DNA of 64,000 nt from the NCBI GenBank assembly GCA_004431415.1, contig QPMI01000035.1:62001-126000 (forward strand), written 5' to 3'. The stretch comes from Cyanophora paradoxa CCMP329 (lineage: Eukaryota; Plantae; Glaucophyta). This document shows positions 1 through 64,000 of the stretch, one piece after another. Position 1 is the stretch's first letter. Each line of letters opens with the position of its first letter. A program made the translations under genes and the position numbers. The notes beneath the pieces were generated by a model. It made no database searches and was not told where the DNA came from. It worked only from the letters and a program-made list of their open reading frames with translations.

Positions 1-2376
1 GCCGCCGCCGCCGCGGGTGCGCCGCGCCACGTTCCCGCCACATTTCCGCCACATTTCCGATGGCGCGGGCGCAGACGCCGTCCCGTCCGCCACTGTGGAG
101 CGCCTCGCGAAGCTCGTCTCTCGGCTCGAGAAGTGGAAGAAGTCCCGGCACCTGGAGGCGAGCACCCCGCTCCCGCCCCGCCCCACCCCGCCCGGCCCGG
201 CCGGACGGCCCTCACCCCGCCCTCACCCCGCCCCGCCCCGCCCCAGGCCTACGCGAAGCTGAGGGGCGACTACATCCACGACTCGCTCCTGAAGCTGAGC
301 CCTAACAGGCGCGCTTGACCCCCCCCCTCCCCCTCCCCCCCTCCCCCTCCCCCCTCCCCTCCCCACCCCCCCGCCACACGAGCGAGCGTCACACAACATA
401 AGCATCTAAGCATCTAATACGAACACATGAAAAAAATCCTTTAGAGCAACTCCCGCCCCGCCCCGCCCGCCCCGCCCGCCCCGCCCTGCCCGCCCGCCCT
501 CGCTCCCTTCCGATGCCCTTGGCGCAGCATCGCGACGGGCGGCGTGGACGTCGAGTCGGCCGAGGGGGACGCGCCCTCCGCGTCGGCGTCCTTCAAGAAG
601 GGTACCCCCCGCCCCTCGTGTAGGGAGCGTGCTTGCGCGGGCCGCTCACTTAAGCTTCGCCGCAGGGCGGCGCGGGGGCAAGGACGAGGGCGCCGCGGCG
701 GCGGCGGCGGCGGCCGGCCCCTACCGCCGGGGCACGCACCGGGGCATCCGCCTCCTCCGCTGCTTCGCGGTCCTCCTCCAGTGCGAGGCGACCCTGGCCG
801 AGCGGCTCCTGGGCAGGCGCGCGGCCGAGGAGGGCGGGGCCCTCGCCGCCGCCGCCGAGCCGGCCGCGGGGCTCGTGCTGGGGACGGCCCGCCGCGTGGT
901 GCACGCGGCGGAGACGGCGGCCGGCGGGCGCGAGCACCTCTTCCCCCTCCTCGACCTCTTCGAGGCCTGCGAGCGGCTCCGGGGCGAGTGCCCCGCCCTC
1001 CAGTCCCTCCCCGACTTCGAGGAGGCGCGGGAAGCCCTCGCCCGGGCCGCCCTGACCCTCTACGGCTCCGTCGAGCAGGTCGTACCCCCCCTCCCCCCCC
1101 CCCCCCCATCCCCTGCCTGCTTCCCTTCGCTCTTTGCGATGCTTCGTTGACTCGTGAGGGGGTACGCAGGAGGTGGCGCGGCACCCCTCCTCCGTGAAGG
1201 ACGTACCCCCCGACGCCACCGTCCACGAGCTCGCGTCCACAGTACCCCCCTCCCTCCCCCCGCCCCTCCCCGCCACGCACCCCCGACCGCCCAGCAGACC
1301 CTGGCGTTTCTCCGCCGCCTCTGCGAGTTCGGCGACGCTGTACCCAGGCTGCTGGCCTCCCCGTTTGCGCGGGACGAGGCCGGGGGCTCGCGCCGGGCCG
1401 GCCGCGGCGGGAACGGCGGCGATCTGGCCTCCTACGTGGGTGAACGTTCCCCCGCCCTGCGCCCCGCGCCCCGCCGCGGGCGGCTAACAGGGGAGCGGGC
1501 GTCAGGGGGGGTACTGCGCGCCCTCGGCCGCAACATCGAGGAGAAGGCGGGGGCCTACCGCAGCGCCGCGCAGGCGAGCCTGGCCCCCTCTCCCACCCCC
1601 CCCCCCTCCGACTCTAAGATTCATGCGTACCCCCAGGGCTTCCTCTTCGCGGCGAACAACCAGAGCTACCTCGCGAAGCAGGCGGCGGCGGCCCCGCTGG
1701 CCCCCCTCCTGGGGCCCAAGACCGCCCAGTCCTTCGAGGCCGCCGCCGCCGCCTCCCTGAAACGCTACTACGAGGCCACGTGCGGGGCTCCCCCTACCCC
1801 CCTCCTCCTTCCTCCCCCCCCCCCCCCCCCCCCCCCCGATCGTCCTCGCCAGGTGCGGGGCGGCGCTGGCGTACGTGCGGGGCGACGTGGTGGGCAAGGA
1901 GGAGATCAAGGCGGCCTTCAAGGCGCGCTCGCTCACCTGAGCCCCGCCTGAGCCCCGCCTGAGCCCCGCCTGAGGCTCATCTGAGCAGGGCTTCAACGAG
2001 GCGCTGGCGGAGCAGGAGAGGGCGCAGGGCCGCTGGGCCGTCCCGACCCCGAGCTCCGCAGGCAGATCCGCCAGGTGCTACCCTCTTCCCCTTCCCCCCC
2101 CCCCCCCCCCCCCCCCCCCGCTCAGCTTACCTCACCTTACTTTGGGTGGGCGCAGGAGCTCGTGGCGGGGCGGCTGTTGCCGGCGTACAGGGCCTTCCAC
2201 GCCAAGTTCGCCTCCGTACCCTTCTCCAAGGCGCCCGCCCTGTACCCCCCCCCCCAACCCAACCCCCCCGGCTCAGCTTGCTTCGTTCGCAGCACCCGGA
2301 GAAGTACGTGAGGCACGCGCCGGGGGACCTCGCCGGCGTCGCCGCCCGCTTCTTCGACGACCCGGGCGGCGCCTAG
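1..2376 (+). CDS. EXO70: Exocyst subunit Exo70, copy A (5' part outside window; multi-exon)
   Basis: Spliced exons give the Exo70 C-terminus: IKAAFK|GFNEALAEQERAQGRWAVP(D)PELRRQIRQ|ELVAGRLLPAYRAFHAKFASVPFSK|HPEKYVRHAPGDLAGVAARFFDD, plus LFAANNQSYL. Stop TAG at 2374-2376. Some homopolymer indels. Confidence 0.88.
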
Positions 2377-2672
2377 GGCCCCTTTGCGGGCGCGGCGCCT
2401 TGCAAGCGCCCCCGGCCCGGCCCCGCCCCGCCCGGCCGCGGTAACGGCGCGCGGGGCCTTGGCCGCCGGGGCGGCGCCGCCGTCCGCTTCTTTGAAGGAG
2501 CGGAACGGCGCCTAGCAATAAGTCCGGCCGGGCGCCGGCGCGCGCGCGGCGGGCCGGCGCCGGCTCGTCGGTGCGAGTCGGATGGAGAGGGATCCGGAGA
2601 GGGCGTTCCACCGGGCCGAGCCGGGCTTCGAGGCTTCCCCCTGGGCCCGGTCCAGCGGGGTCCGAGGCTTCA

Positions 2673-2924
2673 AGATCCGCCAGGTGCTGCCCCTTTCTCC
2701 CCCCCTTTCTTCCCCCCCCCCCCCCCACTCCCCCGCGCCCGCCTTCCCCTCCCCCCTCCCCCCCCCTTTGCGTAGGTTAGCTGAGCTTCGCGCGGCTCGC
2801 TTCACTTTCCCTTAGTTTGGGTGGGCGCAGGAGCTCGTGGCGGGGCGGCTGTTGCCGGCGTACAGGGCCTTCCACGCCAAGTTTGCCTCCGTACCCTTCT
2901 CCAAGGCGCCCCCCCCTGTACCCC
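2673..2924 (+). repeat. Extra partial copy of Exo70 3' exon/intron segment
   Basis: agatccgccag|gtgct...cgcag GAGCTCGTGGCGGGGCGGCTGTTGCCGGCGTACAGG...ttctccaag|gcgccc is near-identical to 2064-2250. Confidence 0.85.
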
Positions 2925-3175
2925 CACCCGTTCATGATCAGCTGCTGTATATACATACATGTGTTTCCGGCTGAATATATGTTCAACGGTTGCCGCAGTG
3001 CCCCCTATCGCGGCGGGTCCAGGGACCACTGTGACCAGCTGGATCAGCTGCAGATTAATTAAAAGGAGCACCTTAAGATTGATCATGAAAAATTGCAGAT
3101 TGCGCATGCACTGCGGCAGTTGTACATGTCGACGTCAGGAAGCTTAAGCGCTTGAGGTGTGCGCACAACCCCCGC

Positions 3176-3210
<35 letters not shown>

Positions 3211-3331
3211 CTAACAACAGCTGCAGCAGCGTGTGCGTGATCATGATCATATATATAATGAATGTGATCATGAATCTGAACAGAAGAACAATATATACGA
3301 AGAAAGACTGGGGGCGCACGCGGCGCACCTC

Positions 3332-5642
3332 CTAGTCCGAGTCTGGCTCCTCCTGCTCCCATGGGGCCCGCCTCGTCCCATGGCGAATCGTGACGATGGG
3401 CAAGGCGCCCTGCTGCTTCTGAATTGCAGCGGTGTGCTCCATGCAGTACCGCCAGAACTGCCGGGGGCCGCAGCTGCCGTGGATCCAGCGGCGGCACCTC
3501 CGCTCCGTCGCCTTGCCACCCCTGACGCCCTTGACCGTCACCATGTACTGGCACCGCCCCTTGATGGTGCCCGGCCCGGGGATGGGGCAGCCCTCCGCCT
3601 TGCAGGTCTGCGCCGCCCATGTGCACGTGGCCGAGTGTGTAAGTGCAGGCGGCGTCGTCGGGAGGGGGGGGGGGGGGGGGCCGACTTTCGCAAGAGAGAC
3701 CTTACAGGCCTTCGCCTTCTCCGGCATCGGCGCCGTGCCGCGTGCGGCGGGGCCGGCGGGGGCAGAGGAGGAGGAGGAGGAGGAGGAGGAGGAGGAGGCA
3801 ATGAAGAAGGAGACGTTGGCCAGAAGACTCAGGGCACTCGGGTCGTTCATCATCATGTCAATGTGTCGGAGCTTCTCCCTGGCCACCTCCTCGAGCTCGT
3901 GGCGCTCGGCCGGCGGCTCCTCCTCCTTGAGGATGTCGAAGCTGCTGCCGTCGTCTTCGAAGTCCGCATCCTGCGACCCGGGAGCCACTCAAGGCCAAGC
4001 AACAGGGGGAGAGGGGCCGGGCAGGGACATGGGGCGCACTGGCCGCTGCCAGAACATGAACCGGTACCCGATGAACCTGTTGTTCATGGCCTCTTCGTCC
4101 GGTTCGATTGCACCTTCCTGCACCGGCACGCCTGAGCGCATGCCCGGCAGCGGCAGGCCGCGGGCCCGTGCACCTCCCACCACTGGAACGCGCACTGGTA
4201 GTGTGGCACAGTGAACACTGTTCCCTCGTAGGCACAGAAGACGCTGGAAGCGACTGCGGCGGGTAGCCAGCTCGGGCCCGGGCCGGGGCGGGGAGGGGGG
4301 GCGGTGGAGGAGTGGGAGGGGGGGGGGAGGGGGGGGAGGAGGAGGGGGGAAAGGGGGGGGGGGGGGGGCGGGGCCGGCGCTCTCACGACCAAGCTTGGGC
4401 AGCATCTCGATGCCCTCCCGAGTGAGGGTCGAGATGACGAGCGGGAGAACGGGCCGCTGGACGTCGTCCAGGTAGGGGTGGTGGCTGAGATGACAGAAGA
4501 TGCAGTCCTGCGCGCGCGGTGTGTGCGTGTGGCCATGGGCCCGTGGCGGTGAGCGCCCGCCGCCGGCAAGCGCACCAATGCACTTATACCGTGGCCGGCC
4601 TCGCGGTCCAGCTTGTCGATCACGAGCGAGAGCGCAGCGGGGGCACCCTCGCGGCCGCACACGGTGAAGCCCATCGGGCGGAGCGCGGCCAGCATGCAGG
4701 CCCTGATTTTGACAGGGGTGTCGGTGCCAGAAGTCTGCTTGAGATGCATCGTGAGCCCGCTAGCGCAACCTGGACACATCATGGTGTGGCACGTATGGCT
4801 GCGGGCAAGCCTCATGATCAGGTGGCGCGCAGGGCGCAGTACCGGCCGCACGCACCATTGCCAGCCGGTCTTTTGGGGGCAGAAGTAGCAGTGCGTTTTG
4901 ATCTCACCCTCGATGAGAATGTGCTTCCCATTGTTCGATCTGAATTGTACGTGATCGTCGTCGGCACTTGTCCACCGTCCCTCCTCCACGGCCTCTTGGA
5001 AGCCCTCGGGCGTATCTGCGGGGCCCCGGGGCGCCCGGTCGGGCGCCGGCGGGCGGGGCACGCGCCGACCGGCGCCACGCACCGGCGGGTTCGCCGGCGA
5101 TGTCGCCCACGATATCGTTGGTATCGTACTCGCCCTCCTTGCTCCGGACGAGCTGGATTTTCAGGCGGCCACCGCCCTCCAGCTCCAAGCAAGTGAAGTA
5201 GTACGGGCGCTTCGGCGTGCAGGCGCTCAGCTTCTCTAGCGCGTCGGTCATCCGGTAGAACTTGGCTTCGTCGCCCGTGCCTGCAGCGGCAGCGCGCGCG
5301 CGTGAGCTCGAGGAGTGCGCACTAGTACTGCGGCATGTATATGCGCATGCATATGCGCGCGCGCGCCCGAGCGGGCGCGCGGCCGCGCGCGCGGTACCGA
5401 CCTTCGGCAGCGAGTGCACGATTCTTCAGCACTCTCAGGTCATCATTGGTCACCTTCGGGGCCGTCTTGAGTCCCAGGGGAAGCCGACCTGCGGCTGACA
5501 TCGACCGGCCGCGGCCGGACGGCGGGGTGACTCAGTGAGAGACATGTACAGCGCGCGCGGGCACGCTCGGAAAGGCACCACGATACGCACTCGATGCGCG
5601 CTGCTGCCTGGCCGCGCTCCGGCTTCGTTTGCCGGGGGCCAT
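3332..5642 (-). CDS. Hypothetical multi-exon Cys/His-rich (putative zinc-binding) protein
   Basis: Non-repetitive exon-like ORF pieces: KTHCYFCPQKTGWQW, HTCHTMMCPGCASG, DCIFCHLSHH, and C-terminal CKAEGC...GRCQY...CRRWIHGSCG...YCMEH (PHD-like spacing). Start is uncertain. Confidence 0.45.
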
Positions 5643-6468
5643 ACTTGACCGCGGCGGCCCGAGCTCGAGCTGGCGGTCGCGGGCAGCGGCGAGCAGCAAC
5701 CACTCCAGGCCGGATACTAGTATCGATGGCCCGTTACTCGAGGACATATCGCCGGCCGGCGCCACAACGTTAACCGGCCGAGGAGGCCCTCGGAGGGTGG
5801 TAGCCACTGGTAGGGGTACCATGGCCGGCGCCAGTGACAGCGTCTTCAGGGAAGTTCAGGCCCTGCTCATGATCAGGCATATGCATGAGGGCTTGCTAGC
5901 TCCATCAAGGCCATATTCAATAATTCAATTCTTCATATCATAGTATGTCCTAAGCTTAATCGTATATATATACGTACGTACTATGATGTATATATAGATC
6001 ACGGATAGCTTATATAATTATAAGACGTCGTTAATTTTAACGTTTAATTCCGAAGTCATCTATATATAAATAAAGCTTAATATTAATTAAGACGTCGTTT
6101 AATTCCGAATTCGATTTGTTTTGGTGAATTACCGGCCAGTCGGCGACTCGATCGGCGGCCACAGTCTCTAGTAGTGACTCTCTAGTAGTCTCTACTGACT
6201 CTCTATAGACCCAAATTCGAAGTTATCATCATGGCATGGATTGCAATCGCAATTGCTATATATATGTATATGATTGCATCAATTTGCATGTTCATGATTG
6301 CCCGGCCCCAAGGCCCAGGCGCATGCGCGGAGGCGGGGCCTAGCCTCCTAGCCTAGTCCTAGGCCTGGCGGGCTCGAGCTCGCGGTCCCTGTCTGTCTAC
6401 AATGACTCTACATGTACAATATCCGAACTTCGGAATTCGGAATTCAAGCTCGGCGCGCGCGATCGGCG

Positions 6469-8125
6469 CTATCTGTTCAGCTTGTCGACGGAGACGCTGA
6501 TGGGCCCCCCCCGGAGCCCCCGCAGGGCGTCGCGGGCGACCTGCGGGAGGGCGAGTTCCGCCACGGGGCCCAGGCGGAGCGTGAGGGGCGCGCGGCGCCG
6601 GGGGCGGGCGGCGGCGACGGCGGCGGGGTCCTCGAAGAGGGGGCAGGGCGAGAAGGCGGCCAGGGCGGCGAGGGAGGGCAGGGCGAGCAGGCGCCGCAGG
6701 AAGGCGGCCGGGAGGGGGTTCGCCCCGGCGTCCAGGCGGGCGGCGCGGAGGGCGGGGGGCGCCGCCGCGTCGGCGAGGGCGGCGGCGGCGGCGGCGCTGC
6801 AGGTGAGGCGGAGGGCGCGGAGGTGGGCGAGGCGGGGCAGGGCGGCGGCGAGGGCGGCGGGGCCCGGGCCGGCGGGGAGGTCCGCGAGGAGGACCAGGCG
6901 TGCGAGGGTCGCCCCTGCCGAGCCCAGCGCGTCGATCTCGGCGGCGGGGGCCCCCGGGGCGAGGCGCAGGTCCAAGGCCTCCAGCGGCGGCGGGCCCGAG
7001 AGGAACGAGAGGGCGGAGAGGCGGGCGCGCAGGCGCAGGGAGCGGAGGCGGGGCAGGCGGCCCAGGGGGGCCTCCTCCCCCGGGGCGAGGGTCGGCCAGG
7101 TCTCCATCCCGTCGCCCCGACCGGAAGCTTCGGGGGTACGAGTCAGCTCTTTTGGGGGGTACGGGAGGGGGCCGGGGGAAGGTGGGGGATGTCCGAGCTC
7201 ACCTGATTTCTAGGCACTGGAGGAGCGGGAGGGAGGCGAGGGGGGCGAGGAGGGGACCGGCGAGGCCGCCGGGGGGTACCAGGAGGGGGGCGTGGAGGGC
7301 GCGGAGGGTACCCCCGCGGGAGGAGGCGAGGGCGGCGAGCTGCTCGTGCGCGAGGGGTACGCCGCTGAGGCGGAGGGATTCGAGGCGGGGAGGGCGGCGA
7401 TGCGGAGGAGGTCGGCGGGGGCCGCCGCGAGGCACCCCTCGGAGAGCGCGAGCTCGAGGCGTCGGAGGCCCGGCATCGCCGGGAGCGCCGCGAGGACGGC
7501 CTCCAGGGCGGCGGGCGGCGGGCCCGCGCACCACTCGAGCTCCACGCGGAGCTCCTCAAGCGCCGGGCAGAGCGCCAGGGCGGCTGCGACGGCCTCCGCC
7601 GTCGCCGCCGGGCCGGGGCCGGCGGGAATTTCCCGCAGCTCCACCGCCCGAAGCGCCGCCCAGTCGGGCGCGCGGCCGGAGAAACACGCGAGCGCCGCAG
7701 GTCGGCCATCCTTGTCTTTCTTGCCGCAGTTCAAGCTGATGCGCTCGATCGTGCACGGCTCGCGGAGTGCGCGCCGGAAGCGGCGACACACGCGCTCGAG
7801 CAGGGCGGTCCGCGCCGCTGCAAACGCGTGAATCCGCGAGCGTACGCAGGGCTGTGGGCCAGCAGCGCTGGTCGGGGGTCTGGGGTCATCGGATCGCACC
7901 TTCTTGATAGATGTAGCGTTCTTCGTCGAAAAGGCTGGCACACGCGCATTCGTCGAAGCTCTCTTCCGCTGTCGAATCCGCGGGCCCACGGCCGCTGGGC
8001 GCTGGCTTGGCGGCGAGGCGGAGGATGAGCGCGAGGACCGCGTCGGGGAGGTCGAGCAGGCCCGTGCGCGGCCTCCCGTCGCGTTGCCCTTTGCGCGCCG
8101 CGGCACGCTGTTTTACGTATAACAT
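6469..8125 (-). CDS. F-box / leucine-rich-repeat protein (multi-exon)
   Basis: N-terminal LLDLPDAVLALILRL...LERVCRRFRRAL F-box motif followed by LRR-like units (CPALEELRVEL, PGLRRLELAL, LESLRLSG, LPRLRSLRL, LAHLRALRL). Confidence 0.72.
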
Positions 8126-8397
8126 CACGCTCGAGCCGTCACTTCAAAGTCGCACTACCCCCCACCAGAGCAGCCAGCTGCAGCCTGCAGACTGCAGCTG
8201 CTAGCAGGAAGCGCAGACCACCAGCACATCAGGCGTGTTCGACGCAGGCAGCCAGCCCGTGGCGAACGCCAACACGAGCGCTCGGCCCGCAAGCCAGCCC
8301 ACGAGCCCCCACCAGGCCAAAGCGATCGGCTTGAGCACCGGAAGCGCGTTTTCTGGCGCCGAGGGCGCGTTGATCGAGGCGGCGCTCGCTGCGTGGT

Positions 8398-11292
8398 ATG
8401 GCAGCGCCGCCATGCACCGAGCAGCAGCTCGCCGAGGACCGCGAGAAGATCCGGGCATTCCGCGCGAACCTGGACCGTTATGCAGACATCACGAGCGGCA
8501 TGGTCAGCCGCGTTGAGCCACGGCGCACGGACTCGCGCGCTGAGCCGCAGTGTACGCGCAGGTCAAAGTCCTCTCATCGTTCGAGACGCGCCTGCAGGAG
8601 CTGGACGACATCATTACGCCTCTGCATGAGATCACGCAGGGCGCCTCGCTCGCCCACCAGAGTACGCCCGTCGAAGGAATGTGAAGTGGGCCGAGCGCGG
8701 CTCACGCGCGAGCAGACATCGAGCAGACCATCTCGCAAGTGGAGTCGATTCTCTCGCGCTTCGACGCGCAAAACGAAGTCGGCCCGCGCATTTTGAAAGG
8801 GTGCGCCCGTCCCTGCGCCTCGCCGCGCCGCCGAAGCTAAAGCCGACGCCGCGCAGCATCGGGAGCGACCTGGACGGGTACCTCGCCGCGGTGGACAAGG
8901 TCCGCGAGACGCTCCTCTTCTTCAACAAGAACGAGGACATCGGAGGGGCCGACTCGGCCGCCGCCACGCTCGTGCGCGCCCGCGCCCCCGCCCCCGCCGC
9001 CCCCGCCGCGCCCTCACCCGCGCCGCGCGCCGCGCAGCGTGAGCTGCAGAGCCGCGCCCTTCGGGAGCTGGAGGACGACTTCAAGAAGACGCTCGCCAAG
9101 GTCGGCGGTCCTTTGCACTACGTAGCCGCCGCCGCCGCCACCCACGCACGCCCCCCTCGCAGATCAGCAACGCAGGGGATCCCACGCGGCTCCTGACTGG
9201 CGCCGAGGGCGAGGCGGCCTCCGCCGCCGCGGCGGCGGGTGCGCCGTGCCACATTCCCGTGACGTCTCCGCCACATTTCCGATGGCGCGGGCGCAGACGC
9301 CGTCCCGTCCGCCACTGTGGAGCGCCTCGCGAAGCTCGTCTCTCGGCTCGAGAAGTGGAAGAAGTCCCGGCACCTGGAGGCGAGCACCCCGCTCCCGCCC
9401 CGCCCCACCCCGCCCGGCCCGGCCGGACGGCCCTCACCCCGCCCTCACCCCGCCCCGCCCCGCCCCAGGCCTACGCGAAGCTGAGGGCGACTACATCCAC
9501 GACTCGCTCCTGAAGCTGAGCCCTAACAGGCGCGCTTGACCCCCCCCCTCCCCCTCCCCCCCTCCCCTCCCCCCTCCCTCCCCACCCCCCCGCCACACGA
9601 GCGAGCGTCACACAACATAAGCATCTAAGCATCTAATACGAACACATGAAAAAAATCCTTTAGAGCAACTCCCGCCCCGCCCCGCCCCGCCCCGCCCCGC
9701 CCCGCCCTGCCCCGCCCGCCCTCGCTCCCTTCCGATGCCCTTGGCGCAGCATCGCGACGGGCGGCGTGGACGTCGAGTCGGCCGAGGGGGACGCGCCCTC
9801 CGCGTCGGCGTCCTTCAAGAAGGGTACCCCCCGCCCCTCGTGTAGGGAGCGTGCTTGCGCGGGCCGCTCACTTAAGCTTCGCCGCAGGGCGGCGCGGGGG
9901 CAAGGACGAGGGCGCCGCGGCGGCGGCGGCGGCGGCCGGCCCCTACCGCCGGGGCACGCACCGGGGCATCCGCCTCCTCCGCTGCTTCGCGGTCCTCCTC
10001 CAGTGCGAGGCGACCCTGGCCGAGCGGCTCCTGGCAGGCGCGCGGCCGAGGAGGGCGGGGCCCTCGCCGCCGCCGCCGAGCCGGCCGCGGGCTCGTGCTG
10101 GGACGGCCCGCCGCGTGGTGCACGCGGCGGAGACGGCGGCCGGCGGGCGCGAGCACCTCTTCCCCTCCTCGACCTCTTCGAGGCCTGCGAGCGGCTCCGG
10201 GCGAGTGCCCGCCCTCCAGTCCCTCCCCGACTTCGAGGAGGCGCGGGAAGCCCTCGCCCGGGCCGCCCTGACCCTCTACGCTCCGTCGAGCAGGTCGTAC
10301 CCCCTTCCCCCCCCCCCCCCATCCCCTGCCTGCTTCCCTTCGCTCTTTGCGATGCTTCGTGGACTCGTGAGGGGTACGCAGGAGGTGGCGCGGCACCCCT
10401 CCTCCGTGAAGGACGTACCCCCGACGCCACCGTCCACGAGCTCGCGTCCACAGTACCCCCTCCCTCCCCCGCCCCTCCCCGCCACGCACCCCGACCGCCC
10501 AGCAGACCCTGGCGTTTCTCCGCCGCCTCTGCGAGTTCGGCGACGCTGTACCCAGGCTGCTGGCCTCCCCGTTTGCGCGGGACGAGGCCGGGGGCTCGCG
10601 CCGGGCCGGCCGCGGCGGGAACGGCGGCGATCTGGCCTCCTACGTGGGTGAACGTTCCCCCGCCCTGCGCCCGCGCCCCGCCGCGGGCGGCTAACAGGGG
10701 AGCGGGCGTCAGGGGGGTACTGCGCGCCCTCGGCCGCAACATCGAGGAGAAGGCGGGGCCTACCGCAGCGCCGCGCAGGCGAGCCTGGCCCCTCTCCCAC
10801 CCCCCCCTCCGACTCTAAGATTCATGCGTACCCCAGGGCTTCCTCTTCGCGGCGAACAACCAGAGCTACTCGCGAAGCAGGCGGCGGCGGCCCCGCTGGC
10901 CCCCTCCTGGGCCCAAGACCGCCCAGTCCTTCGAGGCCGCCGCCGCCGCCTCCCTGAAACGCTACTACGAGGCCACGTGCGGGCTCCCCTACCCCTCCTC
11001 CTTCCTCTCCTCCTCCCCCCCCCCCCCCCCCCCCCCCCCCCCGATCGTCCTCGCCAGGTGCGGGCGGCGCTGGCGTACGTGCGGGGCGACGTGGTGGGCA
11101 AGGAGGAGATCAAGGCGGCCTTCAAGGCGCGCTCGCTCACCTGAGCCCCGCCTGAGCCCCGCCTGAGCCCCGCCTGAGGCTCATCTGAGCAGGGCTTCAA
11201 CGAGGCGCTGGCGGAGCAGGAGAGGGCGCAGGGCCGCTGGGCCGTCCCCGACCCCGAGCTCCGCAGGCAGATCCGCCAGGTGCTACCCTTCT

Positions 11293-11332
<40 letters not shown>

Positions 11333-11529
11333 CTCAGCTTACCTCACCTTACTTTGGGCGGGCGCAGGAGCTCGTGGCGGGGCGGCTGCTGCCGGCGTAC
11401 AGGGCCTTCCACGCCAAGTTCGCCTCCGTACCCTTCTCCAAGGCGCCAGCCCTGTACCCCCCGGCCCCGCCCGCCCCCCGGCTCGCCGGCGTCGCCGCCC
11501 GCTTCTTCGACGACCCGGGCGGCGCCTAG
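8398..11529 (+). CDS. EXO70: Exocyst subunit Exo70, copy B (full span; last exon start deleted, several indels)
   Basis: N-terminus MAAPPCTEQQLAEDREKIRAFRANLDRYADITSGM|VKVLSSFETRLQELDDIITPLHEITQ... and IGSDLDGYLAAVDKVRETLLFF...RALRELEDDFKKTL are typical of Exo70. 9222-11756 is near-identical to 1-2604. Confidence 0.85.
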
Positions 11530-11756
11530 GGCCCCTTTGCGGGCGCGGCGCCTTGCGAGCGCCCCCGGCCCGGCCCGGCCCCGCCCGGCCGCGGTAACGG
11601 CGCGCGGGGCCTTGGCCGCCGGGGCGGCGCCGCCGTCCGCTTCTTTGAAGGAGCGGAACGGCGCCTAGCAATAAGTCCGGCCGGGCGCCGGCGCGCGCGC
11701 GGCGGGCCGGCGCCGGCTCGTCGGTGCGAGTCGGATGGAGAGGGATCCGGAGAGGG
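9222..11756 (+). repeat. Segmental direct duplicate of 1-2604 (Exo70 locus)
   Basis: Exons and introns align throughout. Homology ends after ggatccggagaggg in both copies. Confidence 0.92.
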
Positions 11757-12340
11757 GGCCGCACGCGGCTCACCGCCGCTCACTGAGTCACGCCGTCACC
11801 GGCATGACGCGGCATCCGGGCGCCGCGGCCGCGGCCGCCGCCGCGCCGGGCGGCATGACGCCGGCATCATGCCGGCATGACTCAACCTGAGCCTTTTTCC
11901 GCGATTTGAATCCGAAACTCATTTCACGTTCCGACTTCAAAGGATTGGGGTACCGGCACGCACAAACTGTACAGCGAACCGGTCAGGCAGCGGGGTACGA
12001 CGACGCACGGGGCCGCCCTTTATACCTGCAGAAGTCGACTCCCGCCAACTTCGATCTACTGTGAGCAGTTACTGACGCCATCCGCGCACGGGCGCCCAGC
12101 CGCGCATACGAGCTTCATCCAGTCTCGCAGTGATTCCCGAGCGAGGAGAAGCATCCTGGAGGCCTTGGCCGCAGCCCCCGAGCCCAGCGCGCACCTCCAG
12201 CCGATCCTCCGTTTCTCGTGTGTCGGGTAAATTGCAGAGGCGCGCACGAAGCCTACCAGAGCTGCGCAAAGGCCAGCAGAGCTCCAGAGGAGCACGGGCA
12301 CTGCGGGAAGACCGCGCGCGACCCAGCTGCGAATCCTGCG

Positions 12341-13737
12341 ATGTGCAAGGGCACGCCCCAGGGCGGGGTGCTCGCCCCGCAACGGAGCTCGGCGTTCGAG
12401 ACTTTCCACGGGTCTCGGGCAGCCAGCATTCTCAAGGATGGCCCGCTGTACACCTACGACCAGGCCGGGCAGCCCTGTCATGTATACGGTCCGTCACTCG
12501 GTGACAGTGTTGCCTGTTGGACGCCGGGACTGCCGCGCGCTGCCGTTCGGGCTCTTCTGACGCTTGTCCTGCCCGCGCAGACGTGAGCACGCCCCCGCGG
12601 CGTCGCACGGACACCCCGATCCCGGTCGACGATGACGGGCCGCCAACAGCCTCGGCTTCGGCCTTGGGGTCACCTGGGCACTCGCTCGGCGAGGTCGCGG
12701 AGGGGACCGCGCCGGCCCAGCCGTCGCCGCTTCTGGGCCTGCTCCATGAACGCCTCTCGTCCCTTCGCCTCCGCGCCTCGCCGGCCGACTCTAGATCTCC
12801 GACTCCGAGCTGCGTCCGTCCGCCCCGCTGCCTCCGCCGCCTTCCCTCCGTCTCCATCTGCCCCCTCGTTCTGCCCGTCTGCCAGGCCAGCCAAAGCATG
12901 CGCGCGGTCCGCGCCCGCCGAGACTCCCCGATGCCCCTGGCCGGCGCCGGCGCCGGCGCGGCCGGGCCGGATCCGGAGCCGACGCACCTGCCGCCCGTCT
13001 GCCCCTGCCCGGTGACCTGCCCACCCTCGGCGAGCCCCCGGAGAACCTCGGCCTCGGCCCCGCCCTCGCCGTCGCTCTCCTGCAGCCCCGCCCCCGTCTG
13101 CACCTGCTCGCTTTGCATCCTCATCGCCGGTGCGCGGCTCGCGTCCGCGCAGCGCCCTCGCCGCGTCGCCGCCCGCCGATCCGCTCCGCAGACGACGAGC
13201 CCTTGAACCGATTGGTCGCGTCCCGGATCTTCAGCTCCCACTGTCCCTCCGCCCACGTCGACGTCGTCCGCGACGGCCAGGTTCGCGCGTACCCCCCTCC
13301 TCTCCGATCCCCCGCCCCTTCTGAATCAACCGGTACCCAGGCGGCGGTCGAGGCGTTCGCGCGGGGGAAGTACGACGCGGCCGTCCTCGACATCGAGATG
13401 CCGTTCCTCACGGGCATCGAGGTACCCCCCCTTCAGAGGACCCTTCCCGTCCCGCCCGGGGCCGACGGGGGCCGGCGCGCGCGCGCAGGCGGCGCGAGCG
13501 ATGCGGCGCAGCGGGAGCGTGGGGCGGGAGGCGCGCCTCGTGGCGTGGAGCTCGGCTCTGGGCCGCGAGGACGGCGTCATGCGGGCCCGCTGCGCCGAGG
13601 CCGCTGCCTTTGACGAGCTCCTGGAGAAGCCGTGCCCCCCCTCCACCCTCTTCGCCCGCACCGTCGCGCCCCTCCGGCACGGCCCCCAGTGCCCCTTCTC
13701 CCACCAGGCCCGCCTGCCCCCTCCCATCGCCCTGTGA
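12341..13737 (+). CDS. Response regulator receiver-domain protein with Pro/Ser-rich N-terminus (multi-exon)
   Basis: Spliced: CILIA|DDEPLNRLVASRIFSSHCPSAHVDVVRDGQ|AAVEAFARGKYDAAVLDIEMPFLTGIE|AARAMRR...LVAWSS...FDELLEKP. The DD, D-x-x-MP and KP motifs are intact. Start is uncertain. Confidence 0.85.
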
Positions 13738-14646
13738 TGAGCCCCAAGGGCTCCCTCTCTCTTTACTTTGCCGCCCCGTGCCGCTATCTATGTACTTTCA
13801 CGCCTTTACATTTCGCGCTTCGCGCAATTTTCCCGGCCGGCTGTGCGAGATTAAACTCCTTTTGATGGAGGAAGATAGTCCGTTTTCGATTTCTATATGC
13901 ATACTTCTTCATGCTGAGTGTTGCATATTTGAGTTTACGAATAGTTGCTTCCCATTTCGCTTGCGCCAGTCCCTGTGCAGTTCCCAGCGGTCCGCGTGGA
14001 TCAGAAGCCCTTAGGCGAGTAGGAGACGTTTCGTGCTGCTTGCTCTGTTGCACAGTCAGCGGCGGCGAAGCTCGCAACCTCCTTCCGTGTACAGACGCTC
14101 ACTTACCAGACCTTCAGGCCGCGAGCGCCGCTCCGGCTCCAATTTTCCCCTATCCCCGCCCAGTCCCGTAGTCCCACGGTCTAGCAAGAACGGACATATA
14201 CAGAAGCTGAGTCTCCATCACAGCCAGCTATTATGCATGATTTCCCCTTCAGTGCTTTCACCGAGTCAGGCTCTTTTAATCATTTAAGTGGTAGTTCTGC
14301 TTTCGTTTACGCTGCCCCGCATTCGATTTTGTTGCCATAATATTCCTTGCAACTGACGTCCCAACGTCTATTTCTGTAATCAGGCTTGCGCGCACTAGTT
14401 TATCTCGCGGCCTCGCAATGTGTATGTGTGTATGCATCACCTAGCCGGGATGTGTATACGTGTAATACGTATACGTAGCGCTCTGGATTCAATTACGCAG
14501 TCCGATGCATATGATCGGTATTCGCCCCAAGTTCTCCAGGGGCCGGGATCCGGGATCGAAAATGACGCAAAAAGCGACTCAAATTAAACACACAAGCTAG
14601 CATCCGGCCCCGGGCTCGAGCTCCGGCCGGGCTCCGGGGGCTATAG

Positions 14647-17312
14647 CTAGGCGGCGCCCCCCGAACTCGAATTCGAAGGGGCCCGCCCCGGGTACGATGC
14701 GGCGATCTCTGCAAGGACGCTCATTGGCGCGTCGGTCTTGAGGCCCGCCTGTCGGTCCACGTGCGTCCCGCTCGCCTGGTAGCCCCGCGCCCGCAGCTCC
14801 TCCACCAGGTACCCCCGCGGGGGGCAGCAGACCCCGCCCGCCCGCGCGATCTGGCCCCACGGACGTCAACGTCGACCCTCGGGCGCGTGCGGCGCCGCGC
14901 GACGCGAGGACCCGGCCCAAGCGCTAGCGCACCTTTCCTACGTCGTAGTAGTACGGGACGGGGCGGGAGCAGGAGCCCGGGCGAGCCCAGCCGGGGCGCT
15001 GCAGGGGGTCCAGCTGCAGTCCGCCCGCTGTACCCCCCTCCCCGCCCTGCTCCGGCCTCTCCTCCGGGGCGCAGGCGGCCGTGTCACACTCATCGCGCAT
15101 CGAAAGAAGTACGCGGCGGGCCTCCGAGCCCGGGCCCGCGAAGCTGTACCCCCGCCCGATCGTGAGGCCGAGGGCGCGCCGGCGGGCCGGGCGGGGGGTA
15201 TAGGGGCGCGCGTCTCGGCGAAGGCGGGGGTAGAGCACTCGGCGAGCATCGCGTCCAGCACCCCCGCGTCGTGCAGCGGGCCTAGAACGTTCACGCCGCG
15301 TGAGGCCGGCGCCTTGGGCCGCGAGCCGTGGGCGGTGGGCCGTGGGCCGGGGCCGTGGCGCGGGGCGCGCACCGAGCCACATCGGGCCGCTGACGTAGAT
15401 GCCGTCCCCGCCGTCGGCCCGCTTCGGAGTCTCCCCGCGGGCCGCGCAGTCTGGGCAACACACCTGCGCCCCGGCCCGCCCACTCACTTAGTAAGGGCCG
15501 CGCGGCACAAGCAGCGGGGTACGCGAGAGGCGCGGCGCACGGCCCCGAGGCGCTTCCAGGGTACGACGGAGAACGTCCCGCAGGCGAGGCAGTGGGCCAG
15601 GAAGCCGTACAGGTCCGGGCGCCACGGCTGCGAGACGGGCCGGGCGTGAGGCGCCGGCCGGGGGTAGGGGTGTAACTAAGTAAGAGAGGGGTACGCACGG
15701 CGGCGCCGCGCGGCAGCACGCGGAACATGATTCGGTATGTACCCCGGAGGAAGAGGGAGAAGAGGGGGGAGAGGCCGAGGCCCCGGGACTGCGCCTGCTG
15801 CATCGCGTACCCCGCCGTCATTCGCAGGCCCTGCTCGTTCACCTGTACCCGGGTGGGCGAGTCAGAGGGGGAGGCGCGGCGGGGCGCGGCGCGGCGGGCG
15901 GGCGCCGCGCACGGCGCCGTGGGACCGCCCGAAGCTCGCTGCCCGGCCGAGCGAGCGCCCGGTCAGCGCCGCCGCCGCCCGCTGCCCTCTGCTACACTAC
16001 TCGACCACGGACCGTACATGCGGGGCCCGTCGTGGGCGTTGACGCCGGCCGGCGCCCGGCTCTCCGTGCTCGTCACGTAGAGCAGGCCCCCGAACCTGGC
16101 CCCGGGGCCGGGGCGCCCACCTCAGGCTAGCTAGCTGCGTCAACGGCGCAGGGCGATGGCCTGGACTAGCCAAGAAGAGCTCAGATCAGATCTTGGGGGC
16201 TAGCGCTAGGCCGGGGCGGACCGGGCTAGCGCTAGGCCGAGAGAGGCTCGATTTGGAGAGAGGCTCAGGCTAGCTTAAGCCCCAGGGCGGTCGGCTTGGG
16301 CCGGCTACGGCTACGGGCTAGCCGAGGCGGGCCGCGCGCGCGCGCGCACCGGACGGCGTAGGGGGCGGTGGAGAAGAACTCGCCGGGGCAGCCGAAGGCG
16401 TCCACGTCGACCACGTCGAAGAGGTCGCCCTCCAGGTGGCACCGCATCAGCAGCCTGCGCGCACGCCCGGGGCGGCCCGGCTTAGAAGGGCTTGAACTTG
16501 GTCTCTGGATGAGAAGGGCGGGCGGGCGGGCGGGCGGCGCGCTTGGTGGCGTTCGCGCTGGTGGCGCGGACGGTCGGGCCGAGCTGCAGGTCCGCCCCCT
16601 CGTGCTCCCTGGGCGGGCGCGCGGCGAGGGCGCTCCAGAGCTCCTCGGGGGCCCCGGCGAGGGGCGCCAGGTTGCGGATCAGATTGGGGAAGTGCTCGCA
16701 GTTGCCCTCGTTGCTCGTCAGGGAGGTCGCGCCGGCCTCCTTCACGTACCGCAGGCCGCGGATCCCCGACCCGGCCATCAGATCCAGAACGCGAAGGTCC
16801 CCGCCCCCGCTGGCCGGTACCGGTCAGCCGGCGCCCGCGCGCGCAGCTGCGGTGCCGGAGACAGCGAGCGCACCGCTCCTTTTTGTGCGCAGCTGCCGGG
16901 GCGCTCGCGATCAGCTCCAATCGCAGGCGCGCGGCCGCGAGGGTCTCGCGTGCGGGGGCGCACCGACGCAAAGGACGCCCAGGTCGCGGCTGAGCCTATT
17001 GAGCGGCCTGTAGAAGGCCCGGCTCATCCAGAAGTCCGTTGCGCCCTCGCGAATCAGCTCCTCCTCGTCAAGCGGCAGCGCGCTCTTGCTGCCGCTAGGC
17101 CTGGCGCTCGCGCTGCAGCCGGAGGGTGCCGGGGCGCTCCTCGGTGCAGCAGTATGGATGGTCCTTTTGCTAAGCAGCGTGCCCAACACCGCCGATCCTG
17201 TCCAGCGCCTCCGGATGCGCTCCAGCCTGCACACGCTTGGAACGCCGCGATCGGCGACTCGCTCCACAGTCTCCCGCGCTCGCAGCGCTGGCATCGCGTA
17301 CAGGAACGCCAT
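14647..17312 (-). CDS. TRM1: tRNA (guanine26-N2)-dimethyltransferase Trm1, cyanobacterial-like, with N-terminal extension (multi-exon)
   Basis: Motifs IREG..FYRP..RLSRDLGVL, RVLDLMAGSGIRGLRY, SNEGN, FDVVDVDAFG, GGLLYVTSTE, NEQGLR, CLAC...CPDC, SGPMWLG|PLHD, ASGTH...GLKTDAP. ATG at 17312 (MAFLYAMPALR), stop at 14647-14649. Confidence 0.88.
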
Positions 17313-17589
17313 CTGAGGCGCCGCGTGCCGGGTTGGCCAGCTCGGCCCCAATTTGATCGCGCTCGCCCGAACACGCCGGGCTTCTTCCGCGAGTCTGGCT
17401 TGTTCCTCTGCCCCGCCTACCCCTACGGGCCCTACCGGACTACGCGTGCACTCGCTGCGGCTGCTGCAGCTGTTCCAGTCCTGGAGGGAGGCCACGAAAT
17501 TTCTGCCCCTCTATACCCCCCTCAGCATACGCGCTATTACGCGCCACAATCGACGAATGCTCGAACGGCTCGTGCGATAGCTCTTAGCT

Positions 17590-20521
17590 ATGCCAGGGAA
17601 ATGGCGCGGCGTGCGGGCGGAAGGCGAGCGCACGCCATGCGAGAGGCGCGGGCATTCTGCGACAGCGGCGGGGAGCCGGATCGTCATCTTCGGTGGAAAC
17701 GACCACGATGTGTTCTTCGATGACCTCTACGTGCTCGAACTTGGTGCGCGTGCCCGCTCGCTCCACACGCTCGTCCCCCCCCTCACCGCACAGGTCCCGC
17801 AGCGCCGGAGCGGACGCCGCGCTGGATCCACGTCGCGAACTCGCCCGTGGAGATGGCGCCGAGCCCCCGCCGCGGGCACTCCGCGACGCTGGTCGGCAAC
17901 AAGATCATCGTTTTCGGGGGCGTCGGGCCCGACGCGCAGCTCCACAACGACCTGCACATCCTGGACCTCGGTGCGAGCCCCGTCCCCGCTCGCTCCTCCC
18001 CCGCGCGCCCGCGCTCCAGCCGGCCGACGGCCCGGCGCCCCGCGCAGACTCGCTGACCTGGTCCCTGCCGACGGGCGTCGGGGGCGCGCCGCCGACGGGG
18101 CGGTACGGGCACACCGCGACGCTGGTCGGCAACAAGATTGTCATCTTCGGCGGGTCCGGAGACGCCGTGTACAACGACCTGCACGTCCTCGACCTGCGTG
18201 CGCACGCTTGCCACACAAGCTTAGCTGCTCAGCCTCGCCACTTGGCTTAGCCACTCGGCCGACGCGCAGGGCGGATGGCGTGGTACGAGGCGCAGTGCAG
18301 CGGGAAGCCGCCGAGCCCGCGGTGCGGGCACACGGCGAGCCTCGTCGGGCGCCGCCTGGTCGTCTTCGGGGGCGGCGGGCAGGAGGACTGCGAGGCCCGC
18401 TTCTTCTCCGATACCCACCTCCTCGACACCGGTACCCCCTTCCTGCCCCGTCCCCTCGCCTCGACTCTGACGCGGGCGACGCGCCAGACTCGATGGCGTG
18501 GTCCGTCGCGGAGCTGGGGCCGGGCTCGGGCCCGCCGCCGTCGCCGCGGCGGGCGCACACGGCGACGGCCGTGGCGGGGCGCGTGCTGGTCTTCGGCGGG
18601 GGCGGCGGCGAGGCCGGCGGCGACCTCTATAACGACCTCCACCTCTTCGACCTCGGTCCGTAGAACCCGAGCCGGGCCGAGCCGAGCCGAGCCGAGCCGA
18701 GCGGGCGGGCGGGCGGGCGGGCGCAGACGGGATGCGGTGGAGCCTGGTGCCGGATCCCGAGGGCGACGTGCCCGAGCCCCGGTGCGGCGGCCGCCCGCGC
18801 CCACGCCCGCGCCCCGCCCCTCGCGCCCCGCCCCGCGCCCTCGGATCGAGCTGGGCGCAGGCTGAACCACACGGCGGCGGCGTGCGGGGGCGAGCTCGTC
18901 GTCTTCGCCGGCGGCCGCAAGGACGGCGGCCGCTCCTACAACTCCCTCTTCGCCCTCGACCTCCGTGCGCCCGCCCCGGCGGCCCGCGGCCCGCGGCCAG
19001 TGGACCCGCCGCTGACTCGGGCCCCGGCCGGCCAGTGTCACTCACGGAGTGCATCCGGGTGTGCCGGGGCCCGCTGGGGCCGTCGCCCCCCTGGACGCCT
19101 CCGCTCTCGCCCCGTACGCCGCCGCCGCGCCGGACTGGAGGTGGCCCGAGGACGGCGCCGGCCCGGGCCCGCCGCCCCCGCCCCGCCGGATCGGGAGGCG
19201 CCGCCCGGCTGCCCGCCCTTCGACGCGGTCGTGCGGGCGCGGGACGGGACGGAGCTGGGGGCCCACCGGGCCGTCCTGGCGGCCGGCTGCGGCGTCTTCG
19301 CGTCGATGCTCTCGAGCGGGATGCGCGAGGCGCGCGCCGGCGTGCTCGAGCTCGACGAGTCCGGCCCCGTCGCCGCCGCGCTCCTGCGGTTCCTCTACGC
19401 AGGCGGGGCCGCGGGACCGGCCCCCGCCGCCCTCGCCCCCGATCTGCTCCGCCTCTCCGACCTCTACCAACTCGATCGCCTCGCCTGGCGCGCCCCGCCC
19501 CGCCCCGCCCCGCCCCGCCCCGCCGCCCCGCCCAGCCCTGGGCTCAACGCCCCTCCGCCCCTCCGCGCCTCGGCCGCGCATCCTAGAGAACTGTTAATCG
19601 TCAAACCATAGAGCGACTGCCCCGCCCCGCCGCCCCGCCCCGCCCAGCCCCGCCCTCGGCTAAACTTGGCGCAACGCTTCTCCGCGCCTCCGCCGCGCAG
19701 GTACGCCAACGTGAGCGCCCGGCGCGGCCTCGACGCGTGGAGCGCGACCCCGCTCCTCCGCGCCGCCCTCGCCCTCGACGGTCCTACCCCGCCCCCGCCC
19801 CCGCCACGCCGCCCCCGCCCGCCCACGCCGACCCGCCCTCAGCAGCAGACGACCTGGCCGACCTGGCGCTGCGGGCCGTCCTGGAGAACGTCCAGGCCGT
19901 CTTCGCCCAGGCGCGCGCGCCGCCCGCCGAGAGGAAATCGAGGGCCTAGGGCCTAGCTTAGATAAATATCCGCTCGATAAATATAAATCTTAGATAGCTG
20001 AGATACCCGCCTAGCTTAGCTTAGATAAATCTCCGCTCGGCTTCGAACTCTCGTCGCTAACGATTTTGTTCGCAGGAGTCGTTCGCGCAGCTGGCGGCCT
20101 CGGGCGAGCTCGAGCCGCTGCTGGCGGCCGCCCCGCCCCGCGCCTTCGTCCTCGCCGCCATCCTCCTCCACCGCCTCCGCCCGGGCCCCTCCGGCGCCCG
20201 CGGCGGCGGCTCCCGCACGCCCACCGCCTCCGCCTCCGCCTCCCCGCGCCCCGCACCCGCCCGCGCCGCCTCGCCCGCCGCGCCCGCCCTCGCTCCGCCC
20301 CGCCCCCGCCCCGCCTCGGCTCGGCGTCCCGCCCGGAGCCCGCCCCCTCGCCCACCACTGCCCAGCGCTCCGACCAATTCTGGGCGCCCCCGGGCGCCTT
20401 CGCGCCCGGGCCCGCCGGCCACCAGCCGGGCGCCCCGCGGCAGGAGGCGCGGTGCCCCTGCCGGGAGGCCCCGCCCCCCGCGCCCGAGCCGCCCCGCCTC
20501 GCCGGGAAGCGCCCGCGATGA
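17590..20521 (+). CDS. Kelch-repeat + BTB/POZ protein (multi-exon)
   Basis: About 6 kelch blades (RRGHSAT..GSRIVIFGG...FDDLYVL; PSPRRGHSATLVGNKIIVFGG...HNDLHILD, etc.), then BTB FDAVVRARDGTELGAHRAVLAAGCGVFASMLSSGMREA...LLRFLY...LLRLSDLYQL. The 3' end is approximate. Confidence 0.85.
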
Positions 20522-21623
20522 CAGGGCCCGGCCCCGGGTACAAGCTCAAGCTCGAGCTCGAGCGCCCGGCGGCCTCTTAGCTTCTCGTGCACGTGTCTGT
20601 AATTATATGTAATCCCGCGGATATCGACGAGCGCGCGCAGCCTCAGGCCCTGGGAGGCAGGGTTAACGTTTGCCGCATGAGCGCGTGCCACTGGCCACGG
20701 TGCGTGTGCTTCCGGATCCAGCCTGGCAGGCATTAAAAATTGACTCAGTGAAGAGTCTCACGGCGAATCGATCGAACTCGTGTCACCGTGTCACGTGCAC
20801 GGCGTTGATTTGAAACTGGAGACGAGCGCGGACGGCTCCAGGTTCAAACGGATCGGATGCCCAGTGGGTGGCGGCGGGGTGGCCCAGCTGCAGTGGCCAG
20901 TCTGCACCGCCTGACGGCAGTGAAATGTATTTGTAATATATCATAGTATCCGATTTGCCAAGTTGAACTCCCGAGTCGAAAAACTTGAAACGGCAGGGCG
21001 AACCCCCCGTGGGTAGTAATATTAAAAGAGAACACAGCAATCGCAAATCAAAGAAATCGCAGGCAATCGCAAGACATACTCAGTGACTATGGTATATGAT
21101 GCTCAAGAGGCCTAGGGATCGGATCACGACAAGGGACACGATCACGAGGACGGAAGAGATAAGGAGAACGAGCACGAGAAGAAGCGGTAGTAGAGCTCGA
21201 GGACACAGCAGGTACACTAGAGGTACACTAGAACCCACCGAAGTCTTCAAACAAAATCTCTACATCATGGCATCCTTATAATTGTAAATACATCTAGAAC
21301 TGCGGTAAGGCAAAACTGCGGCAAGGCATTGCGACATACAACTGCTCGCTAGGCGAAGAAAACGTCCATACGCCCTATCACTCCACACGAAAGAAACCGG
21401 GGGGGTTAGACCTGCTTGCAACGAGATCTAAGCCTAGGGCTTGGACGGGCCTAGGACGCGCCTCCGCCCGGCGCCGGCCGCAGCTCGAGCGGGGGAAGGC
21501 GCCTGTTGGCGGCCGGCGACGTCGGCTCTATCGAGTCCCGCCGCCCCGGAGGCGGCGGCCGCGACGGTGGCGGCGGTGGGGGCGGCTGCGGCGCCGCCGC
21601 GCGCGCCTTCTCCTCGGCCTCGC

Positions 21624-24600
21624 CTAGGCGCGGGGCGGCGGCGGCGGGGACCGCTGCGGAGCCGAAGCGCTCGAGGACGCGCAGGAGGACGGCGCGCGTC
21701 TGCGGCGCGCGGCCGTCAGCCAGCCAGCCAGAGGGGGCGGAGGGGGGGAAGCGGGGGGGGGGGAGGGGGGGGAGGAGGGCACGATCCTGCGCGCAGCGCG
21801 CGTCAGCTGCAGAGGGGGCAAAGAGGGGGGGGGGGGGGAGGGGCGCACGGCTTCTGTATGTCTGCAGGGTATAACGAATTCGAAGCGGGGCGGGGCGGGC
21901 GGGGCGCGGCAGGTCGCGGTCAGAAACAAGCGCGGGCGGGGCGAGAAGGGGAGGGGGGGGTAAGACGAACGGTCGTCCATGCCGGCCTCGAACGAGGCCT
22001 CGCGGTCACTGAAGGCGGTGCACGCTGAAACAAAGGTCAGAGGCGCGGCGCGGCGCGGCGAGGCCGGGCGGGCGGGCGGGCGGGCGGCGGCGGACCGACG
22101 ATGGGGTGGGGCGCGCGCCGGGGACGCCGGCGTCCCCCGCCCCCGCCGCGGCCGCGGCCGTCGCCTCCTCCTCCCGGATGCGCCGCGCCGCCTCCCGCCC
22201 GTCCAGTACCGGCATCGCGATGTCCCTGAATCCGAAGGAAATGAGGAAGAACGAAGAATGAAGAATGAAGAAGAGGGGGCGCTGTCTGAGCCGACATGAG
22301 GATGAGGGAGTAGGGGCGGGCGGCGCGGCGGGCCCGGCGGAAGGCCTCGAGGGCCTCCTGGCCGTCCGCGGCCGTCTCCACCTCGTGGCCCTCCCGCCGC
22401 ACGAACCCGCACAGCACCCGCCGGTTCATCTGAGCGGGGGCGGGGGTCAGGGGGGGGGTGAGGGGGATGGGAGGGGGGTACGCGTGCCTCGACGTCGTCG
22501 ACGACGAGCACCCGCATGGAGGGGGGGAGGAGGAGGGGCCGGGGGCGGCCCCGGGGTACGCAGGCCCTTCCGCCGCTGCCGGCACAGCTGCCGGCGCCGG
22601 CGCCGGGACGGGAGAAGGGGCAGGGCCCGTCCCGGCGGCGGCAGCAGCAGCGGCGGCGGCAGCGGCGGCGGATGAGGCTGGAGGGAAGCGGGCGGGTCCC
22701 AGGGGCGCGGGTAGCCGGTCGTCGGAAGAGGACGGGGCGGAGGAGTCGGTGGGGGAGGAGGAGGGGGGCGGCGGCGCGGCGGCGGCGCGGGGCAGCGGGG
22801 AGACGGCGGCCGGGGGCCGGACGGCCTCCAGGCGGGCCAGCAAAAGGTTCTGCGGGAGCAGGGCGGGCGAACGACGTCAAAACAAAGGGAAGAGATAGCT
22901 CCCACTCGTAAATACAGGCTTTCTGGTTCCCCTCTAGCTCCCCTAGCTTTCTGATCGCCCCTAGCTTTCTGAGGCACAAGCTGAGTTTCGCCCAGTTCTA
23001 GCTTTTCGTTTTGACGGATTTATAAAGCGTGGGTTCTTCACCTAGTGCTAGTTTTCTGGTTTACCGGTTCATCTAGTTCTCTTCGAGCTCTCGTCAGTCC
23101 CTGTTGATCCTTCTAGTTCTAGTTCCACCTCTTTTTAGCTTGTTAATGACGCGTTGAAGCGTGCTAGAAGCTATTGTTACAAGCTATTTAAGCCTGTTAA
23201 CGACGCATCTATTCATCTAGCTATAGCTATAGGAGCGGGCGGACCTTGCGGACGGGCTTGGTGAGGAAGAGGTCCATGCCGGCCCGCAGGCACGCCGCCT
23301 CGTCCTCGACGTCGCCGTTGCCGGTGAAGGCGATGACGGGGTGGCGGGGGAGGCCGCGCTCCCGCTCCAGCGCACGGATCGCCTCCGTCGCCTGCGCCGC
23401 CCCGCGCCGCAGCCGCGGACGACGCCGGTTAGGGGGGGAAGAAAATGAAGAATGTGCATGTATGCCGCGGCGGGCGGGCGGGCGGGCGGGCGGGCGGGCG
23501 GCGGGCGGGCGGGCGGGCGGGCGGGCGGGCGGGCGGCGGGCGGGCGGGCGGGCGGCGGGCGGGCGGGCGGGCGGCGTGGGGCGTTGGGCTAGGGCGGGTG
23601 GATGGAAGGACGGGTGGCGTCGGATCGAATCGGATGCTAGGCGGTTAGGGGGGGAAGAGCAAGGGGTATGCCGCGGCGAGCGCGGCGTCGGGTCGGATCG
23701 GCTGCCGGATCGGACGACACTATGGGGCGCGGGCGCGACTCGCCTTGAGGCCGTCCATGACCGGCATGCTACAGTCCATCCTGCCGGGGCGGGGGCGGGG
23801 GCGCCGCGAGGTCAGGCGGGAGCGAGGTCGAAACTCACATCGAATCATCCTCCATATCCATTAACATCCGAAAATCTTTGAGAGCTAGCAACCCTTAACG
23901 CGGCGGGCCCGGGGGCGCACAGGATGGCGTCGAAGAGGTAGCGGCCGGGGGGCGAGGCCGCCGCCGCCGCCCGGAACGCCGCCACCGCCTGCGCCCCCGC
24001 CGGCGGGCCCCGGCCCGGGATCAGCGGGAGGCAGGGAGGGCAGAGCGGAGCTTGCGAGGCTAGCTGGGGCGGCAGCCGGGGAGGCCTCCCCCGCCCCTAT
24101 GCATCGGCCGCGAGCAGCGGCGCGGGGGCCGGGGCGAAGGCGCACGATGGCGCCGTCGGCGGCGGTCTGGGAGGCGTGCCCCGCGTTGCGCAGCGTCGCC
24201 GAGACGATCCGCCGGTTCACCTCGTCGTCTGCGGGGTTGGGAAGGGGCGAGGAGGGTCGGGTCGGGTTGGGACTTGGGACTTGGCTGATTTCTGGGGCGG
24301 GGCAGGGCGAGGGGAGAACTCGGCGGGGCGGGGCGGGGCGGGGCGCCTTAGGCCGAACGGGAATCTCCGGGAATCCGGAGCGGGTGGGGCGCCCGGGACG
24401 ACGCGGGCGGGCTACGATCGAATTTCCCTCTGAAATATCAGAGTCCCGGCCGCCCACCGTCGACGACCAGGAGGAGGGCGGGATGGCGGGGCGGGGCGGG
24501 GCGGGGGGCGAGAGGGGAGCTAGGGGAAACCGGGACGCTGGGAGGCTAGACAGATAGATAGGTAGTTAGATAAATTCAACACTAGAGACTAGATGGAGGC

Positions 24601-27600
24601 GAGGTCTAATTAGATAGAGATAGATAGACTCAAAGCCGCACCGTCGACGACGAGGACAAGGGCGGGGCCCCGCGCCGCGTCCCCTCGGCCGGCGCCAGGG
24701 TCCGCGAGCGCGGGCGGGGCCGGGAAGGGCGCCGGGGCCGGGAGCGCAAGCAAGGCCCCCGGCGCCCGCCCCTCGCGATCGCGATCTCGATCTCGGTCCC
24801 GGTCCCCGCCGGCTCCTCCCTGCCCGGCCCCGGCCCCGGCCCCGGCGGCCGAGCCCCAGGCGAGGGAGACTGCGCCCGGGCCCTCCGGGTCCGCTGCGCC
24901 CGCCTCAGCGGCGAAGAGGACGGAGAGAGAAAGAGGGAGGGGGAGGGGGGAAAGAGAGCGGAGAGCGGATAGATGAAAGGAGGCCGAGATAGATTGTTGT
25001 ATTTTAATTATAAGTTGATTGCAAAGATTTCAAAGACTCGCAGGTTGATGATATAATAATCGTGCGCAAAAGCAAATCGAAAGGGCGCACGGAGGGCGAA
25101 GGGCCAGGAGAAGAAGAAGGTGGAGCCGTGCCCGAGGGCGCTCTCGCAGCCGATGCGGCCCCCCGCGCGGCTCACCAGCTCCTTGGAGATCGCGAGGCCG
25201 AGCCCTGGGCATGAGGAGGAGGAGGAGGAGGTGGCCCGGCCGTCAGAAGAAGAAGAGAGTGCAGGGCAAGGCAATTAGTAGTCTCTCGCTAGAGGGCGGG
25301 GCGGGGCGGGGCGGGGCGGGGCGGGCGCGCCGGTGCCGCCGGGGTCGGTGGAGGAGGCCTCGGCGTGGGCGCGGAAGAAGGGCGTAAAGAGCAGCGGCAG
25401 CATCTCGGGGTCGATCCCGGGGCCTGCGGCGATGCGTCGGGGGCGGGGCGGGCTTGGAGAGCGGGGGGAGAAAGCGGGGCGGCTGCAAAAGAGCGGGGCG
25501 GGGCGGGGCGGGGCGGGGGCGGCAAGCCCGCCGAGCCCCTTCAAATCATCATCACGGGGGATCCGATCCGATGCGATCCGGAAGAATGGGGGCGGGAACG
25601 AGCGAGAGCGAGGTCGAGAGGCGGTCGGCGCAACGGAGTCCCGGACGGAGGGAGCCCCGGATCTAGGATGGGGGCGGGAGCGAGCGAGGTCTAGAGGAGG
25701 CCGGCGCATCTAGAGGAGGTCTAGAGGAGGAGGAATTAGGATGCGCACCGGAGTCGCGGATGGAGAAGCGGACGGTCACGATCGAGGCCGGGCGCTCCCG
25801 AGAGGACGGGGACCCGGACCCGGCCCCCGCCCCGGCCCCGGCCCCGGGCCCGGGCCCCTCCACCACCTCCGCCGAGACCGTCACCGTCCCCGCCGCCGTG
25901 TACTGGAGCGGGGGGTCAGGCGAAAGAGCGGGCTGGAATGCCAACGTTGGCTCAGGAGCTAGGGAAGGCAGCGGGGTCCGGCAATATGTAAAGTCTTTCA
26001 TGCACGTAGATAGATATACAGATAGATAGACTTATGGATCAGAACCCTTCGGCACCTTGAGGGCGTTGTTGAGGGTGGATTTAGATAGATAGATAGATAG
26101 ATAGATAGGTGGAAAGAATGTAGAAAGAATATAGGCTTATAGGCAATGATAAAAGCTTATAGATCGAAACCCTCGGGCACCTTGAGGGCGTTGTTGAGGA
26201 GGTTGAGTAGGACCTCTGCGGGGGAGAGGGAGGGGCGTCAGGGGGCGCCCCGGGGGAAACCGCCCTAGATTCTAGTTACAAGATTCTATTTATTAGATTC
26301 TAGTGTTAGATTACACCAGGGAGGGGCGTCAGGGGGCGCGCCGGCCTCGGGAGGGGCAGAGGACTCCCGGGGAGGGGACGGGGGGAGGGGAAGGGGGGGT
26401 ACGCACGGCGGAGGCGGTCGGGGTCGGACTCGAGGACGGGGGGCAGCCGCGGGTCAAGCGCGCTCGAGACCCGGATCCCCTTCATGTCCGCCTGCGCTCC
26501 GCCCGGAGGGACCCGTCAAGCGGCAGGCGGGCAGGCAGCGCGGCGGCGACCTCCCGGGTCCAATAATAGGGCGTCACACTGCAGCAATATCCCACGGCCC
26601 AGGGCCGACGGAGGATAGACACCAGAGCGCCCTCCCCACACCTGCCCTCCCCGCACCCCTCCCCCTTGCCCCTGCCCTCCCCACCCCTCCCCCCTGATAA
26701 TACTCGGAGAGTACTAGACACCAGACGGAGAGCGCGGACGGAGAGCGCTAGACACCAGACCGCTAAGCAATAGAGCGCCTTCCCCTTCCCCCCAAATTAG
26801 AAACCCGAATCGGACCTGGTACTGGATCATGCGGACGGCCCCCGCGACGACCTCCCGCACGTCCAGCGGCGCCTGAGGGGCCTCAGAGGGGAAAGGGGGG
26901 AGGGGGGGGGGGAAGGGGGGGGGGGCGCACGCGGCGGAGGGCGAGGGAGCCGGCCTCATGCGCTGGAGGGGGGGGGGGGGGGGGGGGGAAGAAGTTAGCA
27001 CTCTAGAGGAGAAGTTGGCACTTCAGAAGAAGAAGTTAGCAGTTTGGTCGGGCGGCTAGCTAGCTAGCACTCTAGTCGGGTCGTCGTGCGCTGGCGGAGG
27101 GCGCCCGGGCGAAATTGAAGGCGAGGAGGGCGGCGGGGAAGGAGGGAAGGGGGGAAGGCGCCGGCCGGCCAGCGAGCTGGCTGGCTGGCCGGCCAGTTTT
27201 GGGGGTACGGCACCTGGAAGTCCAGCAGGTCGTTGATGAGCACCAGCAGGTGGTCTGATCGAAGAAGAAGAAGAAGACAAAGAGGGAAAAGGATAATCAT
27301 ATGCAGAGTCTTCTAGAGTCCTATATAAGTACGGACCGCCGCAGCGGAGGGCGCTCTTGAGGAAGGCGGCAGCGTCCTCGGGGAGCGCCGCGCAATCCAG
27401 CGCCAGCTCGCACATCCCCAGCATCCCGTTCAGCGGCTGCCCCGCCCCGCCCCGCGTCAGGGTCAGGGTCAGGCGTTCAGCTAGGGGCGGGGCCAGGGAC
27501 CGCTGCTAGGCTAGGCTGGGCCAGGGACCGGGGTGCGGGCCGGGGCGGCCTCGGGGACCTCTCTCGGGCTCGGGGGCGCGCAGGGCGGGGCCGAGGCCTC

Positions 27601-29464
27601 CTTTCAGGGGCGGGGGCGTGGCGCTCTCATAGGGGCGACGGGCCGGCGTGGCGCACGGTGCGCATCTCGTGGCGTTAGAAACTCAGCTAGGGCTGCTAGG
27701 GACCGCTGCAAGGCTGTAGCTGCTAGGCTGCAGCCGCTAGGGGCGGCGCTCTCGTAGGGGCTGGCCAGGCGCTCGGCTAGGGGCGGGGCCAGGGACCGCT
27801 GCTAGGCTAGGGTGGGCCAGGGACCGGGGTGCGGGCGGGGGGCGGCCTCGGGGACCTCTCTCAGGGGCCCAAGGTCAAGGCCTTCTCTCAGGGCGGGGCG
27901 GGGGCGGGGGCGGCGCTCTCGTAGGGGCGGGGCTCTGTGCGGGCGGGGCGGCGAGGCGCACGGTGCGCATCTCGTGGGACATCGTCGAGAGGAACTTCTT
28001 CGTCGCCACCGCCCGCGCCTTCGTCTCTGCGCGGGGGCGCCGCGGTGTTGGCGAGGCGGGGGCGGGGGCGGGCGAGGCAGGGGCGAGCGAGGGCGGGGGC
28101 GCGTGGGAGGGGCGAGGGCCCGCATGGCGGGGACAGGAGGCGGAGGATAGGTAGATAGATAGAAGCTGGTCCGAGGCGAAGGGTTCGAAGCCGGTCCGGG
28201 GCATCGATATAAGCCGGTCCGGGGAAGACGTGAAGGCGCGGACGGGGCGGAGCGGGGCGGGACGGGCGGGCGGGGCTGGGCGGGGCGGGGCGGGGCGGGG
28301 CGGGGCGGGGCGGGGCGGGGCGGGGCGCGCGTCTAGATACATAGGGGGACGAGGGGGCGCGGCGGTGGGCAGATAGACTAGGTATTGGAAGGCTTAGAAT
28401 TGGAAGGGGCGGGCGTCTAGATACATTGAGGCGGACCGACGCGGATCTCGGTCTTAGAACTAGACGGGGGCGGGGGTGGGGGCCCCTCTTACGCTTTCGA
28501 AAAGCGCCGGTTCTAGGGCCGGGGCGGGGCGGGCGGACCGACGCGGATCTCGGTCTCGCGGGAGAGGAGCCCCGCGAAGGCGGCGAAGCGCGCGTGCACG
28601 TCCAGCAGCAGCGGCTGCGGGAGGAAGGGGGGAAGAGTTAGGAGGGGGGGAGGAGGAGGGCGGCACTGCGACTGCGAAGGGGCGGGCGCTCTAGTCTCCC
28701 AATCTTCTCTTAATGAGGAGGAGGATACGATCTCGATCTTCTTATATTCTTCTTCTTGGAAGAAGGGAGGGGGCGAAAGGGCGCGCCTGGAAGCGGGAGA
28801 GCTCGGCGAGGGCGCTCTGGAGGGGCGCCGCAACCGCCCCGCCCGGGGCCGGCCTGGTACTCCCCGCCGGGCCCGCGCCCCCCGGCGGCGGCGGCCTCGG
28901 AGCGAGCCCTGCAGCGAGCGCGAGGCCCGCCGCCGAGGGGCGCCGCGGCCCGTCGGGACCCGGGCCGGCGCCCGCCCCGCCCGGATCCGTGGCCGGGGCC
29001 GGGGCGAGGGAGAGGGAGAGGGTGGAGGCGGGTCCCTTGGCGGAGGAATCGCCCTCGCGCGTGTGCGAGAGCAGGTCCGACGTCATGCGCGAGAGCGTCT
29101 GCCGCGCAGGTTAGATAGATAGATTTTATTTGTATTTGTTTGAAGGCACTTCTTAGCGCTTCTATTTATTTTATTTGTATTTGTTTGTAGGCGCTTCTAA
29201 GCGATTCTAAGTGGTTCTAAGCGCTTCTTTCTCTCACCTGCTGGACGACGGTGAGGGACGAGTGCAGCTCCTCTAGGGGGCGCGCGATGTACGCCCCCAG
29301 CACCACCGCCGTCCCCTGCGAGTGAAGGCGAGGTTCAGGTGGGGCGGGGCGGGGGCGCCCCCGTCAACTCTTTCGGGCGTTTCTTTTCCAGGGGAGGGGG
29401 GAAGGGCCCCGCGGGGGTCTTTGGCGCCTCTTTGCTTTCGTCATCCGCTGCAGCTGGCGGGGGT

Positions 29465-29495
<31 letters not shown>

Positions 29496-32405
29496 TGGGA
29501 AGTCTAGGGCGGGGTCTATGGGGCCGCAGGGGCTCGATGGGGAGGGTGTCATCCACCGGCAACGGGAGAGAGTTAGATAGAAAGATGAGGAGGCTTCGAT
29601 AGATGAGATGATGCGAGGATATTAGATCTTAGAAGGCTTGGGATCTCTAATGAAGACTCGGACTCGAGAGAGAGATATAAGAGCTAACGGGCGGACGGGG
29701 GGGTACGCACGATGCCGAAGAGGAGCCAGAGGGCGTTGGAGATCGAGATGATGAGCACCGAGCGGTTCAGCTGCCCCGGCGCCCCGCCCGCTCAGAAGGA
29801 GGCCCGCCGAGCCGACCGGCGGGGGCGCCGGCTAGCCGGCCAGCCTGCTAGCCGGCCCGCTAGCGAGCCAGGCGAACGTTCGCAGAGCCGCGCGCGAGCC
29901 GCAGGCTCGCTTATTCGGCGTGCCGGCTACTCGTGCCGGCTAGGCTAGGCTAACCACAGCCTCGCTTATTCGGCGTGCCGGCCAGGCTTCGGCTAGTTCA
30001 TCCCGAAAGGGCGCCCCCCGATCTCAGACGGTCGCGCTCACCTGGGCGAGGACTGTCTCCTCCGGGACGCTGACGAAGACGTTCCAGGAGAGGCCCGGGG
30101 AAGCCACTGGACCTTTTGTGTACAGGTGCTTCCGCCCCTCGGTGACCACTGCGGGATCAATTGTCAGTCCGAGTGGAAATCGAACTCAGCTTGGCTCGAT
30201 TTATGTACCCGTGAAGAACTCGCCCCGGTCAGGAGCCTGTTTTGCCTGCGACTGCGCGGGAAGGGCCGAGCCGTCGGACCAGATCGTATCAGATCAGATC
30301 TGATCTGAGAAGCTCACGTCTTGAAAGATGGCGCGGACGAGGGCCGAGGGGCTGTTCCCCGCCTGCTCGGGCGCACGCGGAGTAAGATGAGGCGACCAAT
30401 ACGTTACCAAGCCGCTTAGTTTGTTGTTAGATTCGTTATTAAGTTAGTCAGGCCGGGCGCACGTAGACGGGCTGTATGCCCTCGTCCATGAGGAGCGCCT
30501 GCGCGTTTGTCAGATCAGATCAGATCAGATCAGACCTCAGATCGGATCGGATCGGATCGGATCGGATCGGATCTGAGCGCGCCTGCTCGTTCGTCGAGAC
30601 GGCGACCATGTGCCCACTGCTCAGATCAGACGGTCAGACATCGGATCGGATCGGATCGGATCACATCTGATCTGAGCGCGCCTGGAGGATGTGACGAAGA
30701 TGAGGGCCGAAGGGCGGGTTCTGGCGATGTACGCGGAGATGGTCCCCACCCCGACAGAAACGACGGATATGCCCAGCTTCCGCTCAGATCAGATGGATCG
30801 GGTCGGATCAGATCGGATTATGGGCAAGCACCATGGGGCCGGGGTCGTCGGAAAGGCCCGAGAGCGGCGCAGGCGCCTCCGAAACGTTGGGTACCCCGGA
30901 GGGGACGCCGAGGACAAGGCTCGAGATGCGCGGCCGCGGGCGGATGCCCGATGCGTACTACTCACGAGTCAGAAGGCGCGGGGGGGGGGAAGAAGGGGAT
31001 ACCTCGAATGCGATGCGGTCCGAGTCGGCCCACGTAGGGGTCTTCAGGGTTACACGGGAGAGGTCTGCGGCCGCGTCGCGCGGGGCAGGGCGGGAAGGCG
31101 GGGATCTAATCTGGAGCGCCCGCACCGTTCCAGGCGGTGAGGGTCGGGCTCGCCAGGACCTTCTCGTACATGCCCGTGAGGGTGCGCGGCGCCGGCTCGC
31201 GGCTCAAGAGCTCGAGGGGCTGCCCCCGGTTTGTGCCCGAGTAGAAGCTCAAGTGAGTCCCATTGGAAAGCTGCGGAGTAGATCCGGGCGGCGTCAGCGC
31301 GGGCGGGCGGGCGTAGACGGGCTGGAGGGCGGCGGGCGGGCGCAGCGCGCGCCATAACGTCAGGGCTGCTGCAGCCCCACAGGCCGCCGCCCCCGCAGTT
31401 CCGCACGGCGACGATCGTGTTGTCCGTGAAGCGGACGGCGGCCGTGATCGCGCCCACCTCGATGTTCGCGCCTGCGGCGCGCGGGCGTCGGATGCAGCGC
31501 CGGCGCGCCCGCGCTGGCGGGCTGGCGGGCGGGCCGGCGAGCGAGCTAGCGCTGCGCCGGCGGGCGGACGGGCGGCGCCGGCGGACTGGCGCGGGAGGGG
31601 CTCACCCACTGTGCCCGTCATGGCTTCCTGAGACCGGCCGCGCAGCGTGAGCCGAGGCGCGAATCCCCCGTAGCGCGAGCGGCGCCCCCAGTGCACGCAC
31701 CAGCGTTTCCCGCCACATCCCTTTCTCGAGCGCCCCCTGCGCGGCCGCCCGCGTCGGCGAGTGGAGGAGGCCGCGCGCAGCGCACCGCGGCCACGCGCGC
31801 GCACCGTCTCGAAGAGAGCCTTCGTCCTGTGGCTAATCCGCTGGGCGCGCTCGAGGTAGCTCCCGAGCAGAGCCGTCGCGCCAGACTTCGCCTCCTCCAA
31901 GAGACCGCCCGTGACCTCGTGCACGTTCCGGAGAGCATAGTGGTACGCTGCGCGATGCGTCAGCTTGGACGGGCCGCACGGCGCACGCGCGCGCGGGCGA
32001 CGCTGACTGAAAGCTGCGGGCGGGAGAGCTAGCTCAGAAGACGAACGAGCGGCATGAAAATGGCTGCTCGCACGCGCACCCCATGAGAATGCAGTCGCGC
32101 CACCGATATAGAGAATCTGCTGAAGCGGTTAGGGCGAGCTCCGAGCGTCCGACGCGGATCCCCCGACGCCAGGCCCGGAACTTTAGCGCTTCCAGGACAC
32201 CTCCCGCCCTCCGACGCACGGAGAGTATCACAATGAGGCGTCTGATCGTCAAGACGGACCGCGACTTCTGGCTCCCGGCCACGGGGGCGGCGAATGACGC
32301 AGTGCTCTGCTTCCTGCTATCATCGCCTCCTCCAGCCCGCGGAGACCGGGACTCCCCGTACACGCCGTCAACTTTGCTGATGGGCGACACCGTCGACCTC
32401 TGCAT
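21624..32405 (-). CDS. Hybrid sensor histidine kinase: TM-extracellular (Cache-like)-TM, HisKA, HATPase, two receiver domains (many exons)
   Basis: H-box [12 protein letters not shown]|[19 protein letters not shown]; N-box [11 protein letters not shown]|YT; G1 IRDSG|PGID; G2 GGT|[11 protein letters not shown]...[11 protein letters not shown]1: LVVD|DDEVNRRI...[10 protein letters not shown]...FLTKP. REC2: VLVVDDVE|MNRRVL...LM|DIAMPVLDG...AGMDD. TM segments near 32100-32250 and 29290-29770. The 3' end is approximate. Confidence 0.9.
30280..30820. repeat. Intronic (ATCGG/ATCAG)n pentanucleotide microsatellite tracts
   Basis: Runs of atcagatcag and atcggatcgg in successive histidine kinase introns. 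Confidence 0.8.
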
Positions 32406-32856
32406 GACTATGGCTGGCCCTGGCCGTGCATAACCTACGCTGGGAGCGTTGCTTCTAGAAGCGCATCCGATGATCAGCGCGCGCGCTGCTGCCGGACCGC
32501 GGCGCTACCAGGTCAGGCAGGTGTGTCGTCGATCCCCACCAGGCTAGGGAACTTGCAGTTGTGCCAGGGTACATGTACAGTCGCTCCGTAAAAAGCGATC
32601 GCGAGCGAGTTTACCAGCTCCGATCCGGCCACACTGCCGCCACAGTACCGGTACCAGGCCAGGCTGGGAAATTAATATTGCAACTCGGCAAACGCCGCTT
32701 ACCTTTTGCTGCCAAATTTGACATTTGGGACCTGCGAACTTCGGAACTACGGCTGGTCTGAGCTTGGAGAAGCAAAACAATGCCACTGGAAACCTTGCCC
32801 AATGGTGTAATTGTCCATTTCATTTGTTAAGGAGTAAAAAAACAAGCGGTTCCAGC

Positions 32857-33371
32857 CAGTGATGTTAACCTTACCAGTAATATTCTGTAATATACATTAT
32901 AATAATGCATTATAATAATATTATTGTAATAGTGCCACTTTCCGGGGTTACAGGTAATATAAGGTGTATTACAGGTTGGAAAGACCCCCTTATTTCACGA
33001 GCAGCAGCGCTCTGCGACGTACCTACACGTTATTCAACAACATACAAGCTATATTTGACAGTTCTGATGACCAGGAAGCTCTTTAACAGCCCCGTTCGAC
33101 CTTGCTTGATGGGGTACCACTGTAGCGTGCCTCAAAAGGACTCTTAAACCTTGTTAGCAATAAGCTTAAAGTCACATCTTGCATCTTTCACGTGATAAGA
33201 GAGTGTTTCGGACAGATTAGCATCAAGAATAAGCAGCGCAGGGGTGCGGGAATGGGGTTTCTATGAGGTATTACAGGTAATATAGTATAATATTAGTAAG
33301 GTTTATTTTTAAAACATTAAACATTATCGGTAATAGTGCATTTTTGGGATTAATTAGTAATAACATCACTG
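32857..33371. mobile_element. Non-autonomous hAT-type DNA transposon (MITE), 515 bp
   Basis: Perfect 11-bp TIRs CAGTGATGTTA (32857) / TAACATCACTG (ends 33371). 8-bp TSD GTTCCAGC at 32849-32856 and 33372-33379. AT-rich interior with subterminal ttacaggt/taatat repeats. Confidence 0.9.
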
Positions 33372-33567
33372 GTTCCAGCCCGCATAGTACTGTGGTTTAA
33401 TTTCGGGTAGCCATGGAACCCTTTCGCTGGCGGAAAACGCCAATCATTTACTACAGCAAGTCGACTCAAAAAGCTTCAGTCTAAAACTTACTCGGGCGAT
33501 TTGGTGATTGGACAATTTAAATCATAAAGGATTCTGATCGGTTTCTGGAGCTACTTGATTATCGCCC

Positions 33568-33750
33568 TGGGAGCGTTGTTGGCTTCTAGAAGCGCATCAG
33601 CGCGCGCGCTGCCGATCGGCCGCGCGCTAGCAGGCCGGTGAGCGCGCTTCGTTAATCGTCCGCCGCCGCCGCGAGTTTGGGGTTGCGAATGCAGCTGCCG
33701 GGGTACAGTCGCTCCGCCTTAACAGAGCGAGTTTACCGGCTCCACGATCG
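33568..33750 (+). repeat. Degenerate direct copy of 32441-32625 (upstream region of the histidine kinase gene)
   Basis: Shared blocks gggagcgttg..gcttctagaagcgcatc..agcgcgcgcgctgc and gtacagtcgctccg..gagcgagtttacc.gctcc. Confidence 0.75.
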
Positions 33751-34178
33751 CGATCATGCAGGGCGCGCGGATAACTTAGTAACGTGGCCGGTCGGCCGGC
33801 GCCGCGCGCGCGCAGGGCCGGCTGCGCATGCGCCGCGCACGCCGGCGATCGATCGAGGCATTAACAGTGCATGTCATTGCATTCGCGCTGATCGCTGATC
33901 GTGCACGCACCGGCTCGCTCCATGATCCACCTTGTACATGCGCATGTGTGTCATTGTGTGACACTGCAGCTGCAGCTGACACGTGCAGCTGACACGTGCT
34001 CGTACGCGTGCTCGAGCTAGCGCTCTCGTTTAATTTCCAAGTTCGCCGTCGCGGCGATCGATATCGATCGCGGCGTCACGGCGTCACCCGCCACCGTGGC
34101 ACGGCCCTCCCCGCCCGGGCCCGCCCCCCGCCGCGCAGTCCCCGGCCCGCTGGCGCTGCTCTTCACGCCCCTCTTCCT

Positions 34179-35170
34179 TCACGCCCTTCTTCCGCACCCG
34201 CACGGAGCCTCGAAGGCCTCCTTCATGCTCATGATCACCTCTGAATCTAGATCTAGATCTAGATCTTGAGCTCTGCTAGCGCTCCGAGCGGCGCAGGGGA
34301 GGCTGGCAAAGACGCATCGATATCTGATCATGAATCCTCTCTCCAGTCTCATGATCAGGGCCTGGCGCAACCCTGCGCGGGCGACGCCGTGAAGGCGCCA
34401 GCGCCTTCGGGGCGGCCCGCAGGGTCGAGGGCGAGGCGGGGCGGAGTGAGATGGCCGGGGTCTCCGCTGCGAAGCCCGCGGCGGAGGAGGAAGGGCGGGC
34501 GGCGACGCCACCACGGGTCGGGAGCTCGAGGCCGGCGAGGGGCGTCCGGCGCCGCGGGGGACGCGCCCGGAGAGCGCAGGCTCGCGCTCTTCTCTAACGA
34601 TTGAAGACAAGTTTGACCAGAGCGTACTCGACGTCCTTGTTGTCGAGTGGCATGACGATGAATGCTCCGCCTGCGGATGCATGCGTCGTGCGCGAGAGGC
34701 ACGCGGCAGCGCGCGCGCTGAGTGGATCCTAGGCGCTGCTGCGCACCGAGATCGTCAGTCTTGGCGTCATGCCGCGTCCACCCGAGTTCGTGGATGTTAA
34801 CGCAGGCGTCAAGAACATTCTGGAGGCTGTTGCCCTGCGGACGCGCGGGGCCGGGAAAATGCGTCGAGACGCGGTTCGCGCGTGGAAGAAATAGCGGGCG
34901 GCGGACTGTGTACAGCCGCTTGCTCGGCCCGGCTGCCAGCTCGGCGGGCGTCAGCCCAGCCGCGGTCACGGCCCGGTCGATCTCAGCAACCTTCGAAACA
35001 CGCAGTAAGCAAGAGTTTTGAGCGTTCGAGCGCTTGCTTTGCCAGGGGGCTCACCGCGTCGTGGACAAGCCGACCGCGCGCGCTAATCGCTGCCTCATCG
35101 AGCTCCAACGCTAGCCCAGGGTCGTCGCGCTCCACCATCATCTTCATGACCATCTCCTTGAACTCCATTT
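34179..35170 (-). CDS. Hypothetical multi-exon protein
   Basis: Exon-like pieces EQMEFKEMVMKMMVERDDPGLALELDEAAI.., VTAAGLTPAELAAGPSKRLYT|GNSLQNVLDACVNIHELGW. No recognised family. Confidence 0.35.
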
Positions 35171-35619
35171 GCTCCAAGTAACGAAGGCCTAGGCGCGGTT
35201 TGCAGCTGCGAACGCAGTCTCTGGGGTACGTGTGCGGTTTAGGCCAGCCTCGCACTGCAGAGCATCGCTTCGAATTCGAATCCCAATTGGTCCTCATACG
35301 ACTCAGATACTAACGCTACATTGCGCATCAACTCCATACCTGCAGGTAGCATCTTTCTCAGCCACGTCAATTCCGCCCCCGCTTGAGCGCGTGCTCCGGG
35401 CCTCGACCGTGACGCACCGAAATCTCCGCAACATCGCCTGGCAAGCCTCGAGGCGATGCGCAGCCTGAGAGCTCTGCTGCTCCTCGCCTTAGCTACGCTT
35501 GGTTACGCGGTCCTGCCGCCGGGGGCAACATCGAACAACGTTAACAGCATTGCGCCTGGGCAGTAGTGCGCAGGACCCGCCTCGCCTCCGCTCCGACGCT
35601 GACAGGCTTGCTTGCTTGT

Positions 35620-38600
35620 TGCCCGCAGCCTGCATTGCGTGGGAAACGTGGCGAACACCGGCACGCCGGCCACGGCAACGGTCTCGCAGCCGCTCCAAGG
35701 CACCGCCGCGCTCCTCGAGTACTCGGGCGGCCTCGCCTATGACGAGGCGAGCATGCGCCCCCGCCTCGCGCGCCCGCCCGCGGCCGCTAGCTGCGGCTAA
35801 CTTCGGCGCCGATCCGGACGCGCCGCTCCGCAGTACAACCAGGCGCTCTGGTACGGCACGAGTGCGCGACCCGTCCCCCGCCCGCCGCCGCGTGTCCCGA
35901 GGGCAGCCCGGCCTGATCGCTTTGCTTGCTGCTGCCCCGTAGACTGGTACCTGTACAAGGTGCGACCGCCGCCGCCGCCGCCGCCTCCGCCGCCGCCGCC
36001 GATCAGAGTACCCCCGCGCAGATCGACCCGGCTACGTGCACCCTGGAGAAGAAGCTGGGGGGCGCGGGCGTCGGCAACATCGACGGGAACGCGACCAACG
36101 CGCGATTCGAGTGCGCCCCGCGGCCCGTCGTAGGCTCGAGCGGCCCCCCGCTCACCCCCCCCCCCCCCAAACGGCAGCTGGATCACTTCGTTCGCGGGTG
36201 GGCCGTTACCCCCCCCCGCCCTCTTCCCTCCCGCTCACGTGCACCCCGCCCCGCCCGCAGCCCTGCCGAACAGGAAGGTCATCGTCACCGACGTGCGCCC
36301 TACCCCCCTTCCTCTTCCCCCCCCAATCCTCTGACGTACCCCCTTTCCGCAGTACAACTGCCGACGTGCGCCACCGGGCGAACGCTCACCCGCCGCCCGC
36401 TCACTCGCCCGCCCCCCCTACCTTTCCCCCCCCCCCCCCCCAGTACGGCTTTACGACCCCGCGTCGAACACCGTCGCGCCTCTGTGGGGCCCGAGCGGCA
36501 ACCTGGGGGCCCTCACCATCGACTCGTGCAACACGTTCCTCGTCGCCGGCGCCAACACCGCGCGCCCCGCCCCCCCGCCCCCCCGCACCCCCGCCCCTCT
36601 GTACCCCTTATAATTACATCCCCCCGCAGGTCGGCTCGGCACCCGCCCTGACCTCGGGCCGCTTCCTCTTCGGGCGGGCTATGTACATAGCCTACGACTG
36701 GCGGGAGAACCGCGTCTTCCTGGCGGGGGTGAGCGCCACGGGCTACTCTGAGATATGGAGCCTCGACACCGCCGGTGCGCGCGGCCGCCCCGCCGTCCTT
36801 TCTAAGGAGCCGGAGATAGAGAGCCCCCGGAGATAGAGAGCCGAAGATAGGAGAGAGTGCGTGCGGATGCCGCGAACTTGAGAGGAACGAGAGCGAACTG
36901 AGACCTCCTGAAGAGCCGAAGATAGAGATCCCGGCGCCGCCGGTGCGGCCGCCCCGCCGAAGTTGAAGCGCGGCCCCTCTGCCCTCCCTCGCCCTCCGAG
37001 CTGGCTACAGGTTCTGCGCATCAGAAAGCTGTAGACTAGCCAGCTATGGTGAACCAGCGTAGTGCTCAGCGCCCCCTCCGCCTTCCCTCCGCCCCCTCGC
37101 TCCGTCCAACACGGGGCGCAGGTGGCGACCCCGTGGTCGTCAGCACCTACAACGTGGCGGGCGACAACCAGGGTTCTCATTACATTAAACTGTTAGAGGG
37201 CCCTAAATAAATTACAAAAAGCTCCTCGAGGGCCCTACCTACATTACACAAGCTGCTAGAGGGTTCTAATTTAGGTTACTGAGCCCTCAGTAGCGGAGCC
37301 CTCTTTCCCGGCCCGCCCGCCGAGCGCTCTCCAGCGCCCATCTCTCCCATCTTTGCCTTGATCCCCTTGCGCGGCGTACCCCCCCTCTTCCCCTTCCCCG
37401 CGATACCCGCATGCGCCACCGCCCTATGCAGCCAGCAGGGTAGAATCTCGATGCCGCCCTGGTTCTGACTGTGTCGTCGCGGCCGGCCGGCAGGGGGCTT
37501 TGCGCTGGATCCCCTCGAGCCTTTCCTCTACGCCGTGCGCCCGGAGGGCGGCTTCTCCACCTAAGAGGCACTAATATAAAATAGAAGACTCGATCCTTAT
37601 AGTCTCTATTATAGAGCCAAATATATATAGGGCCTTTCCTCGCGCTGGACCCCCTCGAGCCTTTCCTCTCGAGCGCCCGGAGGGCGGCTTCCTCACCCAT
37701 ATCTAAGAGAGACAAATATATAATAGAACCCTATCGAGCCTCTCCTACAAGAAGATCGCGCGTGCCCACGCGTGCGCAGGTCACGGCGGCAAACCGGAGG
37801 ATATCCAAGGCACGCTCCCATTCACCCTCCGTCCATCTCTCTATCTATCTATCCTCCTCACGTCTTCCCCCCCCCCCCTCCCCCCCTCTCAGATCTCGAC
37901 GCGGGCGCCCTACACGTCGACGCTCATCTCGGGGCCCCTGGCGGGGGTCTCCGGCTACAATATCGTCTTCCTGAGCCTGACCGCCCCGTGCGCCTTCTTC
38001 CGTTAGCTTCTACATGTTTCTAGATGTCTGTTAGGCTTTCGGTTCTTCCACGATCTTCTAGGAGGCCAGCTAGATTGCCGTCCTGGGCCTGTCCGCCCCC
38101 TGCGCCCTTCTATCTCGCACGGACCTGCCTCTGTATTTAGTGGAACTGGATCTAGTTCGCGCCGCCTCGCCACTCAGACCCACCCGGACCCGCCCCCTGC
38201 CCCGCCCTGCCCCGTTCCCCCTCCTTCCCCCCCCCTCCAACCCTCCCTCCCCCCCCCCCCCCCCCCCCCCCCCCCCGGCCGGGCGCCGGCCGACGGGGCG
38301 CCCCCGCGGCAGGCTCGTGGTGCCCTACGCGGCGATGGGCGCCTACGCCCCCATCGAGCTCGTGGACACGTGCGCCCTCTCTGATCTGATCTCAGCTGAG
38401 CTCAGCAGGCCTTAGCTGCCTTAGCTTAGCTCCTTTGAGCTGCGCCCGAGACTAGACTTGAGCTAATCTTCCTCTAGCTAAAGCTTCAGACTCTGAGTTT
38501 ATTCCCGACTTTCCGTAGCTGAGCTCAGCTTGGTTGGCTGCTCTAAGCGTACTTAGCCTGAAGCTTGAGCCGTCCTGGAACGCGAGCTATGAGCTAACCT

Positions 38601-39162
38601 GCGCCCGCCGGCGCGGCGCGGCGCGGCGCGGCACCACAGGAACGGCGCGTCGCTCGGGCTGATCAAGCCGGACGCGCCGCCCGACATCTGCCCCGGCGTC
38701 GCCACTGGATCCTGGGGCGACTGCTGGTGCGTGCGGAAGCGCGCGCGCGCGCGCCCCTCGCGCCTCGCCCCGCCGGCGCAGGCCGACGCCCCCGGCCCCC
38801 GGCCCCGCCCCCGCCCCCGCCCCCGCAGGAACAACGGCCTAGTGGCCACGACCCGGTCGGGTGCTCGGATTCTATCTGATCTAATCCGATCCGATCTGAT
38901 CTGATCTGAGCGCCCAGGGCTCATCTACTCGGTCTGGTCGCGGGCAAGCAACGGGCGCGCCCTCTACGTGTACCGCCCCGCCGTATCCAACCTTATCAAG
39001 GCGCGCTCACGTATCCCCGGCCCCTTGCGCCCGGGCCATCGTACCCCCTCTGACCCGGGCCTCTTGGCCCCTCCCCTCGCTCGGGCAGGTATCCGGCGGG
39101 TCGAACATCGTTATGGACGGCGGCAGCATCACAATGACCGCAAACTGACCGCAGTACAGTAG
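35620..39162 (+). CDS. NHL-repeat / beta-propeller protein, possibly secreted (many short exons)
   Basis: Exons IDPATCTLEKKLGGAGVGNIDGNATNARF (NHL-type G.G..DG....ARF), KVIVTD, VRLYDPASNTV, IAYDWRENRVFLAG. Boundaries are approximate. Confidence 0.55.
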
Positions 39163-39640
39163 AGGAGAGCTTTCTTTCAGGTATAGCTTGCAAAGCAGAC
39201 AGTTCTTTGAAGTTAAGGGGTACTCACTAAGCTATTTCATCGATGAAGCCTGAAGGGTTGATGGCTATGCTAGTTTTTTAGTAAGATGTTCGCATATTAG
39301 CCCCAGATCAAGGAATAGTATAGGGACTGTCTCTAGTTGAACGTGTACTAAGGGGTACTATAGCTACATGCTCATGATCAGTGTTTTCCTGAATGACTTG
39401 CGCCGCGGCGTTGTTCGTGCCCATATCTCGATCCTCTAGACCTGCAGCTGCAGCTCATTATCAGCGGCTGCATTTGTCACAGTGTCCTTGCCAAGTTGAC
39501 CATGTGCGTTGCAATTGTAAATTCGTTGACCGTGAACCTCGGCGTGCAGCCTGGCACATTCAAAAGCCTTGGGCGATTTTCTCACTGCACGTATGCCGCG
39601 CCCTTATTATAACCGCGGATCGCTATTTATCGCTGGCTAG

Positions 39641-42231
39641 CTAGCTGAGGCCGGGGCGGAGGATGAGGTGGAGGTCGTAGACGGGCCCGTCGCGCTGCCG
39701 CCGCGCCCGCGCCGACTTGGGCCCCGACCCCGAGACCGAGCCCGGGCCCGGGGCGCTCCGCGGGCGCCCGTCGGGCCCCTCGGGCCCGTGCGAGCGGCGG
39801 TGCGCCGAGGCCGCCAGCATCGACGCCTCGTCCTGCGACGTACCCAGGAACTTGAACAGCTGCGCCGAAAGTCAGGGCGGGGTACAGGGGGAGGGGGGAG
39901 GGACCGCGCCTCCTGCTCCGGTATGCTCGTGTTGAGTCGGGGACCTGCGGGGCGGGGGGTACCGATCGGTCTCGGCGGCGCCGCGGCCGGGGCGGCGGGG
40001 GGGCGAAGCCCGGCCAGGGTACCGCACCGCTCATGGCGAGGATCGCCTGCGACGAAGACGAGGATGGGGAAGGAAGGACAGGTCAGGCAAAGAGGGGGGG
40101 GGGAGAAGCCCGGCCGGGGTACCTCGACGACGCCGGCGAGACCCGCGGCGCTGCTCCCGTGCTTCGCCTGCGGCGGATGGCGCGTCGGGGATCCAGAGGG
40201 CGGGGCGGGGCGGGGCGGGGCGGGGCGGGGCGAGCCGCGCGATCCAAGACCCTATCCTAGTAGATGCGCGGGCTCAATCCTAGGCCGGCGATCGACCGCC
40301 GGGGCGCGGCGGTCTAGTATGTCCTAGGTCCGTGGGAGCGCAGGGCGCGTGCCCCTCTCTCATCTATCTCCCTATGCTGCCCCGGCCTCGCGCAAAGACG
40401 CCCCCGCCGGGCCGGCGGCGCCCCGACCCACTGTTATCCGCCCACCCGCGCCTCTACCCCCCCCCCCCCCCCCCCCCGCGGACCTCGGCGATCATGCGGA
40501 GGGCGACGCAGAACTCCTCGAAGCTGATCCGCTTCGCCGTCCGCCGCTTCGCCCCTGCGCCCCCGGCGGAGCGTGGGTGGGTGGGTGCGGGGGCGGCTCG
40601 GGAAGCGGGCCGGGGCGGGGCGGGCGGGGCGGGGCGTCCCAGGAGCCAGCGCCCCAAAGCAGGGGCGCGGGGGGCTCGATCTTATCGGAGCTTATTAACG
40701 ATCTACTATAATCTAGGGAAGGGGCGGGCGCACGCTGGAAGACCATGTCGACGTCGGCCTGGGAGAAGCGGCGGTCCACCAGCCCCGCGTCCTTGCACAT
40801 CTTGCTGAACTGCGGGGGGGGTTCGGCAGGAGGCGAGGAGCGGCGGCGGGCGGGGGTGCGGGAAGGGCGGCGGGAGGGGCGGCAGGAGGGGCGACGGATA
40901 GATTCTGAACCTATGACTCCGAGGAGGAGGATGCGGGCGGGGAGAAGCTGTCCAGCTATCCGGGAGAAAGCGGAGCGGGTGGGCGAGGGGAAGGGGGGGT
41001 ACGCACCATGAAGTCGCCGAGGGTGTCGGAGGGGAGGGAGGAGCCGCGGCCGAAGGCGCAGTACTCGAGGAAGACGCGCCGCACCGCCGCCACCTTCGCG
41101 TCCGCCCGCACTGCGCGGCGCTGAGGCGGGGCGGGGCGGGGCAGAGGCGGGAGCCGAGGATCTGATCTAGATGGCCCAGTGGTTAAGTTTGATCTAGCTA
41201 AGGCGAATCTTAGGCGATACGGCGGGGCGGGGCGGGGCAGAGCTGGGCAGAGATGGGCGGCGCTGCGAGCCGAGGATTCGATCTAGATAGTTTAATTTTG
41301 GTCTAGCTTCTGTGCTTGGATTGGGCGGGGCCCAGGCTGGGCTCAGGTCACGGCGCGGGGCGGGGCCTAGGCTAGGCTCAGGTCACAGATCTTGGAATAG
41401 CTTGCCCGCCAGCTTAAACTTGGGCTCTCAGGGGGGCGCGCACTGCGGGAGTCGGCGCCGGGGCTGCCGTGCAGGCGGCTCGCCTCGCTCGACTCGCCCG
41501 CCTCGGGTTCCGCCGCCGCCGCCGCCGCTGCTGCTGCCGGCGCGAGCGCCCGCGGCGTCCGCACGGCCGGCGCCCGCGGCGAGAGCGCGGCCGCCTGGGC
41601 GGCGCCGGCGCCGGCGCCTCTCGCTCCTCCCGCACCACGGCCAGGGGATCCCGCCACGGCTTCGGCAGCGCTGCGCCGCGCGCGCGTGAGAAGCGCCGCG
41701 CCGCGGCGGGCTCAGCGGGGCCCCGCCGCGTCCGCACCGCTGACGCCGCAGAGGAAGCGGAGGAAGGGCTGCGACGTGAGCTGATCCACGATCGTCTCCA
41801 GGTGCTCCTCCTGCTCGCCCTGCTCCCGGCACACTAGCTTGAGGAGATCCGCGCCCGTGAGGACCTGCGCGGCCGCCGTCGGCCGGCCGCGGCCGGCCGC
41901 GGGGGGCAGCCGAGCTTCGGGGAGCACCGGCTGCCGCGTGCCCTCCACCTCCACGAGCCGCGGCTCTCTTCGCAGCTGGCTCAACCAAGAAGAAAGACTT
42001 CGCTCCGCGTAAACAAGCTTGTGCACATCCGACGCGAGGAAGAGCGGGCCGTCGGGCGTGTCTATGAACTGCGCTCCCGTCAAGCGCAGGGAGGGCGGGC
42101 ACCTAGCGCGGCATAGCTCTGCACAAACTGAGCATGAGGCGCACGCTGACTGGGGATCTGTGAGAGTTGCGCAGTCCGGGCACGTAGAGCTGGCGTGGCT
42201 CGAACTGCTGGCTCAACGAGCTTGCATCCAT
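39641..42231 (-). CDS. TPPP/p25-alpha domain-containing protein (multi-exon)
   Basis: RRVFLEYCAFG...|QFSKMCKDAGLVDRRFSQADVDMVFQR|AKRRTAKRISFEEFCVALRMIAE is the p25alpha signature. Joining the upstream exons at 41400-42231 is inferred. Confidence 0.72.
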
Positions 42232-42512
42232 GTATAGCTTTCTGGCGCGCCGGTGACCGGCGCTGGACCGGCGGCTGTGAAGCTAACGGCGCACTGTCAC
42301 CGCGTGTACCCACCGCTAATTGTTTCCCCCCGACCCCCCGCGTTTTCTGCTGCCTTCGAATTCCGCCCCGGGCGCCCCTTTCGGTGCTTGCGATCGACCG
42401 GAAGGCATCTCGTGCAACGTGACACGCGGTGCGGGACGCCGGGAGAAGCGTGCGGCGGCGGAATCCTCCACTAACAACTCGCAGTTCCGGATCGGCTCCG
42501 ACAGCTTCAGCG

Positions 42513-43967
42513 ATGAGCAACGGTCTTGGACACGGCCCAATGTTCCGCGCCGACGTGCCCGGGCAGCTTCCCGCCGGCGCCGTCGTCGAGGAGCCGGGCT
42601 TTGCGGCCGGGGACGAGCCCGCAGAGCCGGCGGCCAGCCCCGGTGCGCATCTGCCGTGTTTCCACCGCCTCTCACTTCTCCGGCCCGCGCCTGATCCCGC
42701 CCGCCCGCGCGAAGGTCCGTTCGACCGGCTGTGGAACGCTGTGAGCAGCCCGAGCTTTGGGCGCGACGCGGGGCTCGTCCTGGCCGGCGCGGCCGCCGGT
42801 AGCCTCACGCTCGGCGCCTTCATGCTCATCCACTCGTTCTTCGGCGGCGGCAAGCGGAAGAAGCGGTCGCCGGACGAGATCATGTCCGAGATCCGGCGGC
42901 TCTCGTACGAGGTCTCCGACTCGATTGCGGTGCGCGCCGGCTACGTTCTTCTTTCGCGGTCGCGCCTCGAGTCGCCTCGCCGACTCGGCGCGCCGGCGCG
43001 CCGGCGCGCGCGCGCGCAGCGGCAGAAGGTGCGGCACTCGAAGGAGCTAGACGTGGCCAAGGCCGAGATCCAGAAGCTCTACGACGAGGCGGGGCTCCTG
43101 CGGGCGCAGCTCGCCCGCTACGAAGACGTCATCGCCGCCTTCCGCGGCAACGAGTGCGCCCTGCCGGCCCCGTCCGCGCCCCCGCGCGCCCCCGCGCGCG
43201 CTCTGACCGCGCCGCGCCGCAGCGCGCACCTTCGGGCGCTCTCCGCGTCGGCGCTGGAGGAACTCTTCAAGAAGCTGCAGCAGGCGGCGCAGCGCGTCAA
43301 CGCCGTCAACGCGCAGCAGCGCGACGCCTCCATCGCCTCCCTCGCGCCCGTCTCCGCCCCGCCCGCCGGCGCCGCCCCCGCGCAATCGCCGGCCGCCACC
43401 CCGCGGACCTCGGCCCCGCCCGCGGCTCCGGCCGCACCCGCGGCGGCGCCCCGCACCTCGGGGGCCGCTCCCGCCCTTCCCCGCAACTCCTCCGGCATCG
43501 ACGCGTGGGACTGCCAGGCGCGCCGGCGCCGTCGTACCCCCTCGGACGTGCTCCCCCGCCGGCCTGAACCCCCCCCTCCCGCCTCGCAGGGCTGCGGGCA
43601 GGGCCGCTCGAAGGTGAGGCCGCTTTACCCCTACCCCCGCCCTCTTCCGCGCCCCCCCCCCCCCCCCTCCCCCTTTCCTCCTGCCCCCTCCTCCCCCCCA
43701 CCCACCCCCTTTCTGACGCGGCGGCCGCGCGCGCGCAGGTGCACAGGCGCGAGCTAAGGCCGTGCGGGCACCACGCCTGCTCCTTCTGCAGCGAGAAGGT
43801 GCCCCTCCACTCTCATCAGAGAGCGAGCTCCAGCACAGAGTCCGCCGACGCCGGCGCCGCCGCAGGTCCTCAAGTCTGGCGTGTGCCACGTGTGCCGGGG
43901 GCCGGTGGAGGACTGCCAGCCCGTCTTCTCCTCCCTCGACATCCTGAATGGGCCCTCCTCGGGCTAG
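42513..43967 (+). CDS. Membrane-anchored coiled-coil RING-finger (C3HC4-like) protein
   Basis: TM GLVLAGAAAGSLTLGAFMLIHSFF, coiled coil ELDVAKAEIQKLYDE..., C-terminal WDCQ|GC...LRPCGHHACSFCSEK|VLKSGVCHVCRGPV. Stop at 43965-43967. Confidence 0.78.
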
Positions 43968-44020
43968 ATTGCGGGCTGCCGGGGGCCCGAGGTCGATGTG
44001 AAGTACGTGTGGTGTTGCGT

Positions 44021-44378
44021 TGCTCCGCATGTAAGCTCGCCTGTTTTTACTCGAGGCCGAAGAAAGAGGGGGGGGGGGATTATCGTTTTAATTATCTCCT
44101 CTCAGCTAGAGTTTAGCTCCTCAAACATTTCGAATTCCGCTTGCAAGCCTCCGCTCGATGTTATTGCATTGCTCCGCATGTACATGTAATTATATAAGCT
44201 CGCCTGTTTTTGCTCGAGGCTGAACTTTCGGAAGTAAGAGGGGGGGCGGGAGTGTGGGCATCGAGGGGGGGTTGGCCGAAGGGTACGTATACGGAGACGT
44301 CCCTGTTATTAGAGTATAATTAAAAAAGTATCGCGTTTTAATTATCTCCTCTCAGAGTCTAGCTCCTCAAACATTTCC
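44021..44378 (+). repeat. Local tandem duplication (two diverged copies)
   Basis: tgctccgcatgta..aagctcgcctgttttt.ctcgaggc...ttttaattatctcctctcag..tagctcctcaaacatttc occurs at 44021-44131 and 44170-44378. Confidence 0.75.
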
Positions 44379-44439
44379 GCTAGCTGCAGCCCATTTCGCT
44401 GCAGCCCTCCGCTGCGCCGGCCGCTGGGGCGATATATCG

Positions 44440-47400
44440 ATGCCAGCGCCTGAAGTCGACCTGGCGGCATCGCCAGTAGACGCGTCGCCGGCGCGCGGCA
44501 ATGCACTGGGCGCGTCTCCAAATTTTCCCGCCAGCGGCGGCGCGGTTCGGGCCCGAGCTCACGGAAGGCTCTGGCGTCAATGCAATGCGCAGAAAAGGCG
44601 CACAGGGACTTCGAGAAGAACTGCTTTTGGCTGCGGGATCGGCTTGCAATCGCGACTGTCGTCTTCCTCGGCTTCGTGCATGTCCGTGGCGTTTACGACG
44701 TGCTTCTTGCGCTTCTAGACTTTCCTTACATCGCCCAGATTGCTCTCCCGGGGACGGTCGCAGCCGGTGAGCGACGCGGCCCTTTGGATAGAATTATGCG
44801 GCTGCGCGCCTCATTGGTAACTTGCAACGAAAACGTTAACGACCTGTGCTTTTCCTCAGCGGTTTGCTTGGGCCTCGCAACCGTCTGCGTTTTCGTCCTC
44901 GCGTACTTGAGGATCAGCTTCTCTGCGTATGCAGCGCATGCCGGTGCATTGGATTCGAATTCGCGGCTAATGCAGACAATATTAATCGCGATCGAATTCG
45001 AATATTGATCCGAGGCCATGGCCGCACGCATGCGCATGCGCTCGCAATCGATCGCAGCCAAACTGCCACATGCAATCGTGGCGCTTGAGAACTCTCTTCG
45101 CGTGGCCAACGTCGAAGCCGAGCTTTTCATCATTCGGAAGTGCTATGGTGCGCGCTCATGATCATGATCATGATCAGCGCAGCGCGCAGCCCCCGCGCCG
45201 AATTAAATAGATCAAGTTCGAATTCGGATCAATCCACGCACAGACTGCTAATTTATAATCCGCGCACAGAATGCTACATCATGCGAGCGCAGACGGCCTA
45301 CTATCGGATCAGTGCGCGCTCAGCGCAACGCGCAGTCCTCAGGGCCTTATGATTAACGGTAACATTAAGACGGAGGATTCGCATCAGAGCACCTAATTAG
45401 AGTTAACTCCTATATATATCGCCAACGTAACACGTGCACCCGGCCCGTATTTAAGATGATATGATACATTCCGCTCTGATCCATCCACGCGAAGAATATT
45501 ACGTCCTTTGCACGCGCTCATTCTACGTATACAACCGCATCAGTACGTATACGCGCTTAAATTAGAGTGCAGACGTCGACTTGAATTTAATTCCGTTAGT
45601 GATTGAATCGATCCATGTGCACGCGCGCACCCGCCGCAGAACAAGACATATTCGCTTTCGTTGCCATGCTTGTGCTCCAGATTGCGTTCATGCTCCCGTT
45701 CAAGACCGGCTTCGAATTCCGCATCATTCCTGTGATCCCATTCATATTCGATATCGATATCCGAGAAATTATAAACCGCTTATCTCCGGACAGATTCGGG
45801 CCATCAACGCAGGCGCGGTTATGTTGGGGACTGTCTACATCTACTTTTGCCAGGAGCAGCATGCTGCGCAGGTCCGGATCCCGCACATGGCTCCGGATCC
45901 GGTCGATCGCGAAGCCTCGAACTCCGAAACTTAAACTGAAATATTAATGCAGTTCTTCGAATTTCTGGAATGGGGCTTCACGAACGCGCAGCTACCGCCA
46001 GGCAAGTCAGCCACTGGCCTGGTAAGTTATTCTTTATGCACGTGTATGCGTATTTAAATCAAATTTCACGTTTCTATATATATTAGCGCCTATTATACGT
46101 ACTTGATTTAGGAGCTGCGTATGCCGCAGTGCGCGTCGCGCTAAATGCGTTATCCTTGGTAATTATAATATATAAATTTAGGGGCTGCGCGTTGCGTATT
46201 CATTCTAATTATATATAGATATTATATTATTAATCACGATCTGACGTCAACCTGGACCAGATGCGCTCTATCCGCGAAGAGTCGCTAACGGAGGCGATTC
46301 GCTTTGCCAAGAAGCTCAATCAGAAGGAGAAACAGAAGGCGCTGGAGAAGGCGCAAGAGCGGCTGCGGGAAGAGCAGAAGCGGGAAAAGGAGGCGGAGGG
46401 ACGGAAGCAGAGGCAGAAGCAGAAGCAGCAAAGAAGGCCGAAGCTCGATCCAAACGGGGGAAAATCCGAATCTACGAATTCAAATTCGAATCCCGTAATG
46501 CGCGCCGGCGCCGGCCCCGGCGCCGCGCCAGCGGATCCGGCCGCGGAGCTTGAGGAAGGGGCCCCGCACCCGCAGCTGCAGCTCGAGGCGCAGAATTCGA
46601 AGGGGACGTCAACGGCCGCGGAAATCGATCTGGAGGAGCGGAAGCGGAGGGAGGGGGAGCGGGAGCGGGCGCGGCGGGAGGCTGAGATCGCTGCGGACCG
46701 CGTGCGTGAGCGCGCGAAATTAAATTTTCAAAGCGCTCGTCGAAGCGATGAGCCGTGTAAATTTCCGGTCGGCAGGAGAAGGCCGAGGAGCACGTGAAGA
46801 ATTCGCGGTGGGCCCGCGCCCGCAAAATTCTCGACGCCCTCCTGAAGGTCCGGTCCGGGTCCGGGGTCTTAAATTATATTTCCAATAGGTCCGGTTGTAA
46901 TTATGGTCCGGGCGTGCATGCGATTATTATCTCCATTCGGTTGAAGGCTCCGGGTTTGATTTGAAACTCCATGCTGCAGCTGTAAATTCGAATAGTTTTG
47001 TACATGTCTCGAAATATCCCCGCTGTCGCCACTGATTCTGAAACTCGCGTGCAATTTATTCGCAGCGGTCGCGCGACGACTTCGAGGCCCGCCTGCTCCG
47101 CATCCGTGCGCTCGCGCGCCGCGCCTCCGGCCCCAAATTTATTCTCTTGTAACCAGAGACGCTCGAAATTCGACGCTTCGAATTCATTAGATCTATTCCA
47201 CGTATTTTTATTATAACAGCTTACGTAACTAATTCTAACAACTAACGTATAATCGGAACTATATCGGAACGAATTCGAACGAAATTCGAGGCGTCAGAGT
47301 GCATGGTGGGGGCGGGCCAGCTGGAGGAGGCCGCCGAAGAGGCCGAGAAGGAGGAGCGCGGGCTCAAGCTCAAGGTTTCGGGTTCCAGCCCGGGCACGAG

Positions 47401-48878
47401 CTCGAGCTCCGCCGCCGCCGACGACGACGATGCCGCCGACGCCGGCGTCGACGCCGACGCCGTCCGCCGGTGCGCCGCGGCGTACATAGACTCTGGGCCG
47501 GTCTCTAGATCTTAATAGATCTTGGATCGGGGGGTGCAATATTAATTTATTGGACGCGATCGAAATCGGCGCCAAACATCGGACGCATGCAGGGTGCACG
47601 AGCTGCGGCGCCGCATCGCAGGCGAGTCTCGGAAGCGGGACAAGGCCAGGCGCCGAGAGGAGGAGGAGGCGCAGCGGCGGGCCGAGGAGCAGCGGCGCGA
47701 GGAGGAGCGGAGCGCGCGGGAGGAGCTGCAGCGGCGGGAGCGGGAGGAGCGGGGGGAGCGCGAGCGCAAGGAGGCGCGCCGGCGGGAGCGGGAGCGCAGG
47801 AAGGAGGCGAGGCGGGGCGAGGCGGACGATCGCGAGGCGGAGGCGAAAGCTAAGGCGGAGGCCGAGAGGCGGCGGCGGAAAGAGGATGATGATGAGGAGA
47901 AGCTGGAGTCCGAGCGCCGCCTGAATTCGAATTCGAAGGAGGAGCAGCATGTGCAGCTGCAGCGCTCGGGGGATCCAGAGCGGCATTGGCGGGCTTCGAA
48001 TTCGATTTCTGGTGGATCTGGATCCGCAACTGGAGGCGCCGCCGCGTGCTTCTTCTTCGCGAAGGGCACCTGCCGCGGCGGGGCGCAGTGCAGGCGGGTT
48101 CTTCGCTCTCTAGATATTATTTTTATTATAATTCCTGTTGACTTTAAAACGGCGTTCTGGCTCTTCCGAGCTCTTATATATTTTTATATCGTAGATTCAG
48201 GCACGACGTCGACGTCGATCCCGCGGCGGCCTCTGCAGCTCTTCCCGAGGATCCGGACGCTCGCGATCGCGATCAGCAGCTGGCCATGGAGCAGCGGCTC
48301 GAGCGGGCGCGGCTCGCCGAGCACGAGCGGCGGGGGCGGCTCTGGTGGGCGGCCCGGGACCGCGAGGAGGCGCGGCGGCGGGAGCGGGAGCGGGAGCAGG
48401 AGCGGCGCCGGCGGGAAGAGGAGGCGCGGCAGAGCGCGGGGGGCGCCCACGACGTCGACCGGCCCCAGCTGCAGCCGCCGGCGGCAGAGCTGCAGCTGCA
48501 GCCGTGCCGCTTCCACGCGAAGGAGGCGCGGCGGCGGGAGCGGGAGCGGGAGCGGGAGCAGCGCCGGCGGGAAGAGGAGGCGCGGCGGTGCGCGGGGGGC
48601 GCACGTGATGTGGACCGGCCCCAGCAGCCGGTGGCCGAGCTGCAGCTGCAGCCGTGCCGCTTCCACGCGAAGGGCTTCTGCCGCGACGGCGCCCGGTGCG
48701 GGTGGGCCTTGTTCGGATGATCATGATCATGGTCATTAATTACGCATTTAAATTTCTAGGCTTCGCGATCGAATTCGCGGCTGTTCACGCTGCGCGCTGC
48801 GCGCCGGGCAAGTACCGGCACGAGACGACGGCCGCGGGGGACGCGCCGGCGCCCGCGGAGTGCGCCATCAAAAAATGA
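44440..48878 (+). CDS. CCCH zinc-finger protein with hydrophobic N-terminal segments and charged coiled coils (multi-exon; 3' end abuts viral insertion)
   Basis: ACFFFAKGTCRGGAQCR|FRHD and QPCRFHAKGFCRDGARC are CCCH-type starts. E/R-rich coiled coils. Hydrophobic exons at 44600-45800 may belong to this gene (uncertain). Confidence 0.55.
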
Positions 48879-49589
48879 GAGAGAGCCCACCGCGGTGGCC
48901 CACCCCTCTCCGCCACCCCCATCCCATCACCACCTCTCTCGCTGCACCAGCCCTAGCGTCCACCCCGCTATCACTCCAACCCCGCTCTCTCGTTACGTCT
49001 ACCCCGCTCTCTTGTTACGTCTACTATCCGATTCCCTAGGTCGAAGCCTAGCAATATCTGACGACTATACAAGGCAGAGGAGACAACAAGAATAGGCGAA
49101 GAGGAGCGCTGCCCCCATGAGCGCGGTCTGCAGAGCAACGGGGCAGAATAGGCTAGACGATATTAATGTGTACAATGAAGCTAACAGAGGAAACACGTTT
49201 AGCTCAATTCTAGACGATATTAATGAGTACAATGAAGCTAACAGAGGAAACACGTTTAGCTTAATTTTAGGCGATATAGATGAGTACGATGAAGCTAACA
49301 GAGGAAGCACGTTTAGGTTAATTTTAGGCGAAATGATGAGAACATTGAAGCAACCAGAGGAAAAGCGTTTAGCTCTATCTAGGCGATAATGATGAGTACA
49401 TTGAAGCACTTCGTGTCCCAAGAGCGCTCTGGTGCGGCCTCTGGAGAGAGTAACTTTTTACATTCACTGTAATTCCTAGCTTGCCATGAGCAGCACCAGT
49501 GACATGTTATAAAGGAATAGCACCGCCCTATAGTAACGAGCGGTTGGTTGCGCGCTTTCTCCGAAAATCTTTTGGAGCGCTATTGTTAA
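48878..49589. repeat. Probable left terminal inverted repeat / non-coding terminus of the element
   Basis: Starts (AG)4, followed by palindrome CCACCGCGGTGG (48887-48898), a duplicated ~22-mer accccgctctct.gttacgtct (~48979-49022) and a 57-bp array. The partner TIR is not in the window. Confidence 0.6.
49154..49410 (+). repeat. Tandem array of ~4.5 x 57-bp units
   Basis: Unit starts tag(a/g)cga at 49154, 49211, 49268, 49325, 49380. Core gatgagtacaatgaagctaacagaggaaacacgtttag. Divergence increases rightwards. Confidence 0.9.
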
Positions 49590-52500
49590 ATGGAACGACG
49601 GTTTGAGATCGCGCGGCTCAAAGAGCAGATAGCAGGCCAGGCCGAGGTTTTGTACAATCGCAGGTTTATTCATGGACAATTTAGAAACAAACTACAGCGC
49701 ATCAGTGCGAGTGGCTCACGTACGAGACTACCGACACTTAAGAAATACGCATCACTTTTGAACGAGCTTTCAACAGTACCAAGACCGCCGAGACCAGTTT
49801 CAGCTGCTCGGCTAGAGGTTGCTATTGCTGAGGGTATTGTAGCAGGATTTTCAGAGCTTCCCGATCCGAGTGTGAGCGAGTTCAGCGAAACTGAAATTGC
49901 AGAGGAGGGCGGCACAGTGACGACACGTACAGCGCTGAACGGGACATACGCTGACTGGGAGTACAGGCCCTCACGTGGAACAGGCCGAGTCACGTCGATG
50001 CAGGCACAGATTGAAAATAACGCGAGGTTCAGAGCAGGCGCAGTGGCATTTGCGAGCGTGCAGCAAGAATTAGCGAGTCAGGATCGAATGGGTATAGCTT
50101 TGCAGGTATCAGGAGTTGGACTCTATCGCAAGCCAAATGAAGACTCAGCGCTTGCAGTAGTGATTGAGCACAGGAAATTTTACCGTATACTCCCAGGGTC
50201 AGACGTTGTTGAGGCGATCCGCTCACAGCTGGAGGAGCTAGATACTATTGCGCAGGAAAAGAGCCGTGATTCTTCCGCTTTCGAGACATGGATTAAGCTA
50301 CGCTTTACAGTGATTAGATATTTTAGACGTATGGGCGGCCGTGGACGTGGGTTTGTACTTCCGAGCTGGCTTGCACTCAAGCAGGCCTTGATCAATATCA
50401 ATGCACCAAACAACGAGTGCTTTAAATATGCTGTCCTCGCAGCGCGCAATCCGCTGGCCCCAGGGGTGGATTCGAGACATGCAGGAAGCTATCGGCAGCA
50501 CGAGGCATCGCTAGATTGTACTATGCTAACGTATCCGACACCACTCGATTCGAAAATGTTCAGCAAATTTGAGTGTGCGAATAATGTTAAGCTATGTGTA
50601 TACACGACTGCGCTAGACAAACAAGACATCGTTCCAATCCACATAAGCGCAGCAACAGATGCTATACCAATACTGTACGTGCCAGCAGGCGACGGGAATG
50701 ATGTGGGGCATTATTTGTGGATAAAGAACATATCGCGCCTGTTTGGAAAGCATGGGTCGAATGCGAAGCACTATTGCCTGGCCTGCCAGTGCGGCTTTAG
50801 CTCAGACGAGGCCTTTCAGAATCATCTTAAATACGACCGGTGCCTTGATCGAGATGAGCACGCCAGGGACGTGCTTCCGAAAAAGGGCGAGCACTTTATA
50901 AAATTCAATAGTTTCGAAAAGACGATTCGCCAAAGACTAGTTGGGTATGCGGACTCGGAAACTATGACTGTACCTGTTTTACAGACCGAGAGTCCAGCAA
51001 AGACGAAGCAGCTAGGAGTCCACGCAATAGCGTCGATCGGCTGCTTAGTTATTCTAAACAAGGGGCAAAATCAAGGAACGAATGAAACTGTAGAAAGCGT
51101 TGAAAATTCAGAGACGATGCAACAGGAGCAGTTTTGGTTCTCGCATATGGGATCACAAACTGAGGAGTCTGCAGAGGCATTTGTTGCTTGGCTAGATGAA
51201 AAAGAGCCGCAGTTTAAGGGAATCTTGGAGGAGAAAGCGACGATGCAGATTACACAGGCGCAAGAGCGCTCCTTTCAGGCAGCAGAAACATGCTATATGT
51301 GTGGAAGCGAGTTTAAAGAAGTCAAAGATAAAAATCGAGATCACTGCCACGACTCCGGGCAGTATCTTGGAGCGGCATGCAATGCCTGCAACAGGCGACG
51401 AGCAAAAGCTGCCGCCGTGCCAATATTCTTTCACAATGGACGAGGATTTGACTTTCACCTATTAGTGAGGGCTTTAGCAGCAGGATATAACCGGCGGAAA
51501 GTCGCAGAAAATGCATTCCGAGACGAGGTCGAGCGCAAGTTTCAAGCAAAATACGCAGGACGTGAGCTGAGTACAGATCATGCAATAAATGCAAAGAAGC
51601 GACTTGAGCGTGAATTACGTCCTCGTGAGTTACTGTCGACGAAGTTTGACCAGGTGTTTCAGAACAGCGAGCGTATGTCACAGTTCACATACGGCATTTA
51701 CGTTTTCCGTGACTCTGCTCAGCACCTGCAGGGTAGTCTCGATAGCCTTGCGGCTGCAGTACCTGATGTGAAAAAGAATATCACACGTGCACTACATGAG
51801 AGCGAGACACGGTTCAAACTAATGACGCGCAAGGGTGTCTATCCATACAAGTACATTACGGGCTGGGATCGTCTTGCAGAGACATCACTACCAGGACGCC
51901 GCCAATTTTACAATGAGCTAAAACAGTTGAAGTGCTCTCGTGATGATTATATCCACGCTCAATCGGTCTGGCGTGAGCTTGGTTGCAGGACAATGGCTGA
52001 CTATACATTGGAGTACATGAAGACAGACATAGCTCTTCTAGGAGACATATTTGAAAACTACCGTGACACGTGTATGGAGACGTATAAGCTGGACCCAAGC
52101 TACTTTATGAGCATTCCAGGTTTCTCGTGGCAAGCAGCTTTGAAACACACTGGCCAGCAACTGGAGCTGTTTCACGAAGGGCAAGAAGATATGCACCGCT
52201 TTATTGAGAAAGGGATTCGGGGAGGAATCTCGATGATATCAACACGCTATGCTAGAGCTAATAATGCCTGGATTGATAAGTACATCGTGGGTCACAGGAA
52301 AAAACAGGGCTGGTTACTTTATCTCGATGCGAATAATCTTTATGGACTTTCTATGAAACAGAAACTTCCTACAGGGGACTTCAAATGGGAGAACATTAGT
52401 ATTACTACTGATCCTAAACTGTATATCACAGACCTAGATGCAAACGGTCCACGAGGGTTTGCTTTGGAGGTTGACATGCATTGTCCTGAAGATCTGCATG

Positions 52501-53633
52501 ATTATTTCAGCGATTATCCGCTAGCTCCCGAGCGAATGTGCGTATCAAAAGAGCACCTATCAGAGGCGCAGCGAAAAACTATTGAGCGTGAAAAACTAAG
52601 CGGGATCGAGAGAACGCCAAAGCTGGTTCCAAACCTGTTGCCAAAGAAGAATTATGTTGTTGATGCACGAGTGCTACAGTTTTATGTGTCGATGGGAATG
52701 GTTGTTTCTAGAATACACAGAGTGCTTTCGTTCGAGCAAAGTGCATGGCTAGAGAGCTATATCGATTTGAACACTCTGAAGCGAAAACAGGCAGAATTCC
52801 CGTATGAAAAAGATCTTTATAAGCTACTAAATAATGCGGTGTTTGGGAAAACGATGGAAAACGTACGCAAGCACTGCAATTCAGAGCTTGTGACAACAGG
52901 AGAACGACTAGCGAAAATCAACACAGAGCCGAACCGCTTGAGACAGGTCGCTATCTATGACGAAAACTTGGTGTATGTAAATAAGCGAAAGAGCGAATAC
53001 AAACTCAACAAACCGATCTACTGTGGGTTCACAATCCTTGATCTATCAAAGCTACATATGTATCGGTTTTACTACCAGGTGCTGAAAGCGCTTTGGGGCG
53101 AGCGGCTTAAGCTACTTGGAACAGATACAGACAGTCTCATTATTCAGATTGAGACCGAAAATTTATACGAGGACCTTCGCAAAATCAAAAACGAGCTAGA
53201 TGTTAGTGAATACCCTACGAGTCACCCGTTCTTTGAAGGGATGTCAGAAGACGAAGTGCAGCGACTAAGATCGATGGGCAAGGTTCCCGGGCTGTTCAAG
53301 GACGAGTGTGGCGGCAGACAAATGCTTGAGTGGATCGCGAACCGACCGAAATCGTACTATATGAGCACAGAGGAATCACAAGTGCACAAGTGCAAGGGCG
53401 TTAACAAGACGTTCAGCAGCTCGCTGACACGAGAGCGATACTACGACTGCATCTTTGGGGGCATATCATGCAACGTAGATGGAATTCTCGGCTTCAGATC
53501 GAAACAGCATCGGATCTGGCTACAGCGGACATCAAAGCAAGCCCTACACCCGCTTGATACCAAGCGATTCCTGTGCGAGGATGGTGTGAACACCAGGGCG
53601 ATAGGTCACTATAAAAATCTTTCGAATAACTAA
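49590..53633 (+). CDS. polB: Protein-primed family B DNA polymerase polyprotein (putative TP, OTU-like protease, C2H2 finger, exonuclease with Endo VII insert)
   Basis: 1347 aa intact ORF. ExoI YADSET, ExoII FHNGRGFD, KGVYPY, ExoIII YMKTDIALL; Pol A YLDANNLYG, Pol B KLLNNAVFGK, Pol C GTDTDS. CYMC...RDHCH..G.Y.GAAC..CN (Endo VII-like). ININAPNNECF...GHY. Confidence 0.96.
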   Translation: MERRFEIARLKEQIAGQAEVLYNRRFIHGQFRNKLQRISASGSRTRLPTLKKYASLLNELSTVPRPPRPVSAARLEVAIAEGIVAGFSELPDPSVSEFSETEIAEEGGTVTTRTALNGTYADWEYRPSRGTGRVTSMQAQIENNARFRAGAVAFASVQQELASQDRMGIALQVSGVGLYRKPNEDSALAVVIEHRKFYRILPGSDVVEAIRSQLEELDTIAQEKSRDSSAFETWIKLRFTVIRYFRRMGGRGRGFVLPSWLALKQALININAPNNECFKYAVLAARNPLAPGVDSRHAGSYRQHEASLDCTMLTYPTPLDSKMFSKFECANNVKLCVYTTALDKQDIVPIHISAATDAIPILYVPAGDGNDVGHYLWIKNISRLFGKHGSNAKHYCLACQCGFSSDEAFQNHLKYDRCLDRDEHARDVLPKKGEHFIKFNSFEKTIRQRLVGYADSETMTVPVLQTESPAKTKQLGVHAIASIGCLVILNKGQNQGTNETVESVENSETMQQEQFWFSHMGSQTEESAEAFVAWLDEKEPQFKGILEEKATMQITQAQERSFQAAETCYMCGSEFKEVKDKNRDHCHDSGQYLGAACNACNRRRAKAAAVPIFFHNGRGFDFHLLVRALAAGYNRRKVAENAFRDEVERKFQAKYAGRELSTDHAINAKKRLERELRPRELLSTKFDQVFQNSERMSQFTYGIYVFRDSAQHLQGSLDSLAAAVPDVKKNITRALHESETRFKLMTRKGVYPYKYITGWDRLAETSLPGRRQFYNELKQLKCSRDDYIHAQSVWRELGCRTMADYTLEYMKTDIALLGDIFENYRDTCMETYKLDPSYFMSIPGFSWQAALKHTGQQLELFHEGQEDMHRFIEKGIRGGISMISTRYARANNAWIDKYIVGHRKKQGWLLYLDANNLYGLSMKQKLPTGDFKWENISITTDPKLYITDLDANGPRGFALEVDMHCPEDLHDYFSDYPLAPERMCVSKEHLSEAQRKTIEREKLSGIERTPKLVPNLLPKKNYVVDARVLQFYVSMGMVVSRIHRVLSFEQSAWLESYIDLNTLKRKQAEFPYEKDLYKLLNNAVFGKTMENVRKHCNSELVTTGERLAKINTEPNRLRQVAIYDENLVYVNKRKSEYKLNKPIYCGFTILDLSKLHMYRFYYQVLKALWGERLKLLGTDTDSLIIQIETENLYEDLRKIKNELDVSEYPTSHPFFEGMSEDEVQRLRSMGKVPGLFKDECGGRQMLEWIANRPKSYYMSTEESQVHKCKGVNKTFSSSLTRERYYDCIFGGISCNVDGILGFRSKQHRIWLQRTSKQALHPLDTKRFLCEDGVNTRAIGHYKNLSNN

Positions 53634-54562
53634 TGGCACCCTCATTCAAAATCACTGCACCACCAGGGGCATATCAAGTCGACATACTTTTCATAGGACG
53701 TTTTCGACTATTTGCAGCGATTGAGATTGCAACTCGATTCGCAGTTGTCAGAAAGCTTGAAGATGCTAAACAGATTCCGAAATTCATCGCTCAGCTGCCT
53801 GGGATCTGGGGTTTTTCGGGCGACAATGGCTTTAATACGGCTGCTGTGCGGGCAATGGCCGAAGAGAATTCATTTTCGATGCACACTGACGTCGCTAAGG
53901 ATGATCACATATCGAAAGGCGACAAGCTAGGGATCATCGATCGATTCGCACGGACATTGCGAGCCATGATTCAGGCAGACACAGAGGAACGAGGGTCGCC
54001 GAATTTTCTCTCCCGGCTGCCTGCTTTGATCAAGGCATACAATCAAACAAAACACAGCTCTTTTGGCAGAGAGTATTCACCAGCCTGGATGCGAGATCAC
54101 CCGCAGGTTGCTGCCCAGCTGCACCAGGTGCGTCAACGACAGAACGACATTGAGAGAGACGCATTGAATCTACCAAAGCCAGGGACTGAGGTGCAGATAC
54201 TCGAGCCTAAGAGCAGAATCTTTGCGAAGGGAGCTACAAAACCGAGCAAGGAGACGTACGCAGTCGTGGGGCAGGACAGGAACCGAATAAGGGTCGCAAC
54301 CAAAGAGGGACAGATATTAAGCCGTAGAATCAAGCCTTCAGAAATTCGAGCCCCGAGACAGCTTCCGAATCAGTCAAAAATAGAACGAGCTGCGGCTAAG
54401 GCAAAGCAAGAGCGACAGCTACGGCGCGAGGGCCTCATCGAAGCAAAAAAGTATAGCGGACAGAGTCGGCAAGCTCGTGAGCTCAAGAAACTAGAGGTTG
54501 CAGGGGAGCCTTTGCTGCGGTTAGGCAGTAAGGTCGCTGGAAACTATGCCCGCCGCAATTAG
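53633..54562 (+). CDS. int: Retroviral-type (rve) integrase
   Basis: YQVDIL, AIEIATRF, SGDNG, LGIIDRFARTLR, YNQTKHSS; basic C-terminal tail. Overlaps the polB stop as TAATG. Confidence 0.92.
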   Translation: MAPSFKITAPPGAYQVDILFIGRFRLFAAIEIATRFAVVRKLEDAKQIPKFIAQLPGIWGFSGDNGFNTAAVRAMAEENSFSMHTDVAKDDHISKGDKLGIIDRFARTLRAMIQADTEERGSPNFLSRLPALIKAYNQTKHSSFGREYSPAWMRDHPQVAAQLHQVRQRQNDIERDALNLPKPGTEVQILEPKSRIFAKGATKPSKETYAVVGQDRNRIRVATKEGQILSRRIKPSEIRAPRQLPNQSKIERAAAKAKQERQLRREGLIEAKKYSGQSRQARELKKLEVAGEPLLRLGSKVAGNYARRN

Positions 54563-54838
54563 CGACCTAATTTCAGTGCGCCTTCGCTCTCGGTATTTTC
54601 GGTCGTTGTCAAGTTTTCGTTCAGGGTGTGCAAGGTTATATTGACGGGAGACAGCAATCTGCCGCTGCCGGTAATCTGGATTTTCATGGTATCGCTTTCG
54701 CTGCAGATCTGCACGTCTTTTGCGTCTCTCTGCAAGTATCTCTGGCGTAACCTCAGTACGTATGTGCACAGGCTTATCAATATTCTTGCGAGGCCTGCCT
54801 CGTGGACGGGAAGCAGTCGTGATTTCCGCACTGTCCAT
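54521..54838 (-). CDS. Small basic DNA-binding protein with AT-hook
   Basis: RPRGRPRK AT-hook, then an R/K-rich helix ERRKRRADLQRKRYHENPDYRQRQ...KYRERRR. Confidence 0.7.
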   Translation of the reverse strand: MDSAEITTASRPRGRPRKNIDKPVHIRTEVTPEILAERRKRRADLQRKRYHENPDYRQRQIAVSRQYNLAHPERKLDNDRKYRERRRTEIRSLIAAGIVSSDLTA

Positions 54839-54939
54839 TATGAGTGGGTATGTGATTGATATATAGGAAAGAAATTCGAGAAACGTTTATGGCGCGTTCA
54901 AATCGAAAAATTAAATCGCAGCGGTTTATATAAAACAAA

Positions 54940-55200
54940 ATGGTCGCAGGAACAATTCGATTTGGGAAGTACCGCGGTGAAACTCATCTTAAAGTAGTTT
55001 TTAGCGACCCAAAATATGCGGAATGGTTGTTATCTTGGCCGCATCTTCGTGAGTACGACAAAAGGGAATTGCAGCGGGCCTTTGAAATTTGTCAATCGAA
55101 TGATCTGGCAACAGTAAACGGGATGCTTGAATATGTAGAGCGAGAGAGGAAACCTACTGTGGAAGATCTAACAGATTTGCCTGATTTTGACTTGTCTTAA
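54940..55200 (+). CDS. Small protein with FGKY.G...D..Y..WL motif (DUF3820/ExoX C-terminal-like)
   Basis: IRFGKYRGETHLKVVFSDPKYAEWLL. TATATAAAAC precedes the ATG. Confidence 0.65.
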   Translation: MVAGTIRFGKYRGETHLKVVFSDPKYAEWLLSWPHLREYDKRELQRAFEICQSNDLATVNGMLEYVERERKPTVEDLTDLPDFDLS

Positions 55201-55232
55201 AGAGATCTCAATCTCAGATTGTAAAGAGAGAC

Positions 55233-55796
55233 ATGGAGATCGTAGTTCCTGAAGGCGCTGTAGCAATCCCGCTTGGTGGAATTCGCAATCGACGTAAAGT
55301 CATCGTTGCCTATGCACTTGTGTCGCAGGATGATGCTCAACGTGCGCTCGGATTTCGCTGGCGTTTGGATAAATATGGATATGCCAAAACCACGATCAAT
55401 CATAAGTGTGTGTTTTTGCATAATTTCATCTCTGGTGAACTCGAAAACGGATTGACTGTTGATCATATAAATCTGAACAAACTTGATAATCGTCGCGAGA
55501 ACCTGCGACTGGCAACAAAGCGGCAGCAGAGTTTGAATCGTGGTCAGCAGCGAAATAACACCAGCGGTTTCATTGGTGTATCGTTCCATCAGCAGCGTGG
55601 AAAATGGCGGGCGCAATATCAGATAAATGGTCGCAAAAAGCACATCGGATACTTTACCACTGCTGAAGCTGCTGCTAAAGCCAGAGACACCTATGCCCTT
55701 GATCACACTTCCGAATCTGATCGTCCATTCCTGCGTCTGAATTTCACAGACGAATCCGTCTCCCCCCAAGAGCTCCCTTCATCTGCGACCCAATAG
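55233..55796 (+). CDS. HNH endonuclease with C-terminal AP2 DNA-binding domain
   Basis: LHNFI...VDHINLNKLDNRRENLR (HNH) followed by NNTSGFIGVSFHQQRGKWRAQYQINGRKKHIGYFTTAEAAAKARD (AP2). Confidence 0.92.
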   Translation: MEIVVPEGAVAIPLGGIRNRRKVIVAYALVSQDDAQRALGFRWRLDKYGYAKTTINHKCVFLHNFISGELENGLTVDHINLNKLDNRRENLRLATKRQQSLNRGQQRNNTSGFIGVSFHQQRGKWRAQYQINGRKKHIGYFTTAEAAAKARDTYALDHTSESDRPFLRLNFTDESVSPQELPSSATQ

Positions 55797-56373
55797 CATT
55801 TGGTTCGAAAACATTTGGAGTTGCTGGTTTTACAGCTGCATCATCAAGAGCTTGTGAAGCCTTCTCTTTTTCGTTTTTCAGATAACGTAAATCTGGTACA
55901 TCCATAGGTCGATGTTTAAACATCTCGCTACGGAGCATCTCCCGTATTTTTGCGCGTTCTTGCTTTTCCTTAACGTATGATTCGATATTAGCCGATCGAG
56001 CCTCGAGATCTCGCAATTTAGCTGTTAGTTCCTCGATCTGACTCTTTGATACTGTTGCTGTCTTGATTTTTGGCCCTGAATAACGTGGTTCAGATGCCAT
56101 GGCTTGGATAATTCTAGCAGCATCATCATCGATATCAGACTGCATTTCGTTTACAGTTTTAGCCTGGCTTTGTCGGTCGTCAACCGCAGTGGCATTTGCT
56201 GCTGCCGACGCAATTGTTTTCGCTACGGGTGCGTTTAGTTTGGGGTTGCTTGCAAGCTCCCCGCTAGGATCAGCAACAGCTGCGCCTTCAGTCGACCCAC
56301 TTTCAACTAGTGGTTCAACAACATTGACCTTGCGTCTTTCACGATATCCCTTCTTAGGAATCCCTTTTGCCAT
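55744..56373 (-). CDS. Hypothetical viral protein with coiled coil
   Basis: 209-aa ORF between HNH and ATPase. Basic N-terminus; heptads IEELTAKLRDLEARSANIESYVKE. Confidence 0.7.
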   Translation of the reverse strand: MAKGIPKKGYRERRKVNVVEPLVESGSTEGAAVADPSGELASNPKLNAPVAKTIASAAANATAVDDRQSQAKTVNEMQSDIDDDAARIIQAMASEPRYSGPKIKTATVSKSQIEELTAKLRDLEARSANIESYVKEKQERAKIREMLRSEMFKHRPMDVPDLRYLKNEKEKASQALDDAAVKPATPNVFEPNAIGSQMKGALGGRRIRL

Positions 56374-56382
56374 CTTCTGTTC

Positions 56383-57114
56383 TTAAGATAATATTTTAAA
56401 ACGCCTTTTTTTAGAGATAACAGGCAATTCTTTTTTAGACTCTTCTTCTTGTTTTAGCCATTTAGAGAAACGAAAACTCTTATCTTCGACGGCTTTATCA
56501 ACGTACCAGGCAGTATCATATTTAGTTCCATCCAGGACTAGGCACTGATAATCGTGCGCCCAAGTTTGGAACAAAGCAATAAATTCATCTTTCGGGATGT
56601 GAGAAAACTCTCTATAAATTGTCTCCAGTTCGGTGTGATTAGAGTAACTGAAGAAAAAACAATAGTCAGAGTTCGATCTTATAGACTGACTCAAAGCAGT
56701 CAATTTTTGCGTCATTAGAATGGTACTGATATTAAAATGACGGCCCTGCGTAAAAAGGCGATTTACAGTCTTGCTATTTCGCAGATCAACAGTTTCAGAG
56801 GCAGCAACAAGATCATCTAAGACTAGCAATATCTGCGGCGCTTTCTTTTTGTTTTCAATCAAATTTCGCTGTGAATCAATGATTTCAGCAACGATAGATG
56901 GCTGAAAATCGTCATAAAGCTCTTTAGTTATTGCAGAATACTCGCCGTTGAATTTGGTGGCGGTAAACACAACAACTCGATTGATCTTTGGATATAACAG
57001 TCTAAGTAAATGCTTTGTGCAATAGAAAGACTTGCCGCTATTGGACTTTGAAATAAATAGGGCCTTAAAGGGAACCCTCATTTCTCCAGGCTGGAACTTT
57101 GCAAGCTCATCCAT
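56383..57114 (-). CDS. A32/FtsK-like genome packaging ATPase
   Basis: Walker A ISKSNSGKS, Walker B LLVLDD, A32 signature LFTQGRHFNISTILMTQ...SIRSNSDY. Confidence 0.93.
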   Translation of the reverse strand: MDELAKFQPGEMRVPFKALFISKSNSGKSFYCTKHLLRLLYPKINRVVVFTATKFNGEYSAITKELYDDFQPSIVAEIIDSQRNLIENKKKAPQILLVLDDLVAASETVDLRNSKTVNRLFTQGRHFNISTILMTQKLTALSQSIRSNSDYCFFFSYSNHTELETIYREFSHIPKDEFIALFQTWAHDYQCLVLDGTKYDTAWYVDKAVEDKSFRFSKWLKQEEESKKELPVISKKRRFKILS

Positions 57115-57165
57115 CAAAAAATTAAAGACTGATATTCGCAGGCGAACACAACCGCGACCATTTGA

Positions 57166-58554
57166 CTAGAGGTTAACTTTGCGAAGACCCGCAGCATCAA
57201 CAATTAGGACAGTGTGAAGAAGAGCGCGAACCTGGACGTAAATTTTGTTGTTCGCATCGTAAGCAGCAGGGTTCATGATATTCAGGAAGCAGCTGCTGGA
57301 GTTCGTCAGATCTACGAACCCAGTTTGAGCAGCATTTCGGAGCGATTTATCCCCACTAATGCAAAATGGCAAACCAGTCAGAACATACCGATTAAGAGGT
57401 GCGTCGAGATTGGAGCACTTGAAGACATCAGCGATGAGTTCGGCACCTTGCAGGAGAGGAACGGGCTCATTTGAATAAAGTCTCTGGCCATTCAATTCGC
57501 AGGAAATAGTGATATCGCGAGCATTAGCCTCGGTTTTGAGGACACTGTGTTTTCCATCAGTTTGGTTCATGTTTGGCTGCTTGCGAATGCTAACGAACAG
57601 GCCGTAGCAAAGTCCACTGATTTGAGACAGATTAATCCGGGTGGGCGCACCAGCACCAGCATAAGTAATTGAATCAGCATCAACCCAGCCGACATCGGTA
57701 GCGGGAATTGCGATTCCAGACGTTTTGACTTTCTCAATCACCTGGGCAAAAGTGGCCTCATCAATGTTGATGCAATGAGCAATAATCTTAGGATTAGAAA
57801 GCTCTGGATTGGCAGGGGTGACACTGAGAACATTGGGAGTTATATTCTGGCCGATGTTTGCTGGGGAAGCAGCAGCGGCTCCAACACTACCAAGGCCATC
57901 TTCTTTAGTGGCATCACCGCCGATGGCATATTCTGTTACAAACCTACCACCATAGCTGGTCTCGACGAAGCCCTGGGCACGATCACGGAACCAAACCTCG
58001 ACAGACACCTCGCCAGAAAGAGCACCAATTGGGAGCACAGAACCCTCCCAGGGACATGGGATTTTTACACTGAAAATACCTCCAGCACGATTTGTCCCCT
58101 GAGGTGGTGTTCCATGAAGCCAGCCACCGGACCGGTATTTCTTTTTGAGCTGAGCATCATCATTGTAAATCAGTGCGCTGTGAACAAGCCAGTCCTCGGG
58201 GACGATGTAGCTGTAGGAAGCATATTTGATTTCAATTCGCTTTACAAGAGCACCAACAGACCGCAGATAACCAGTGCGAACCAGGTCAGTGTCACCAGTA
58301 AAAGCGGTCAACTCGGGCAGGGTAAACTGGAGTTCGAGCCCCTGAAGGAAGTTGTATCTGGGAAGGAAGTAGGTGACTCGTTTACCGAAGCAGTCTCCAT
58401 AGTCATTGCTTGGGTTGACAACAACACGAACAGGCTTGGTTTGGCTCGTTAGACCCAACATAAGCTCATTGTTCATAAAGAAGTCCTTCGCTTCCTGCGG
58501 AGTTGTCAGGAGCTCTTTGAGGCCGAGCCGCTGCAAATTTTGAGTGACATCCAT
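57166..58554 (-). CDS. Double jelly-roll major capsid protein
   Basis: 462 aa from ATG 58554. FGKRVTYFLPR...LELQFTLPEL...VGALVKRIEIK...DWL...LPIGALSGEVSVEVWFR resembles DJR capsid N-domains. Lies between the ATPase and a penton. Confidence 0.82.
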   Translation of the reverse strand: MDVTQNLQRLGLKELLTTPQEAKDFFMNNELMLGLTSQTKPVRVVVNPSNDYGDCFGKRVTYFLPRYNFLQGLELQFTLPELTAFTGDTDLVRTGYLRSVGALVKRIEIKYASYSYIVPEDWLVHSALIYNDDAQLKKKYRSGGWLHGTPPQGTNRAGGIFSVKIPCPWEGSVLPIGALSGEVSVEVWFRDRAQGFVETSYGGRFVTEYAIGGDATKEDGLGSVGAAAASPANIGQNITPNVLSVTPANPELSNPKIIAHCINIDEATFAQVIEKVKTSGIAIPATDVGWVDADSITYAGAGAPTRINLSQISGLCYGLFVSIRKQPNMNQTDGKHSVLKTEANARDITISCELNGQRLYSNEPVPLLQGAELIADVFKCSNLDAPLNRYVLTGLPFCISGDKSLRNAAQTGFVDLTNSSSCFLNIMNPAAYDANNKIYVQVRALLHTVLIVDAAGLRKVNL

Positions 58555-58604
58555 CGATTTATATAATTGCAGTGAAAGAAAATAATTCTGCCGCTTCGCC
58601 AAGG

Positions 58605-58633
58605 GGCGCAGCCGAGCTGCTTGTCTGCGACTT
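58605..58633 (-). promoter_or_regulatory. Conserved intergenic motif AAGTCGCAGACAAGC..GCTCGGCTGCGCC (copy upstream of MCP)
   Basis: Reverse complement matches copies at 60612-60644 and, more degenerate, 60560-60598. Confidence 0.55.
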
Positions 58634-58656
58634 CGCTTGCGTGCCGCGAGCTTAGC

Positions 58657-59613
58657 TCAGTTTGACGAATTGATCCAAGGATATGTCTTTGACCTTTTCT
58701 GGAGCTGAAGTTTTGCAAGTTCGTAAACAACATCACCATTGGGTTCGTCAGGACCATAACGAATTTCGAGAATAAATGACACAGGAGCTCCATTTAAATC
58801 AGCGATTCGCTGCATAAAATCGTATATCTCAATAGTCACAGAGTACAGGTCCAGCTTTGAATAAACATACTTATACAAAGGAGTTGCTTCAGTTGAATCA
58901 TAGTAGGCTGTTTCGCCTGGACGGAGGGCGCTGGGAATGCTGAGCTTTGAGAAAAAGCCAGGAATTGAAGTATTGGGCATACTGACAAGGTCACCAATTT
59001 CAGGAATGCGAAGTAGCACATGATCATCGGGAGTGACATCGGGTTCATAAGCGCCTTCTATATATTGAATATCGACAGTTAAAGCCTTAGACCGAATCGG
59101 TAGAATTGATCGCAAGCCTAGCAGCTTTGCAGTTCGCTGAGCCCTAGCAACAGCCTGGTAGTTTCTGATTTCCCGCCCACCCAGGTTCGGTGCCAACATC
59201 AGAGCAATAAAGAACTCGAAGCTAGCTGTGAACCCTATTGATTTAACTGCTGAATTATACGTGCACGTGATACCAGTCCCCGTCAACCTTTCGTTTATCT
59301 TTGTCACAAGCGAGGTGACGTCGTAATTTCCAGGTGGAATTGTAATGTTATTCCAGGCTCCAAAACCTGGCTGAGGTGGGTCTGGTCCCTCATTTGCAGG
59401 ATCATATTTGCACCAATATATATACGTGTCAAACACTAAATCCTCTGCTGGATCGAGTGCATCAACTGTGCTCATTGTGTTGGGGATCTCAGCAGATACC
59501 AGGCGCACGGCTTTTACATCCTGATAAACTTTAGGCAGTCTTACTTTAAATTTTGAGGTGGATGTCAGCTCATCCGCTTGGTGGCTTGCAATGCAGACGT
59601 AGTCCGTCGGCAT
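58657..59613 (-). CDS. Minor capsid (penton, single jelly-roll) protein 1
   Basis: N-terminal IASH...SKFKVRLPKVYQDVKAVRLVSAEIPNT, ITIPPGNY, C-terminal LYSVTIEIYD...DLNGAPVSFILEI. Confidence 0.82.
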   Translation of the reverse strand: MPTDYVCIASHQADELTSTSKFKVRLPKVYQDVKAVRLVSAEIPNTMSTVDALDPAEDLVFDTYIYWCKYDPANEGPDPPQPGFGAWNNITIPPGNYDVTSLVTKINERLTGTGITCTYNSAVKSIGFTASFEFFIALMLAPNLGGREIRNYQAVARAQRTAKLLGLRSILPIRSKALTVDIQYIEGAYEPDVTPDDHVLLRIPEIGDLVSMPNTSIPGFFSKLSIPSALRPGETAYYDSTEATPLYKYVYSKLDLYSVTIEIYDFMQRIADLNGAPVSFILEIRYGPDEPNGDVVYELAKLQLQKRSKTYPWINSSN

Positions 59614-59640
59614 CTTTTTTATATCAGTTAGAGAATAAAA

Positions 59641-60556
59641 ATGGTCGAAGACAAGCATCGACGCTGCGCCAGGCTCAGCTTTGACAGTAGAGACAGAAGG
59701 CCAATCGATTCAGAGGCAAACTTTGTGCTAGAAATAAATGAACCTATAATCAATCCAGTTGCTGTTCGACTTACCCAGTGTGAGTTCGCAAACAGCCTTT
59801 ACACGAGCATTAGAGATGAGTATCTTTCGATCACCTTCCCCAACATTTGGACGGAAAATCTGGCAGTTTTTGAGCCTGGTATAATTACTACTGCAAATAT
59901 GGGCGAAACAGATCTTTACAACTTTGGCCTATCGTTTAAGTTTGAACTGGGGGAATCGTAATAGCATATTTCAAATTGTTTCGGGACCAGAGACACTGAA
60001 GATGTCTGCCTATTGCAACCGTTCCTGCACAGTAACCTGCCAGTTCAAAGCTCTATCGAATCTGCTAGGGCTGAACCGAAATGAGCCCCTCCAGCTGTCT
60101 CCTATCGTGTTTGAAGGAGGACAAAGATCAGTAACTGCAGCTGAGCGATATCTCGAGGTTGCTGGCATTCCAGTAACACCTTCACACCCTGAATATGGCG
60201 TGGATTTCACCGAAAGAATGCGGAGTGAGCCACTTGGTTATGCTGTCGAATTTCCAAAGATAATTGACATGAACAGCGACCAGTATCTATTCCTAGTCTG
60301 TGAAGAGCTTCGACCATTTGCTTCAAAGCTTCGCCGTGGGGCCAAAACAATGTGCAACTACGGGCTTGCTCGAATTCAAATGAGTCAGGACGTTGGCAAA
60401 TTCGTTTATATAAATCAGGATCATCAAAGCGAATGGATCCCCATCGAAGAGCGTCTTGTGCTGACTTCCTTGCGACTGCGCATTGTAGACAGAGATGGTG
60501 ATGATGTATTACTGAATGGATTGCCATGGTCTGGGGAGCTCCAGTTCATCACTTAG
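59641..60556 (+). CDS. Minor capsid (penton) protein 2, with one frameshift near 59925-59960
   Basis: N-part LSFDSRDR...NFVLEINEPIINPVAVRLTQCEFANSLY (59641-59961). C-part QYLFLVCEEL...ARIQM...LTSLRLRIVDRDG..VLLNGLPWSGELQF (59924-60556). Confidence 0.75.
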
Positions 60557-60559
60557 GGA

Positions 60560-60644
60560 AAGTCGCCAGAGTTGCAGACAAGCAGCGACCGCTGCGCCAA
60601 ACTGATTTGAAAAGTCGCAGACAAGCCGCTCGCTCGGCTGCGCC
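60560..60644 (+). promoter_or_regulatory. Two copies of the same intergenic motif upstream of ORF 60687
   Basis: aagtcgccagagttgcagacaagcagcgaccgctgcgcc and aagtcgcagacaagccgctcgctcggctgcgcc. Confidence 0.55.
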
Positions 60645-60686
60645 TGGGTTGCGCCCCGTTTTATTTCTTGGCACAATATATAAAAA

Positions 60687-61019
60687 ATGTCGCAGTTGAT
60701 GCCCATAGCTCAGATTGAAAAGTACTTACCGTTGATGCGGGACAAAAAAGTATCACTTGTTGCGATTGGAGATAAGCCAAGCACACAAACAAACCTAGGT
60801 TTTCTGCAAGCTTACCGCCGATTTGGTCCTGACGGAATCAAAAAGGAGCTCGCAACCAGAAACACAACTTGGTATCAGCGAAGAGAGAATTACATTAAGA
60901 GGCGACTGGGAGGGCGTAATGGAGCACCATTTTGGGAGAAAGATAAATCTGGCAGAACTATTCCAACATGTCTTGGACTCTCTCTGATTTCCTGGGCATT
61001 CATGCCGCCGCCTAATTAA
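60687..61019 (+). CDS. Hypothetical viral protein (110 aa)
   Basis: Globular-looking ORF (VSLVA..GFLQAY..WYQRRENYIKRR..PT.L.LSLISWAF) preceded by TATATAAAAA-ATG. Confidence 0.72.
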   Translation: MSQLMPIAQIEKYLPLMRDKKVSLVAIGDKPSTQTNLGFLQAYRRFGPDGIKKELATRNTTWYQRRENYIKRRLGGRNGAPFWEKDKSGRTIPTCLGLSLISWAFMPPPN

Positions 61020-62495
61020 TGTAACGTCCCCGGAAATCAAGCCGGAATGCATTCACATTTATAAATTCGTTTGTTATAATTTGCACATAGTTATATACCT
61101 GTGGGGTGAACAAATGCGAGTCACTATGCATTAGATCGAAGCCTGCCATTGTTGGGTTCGCAGCAAGCACATTTGCTAGGACCGTATTTTCAAAAAGCCT
61201 CCCATCTTGGACATATCCTAAGTTGGTCAGAATGCTGAAATTAAATAGGACTCCGGCAGCAAATGCTGGCCCATACATAATGATTTGATGTAGCTCAAAA
61301 GGCTTGGGAAACTCGACTTTAATCCAGGGATTAGGTAAAGTGCCCCCTTGGAACCCTGTTGAGTTGGGTCGCACATGAGAAGGTGGGTGCAATTCCTCAA
61401 AGTCGTTGCTTGTAATGTTTGCATCTGGAATTATAAACCAGTTGACATCAAATGGCGGCTCAACTGTTAAAGTAGACGATATGATTAGTCTCTCATCGTT
61501 CAGTAGGTCATAGTTCGCCAGTAGAAAGCTGCAGAGTGCATTTATTTTAGCATTTATTTCGATTTGTTTCAGCCATAAATCTGTCGTGGAAATCAAATAA
61601 GAAATATTCGATGGGGAGGCATCGTCAAGCTTGCTCATGACTGCAGCTGGTAGCGGAACACTTAAACGCCAGTATCTTGTTAGATTCCTATCCGCATCAA
61701 CTGGAAGCAGTTCCTGCATTTGAAAGTGCGATTCCAGCTCGCTACCAGCCATTAGCATAGAAATGATTGGGCTGCCTGAGAGGGATAGGATCCAGCCCAG
61801 TGCGCCCCAGCCTGACGTCTCCGAATTCGAAAAGCCTGCAGTCAATTGCTCACTGGCTTGGACTTCACCACAGCTAATGCTCACAAGAACAATTGGATCT
61901 TCTGCATCGTAAATTTTACTGGCGTGGCTGAGTGCAGCAACTGAGGGATTATTCAAACAGGCAATTGCCCGTCAACAAGGTTTTTGTCCCCTAGAACCTT
62001 CGGTGGAAAGAATGTAGGCGCTGCAGAAGATGCTCTCACTGCATCACGAATCAGCGTGCTTGAATATGGCCCATCCTTCGTAAAAACTACGGGCTGCATC
62101 CGAACTGTATCAAACGCTGTTATTAATACATCTTTTGTCGATTCTGCAATTGTGTAGTCCTGGGCAACGTCTGTGAGCACCGACTCCAGAGGGTTTGCAT
62201 CATAGCGGCTGCCTGAGAGCAAGCTTGTCAGTGATCTTGGATTTGCAAATATTGTTGGCAGGTTCGTTTGATATAGACTCAAGATATCACCTGCAGAATA
62301 TCGGTAAGCGAGAACAGAGCCTGGAGTTGATGGAATAGCCAAACCGGCCGCTATTATCGCCCCTGTTGAGGTGCCTGCAAAGAAATCAAACAGCTGTGGT
62401 ATTGCTTTCCCAGTAATCGCCTCAATCCGCTGTAGAATTCGGGCAATGACTATGCCACGAGCATCTCCACCTGATAGTGAGAGAATGACCTTCAT
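61012..62495 (-). CDS. Patatin-like phospholipase with C-terminal beta-sandwich (discoidin-like) domain; single frameshift at ~61970
   Basis: ILSLSGGDARG, FDFFAGTSTG (catalytic Ser), RASSAAPTFF, LVDG. Adding one G to the G-run gives DGAIACLNNP and joins the two ORFs. C-terminal PWIKVEFPKPFELHQIIMYG...YNYVQI. Confidence 0.85.
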
Positions 62496-62519
62496 TTTTA
62501 AAAGGGGGCTTCTATAAAA

Positions 62520-64000
62520 ATGTCCTACATCTTGAAGAAGCCAGTGCCACTTCGTAGATCTCCAGATTTCGTTGATGATCGACTCATAAATATTCGCGTT
62601 TTCGGAAGCATCTTGGCAGACTTCAATGCTGATCGTGACATCCACAGGACCGAGTTTAGTCGACCAGCTGCATTAATTCTGCGGAACTCCCACGTTGGTG
62701 CCCCGGATATTGCACAGAGATTCTGTCTTGGTCCCACTGAGAACTTTGTTGCTGAAATTATTGGGTCCAGGCGTTGCCACGACACCTTCGCATTGCCTCC
62801 TCAGGCACAGTCTCCAAGTATGATTCCGGTAGATTGATATTTAGGCTACAAAATGATAGAGGGGTCCACACATCAGCTCTACGTCTAATTGATGAATCAA
62901 ATGATGTCGCAAACAAAACTGCAGCTCACATCACTGGGCGAATTCTCCTTGGCGAAGATGCTGCAATATCAGTGCTTGCATCACAAATTCAGCCGTTCCC
63001 TGGGATTTACTATATACCGATGCACGAGAAGCAAATCTTCTTTTCGGGTTTGATGTAAATCAAATCGATACCGAGCCAGCCACCAGGTTCGATATTCCTG
63101 GATGCACCTTCGGCTCTATCTTGATTGAGGCTGACAGGCACCTGCTCCCGGCATTGCATGATAGATATGACCTAGGGCTTCGCACCAGGCAGTGGAGAAA
63201 TATTCATGGAACTAATATTTATCAGGATGGTAAGAAGGTTAGCACCGAAGAGCAGGTTATCAACATTTTCAACTACTACTTCGGACCTATTGTCCTATAC
63301 CACCTCTTCCAGGGTTACCAAAGCCGCCAATCCCGGATGGACCTGGTCGAGAGCGAGTTGCTGATGAGACAGTTCCTTTCGGTCAACATATTGTCAGTTG
63401 GGAGCAAGTTCGCAATAAACCTATCTTCGAACCGAAAAAACAAATAGATGAACAGTATTTACCTCCTGAAATCGATATATTAGAGCTTGATGATTACCAA
63501 TTTGTCCCAGATGAGGAAGAGTTTTTACCTGACGGTTTCGACCCGCAAGAGTATGAGTATGATCAATACGACCCAAATGAGGAAGAGTATTTACCCGACG
63601 GTTTAGATCCACAAGAGTATGAGTATGAACAGAATTATGAACCCCATGAGGAATATTTAGCAGATGGTCTCGAGCCTCCTGCTGTTGAGTACGCGCAGCC
63701 TTATGAACACCATGAGGAATTATTGCCAGATGGTTTACAACCTGAGATTTTCGAGATGTACCTTGACTGGGAACAAATCAACAACAAACCAGCGAGATAT
63801 CCACCAGAGGATCACAACCATGACTGGGATGAGATCTTAGGTAAACCTGAGAAATATCCACCTGAAGATCACAGGCATGATTGGGGCGATATTGATGGAA
63901 TTCCACCTGAGTTTCCGCCGGAAGACCATAGGCATAATTGGGACGAAATCGATTTACAGCCTACTTTTGCATCAGCAGGTAATGTTATGAATGATGGGAT
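62520..64000 (+). CDS. Putative virion fibre/tail-like protein (three apparent -1 frameshifts; runs off window)
   Basis: Consecutive ORF pieces at 62520, 62774, 63121 and an open frame from ~63300 to the end. HLLPALHDRYDLGLRTRQWRNIH motif, acidic EE(Y/F)LPDG(L/F)DP repeats, and W..I..KP..YPPEDH.H repeats. Confidence 0.62.

What the first reader, a model, noticed from the sequence alone, without database searches (positions are those of the whole stretch)
48878..64000. Integrated Polinton-like virus with an unusual gene set in a GC-rich algal-type genome
A near-complete, largely intact virus module: pPolB, integrase, ATPase, MCP and penton 1 are all uninterrupted. It combines Maverick-type replication and integration genes with an NCLDV-looking capsid, two pentons, patatin, an HNH-AP2 and a phage-like fibre. 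Intact core ORFs and a sharp GC boundary suggest a recent insertion that may still be reactivatable. Endogenous PLVs in protists are established. Whether this lineage is new is inference until searched.
Basis: partly seen in the sequence, partly recalled or inferred. Interest (0 to 1): 0.88.

Follow-up and report, generated by a model that had tools for sequence, protein, structure and literature searches.

The report
Integrated Polinton-like virus, known algal group
This is a real virus genome inserted in the DNA of what is likely a glaucophyte alga, with close relatives likely elsewhere in that genome; its capsid type and gene set were already catalogued, so it is an ordinary member of a known group, apart from an unexplained eight-base stretch at its left end.

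Summary
The element is real: 15.1 kb at 46% GC in a 68% GC host, cut off by the window's end. pPolB, rve integrase, A32 ATPase, double jelly-roll MCP and penton 1 are uninterrupted. Short-read contigs from 3 of 5 runs laid cross the left junction without mismatch, though by only 21 bases.

It is not a new lineage. The MCP is 65% identical over its full length to a Cyanophora paradoxa MCP listed by Bellas 2023 (366 MCP hits in that genome). Bulzu 2025 tabulates the same gene set across 156 glaucophyte elements: ATPase, pPolB, rve, HNH, lipase, no protease. An NCLDV-like fold is reported as general for Polinton/PLV capsids.

Depth suggests a multi-copy family, and its pPolB differences are mostly silent (28 of 31). 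The breaks in penton 2, patatin and fibre match one-base length differences in short-read contigs, so they are likely assembly errors.

One correction: family-shared sequence starts at 48870 (A6-TG), not 48878. The proposed TSD is therefore either part of the viral end or a fixed target. Recency and reactivation are untested. Interest 0.25.

The parts
48644..48869 (.). Unique GC-rich host flank
   Evidence: Contig 48644-48898 at single-copy-like depth (72-97), no mismatch, in X1, X2 and X16
48870..48877 (+). A6-TG shared with other copies: viral terminus or fixed target site (unresolved)
   Evidence: Multi-copy depth starts in the last bases of bin 48840-48873 in 4 of 4 runs; X16 record 11 (depth 545) starts at 48870, and its 8 differences are all listed further right
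48878..49589 (+). Left terminal non-coding region, likely the TIR: (AG)4, a 12-bp palindrome, a 22-bp repeat x2.1 and a 57-bp repeat x4.5
   Evidence: Sequence; tandem repeats; (AG)3 is a known Maverick end motif; no partner arm in the window
49590..53633 (+). Protein-primed DNA polymerase B, 1347 aa; likely terminal protein, vOTU (C277, H374), exonuclease with an EndoVII-like insert, palm
   Evidence: PF03175, PF02945; 37-44% identity to the best 120 hits, the named ones being animal proteins; motifs in alignment; domain names inferred from Krupovic 2024 passages
53633..54562 (+). rve-type integrase, 309 aa; D17, D64 and D103 at the catalytic positions; lacks the N-terminal region of most homologs; its ATG overlaps the pPolB stop
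54521..54838 (-). 105-aa basic protein with an AT-hook, likely DNA-binding
   Evidence: PF02178 18.2 bits, cut-off 17.4
54940..55200 (+). 86-aa protein with a weak ExoX-like C-terminal motif
   Evidence: PF20600 E 0.0025, below cut-off
55233..55796 (+). HNH endonuclease with AP2 domain
   Evidence: PF13392 E 2.3e-11, PF00847 E 7.8e-6; phrog_99 E 9e-40
55744..56373 (-). 209-aa protein, likely coiled-coil, function unassigned
   Evidence: ORF; only weak coiled-coil hits
56383..57114 (-). A32/FtsK-type genome packaging ATPase
   Evidence: PF04665 E 1.1e-9; motif positions
57166..58554 (-). [quoted passage not shown]
   Evidence: 65% identical to P0001, which is the Bellas 2023 Table S2 MCP; model pLDDT 58; Foldseek E 3e-16 and Z 26.1 to PBCV-1
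58657..59658 (-). Penton (minor capsid protein) 1; start likely at 59613
   Evidence: hhalign 91.3%, E 9.5e-7 to A5; weak DUF5901 hit
59641..60556 (+). Likely penton 2, broken near 59948 and 59986 in this assembly
   Evidence: hhalign of C-terminal part 28.6%, E 6e-4, N-terminal part no match; penton motifs recalled; indels
60687..61019 (+). 110-aa protein, unassigned
   Evidence: ORF; no family hit
61012..62495 (-). Patatin phospholipase with a likely fused C-terminal domain, broken near 61967 in this assembly
   Evidence: PF01734 E 1.7e-23; indel in 4 of 4 runs; the C-terminal part has no family hit
62520..64000 (+). Fibre-like gene, broken near 62769, 62997 and 63293 in this assembly and cut by the window end
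   Evidence: C-terminal repeats hit PHROG tail/fibre families, best tail hit E 5.7e-7; indels; segments stop-free in the implied frames
58605..60645 (.). Four copies of a GACAAGC..GCTGCGCC motif (near 58633-, 59642+, 60569+, 60612+), possibly regulatory
   Evidence: 4 in the element, 0 in the host part, 0 in 300 simulations; pattern chosen after seeing it

Best explanation
This is an integrated Polinton-like virus whose capsid protein is 65% identical to one already catalogued from a glaucophyte alga, and it is likely one of ten or more close copies in its host's genome. Shown: the gene set, intact core reading frames, the capsid fold, the host-virus junction, and mostly silent differences among related sequences. 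Inferred life cycle: the rve integrase inserts the linear genome into the host chromosome. Once out, the pPolB primes on its own terminal-protein domain, which the vOTU domain would cleave off, and copies the genome from its ends. The A32 ATPase packs it into a double jelly-roll capsid with pentons; the fibre would bind the cell and the patatin would breach membranes. No RNA polymerase or transcription factor is in view, so transcription must be borrowed. I think a co-infecting giant virus is the more likely trigger (about 55%, against 30% for host-nuclear autonomy and 15% for a family that no longer makes particles), as for most cultured PLVs. The capsid half is likely shared with copies that carry other replication genes.
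For: GC step and coding density. Domain hits. Polymerase motifs and the vOTU Cys/His are present. Fold matches: PBCV-1 Z 26.1, rmsd 3.8 over 339 residues. The MCP's best relative is identical to a Bellas 2023 Table S2 row; Table S4 lists 366 MCP hits in two clusters, 272 and 94. Bulzu 2025 Table S6, of 156 glaucophyte elements: Pox_A32 139, PF03175 49, rve 85, HNH_3 40, lipase 89, all protease columns 0, S1H helicase 34 (columns counted by me). A junction contig without mismatch in X1, X2 and X16. Contig depth is about 9-16x the flank over pPolB and integrase in X1, X4 and X16, and about 12-32x over the structural half, with a step near 56073 in 4 of 4 runs. Of 31 listed differences in pPolB, 28 are silent, against 24% expected. 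Helper dependence is reported for Gezel, one C. parva PLV and three Tetraselmis PLVs.
Against: The junction contigs reach only 21 bases past 48878 (29 past 48870), short of the tool's 31-base rule; X4 and X12 do not cover 48738-48839. Contig depth is not a copy number, and GC bias would inflate it; free viral DNA could also raise it. The host's identity is inferred from one viral homolog and base composition, not from a host gene. The right end, TIR partner and TSD are unseen. The third catalytic residue of the integrase is Asp where 7 of 10 homologs have Glu (1 has Asp, 2 have Asn), and its N-terminal region is missing. Penton 2 and the fibre rest on weak matches. The 31 differences are only those shown of 220 in the table. 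Tetraselmis virus TsV was isolated as an autonomous nuclear virus. No helper virus was identified.
Confidence: 0.85

Rival explanations
1. A new virus lineage with a novel gene combination.
For: Sequence relatives of the MCP are scarce: 1 hit in the word-indexed search and 4 credible of 9 hits among 1.84 billion representatives. There is no Pfam hit. The pPolB is a long branch outside both clusters of a 47-sequence tree. The group is not named in the main texts that I searched.
Against: The top relative is a published, confirmed MCP, and the gene content matches a published table. Cyanophora adinto-like PolB/integrase contigs were noted in 2021.
Confidence: 0.07
2. A decaying, dead provirus: the breaks in penton 2, patatin and fibre are real mutations in this copy.
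For: Six frameshift-type breaks in three genes. Contigs drop rare variants, so one broken copy among many could be hidden; at 63293 contigs with and without the extra base are both implied by depth.
Against: All six places show a one-base length difference in short-read contigs (4 of 6 in all 4 runs, 2 of 6 in 3 of 4 runs). All six touch a run of 2-5 identical bases, and no segment has an in-frame stop. A host duplication in the same window has 39 gap openings in 2.6 kb, which suggests an indel-prone assembly. Bellas 2023 reports such artefacts.
Confidence: 0.15
3. A misassembly joined free viral DNA or another copy to this host locus.
For: No contig bridges the junction by 31 bases on both sides; the element is a repeat, and its interior could be a mosaic of copies.
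Against: The same 255-base contig, without mismatch and at flank-like depth, runs from unique host DNA into the element in three runs from three studies.
Confidence: 0.04
4. A small member of the Nucleocytoviricota-related groups (Mriyavirus, Zora, Zephyr) rather than a Polisuviricotina-type element.
For: Top fold matches are all NCLDV capsids, above virophage capsids (Z 26 against 13.5-13.8). The penton has a weak DUF5901 hit. Bellas and Sommaruga 2026 describe NCLDV-related PLVs, some with pPolB or RVE. Mriyavirus-related regions are reported in a glaucophyte assembly.
Against: Identity to those capsids is only 8-14%. No Maverick or PLV capsid appeared among the PDB rows shown, so the ranking cannot separate the groups. 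No VLTF, HUH or Mriya48-like gene was recognised in the 15.1 kb in view. This rival concerns placement and is compatible with the best explanation's mechanism.
Confidence: 0.25

Closest known systems
Cyanophora paradoxa endogenous PLVs (Bellas et al. 2023, PMC10120064, Tables S2 and S4; Bulzu et al. 2025, PMC12220804, Table S6)
   Same: MCP 65% identical over its full length to a listed MCP. A32 ATPase, pPolB, rve, HNH_3 and lipase present, protease not seen. Patatin fused to another domain and phage-like fibre repeats are mentioned for this group.
   Different: Those papers give totals, not this locus. The discoidin domain was not detected here. AdoMet decarboxylase (66 of 156) and S74 chaperone (37 of 156) are not in the part in view. 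I saw no description of the termini.
Maverick-Polintons / adintoviruses (Polintoviricetes)
   Same: pPolB with vOTU Cys/His and an EndoVII-like insert, about 40% identical over the polymerase region to animal proteins among the hits; rve integrase next to pPolB; (AG)n motif at the left end.
   Different: The MCP does not hit PF21738, which three viral contigs with related pPolBs hit at E 1e-41 to 1e-56. No cysteine maturation protease in view. The host is likely an alga. Eight shared bases precede the AG repeat.
Mavirus / EMALEs (Virophaviricetes)
   Same: pPolB plus rve integrase, two pentons (recalled for mavirus), low-GC insertions in a GC-rich protist genome.
   Different: The capsid is not of virophage type (no PF21915 hit; Z 13.5 against 26.1). 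No protease seen. EMALEs show no sequence-specific integration.
NCLDV-related PLVs (Zora VC102, Zephyr; Bellas and Sommaruga 2026 preprint)
   Same: PLV-sized, with an NCLDV-like capsid fold; RVE in Zora; pPolB and lipase in some Zephyr members.
   Different: No Mriya48, HUH or VLTF recognised. Zephyr has no endogenous examples in that paper. Placement was not tested against their profiles.

Membership tests
Polinton-like viruses (broad sense) | [quoted passage not shown] | tested here: met
   Model pLDDT 58, pTM 0.59; PBCV-1 Z 26.1, rmsd 3.8, 339 aligned; Foldseek E 3e-16
Polinton-like viruses (broad sense) | A32-like packaging ATPase | tested here: met
   PF04665 38.6 bits, cut-off 22.8
Polinton-like viruses (broad sense) | Minor capsid protein (penton) | tested here: met
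   Penton 1: hhalign 91% to six putative pentons chosen by weak similarity to it, none with a curated penton annotation. Penton 2 is weaker. No fold was run.
Polinton-like viruses (broad sense) | 14-40 kb genome bounded by terminal inverted repeats | not testable with these tools
   The window ends at 15.1 kb inside the fibre gene, and no whole genome is held
Glaucophyte (Cyanophora) PLV group of Bellas 2023 / Bulzu 2025 | MCP within the 25-30% identity cluster of the listed Cyanophora MCPs | tested here: met
   65% identity, 100% coverage to P0001, the tig00020904 row of Table S2; which of the two clusters it is was not determined
Glaucophyte (Cyanophora) PLV group of Bellas 2023 / Bulzu 2025 | Gene set: A32 ATPase, rve, lipase, often HNH_3 and pPolB, no protease | tested here: met
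   comparison is with group totals, not element by element
Glaucophyte (Cyanophora) PLV group of Bellas 2023 / Bulzu 2025 | Glaucophyte host | not tested
   Inferred from the MCP relative and the GC-rich flank; no host gene was searched for taxonomy
Maverick-Polintons (Polintoviricetes) | pPolB with terminal protein-vOTU-exonuclease-palm layout | tested here: met
   Aligned over most of its length with 10 homologs; catalytic motifs and vOTU Cys/His present. The TP assignment is by position only.
Maverick-Polintons (Polintoviricetes) | rve integrase | tested here: met
   By homology to 10 rve proteins and to a coral rve-chromo protein, E 2e-7; no direct Pfam hit
Maverick-Polintons (Polintoviricetes) | Maverick-type MCP by sequence | tested here: not met
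   No Pfam hit; best phmmer hit among 350 ORFs of 22 viral contigs E 0.39; no animal Maverick MCP among the hits
Maverick-Polintons (Polintoviricetes) | Ulp1/adenain cysteine maturation protease | tested here: inconclusive
   None among the ORFs in view; the right end is missing; 0 of 156 in the published group
Maverick-Polintons (Polintoviricetes) | (AG)3 or (AGT)2 termini with a 6-bp TSD and no conservation beyond the end | tested here: inconclusive
   (AG)4 present at 48878, but 8 further bases are shared among copies; the TSD needs the right end
Virophages (Virophaviricetes) | Virophage-type MCP | tested here: not met
   No PF21915/PF22031 hit, whereas L016 hits both; Sputnik Z 13.8 and mavirus Z 13.5 against 26.1
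Mriyaviricetes and NCLDV-related PLVs | Mriya48, VLTF2/3, HUH endonuclease | tested here: inconclusive
   Not recognised by Pfam, PHROGs or NCBIfam in the part in view; the specific profiles were not available
Helper-dependent PLVs (Gezel-14T type) | Replication only with a co-infecting giant virus | not testable with these tools
   Needs culture work

The most novel reading that the evidence does not exclude
The true end is the Maverick-type (AG)4 at 48878, and the family inserts at a fixed 8-base site, A6-TG, the same A-run-ATG that opens four of its own structural-half genes. That would make it a sequence-specific Maverick-type integrase, carried by an unplaced, possibly NCLDV-related capsid lineage of glaucophytes. 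The tamer readings are an unusual A6-TG-(AG)4 terminus, or retrovirus-like TG...CA ends with an A6 target.
Probability: 0.2. Interest if true: 0.6.

Novelty: new member of a known kind. Interest (0 to 1): 0.25.

Why it matters
As it stands, it matters little. It is one more copy of a group already counted in the hundreds in a glaucophyte genome. It does add a gene-by-gene map for a group that has been tabulated but, in the texts I searched, not described or named, and whose MCP the Bulzu 2025 profiles recognised in only 2 of 156 elements. It also suggests that the apparent decay is assembly error and that the family has evolved under purifying selection. If the eight shared bases prove to be a fixed target, it would be a site-specific rve integrase in a class reported to integrate without sequence preference. 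If the element proves helper-dependent, it points to a giant virus of glaucophytes.

Tried and rejected
No whole genome is held, so the right end, TSD and copy count could not be read. RNA: no RNA holder was listed for 48100-58000; this is no evidence either way, and no RNA run was laid. Scans for related loci found nothing for the MCP, the ATPase or the integrase. Scans for the terminal motif found nothing in viral, metagenome or prokaryote collections. A profile search with five MCPs added no new relative. Five of nine MCP hits were left out: two were checked and are repeat-rich non-viral proteins; three with the same multi-stretch pattern were dropped unchecked. The first MCP model (2 sequences, pLDDT 39) was not used. 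PDB sequence searches gave nothing significant for the MCP, integrase, penton 1 or the patatin C-terminal ORF. Pentons 1 and 2 show no pairwise BLAST similarity. A discoidin domain after the patatin was not detected. The idea that the A6 run encodes the Lys-Lys of a host kinase motif got no Pfam support on a 32-residue piece and is left open. No tRNA gene. The left 141 bases fold only modestly (z -2.3, 7 of 200 shuffles). The protein atlas gave no answer. Three look-ups of earlier findings returned nothing. The pPolB tree (47 sequences: the window's, 27 of the 120 listed hits and 19 of 22 loci; midpoint root, no outgroup) shows only a long branch and cannot give a donor. No complex prediction was run. 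A paper search for target-site preference in polintons (listing only) showed no title on a site-specific polinton integrase. Supplements of the bioRxiv preprints, including the 2026 MCP profile set, could not be seen and bear on placement.
Full report
1. Is it there? Yes. GC drops from 0.68 in 1-48869 to 0.46 in 48870-64000, and 92% of the low-GC part is coding. Five core ORFs are uninterrupted: pPolB (PF03175), an integrase, an A32 ATPase (PF04665), a 462-aa capsid protein and penton 1. An HNH-AP2 gene and four small unassigned ORFs lie among them. Three genes are broken in this assembly: a likely second penton, the patatin with the ORF behind it, and a fibre-like gene that runs off the window. 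The element has no blastn match in the host part of the window. No whole genome is held, so the right end was never seen.

2. Gene identities. The polymerase region is 37-44% identical to the best 120 of 5,684 hits; the named ones are animal proteins. Exonuclease and polymerase motifs are present, with G for Y in GTDTDS, and so are a Cys and His at the positions expected for a vOTU protease (domain layout from passages of Krupovic 2024). The integrase has no Pfam hit of its own. It aligns with 10 proteins from IMG/VR contigs that all hit rve (6 of 10 above the cut-off). D17 and D64 are invariant. The third acidic position is Asp, where 7 of 10 homologs have Glu, 1 Asp and 2 Asn, and the N-terminal region of most homologs is absent. 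The MCP model (5 sequences, pLDDT 58) is a double jelly-roll: Z 26.1 to PBCV-1, against 13.8 for Sputnik and 13.5 for mavirus (Foldseek agrees). Penton 1 matches a profile of six putative pentons at 91%; these were picked by weak similarity to it, so the test is partly circular. Penton 2 matches only at its C-terminus (29%; nothing for the N-terminal piece), so that call leans on recalled motifs. The fibre call rests on C-terminal repeats that hit phage tail families.

3. Is it integrated? Twenty listed runs from 18 named studies, all under one organism label, hold 60-64% of the words of 48100-58000. I laid five of them. In X1, X2 and X16 the same 255-base contig covers 48644-48898 without mismatch, at a depth like that of the unique flank. 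It extends only 21 bases beyond 48878, below the tool's 31-base rule, and X4 and X12 have no cover over 48738-48839. I take the junction as real but not formally bridged.

4. A family, not a single copy. Contig depth over pPolB and integrase is about 9-16 times the flank in X1, X4 and X16. Over the structural half it is about 12-32 times, with a step near 56073 in 4 of 4 runs. The tool warns that depth is no copy number, and GC bias would inflate the ratio, so I read this only as 'ten or more close copies, more for the capsid half'. Of the 31 differences listed in pPolB (from 40 shown of 220), 28 are silent, against 24% expected by chance. This shows purifying selection on the family. It does not date this insertion.

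5. The broken genes. Short-read contigs differ in length by one base at six places: 59948, 59986, 61967, 62769, 62997 and 63293. Four of the six appear in all 4 runs and two in 3 of 4. These are the breaks. Each touches a run of 2-5 identical bases. The penton 2 and fibre segments between them are stop-free in the implied frames, and the lengths work out to about 305 aa for penton 2 and 494 aa for a patatin fusion. A host duplication in the window shows 39 gap openings in 2.6 kb, and Bellas 2023 describes such artefacts. Assembly error is the likely cause, but a broken copy hidden among intact ones is not excluded.

6. The left end. The contigs suggest otherwise. The excess depth in bin 48840-48873 is what multi-copy cover of its last four bases or so would give, in 4 of 4 runs. 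An X16 contig of depth 545 starts at 48870, and all 8 of its differences lie further right. The unique-flank contig stops at 48898, where it would if shared sequence began at 48869-48870. So several copies share A6-TG before the AG repeat. It is either part of the terminus or a fixed target; only the right end can tell. This rests on contig geometry, not on raw reads. EMALEs show no sequence-specific integration (passages).

7. What is known. The only full-length close relative of the MCP is P0001 (65%, 100% coverage), labelled Cyanophora paradoxa. The same protein stands in Table S2 of Bellas et al. 2023 as a confirmed MCP (HHpred 98.47% to an iridovirus MCP), and Table S4 counts 366 MCP hits in two clusters in that genome. 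I read its Results in full, one discussion passage saying that Polinton and PLV MCPs model closer to NCLDV capsids, and the supplement rows cited. Bulzu et al. 2025 (abstract, passages, sections 7 and 13 part 1, Table S6) lists 156 glaucophyte elements with 139 A32 ATPases, 49 PF03175 polymerases, 85 rve integrases, 40 HNH_3, 89 lipases, 34 S1H helicases and no protease. Their MCP profiles recognised only 2 of the 156. The text mentions discoidin fused to patatin and phage-tail repeats in this group. Starrett 2021 (section 3.4) noted relatives of adintovirus-like PolB/integrase contigs in Cyanophora. Bellas and Sommaruga 2026 (parts 1-3 of 5) report NCLDV-related PLVs and double pentons in other groups, and do not mention glaucophytes. 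Barth 2026 (abstract, part of the results) describes swapping of replication and capsid modules as common. A 2026 survey reports over 1% viral content and Mriyavirus-related regions in a glaucophyte assembly (passages). Searches for Polinton-like plus Cyanophora, glaucophyte plus polinton, and Cyanophora paradoxa plus giant virus gave no paper devoted to this group.

8. How it likely works. Shown: the parts list, intact core frames, the fold, the junction and family-level selection. Inferred from the families involved: integration by the rve enzyme, protein-primed replication from the ends with the terminal protein cut off by vOTU, packaging by the A32 ATPase, attachment by the fibre and membrane breach by the patatin. 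No transcription genes are in view. Five cultured PLVs depend on or act against a giant virus and one was isolated as autonomous, so I put helper triggering at about 55%. The T-A(5-6)-TG starts of four structural-half genes and a four-copy motif near the capsid genes are candidate late signals; both patterns were picked after looking, and the likeness to poxvirus late promoters is recalled.

9. Verdict. It works like a Maverick in replication and integration, but fails the Maverick and virophage capsid tests. It belongs with the catalogued glaucophyte PLVs. The host assignment is an inference from one viral homolog. New member of a known kind, interest 0.25. The open point worth a follow-up is the eight-base stretch at the left end (fixed-target reading: probability 0.2, interest 0.6 if true).

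Noticed in passing
window 1-2603 and 9223-11756: A host segment is present twice at 94.8% identity with 39 gap openings and 111 gap bases. It looks like an exocyst-subunit-like gene (recalled, not searched). It is either a recent duplication or one haplotype assembled twice with indel errors.
   Followed up: partly
window 58605-58633, 59642-59670, 60569-60598, 60612-60644: The motif GACAAGC..GCTGCGCC occurs four times, upstream of the MCP gene and the 110-aa ORF and at the penton 1/penton 2 divergent start; possibly a late-gene control element.
   Followed up: partly
window 59641, 60687, 62495, 62520: All 4 matches of T-A(5-6)-TG in the element sit at ORF starts of the structural half. This resembles the poxvirus late promoter TAAATG (recalled), and the same A-run-ATG is at the left end (48870).
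   Followed up: partly
window 53631-53635: The pPolB stop codon overlaps the integrase start (TAATG), which could couple their translation.
   Followed up: no
window near 55196 and 56073: Contig depth roughly doubles from about 56073 in 4 of 4 runs, and an X1 contig runs on unlike the window before 55196. Other copies likely join the same capsid half to a different left half.
   Followed up: partly
window 46234-48720: The host flank encodes charged coiled-coil repeats and CCCH zinc-finger-like motifs (PF00642 E 0.008, below cut-off), ending about 150 bases before the insertion.
   Followed up: partly
P0006, P0008, P0011 (ENA contigs of 3-12 kb) and P0002 (Logan): Unnamed proteins at 23-39% identity to the MCP show that the capsid family extends beyond the named Cyanophora record; their contigs could not be fetched.
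   Followed up: no
L018:209-730 and L018:17182-17700: This IMG/VR contig carries an HNH gene related to the window's at both ends, in opposite orientation, apparently inside its terminal repeats.
   Followed up: no
L016:13596-15302: A contig with this type of pPolB has a Sputnik-type virophage MCP, whereas L003, L004 and L013 have PF21738 MCPs: the same polymerase class pairs with different capsids.
   Followed up: no
window 32001-34000 and 44001-47000: Two host islands of lower GC (0.51-0.55) with no clear long ORF and no match to the element.
   Followed up: partly

Follow-up and report, generated by a model that had tools for sequence, protein, structure and literature searches.

A probable endogenous Polinton-like virus of Cyanophora paradoxa whose capsid protein resembles NCLDV capsids in its predicted first jelly roll

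Introduction

The origin of giant viruses from small Polinton-like viruses (PLVs) is an open question, and the small viruses possessing NCLDV-like capsids are for the most part known, without a host, from metagenomes only. Bellas and Sommaruga 2026 (10.64898/2026.06.19.733378) described PLV-sized groups with an NCLDV-like major capsid protein (MCP) and ATPase, namely Zoravirus VC102, VC218, VC134, Zephyrvirus, VC40 and Alpensee/GKS2. According to the accessible text of this report, RVE occurs in 57-62% of Zora/VC218, pPolB is found among the Zephyr replicases, replication-module switches are frequent, with replication genes varying across all PLV groups, and co-replication of PLVs with giant viruses has been reported. 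The main text, as far as available, makes no mention of Cyanophora. Another type of small virus, the Mriyaviruses (Yaravirus, Gamadviridae), was defined by Yutin et al. 2024 (PMC11253617). In the available sections they are given a small genome and an MCP between those of Polintons/PLVs and NCLDVs; HUH, VLTF2/3 and RuvC are present, a DNA polymerase (PMC11253617) and an integrase (10.64898/2026.06.19.733378) are absent.

Viral genes of Cyanophora have also been recorded. Genes for PolB and an integrase resembling those of adintoviruses were noticed in Cyanophora contigs in the part of Starrett et al. 2021 at hand. Bellas et al. 2023 (PMC10120064) counted 366 MCP matches in C. paradoxa, falling into two unnamed 'new' clusters, and all six Cyanophora rows in the available parts of their Table S2 have an NCLDV protein as top match. 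Table S6 of Bulzu et al. 2025 (PMC12220804) comprises 156 glaucophyte PLVs, of which, in the columns available, 85 possess rve, 89 a lipase, 49 pPolB (PF03175), 38-40 a D5-type primase-helicase and none a protease. In the literature we found no paper assigning the Cyanophora capsid family to the NCLDV-related viruses. Here we describe an element of this kind in C. paradoxa CCMP329 and compare its capsid protein with those of NCLDVs, Polintons and PLVs.

Results

The window, by which we mean the whole analysed stretch of 64,000 nucleotides of contig QPMI01000035.1, contains an insert with a GC content of 46% versus 68% in the host. The insert comprises at least 15.1 kb and runs beyond the end of the window, so that its right end lies outside. 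At 48,854-48,887 the depth of the short-read contigs rose in a step, and the repeats following it (Table 1) likely constitute the left terminal inverted repeat, whose partner would be located outside the window. The insert shows features by which PLVs are recognized: a predicted double jelly roll (DJR) MCP, an A32-like ATPase, a minor capsid protein, an integrase and a GC-shifted, integrated element in the range of 15-40 kb. The initial annotation had spoken of a small genome encoding pPolB and an integrase, and both genes were recovered, the former by a Pfam match and the latter by a match to an rve-type integrase profile. Host sequence within the window showed two further GC dips (51-55%), at 32000-34000 and 44400-47000.

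Table 1. Features of the element, with positions in the window
Feature	Position	Strand	Remarks
Left end of insert	48877..49407	+	AG-repeat start at 48,877, then 22-bp and 57-bp tandem repeats; GC drop
Protein-primed family B DNA polymerase, Polinton type (pPolB)	49590..53633	+	1347 aa; DNA_pol_B_2 E 1.9e-12
rve-type integrase	53633..54562	+	309 aa; matches a profile of 8 PLV integrases (hhalign 99%, E 2e-18)
HNH-AP2 homing endonuclease	55233..55796	+	HNH_3 E 2.3e-11, AP2 E 7.8e-6 (Pfam)
209-aa ORF, 3' of ATPase	55744..56373	-	no significant family match
A32-like packaging ATPase	56383..57114	-	243 aa; Pox_A32 E 1.1e-9
Major capsid protein (P0001)	57166..58554	-	462 aa; double jelly roll by prediction, the first of the two NCLDV-like
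Penton-like minor capsid protein 1	58657..59658	-	matches penton-like ORFs from PLV loci (hhalign 93%); weak DUF5901 E 0.026
Second penton-like protein, in pieces (likely)	59641..60556	+	hhalign 38%, E 3e-4 for the C-terminal piece; the N-terminal one non-significant
Patatin-like phospholipase, broken	61012..62495	-	Patatin E 1.7e-23
Long repeat-containing ORF, in pieces, off window edge	62520..64000	+	Pfam none above E 0.04

The polymerase carries EndoVII-like and zinc-finger stretches and is 27-38% identical to pPolBs of IMG/VR Polinton/PLV loci, which had been fetched by its own motif. The integrase on its own gave no Pfam match; among the reference PLV integrases, all three tested matched Pfam rve. 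Its putative acidic triad consists of D17, D64 and D103, the references having E at the third position. At 55096-55741, one contig of run X2 omits 644 bases across the HNH-AP2 gene, which suggests that copies of the element lacking this homing endonuclease exist. The first penton-like protein likely starts at the second Met (59613). The patatin gene likely continues into the ORF at 61012-61758, which possibly encodes a discoidin-like domain; patatin-discoidin fusions are on record for glaucophyte PLVs. Elsewhere, at L014:5865-7256, a viral ORF with Pfam matches to phospholipase A2-like and ADP-ribosyltransferase domains was seen. The long ORF at the edge of the window possibly encodes a fibre protein. 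In the visible 15 kb of the element, VLTF2, VLTF3, RuvC and HUH gave no Pfam match, a search which divergent forms could escape, and among the scanned ORFs of the part inside the window there was no cysteine maturation protease.

Two divergent gene pairs, the penton-like genes (59613/59641) and the patatin and fibre-like genes (62495/62520), have starts at most 30 bases apart, separated by short AT-rich spacers. A motif of approximately 30 bases (core TCGCAGACAAGC ... GCTGCGCC) was found at 58605-58633 (-), 60572-60644 (+) and 59645-59670 (+). Upstream of the MCP gene and of the ORF at 60687, TATATAAA follows it about 30 bases on, immediately in front of the ATG. TATAAA resides within 12 bases of 5 out of 14 gene starts, as against 7 of the 470 ATGs in the element. 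The shared upstream motif may possibly be a late-promoter element, a candidate status that is confounded by the AT-rich spacers.

The MCP gene is a single uninterrupted ORF of 462 codons without any internal stop. An assembly gap or a pseudogene was ruled out by the open frame and by the lack of internal indels among the matches listed. The five short motifs that the initial annotation had quoted from this ORF were located at residues 56, 73, 100, 121 and 174. P0001 alone yielded no relevant sequence match in Pfam, PHROG or PDB; matches to neuroserpin and Bagel were discarded as short or repeat-driven. Single-sequence AlphaFold gave a pLDDT of 29.8. In the ESM Atlas, P0001 was assigned to Capsid_N/Capsid_NCLDV clusters with 0.98 and to Polinton PF21738 with 0.94, its recognition score of 1835 lying under the tool's mark of 2300. 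The predicted structure is a double jelly roll, as had been proposed, and matched best PBCV-1 Vp54 and other NCLDV MCPs, with an identity of only 8-16% in the structure alignments and in a ranking biased by the composition of the PDB entries listed, none of which is a Polinton/PLV MCP. P0001 does not qualify as an MCP of the Sputnik/mavirus type (virophage, Virophaviricetes). On the basis of the model, we regard it as a predicted DJR virus capsid protein.

A word-index search disclosed one homologue of the MCP, P0002 from C. paradoxa, with a full-length identity of 65%; for the ATPase it yielded no homologue. P0002 had been published before: row 106 of Table S2 in Bellas et al. 2023 (PMC10120064) contains a 456-aa protein with the contig name of P0002, whose displayed part agrees with it and for which HHpred gave an iridovirus MCP (98.47%). 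By use of HMMER against 1.84 billion representatives, eight matches were obtained: P0002, another four that are plausibly relatives or fragments, and three (P0005-P0007) that were dropped as repeat proteins. The fragments P0008-P0010 were excluded from the family profile. The final alignment contained five full-length proteins, the other four being 65, 37, 25 and 23% identical to P0001. P0004, P0008, P0009 and P0011, derived from ENA assemblies (contigs of 1-12 kb) whose source is unassigned, form a distant branch of the family with 23-25% identity. The exact P0001 sequence is absent from a collection of 15 billion proteins, and tblastn against phages gave no match. Pattern scans of IMG/VR viral contigs and of metagenome contigs returned no locus for MCP relatives, both scans depending on exact short words and thus being unable to show absence.

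By eye, the N-terminal domain had been held to follow the NCLDV pattern. This resemblance was testable only with relatives, because P0001 alone gave no match: none of four strict NCLDV motif patterns fitted it, and an HMM of 59 NCLDV MCPs left it unreported. The same HMM scored two Polinton-type MCPs with 7.3 and 5.3 bits (shuffle maximum 2.1). The 59 proteins had been picked from IMG/VR by one motif; at least 151 loci carry it, and the first 80 were used (53 proteins aligned). This single-motif selection makes a narrow set, which resides on a long branch. Two further sets were taken from IMG/VR. One consists of Polinton-type capsids carrying PF21738; the other (plvB) contains presumed capsids from loci most of which bear pPolB, and has no Pfam match above E 0.03. 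A profile of two capsid sequences reached only E 0.011 against the NCLDV profile, though spanning residues 55-191, which are exactly those of the quoted motifs. With the five-protein family, hhalign gave 95.7% (E 8.8e-9, 338 columns). The first jelly roll alone reached 96.2% with a score of 69.7, while 40 column shuffles did not exceed 27.7 and the reversed alignment gave 14.0; the second jelly roll alone was unmatched (1.9%). The Pfam models Capsid_N and Capsid_NCLDV recognized none of the five full-length family members, though all three NCLDV controls gave E values below 1e-40. Judged from these sequence profiles, the resemblance to NCLDV capsids is above chance with five full-length relatives, but not for P0001 alone.

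The initial annotation had furthermore called the MCP NCLDV-like rather than Polinton-like. Against the Polinton and plvB profiles the family gave non-significant values (E 0.17-0.39; 0.17-0.28 with the Polinton MCP profile), and P0001 has no PF21738 match. When the NCLDV set was cut to seven or five sequences, the family outperformed the Polinton/plvB controls in 8/8 and 10/10 draws. By profile comparison, the first jelly roll is nearer to NCLDV capsids than the sampled Polinton/PLV capsids are. As a surprise, the claim did not hold, since an NCLDV top match is usual for PLV capsids. Outside Cyanophora, 12 of 15 rows in two parts of Table S2 show it, and the accessible text states it as a rule for the MCPs of Polintons and PLVs generally (PMC10120064). 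The MCP could accordingly be an ordinary, highly divergent PLV capsid that seems nearer to NCLDVs through the few PLV references and the long NCLDV branch. We consider this unlikely, although only two PLV/Polinton MCP groups were sampled and the Polinton profiles, too, show similarity to that of the NCLDVs (E 4e-4 to 1e-3). Every depth-matched test favoured the NCLDV set, and the family matched neither of the two PLV sets, though those match one another at 95%. In addition, the available part of Bulzu et al. 2025 (PMC12220804) indicates that standard Polinton MCP models detect 110/126 chlorophyte and 462/557 oomycete elements but only 2/156 glaucophyte ones, missing the other 154.

Trees were calculated for the MCP and the ATPase. 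In the MCP tree (26 sequences, with 10 from the NCLDV set, 5 each from the family and from the Polinton and plvB sets, and 1 virophage as root), the members of the capsid family clustered together (99/97) and had the NCLDV group as their sister (94/93), a support under the starred level in a tree rooted by one long virophage branch. The phylogeny proposed as a check thus placed the family beside the NCLDV group (100/100) but outside of it, with few PLV groups sampled. In the ATPase tree (33 of 36 sequences) the window ATPase clustered with 7 of 10 ATPases from giant-virus records at 97/94, the other three residing elsewhere, and omission of three long and five near-duplicate sequences retained this grouping (96/92). 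It lay outside the Polinton ATPase group (98/97). The MCP and ATPase trees agree, which again argues against an ordinary PLV capsid. However, the AU test did not reject a grouping of the window ATPase with plvB (p 0.079) and rejected one with Polintons only marginally (p 0.043). Its best pairwise scores were also obtained with PLV ATPases (plvB: 64, 58 and 57 bits versus 49 for the top giant-virus-bin ATPase), values that partly depend on how the sequences were fetched. Moreover, a PLV model detects 107/156 glaucophyte PLV ATPases and an NCLDV model 1/156, according to the available table (PMC12220804). The ATPases of L188 and L189, assigned to a giant-virus bin (G007), grouped with the ATPase of the PLV locus L012, away from NCLDV A32; L188 and L189 are likely PLV contigs inside that bin.

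The fold and profile similarity would also be explained if a PLV had acquired the capsid gene, either alone or together with the ATPase, from a true giant virus, e.g., its helper, followed by divergence, and the reported co-replication of PLVs with giant viruses (10.64898/2026.06.19.733378, accessible text) would be in line with this. Such a capture is nevertheless highly improbable: the family lies outside the sampled NCLDV MCPs, a narrow sample in which orders may be missing, and both the low identity in the structure alignments and the unmatched Pfam NCLDV capsid models speak against it.

The capsid region was present in 20 runs, all under one organism label. Among the runs listed for it there is no RNA run, and run X21 spans 3 of 30 bins, which is neutral as to expression. 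In all three DNA runs, the summed contig depth of the MCP gene was approximately 75-270x that of the flank, with many substitutions, a ratio that is not a copy number. Depth and substitutions are consistent with a family comprising many related copies. Of the breaks in the neighbouring genes, four show a difference from the window in every covering contig and two in a part of the contigs. The short-read contigs deviate from the window where the second penton-like gene is broken, and they lack the patatin break. Because the covering contigs differ there, assembly errors or changes peculiar to the copy in the window are the likely cause of the breaks. The polymerase-integrase half (49600-56000) exhibited a summed depth several-fold below that of the capsid half (56000-64000) in the three DNA runs, a comparison limited by the fact that depth is unsuited to ranking genes and that the runs were retrieved via the capsid region. 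Other copies with a different replication module would fit the lower depth.

Discussion

What the data show is a locus with PLV gene content, an intact capsid frame, a GC content set off from the host, numerous related copies within one host species, and a capsid similar to NCLDV MCPs in its profile and predicted fold. We conclude that it probably is an endogenous PLV of a catalogued family, likely belonging to the described NCLDV-related grade, whose Polinton-type polymerase and integrase were likely acquired or retained via module exchange. The rve integrase would insert the linear genome into the host chromosome, and upon reactivation pPolB would replicate this genome by protein priming, starting at the terminal repeats. 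Trimers of the MCP and vertex pentons may form an icosahedral shell to be filled by the A32 ATPase, and the patatin and fibre-like proteins might help entry. Virion formation, activity and any dependence on a giant virus, as well as the direction of gene exchange, are what we infer.

The initial annotation had attached weight to the combination of capsid and replication genes for the link between Polintons and giant viruses. The element might be seen as a surviving transitional lineage, in which pPolB, rve and terminal repeats, making up a whole replicon of the Polinton type, are joined to a capsid module that by vertical descent branches immediately outside the Nucleocytoviricota, like the proposed ancestor of giant viruses. 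Its MCP and ATPase both lie outside and beside the sampled NCLDV group, pPolB and rve occur together, and the capsid lineage would be old because its members are very divergent (23-65% identity). We regard a transitional lineage as very unlikely, though. Replication genes vary in glaucophyte PLVs (PMC12220804, available tables) as they do in all PLV groups (10.64898/2026.06.19.733378, accessible text), and therefore the present pairing of pPolB and capsid need not be ancestral. VLTF2/3, RuvC and HUH were unmatched in the visible 15 kb, and Mriyaviruses hold more NCLDV hallmark genes, as described in the available sections of Yutin et al. 2024 (PMC11253617). The proposed bearing on the giant-virus link is weakened by this module swapping and by the missing Mriyavirus, Zora, Zephyr, Gezel and TsV references. 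Quite unlikely, too, is a bolder idea, namely that the capsid family (P0001, its Cyanophora homologues and the metagenomic relatives) represents a separate deep branch beside the Nucleocytoviricota with a complete Polinton-type replicon and a culturable host harboring many intact copies, and would hence be the closest testable stand-in for the giant-virus ancestor.

As to novelty, an NCLDV match of P0002 was already published and PLV-sized viruses with NCLDV-like capsid modules have been described. The capsid family and the NCLDV-related grade are each on record, and what is gained is a placement and a link to a host rather than a novel kind of virus. If the family belongs to the NCLDV-related grade, the element is an endogenous many-copy example in a likely cultured alga, and induction, virion structure and helper dependence would become testable there.

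Compared with known systems, the element resembles the Polintoviricetes (Maverick-Polintons, adintoviruses) in its pPolB with an adjacent rve, its penton and its ATPase. The AG-repeat left end of the insert we take to be a terminal signature of the Polintoviricetes. It differs from them by an MCP without a PF21738 or Polinton profile match and by an ATPase outside the Polinton group. With PBCV-1 Vp54 and the NCLDV MCPs its capsid protein shares the double jelly roll and a similar length, but its identity to them amounts to 8-13%, and it stays below Capsid_N/Capsid_NCLDV detection and is encoded in a small integrating element. In contrast to the Nucleocytoviricota proper (large genome, RNA-primed PolB, D5 primase-helicase), the polymerase is protein-primed. 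Mriyaviricetes are alike in their small genome and intermediate MCP, but the element differs in having pPolB and rve. To the NCLDV-related PLVs (Zora/VC218/Zephyr/GKS2) it is similar in its PLV size and NCLDV-like MCP. Its ATPase grouped with NCLDV-related viruses in both trees, yet the AU test left the PLV alternative standing. The pattern scan of IMG/VR, where most of these groups were defined, did not match its MCP family, and neither Mriya48 nor HUH was seen in the visible part. Moreover, the element resides in a host genome; for Zephyr no host is known. Its gene content fits that tabulated for the endogenous PLVs of C. paradoxa, i.e., rve, lipase and pPolB but no protease.
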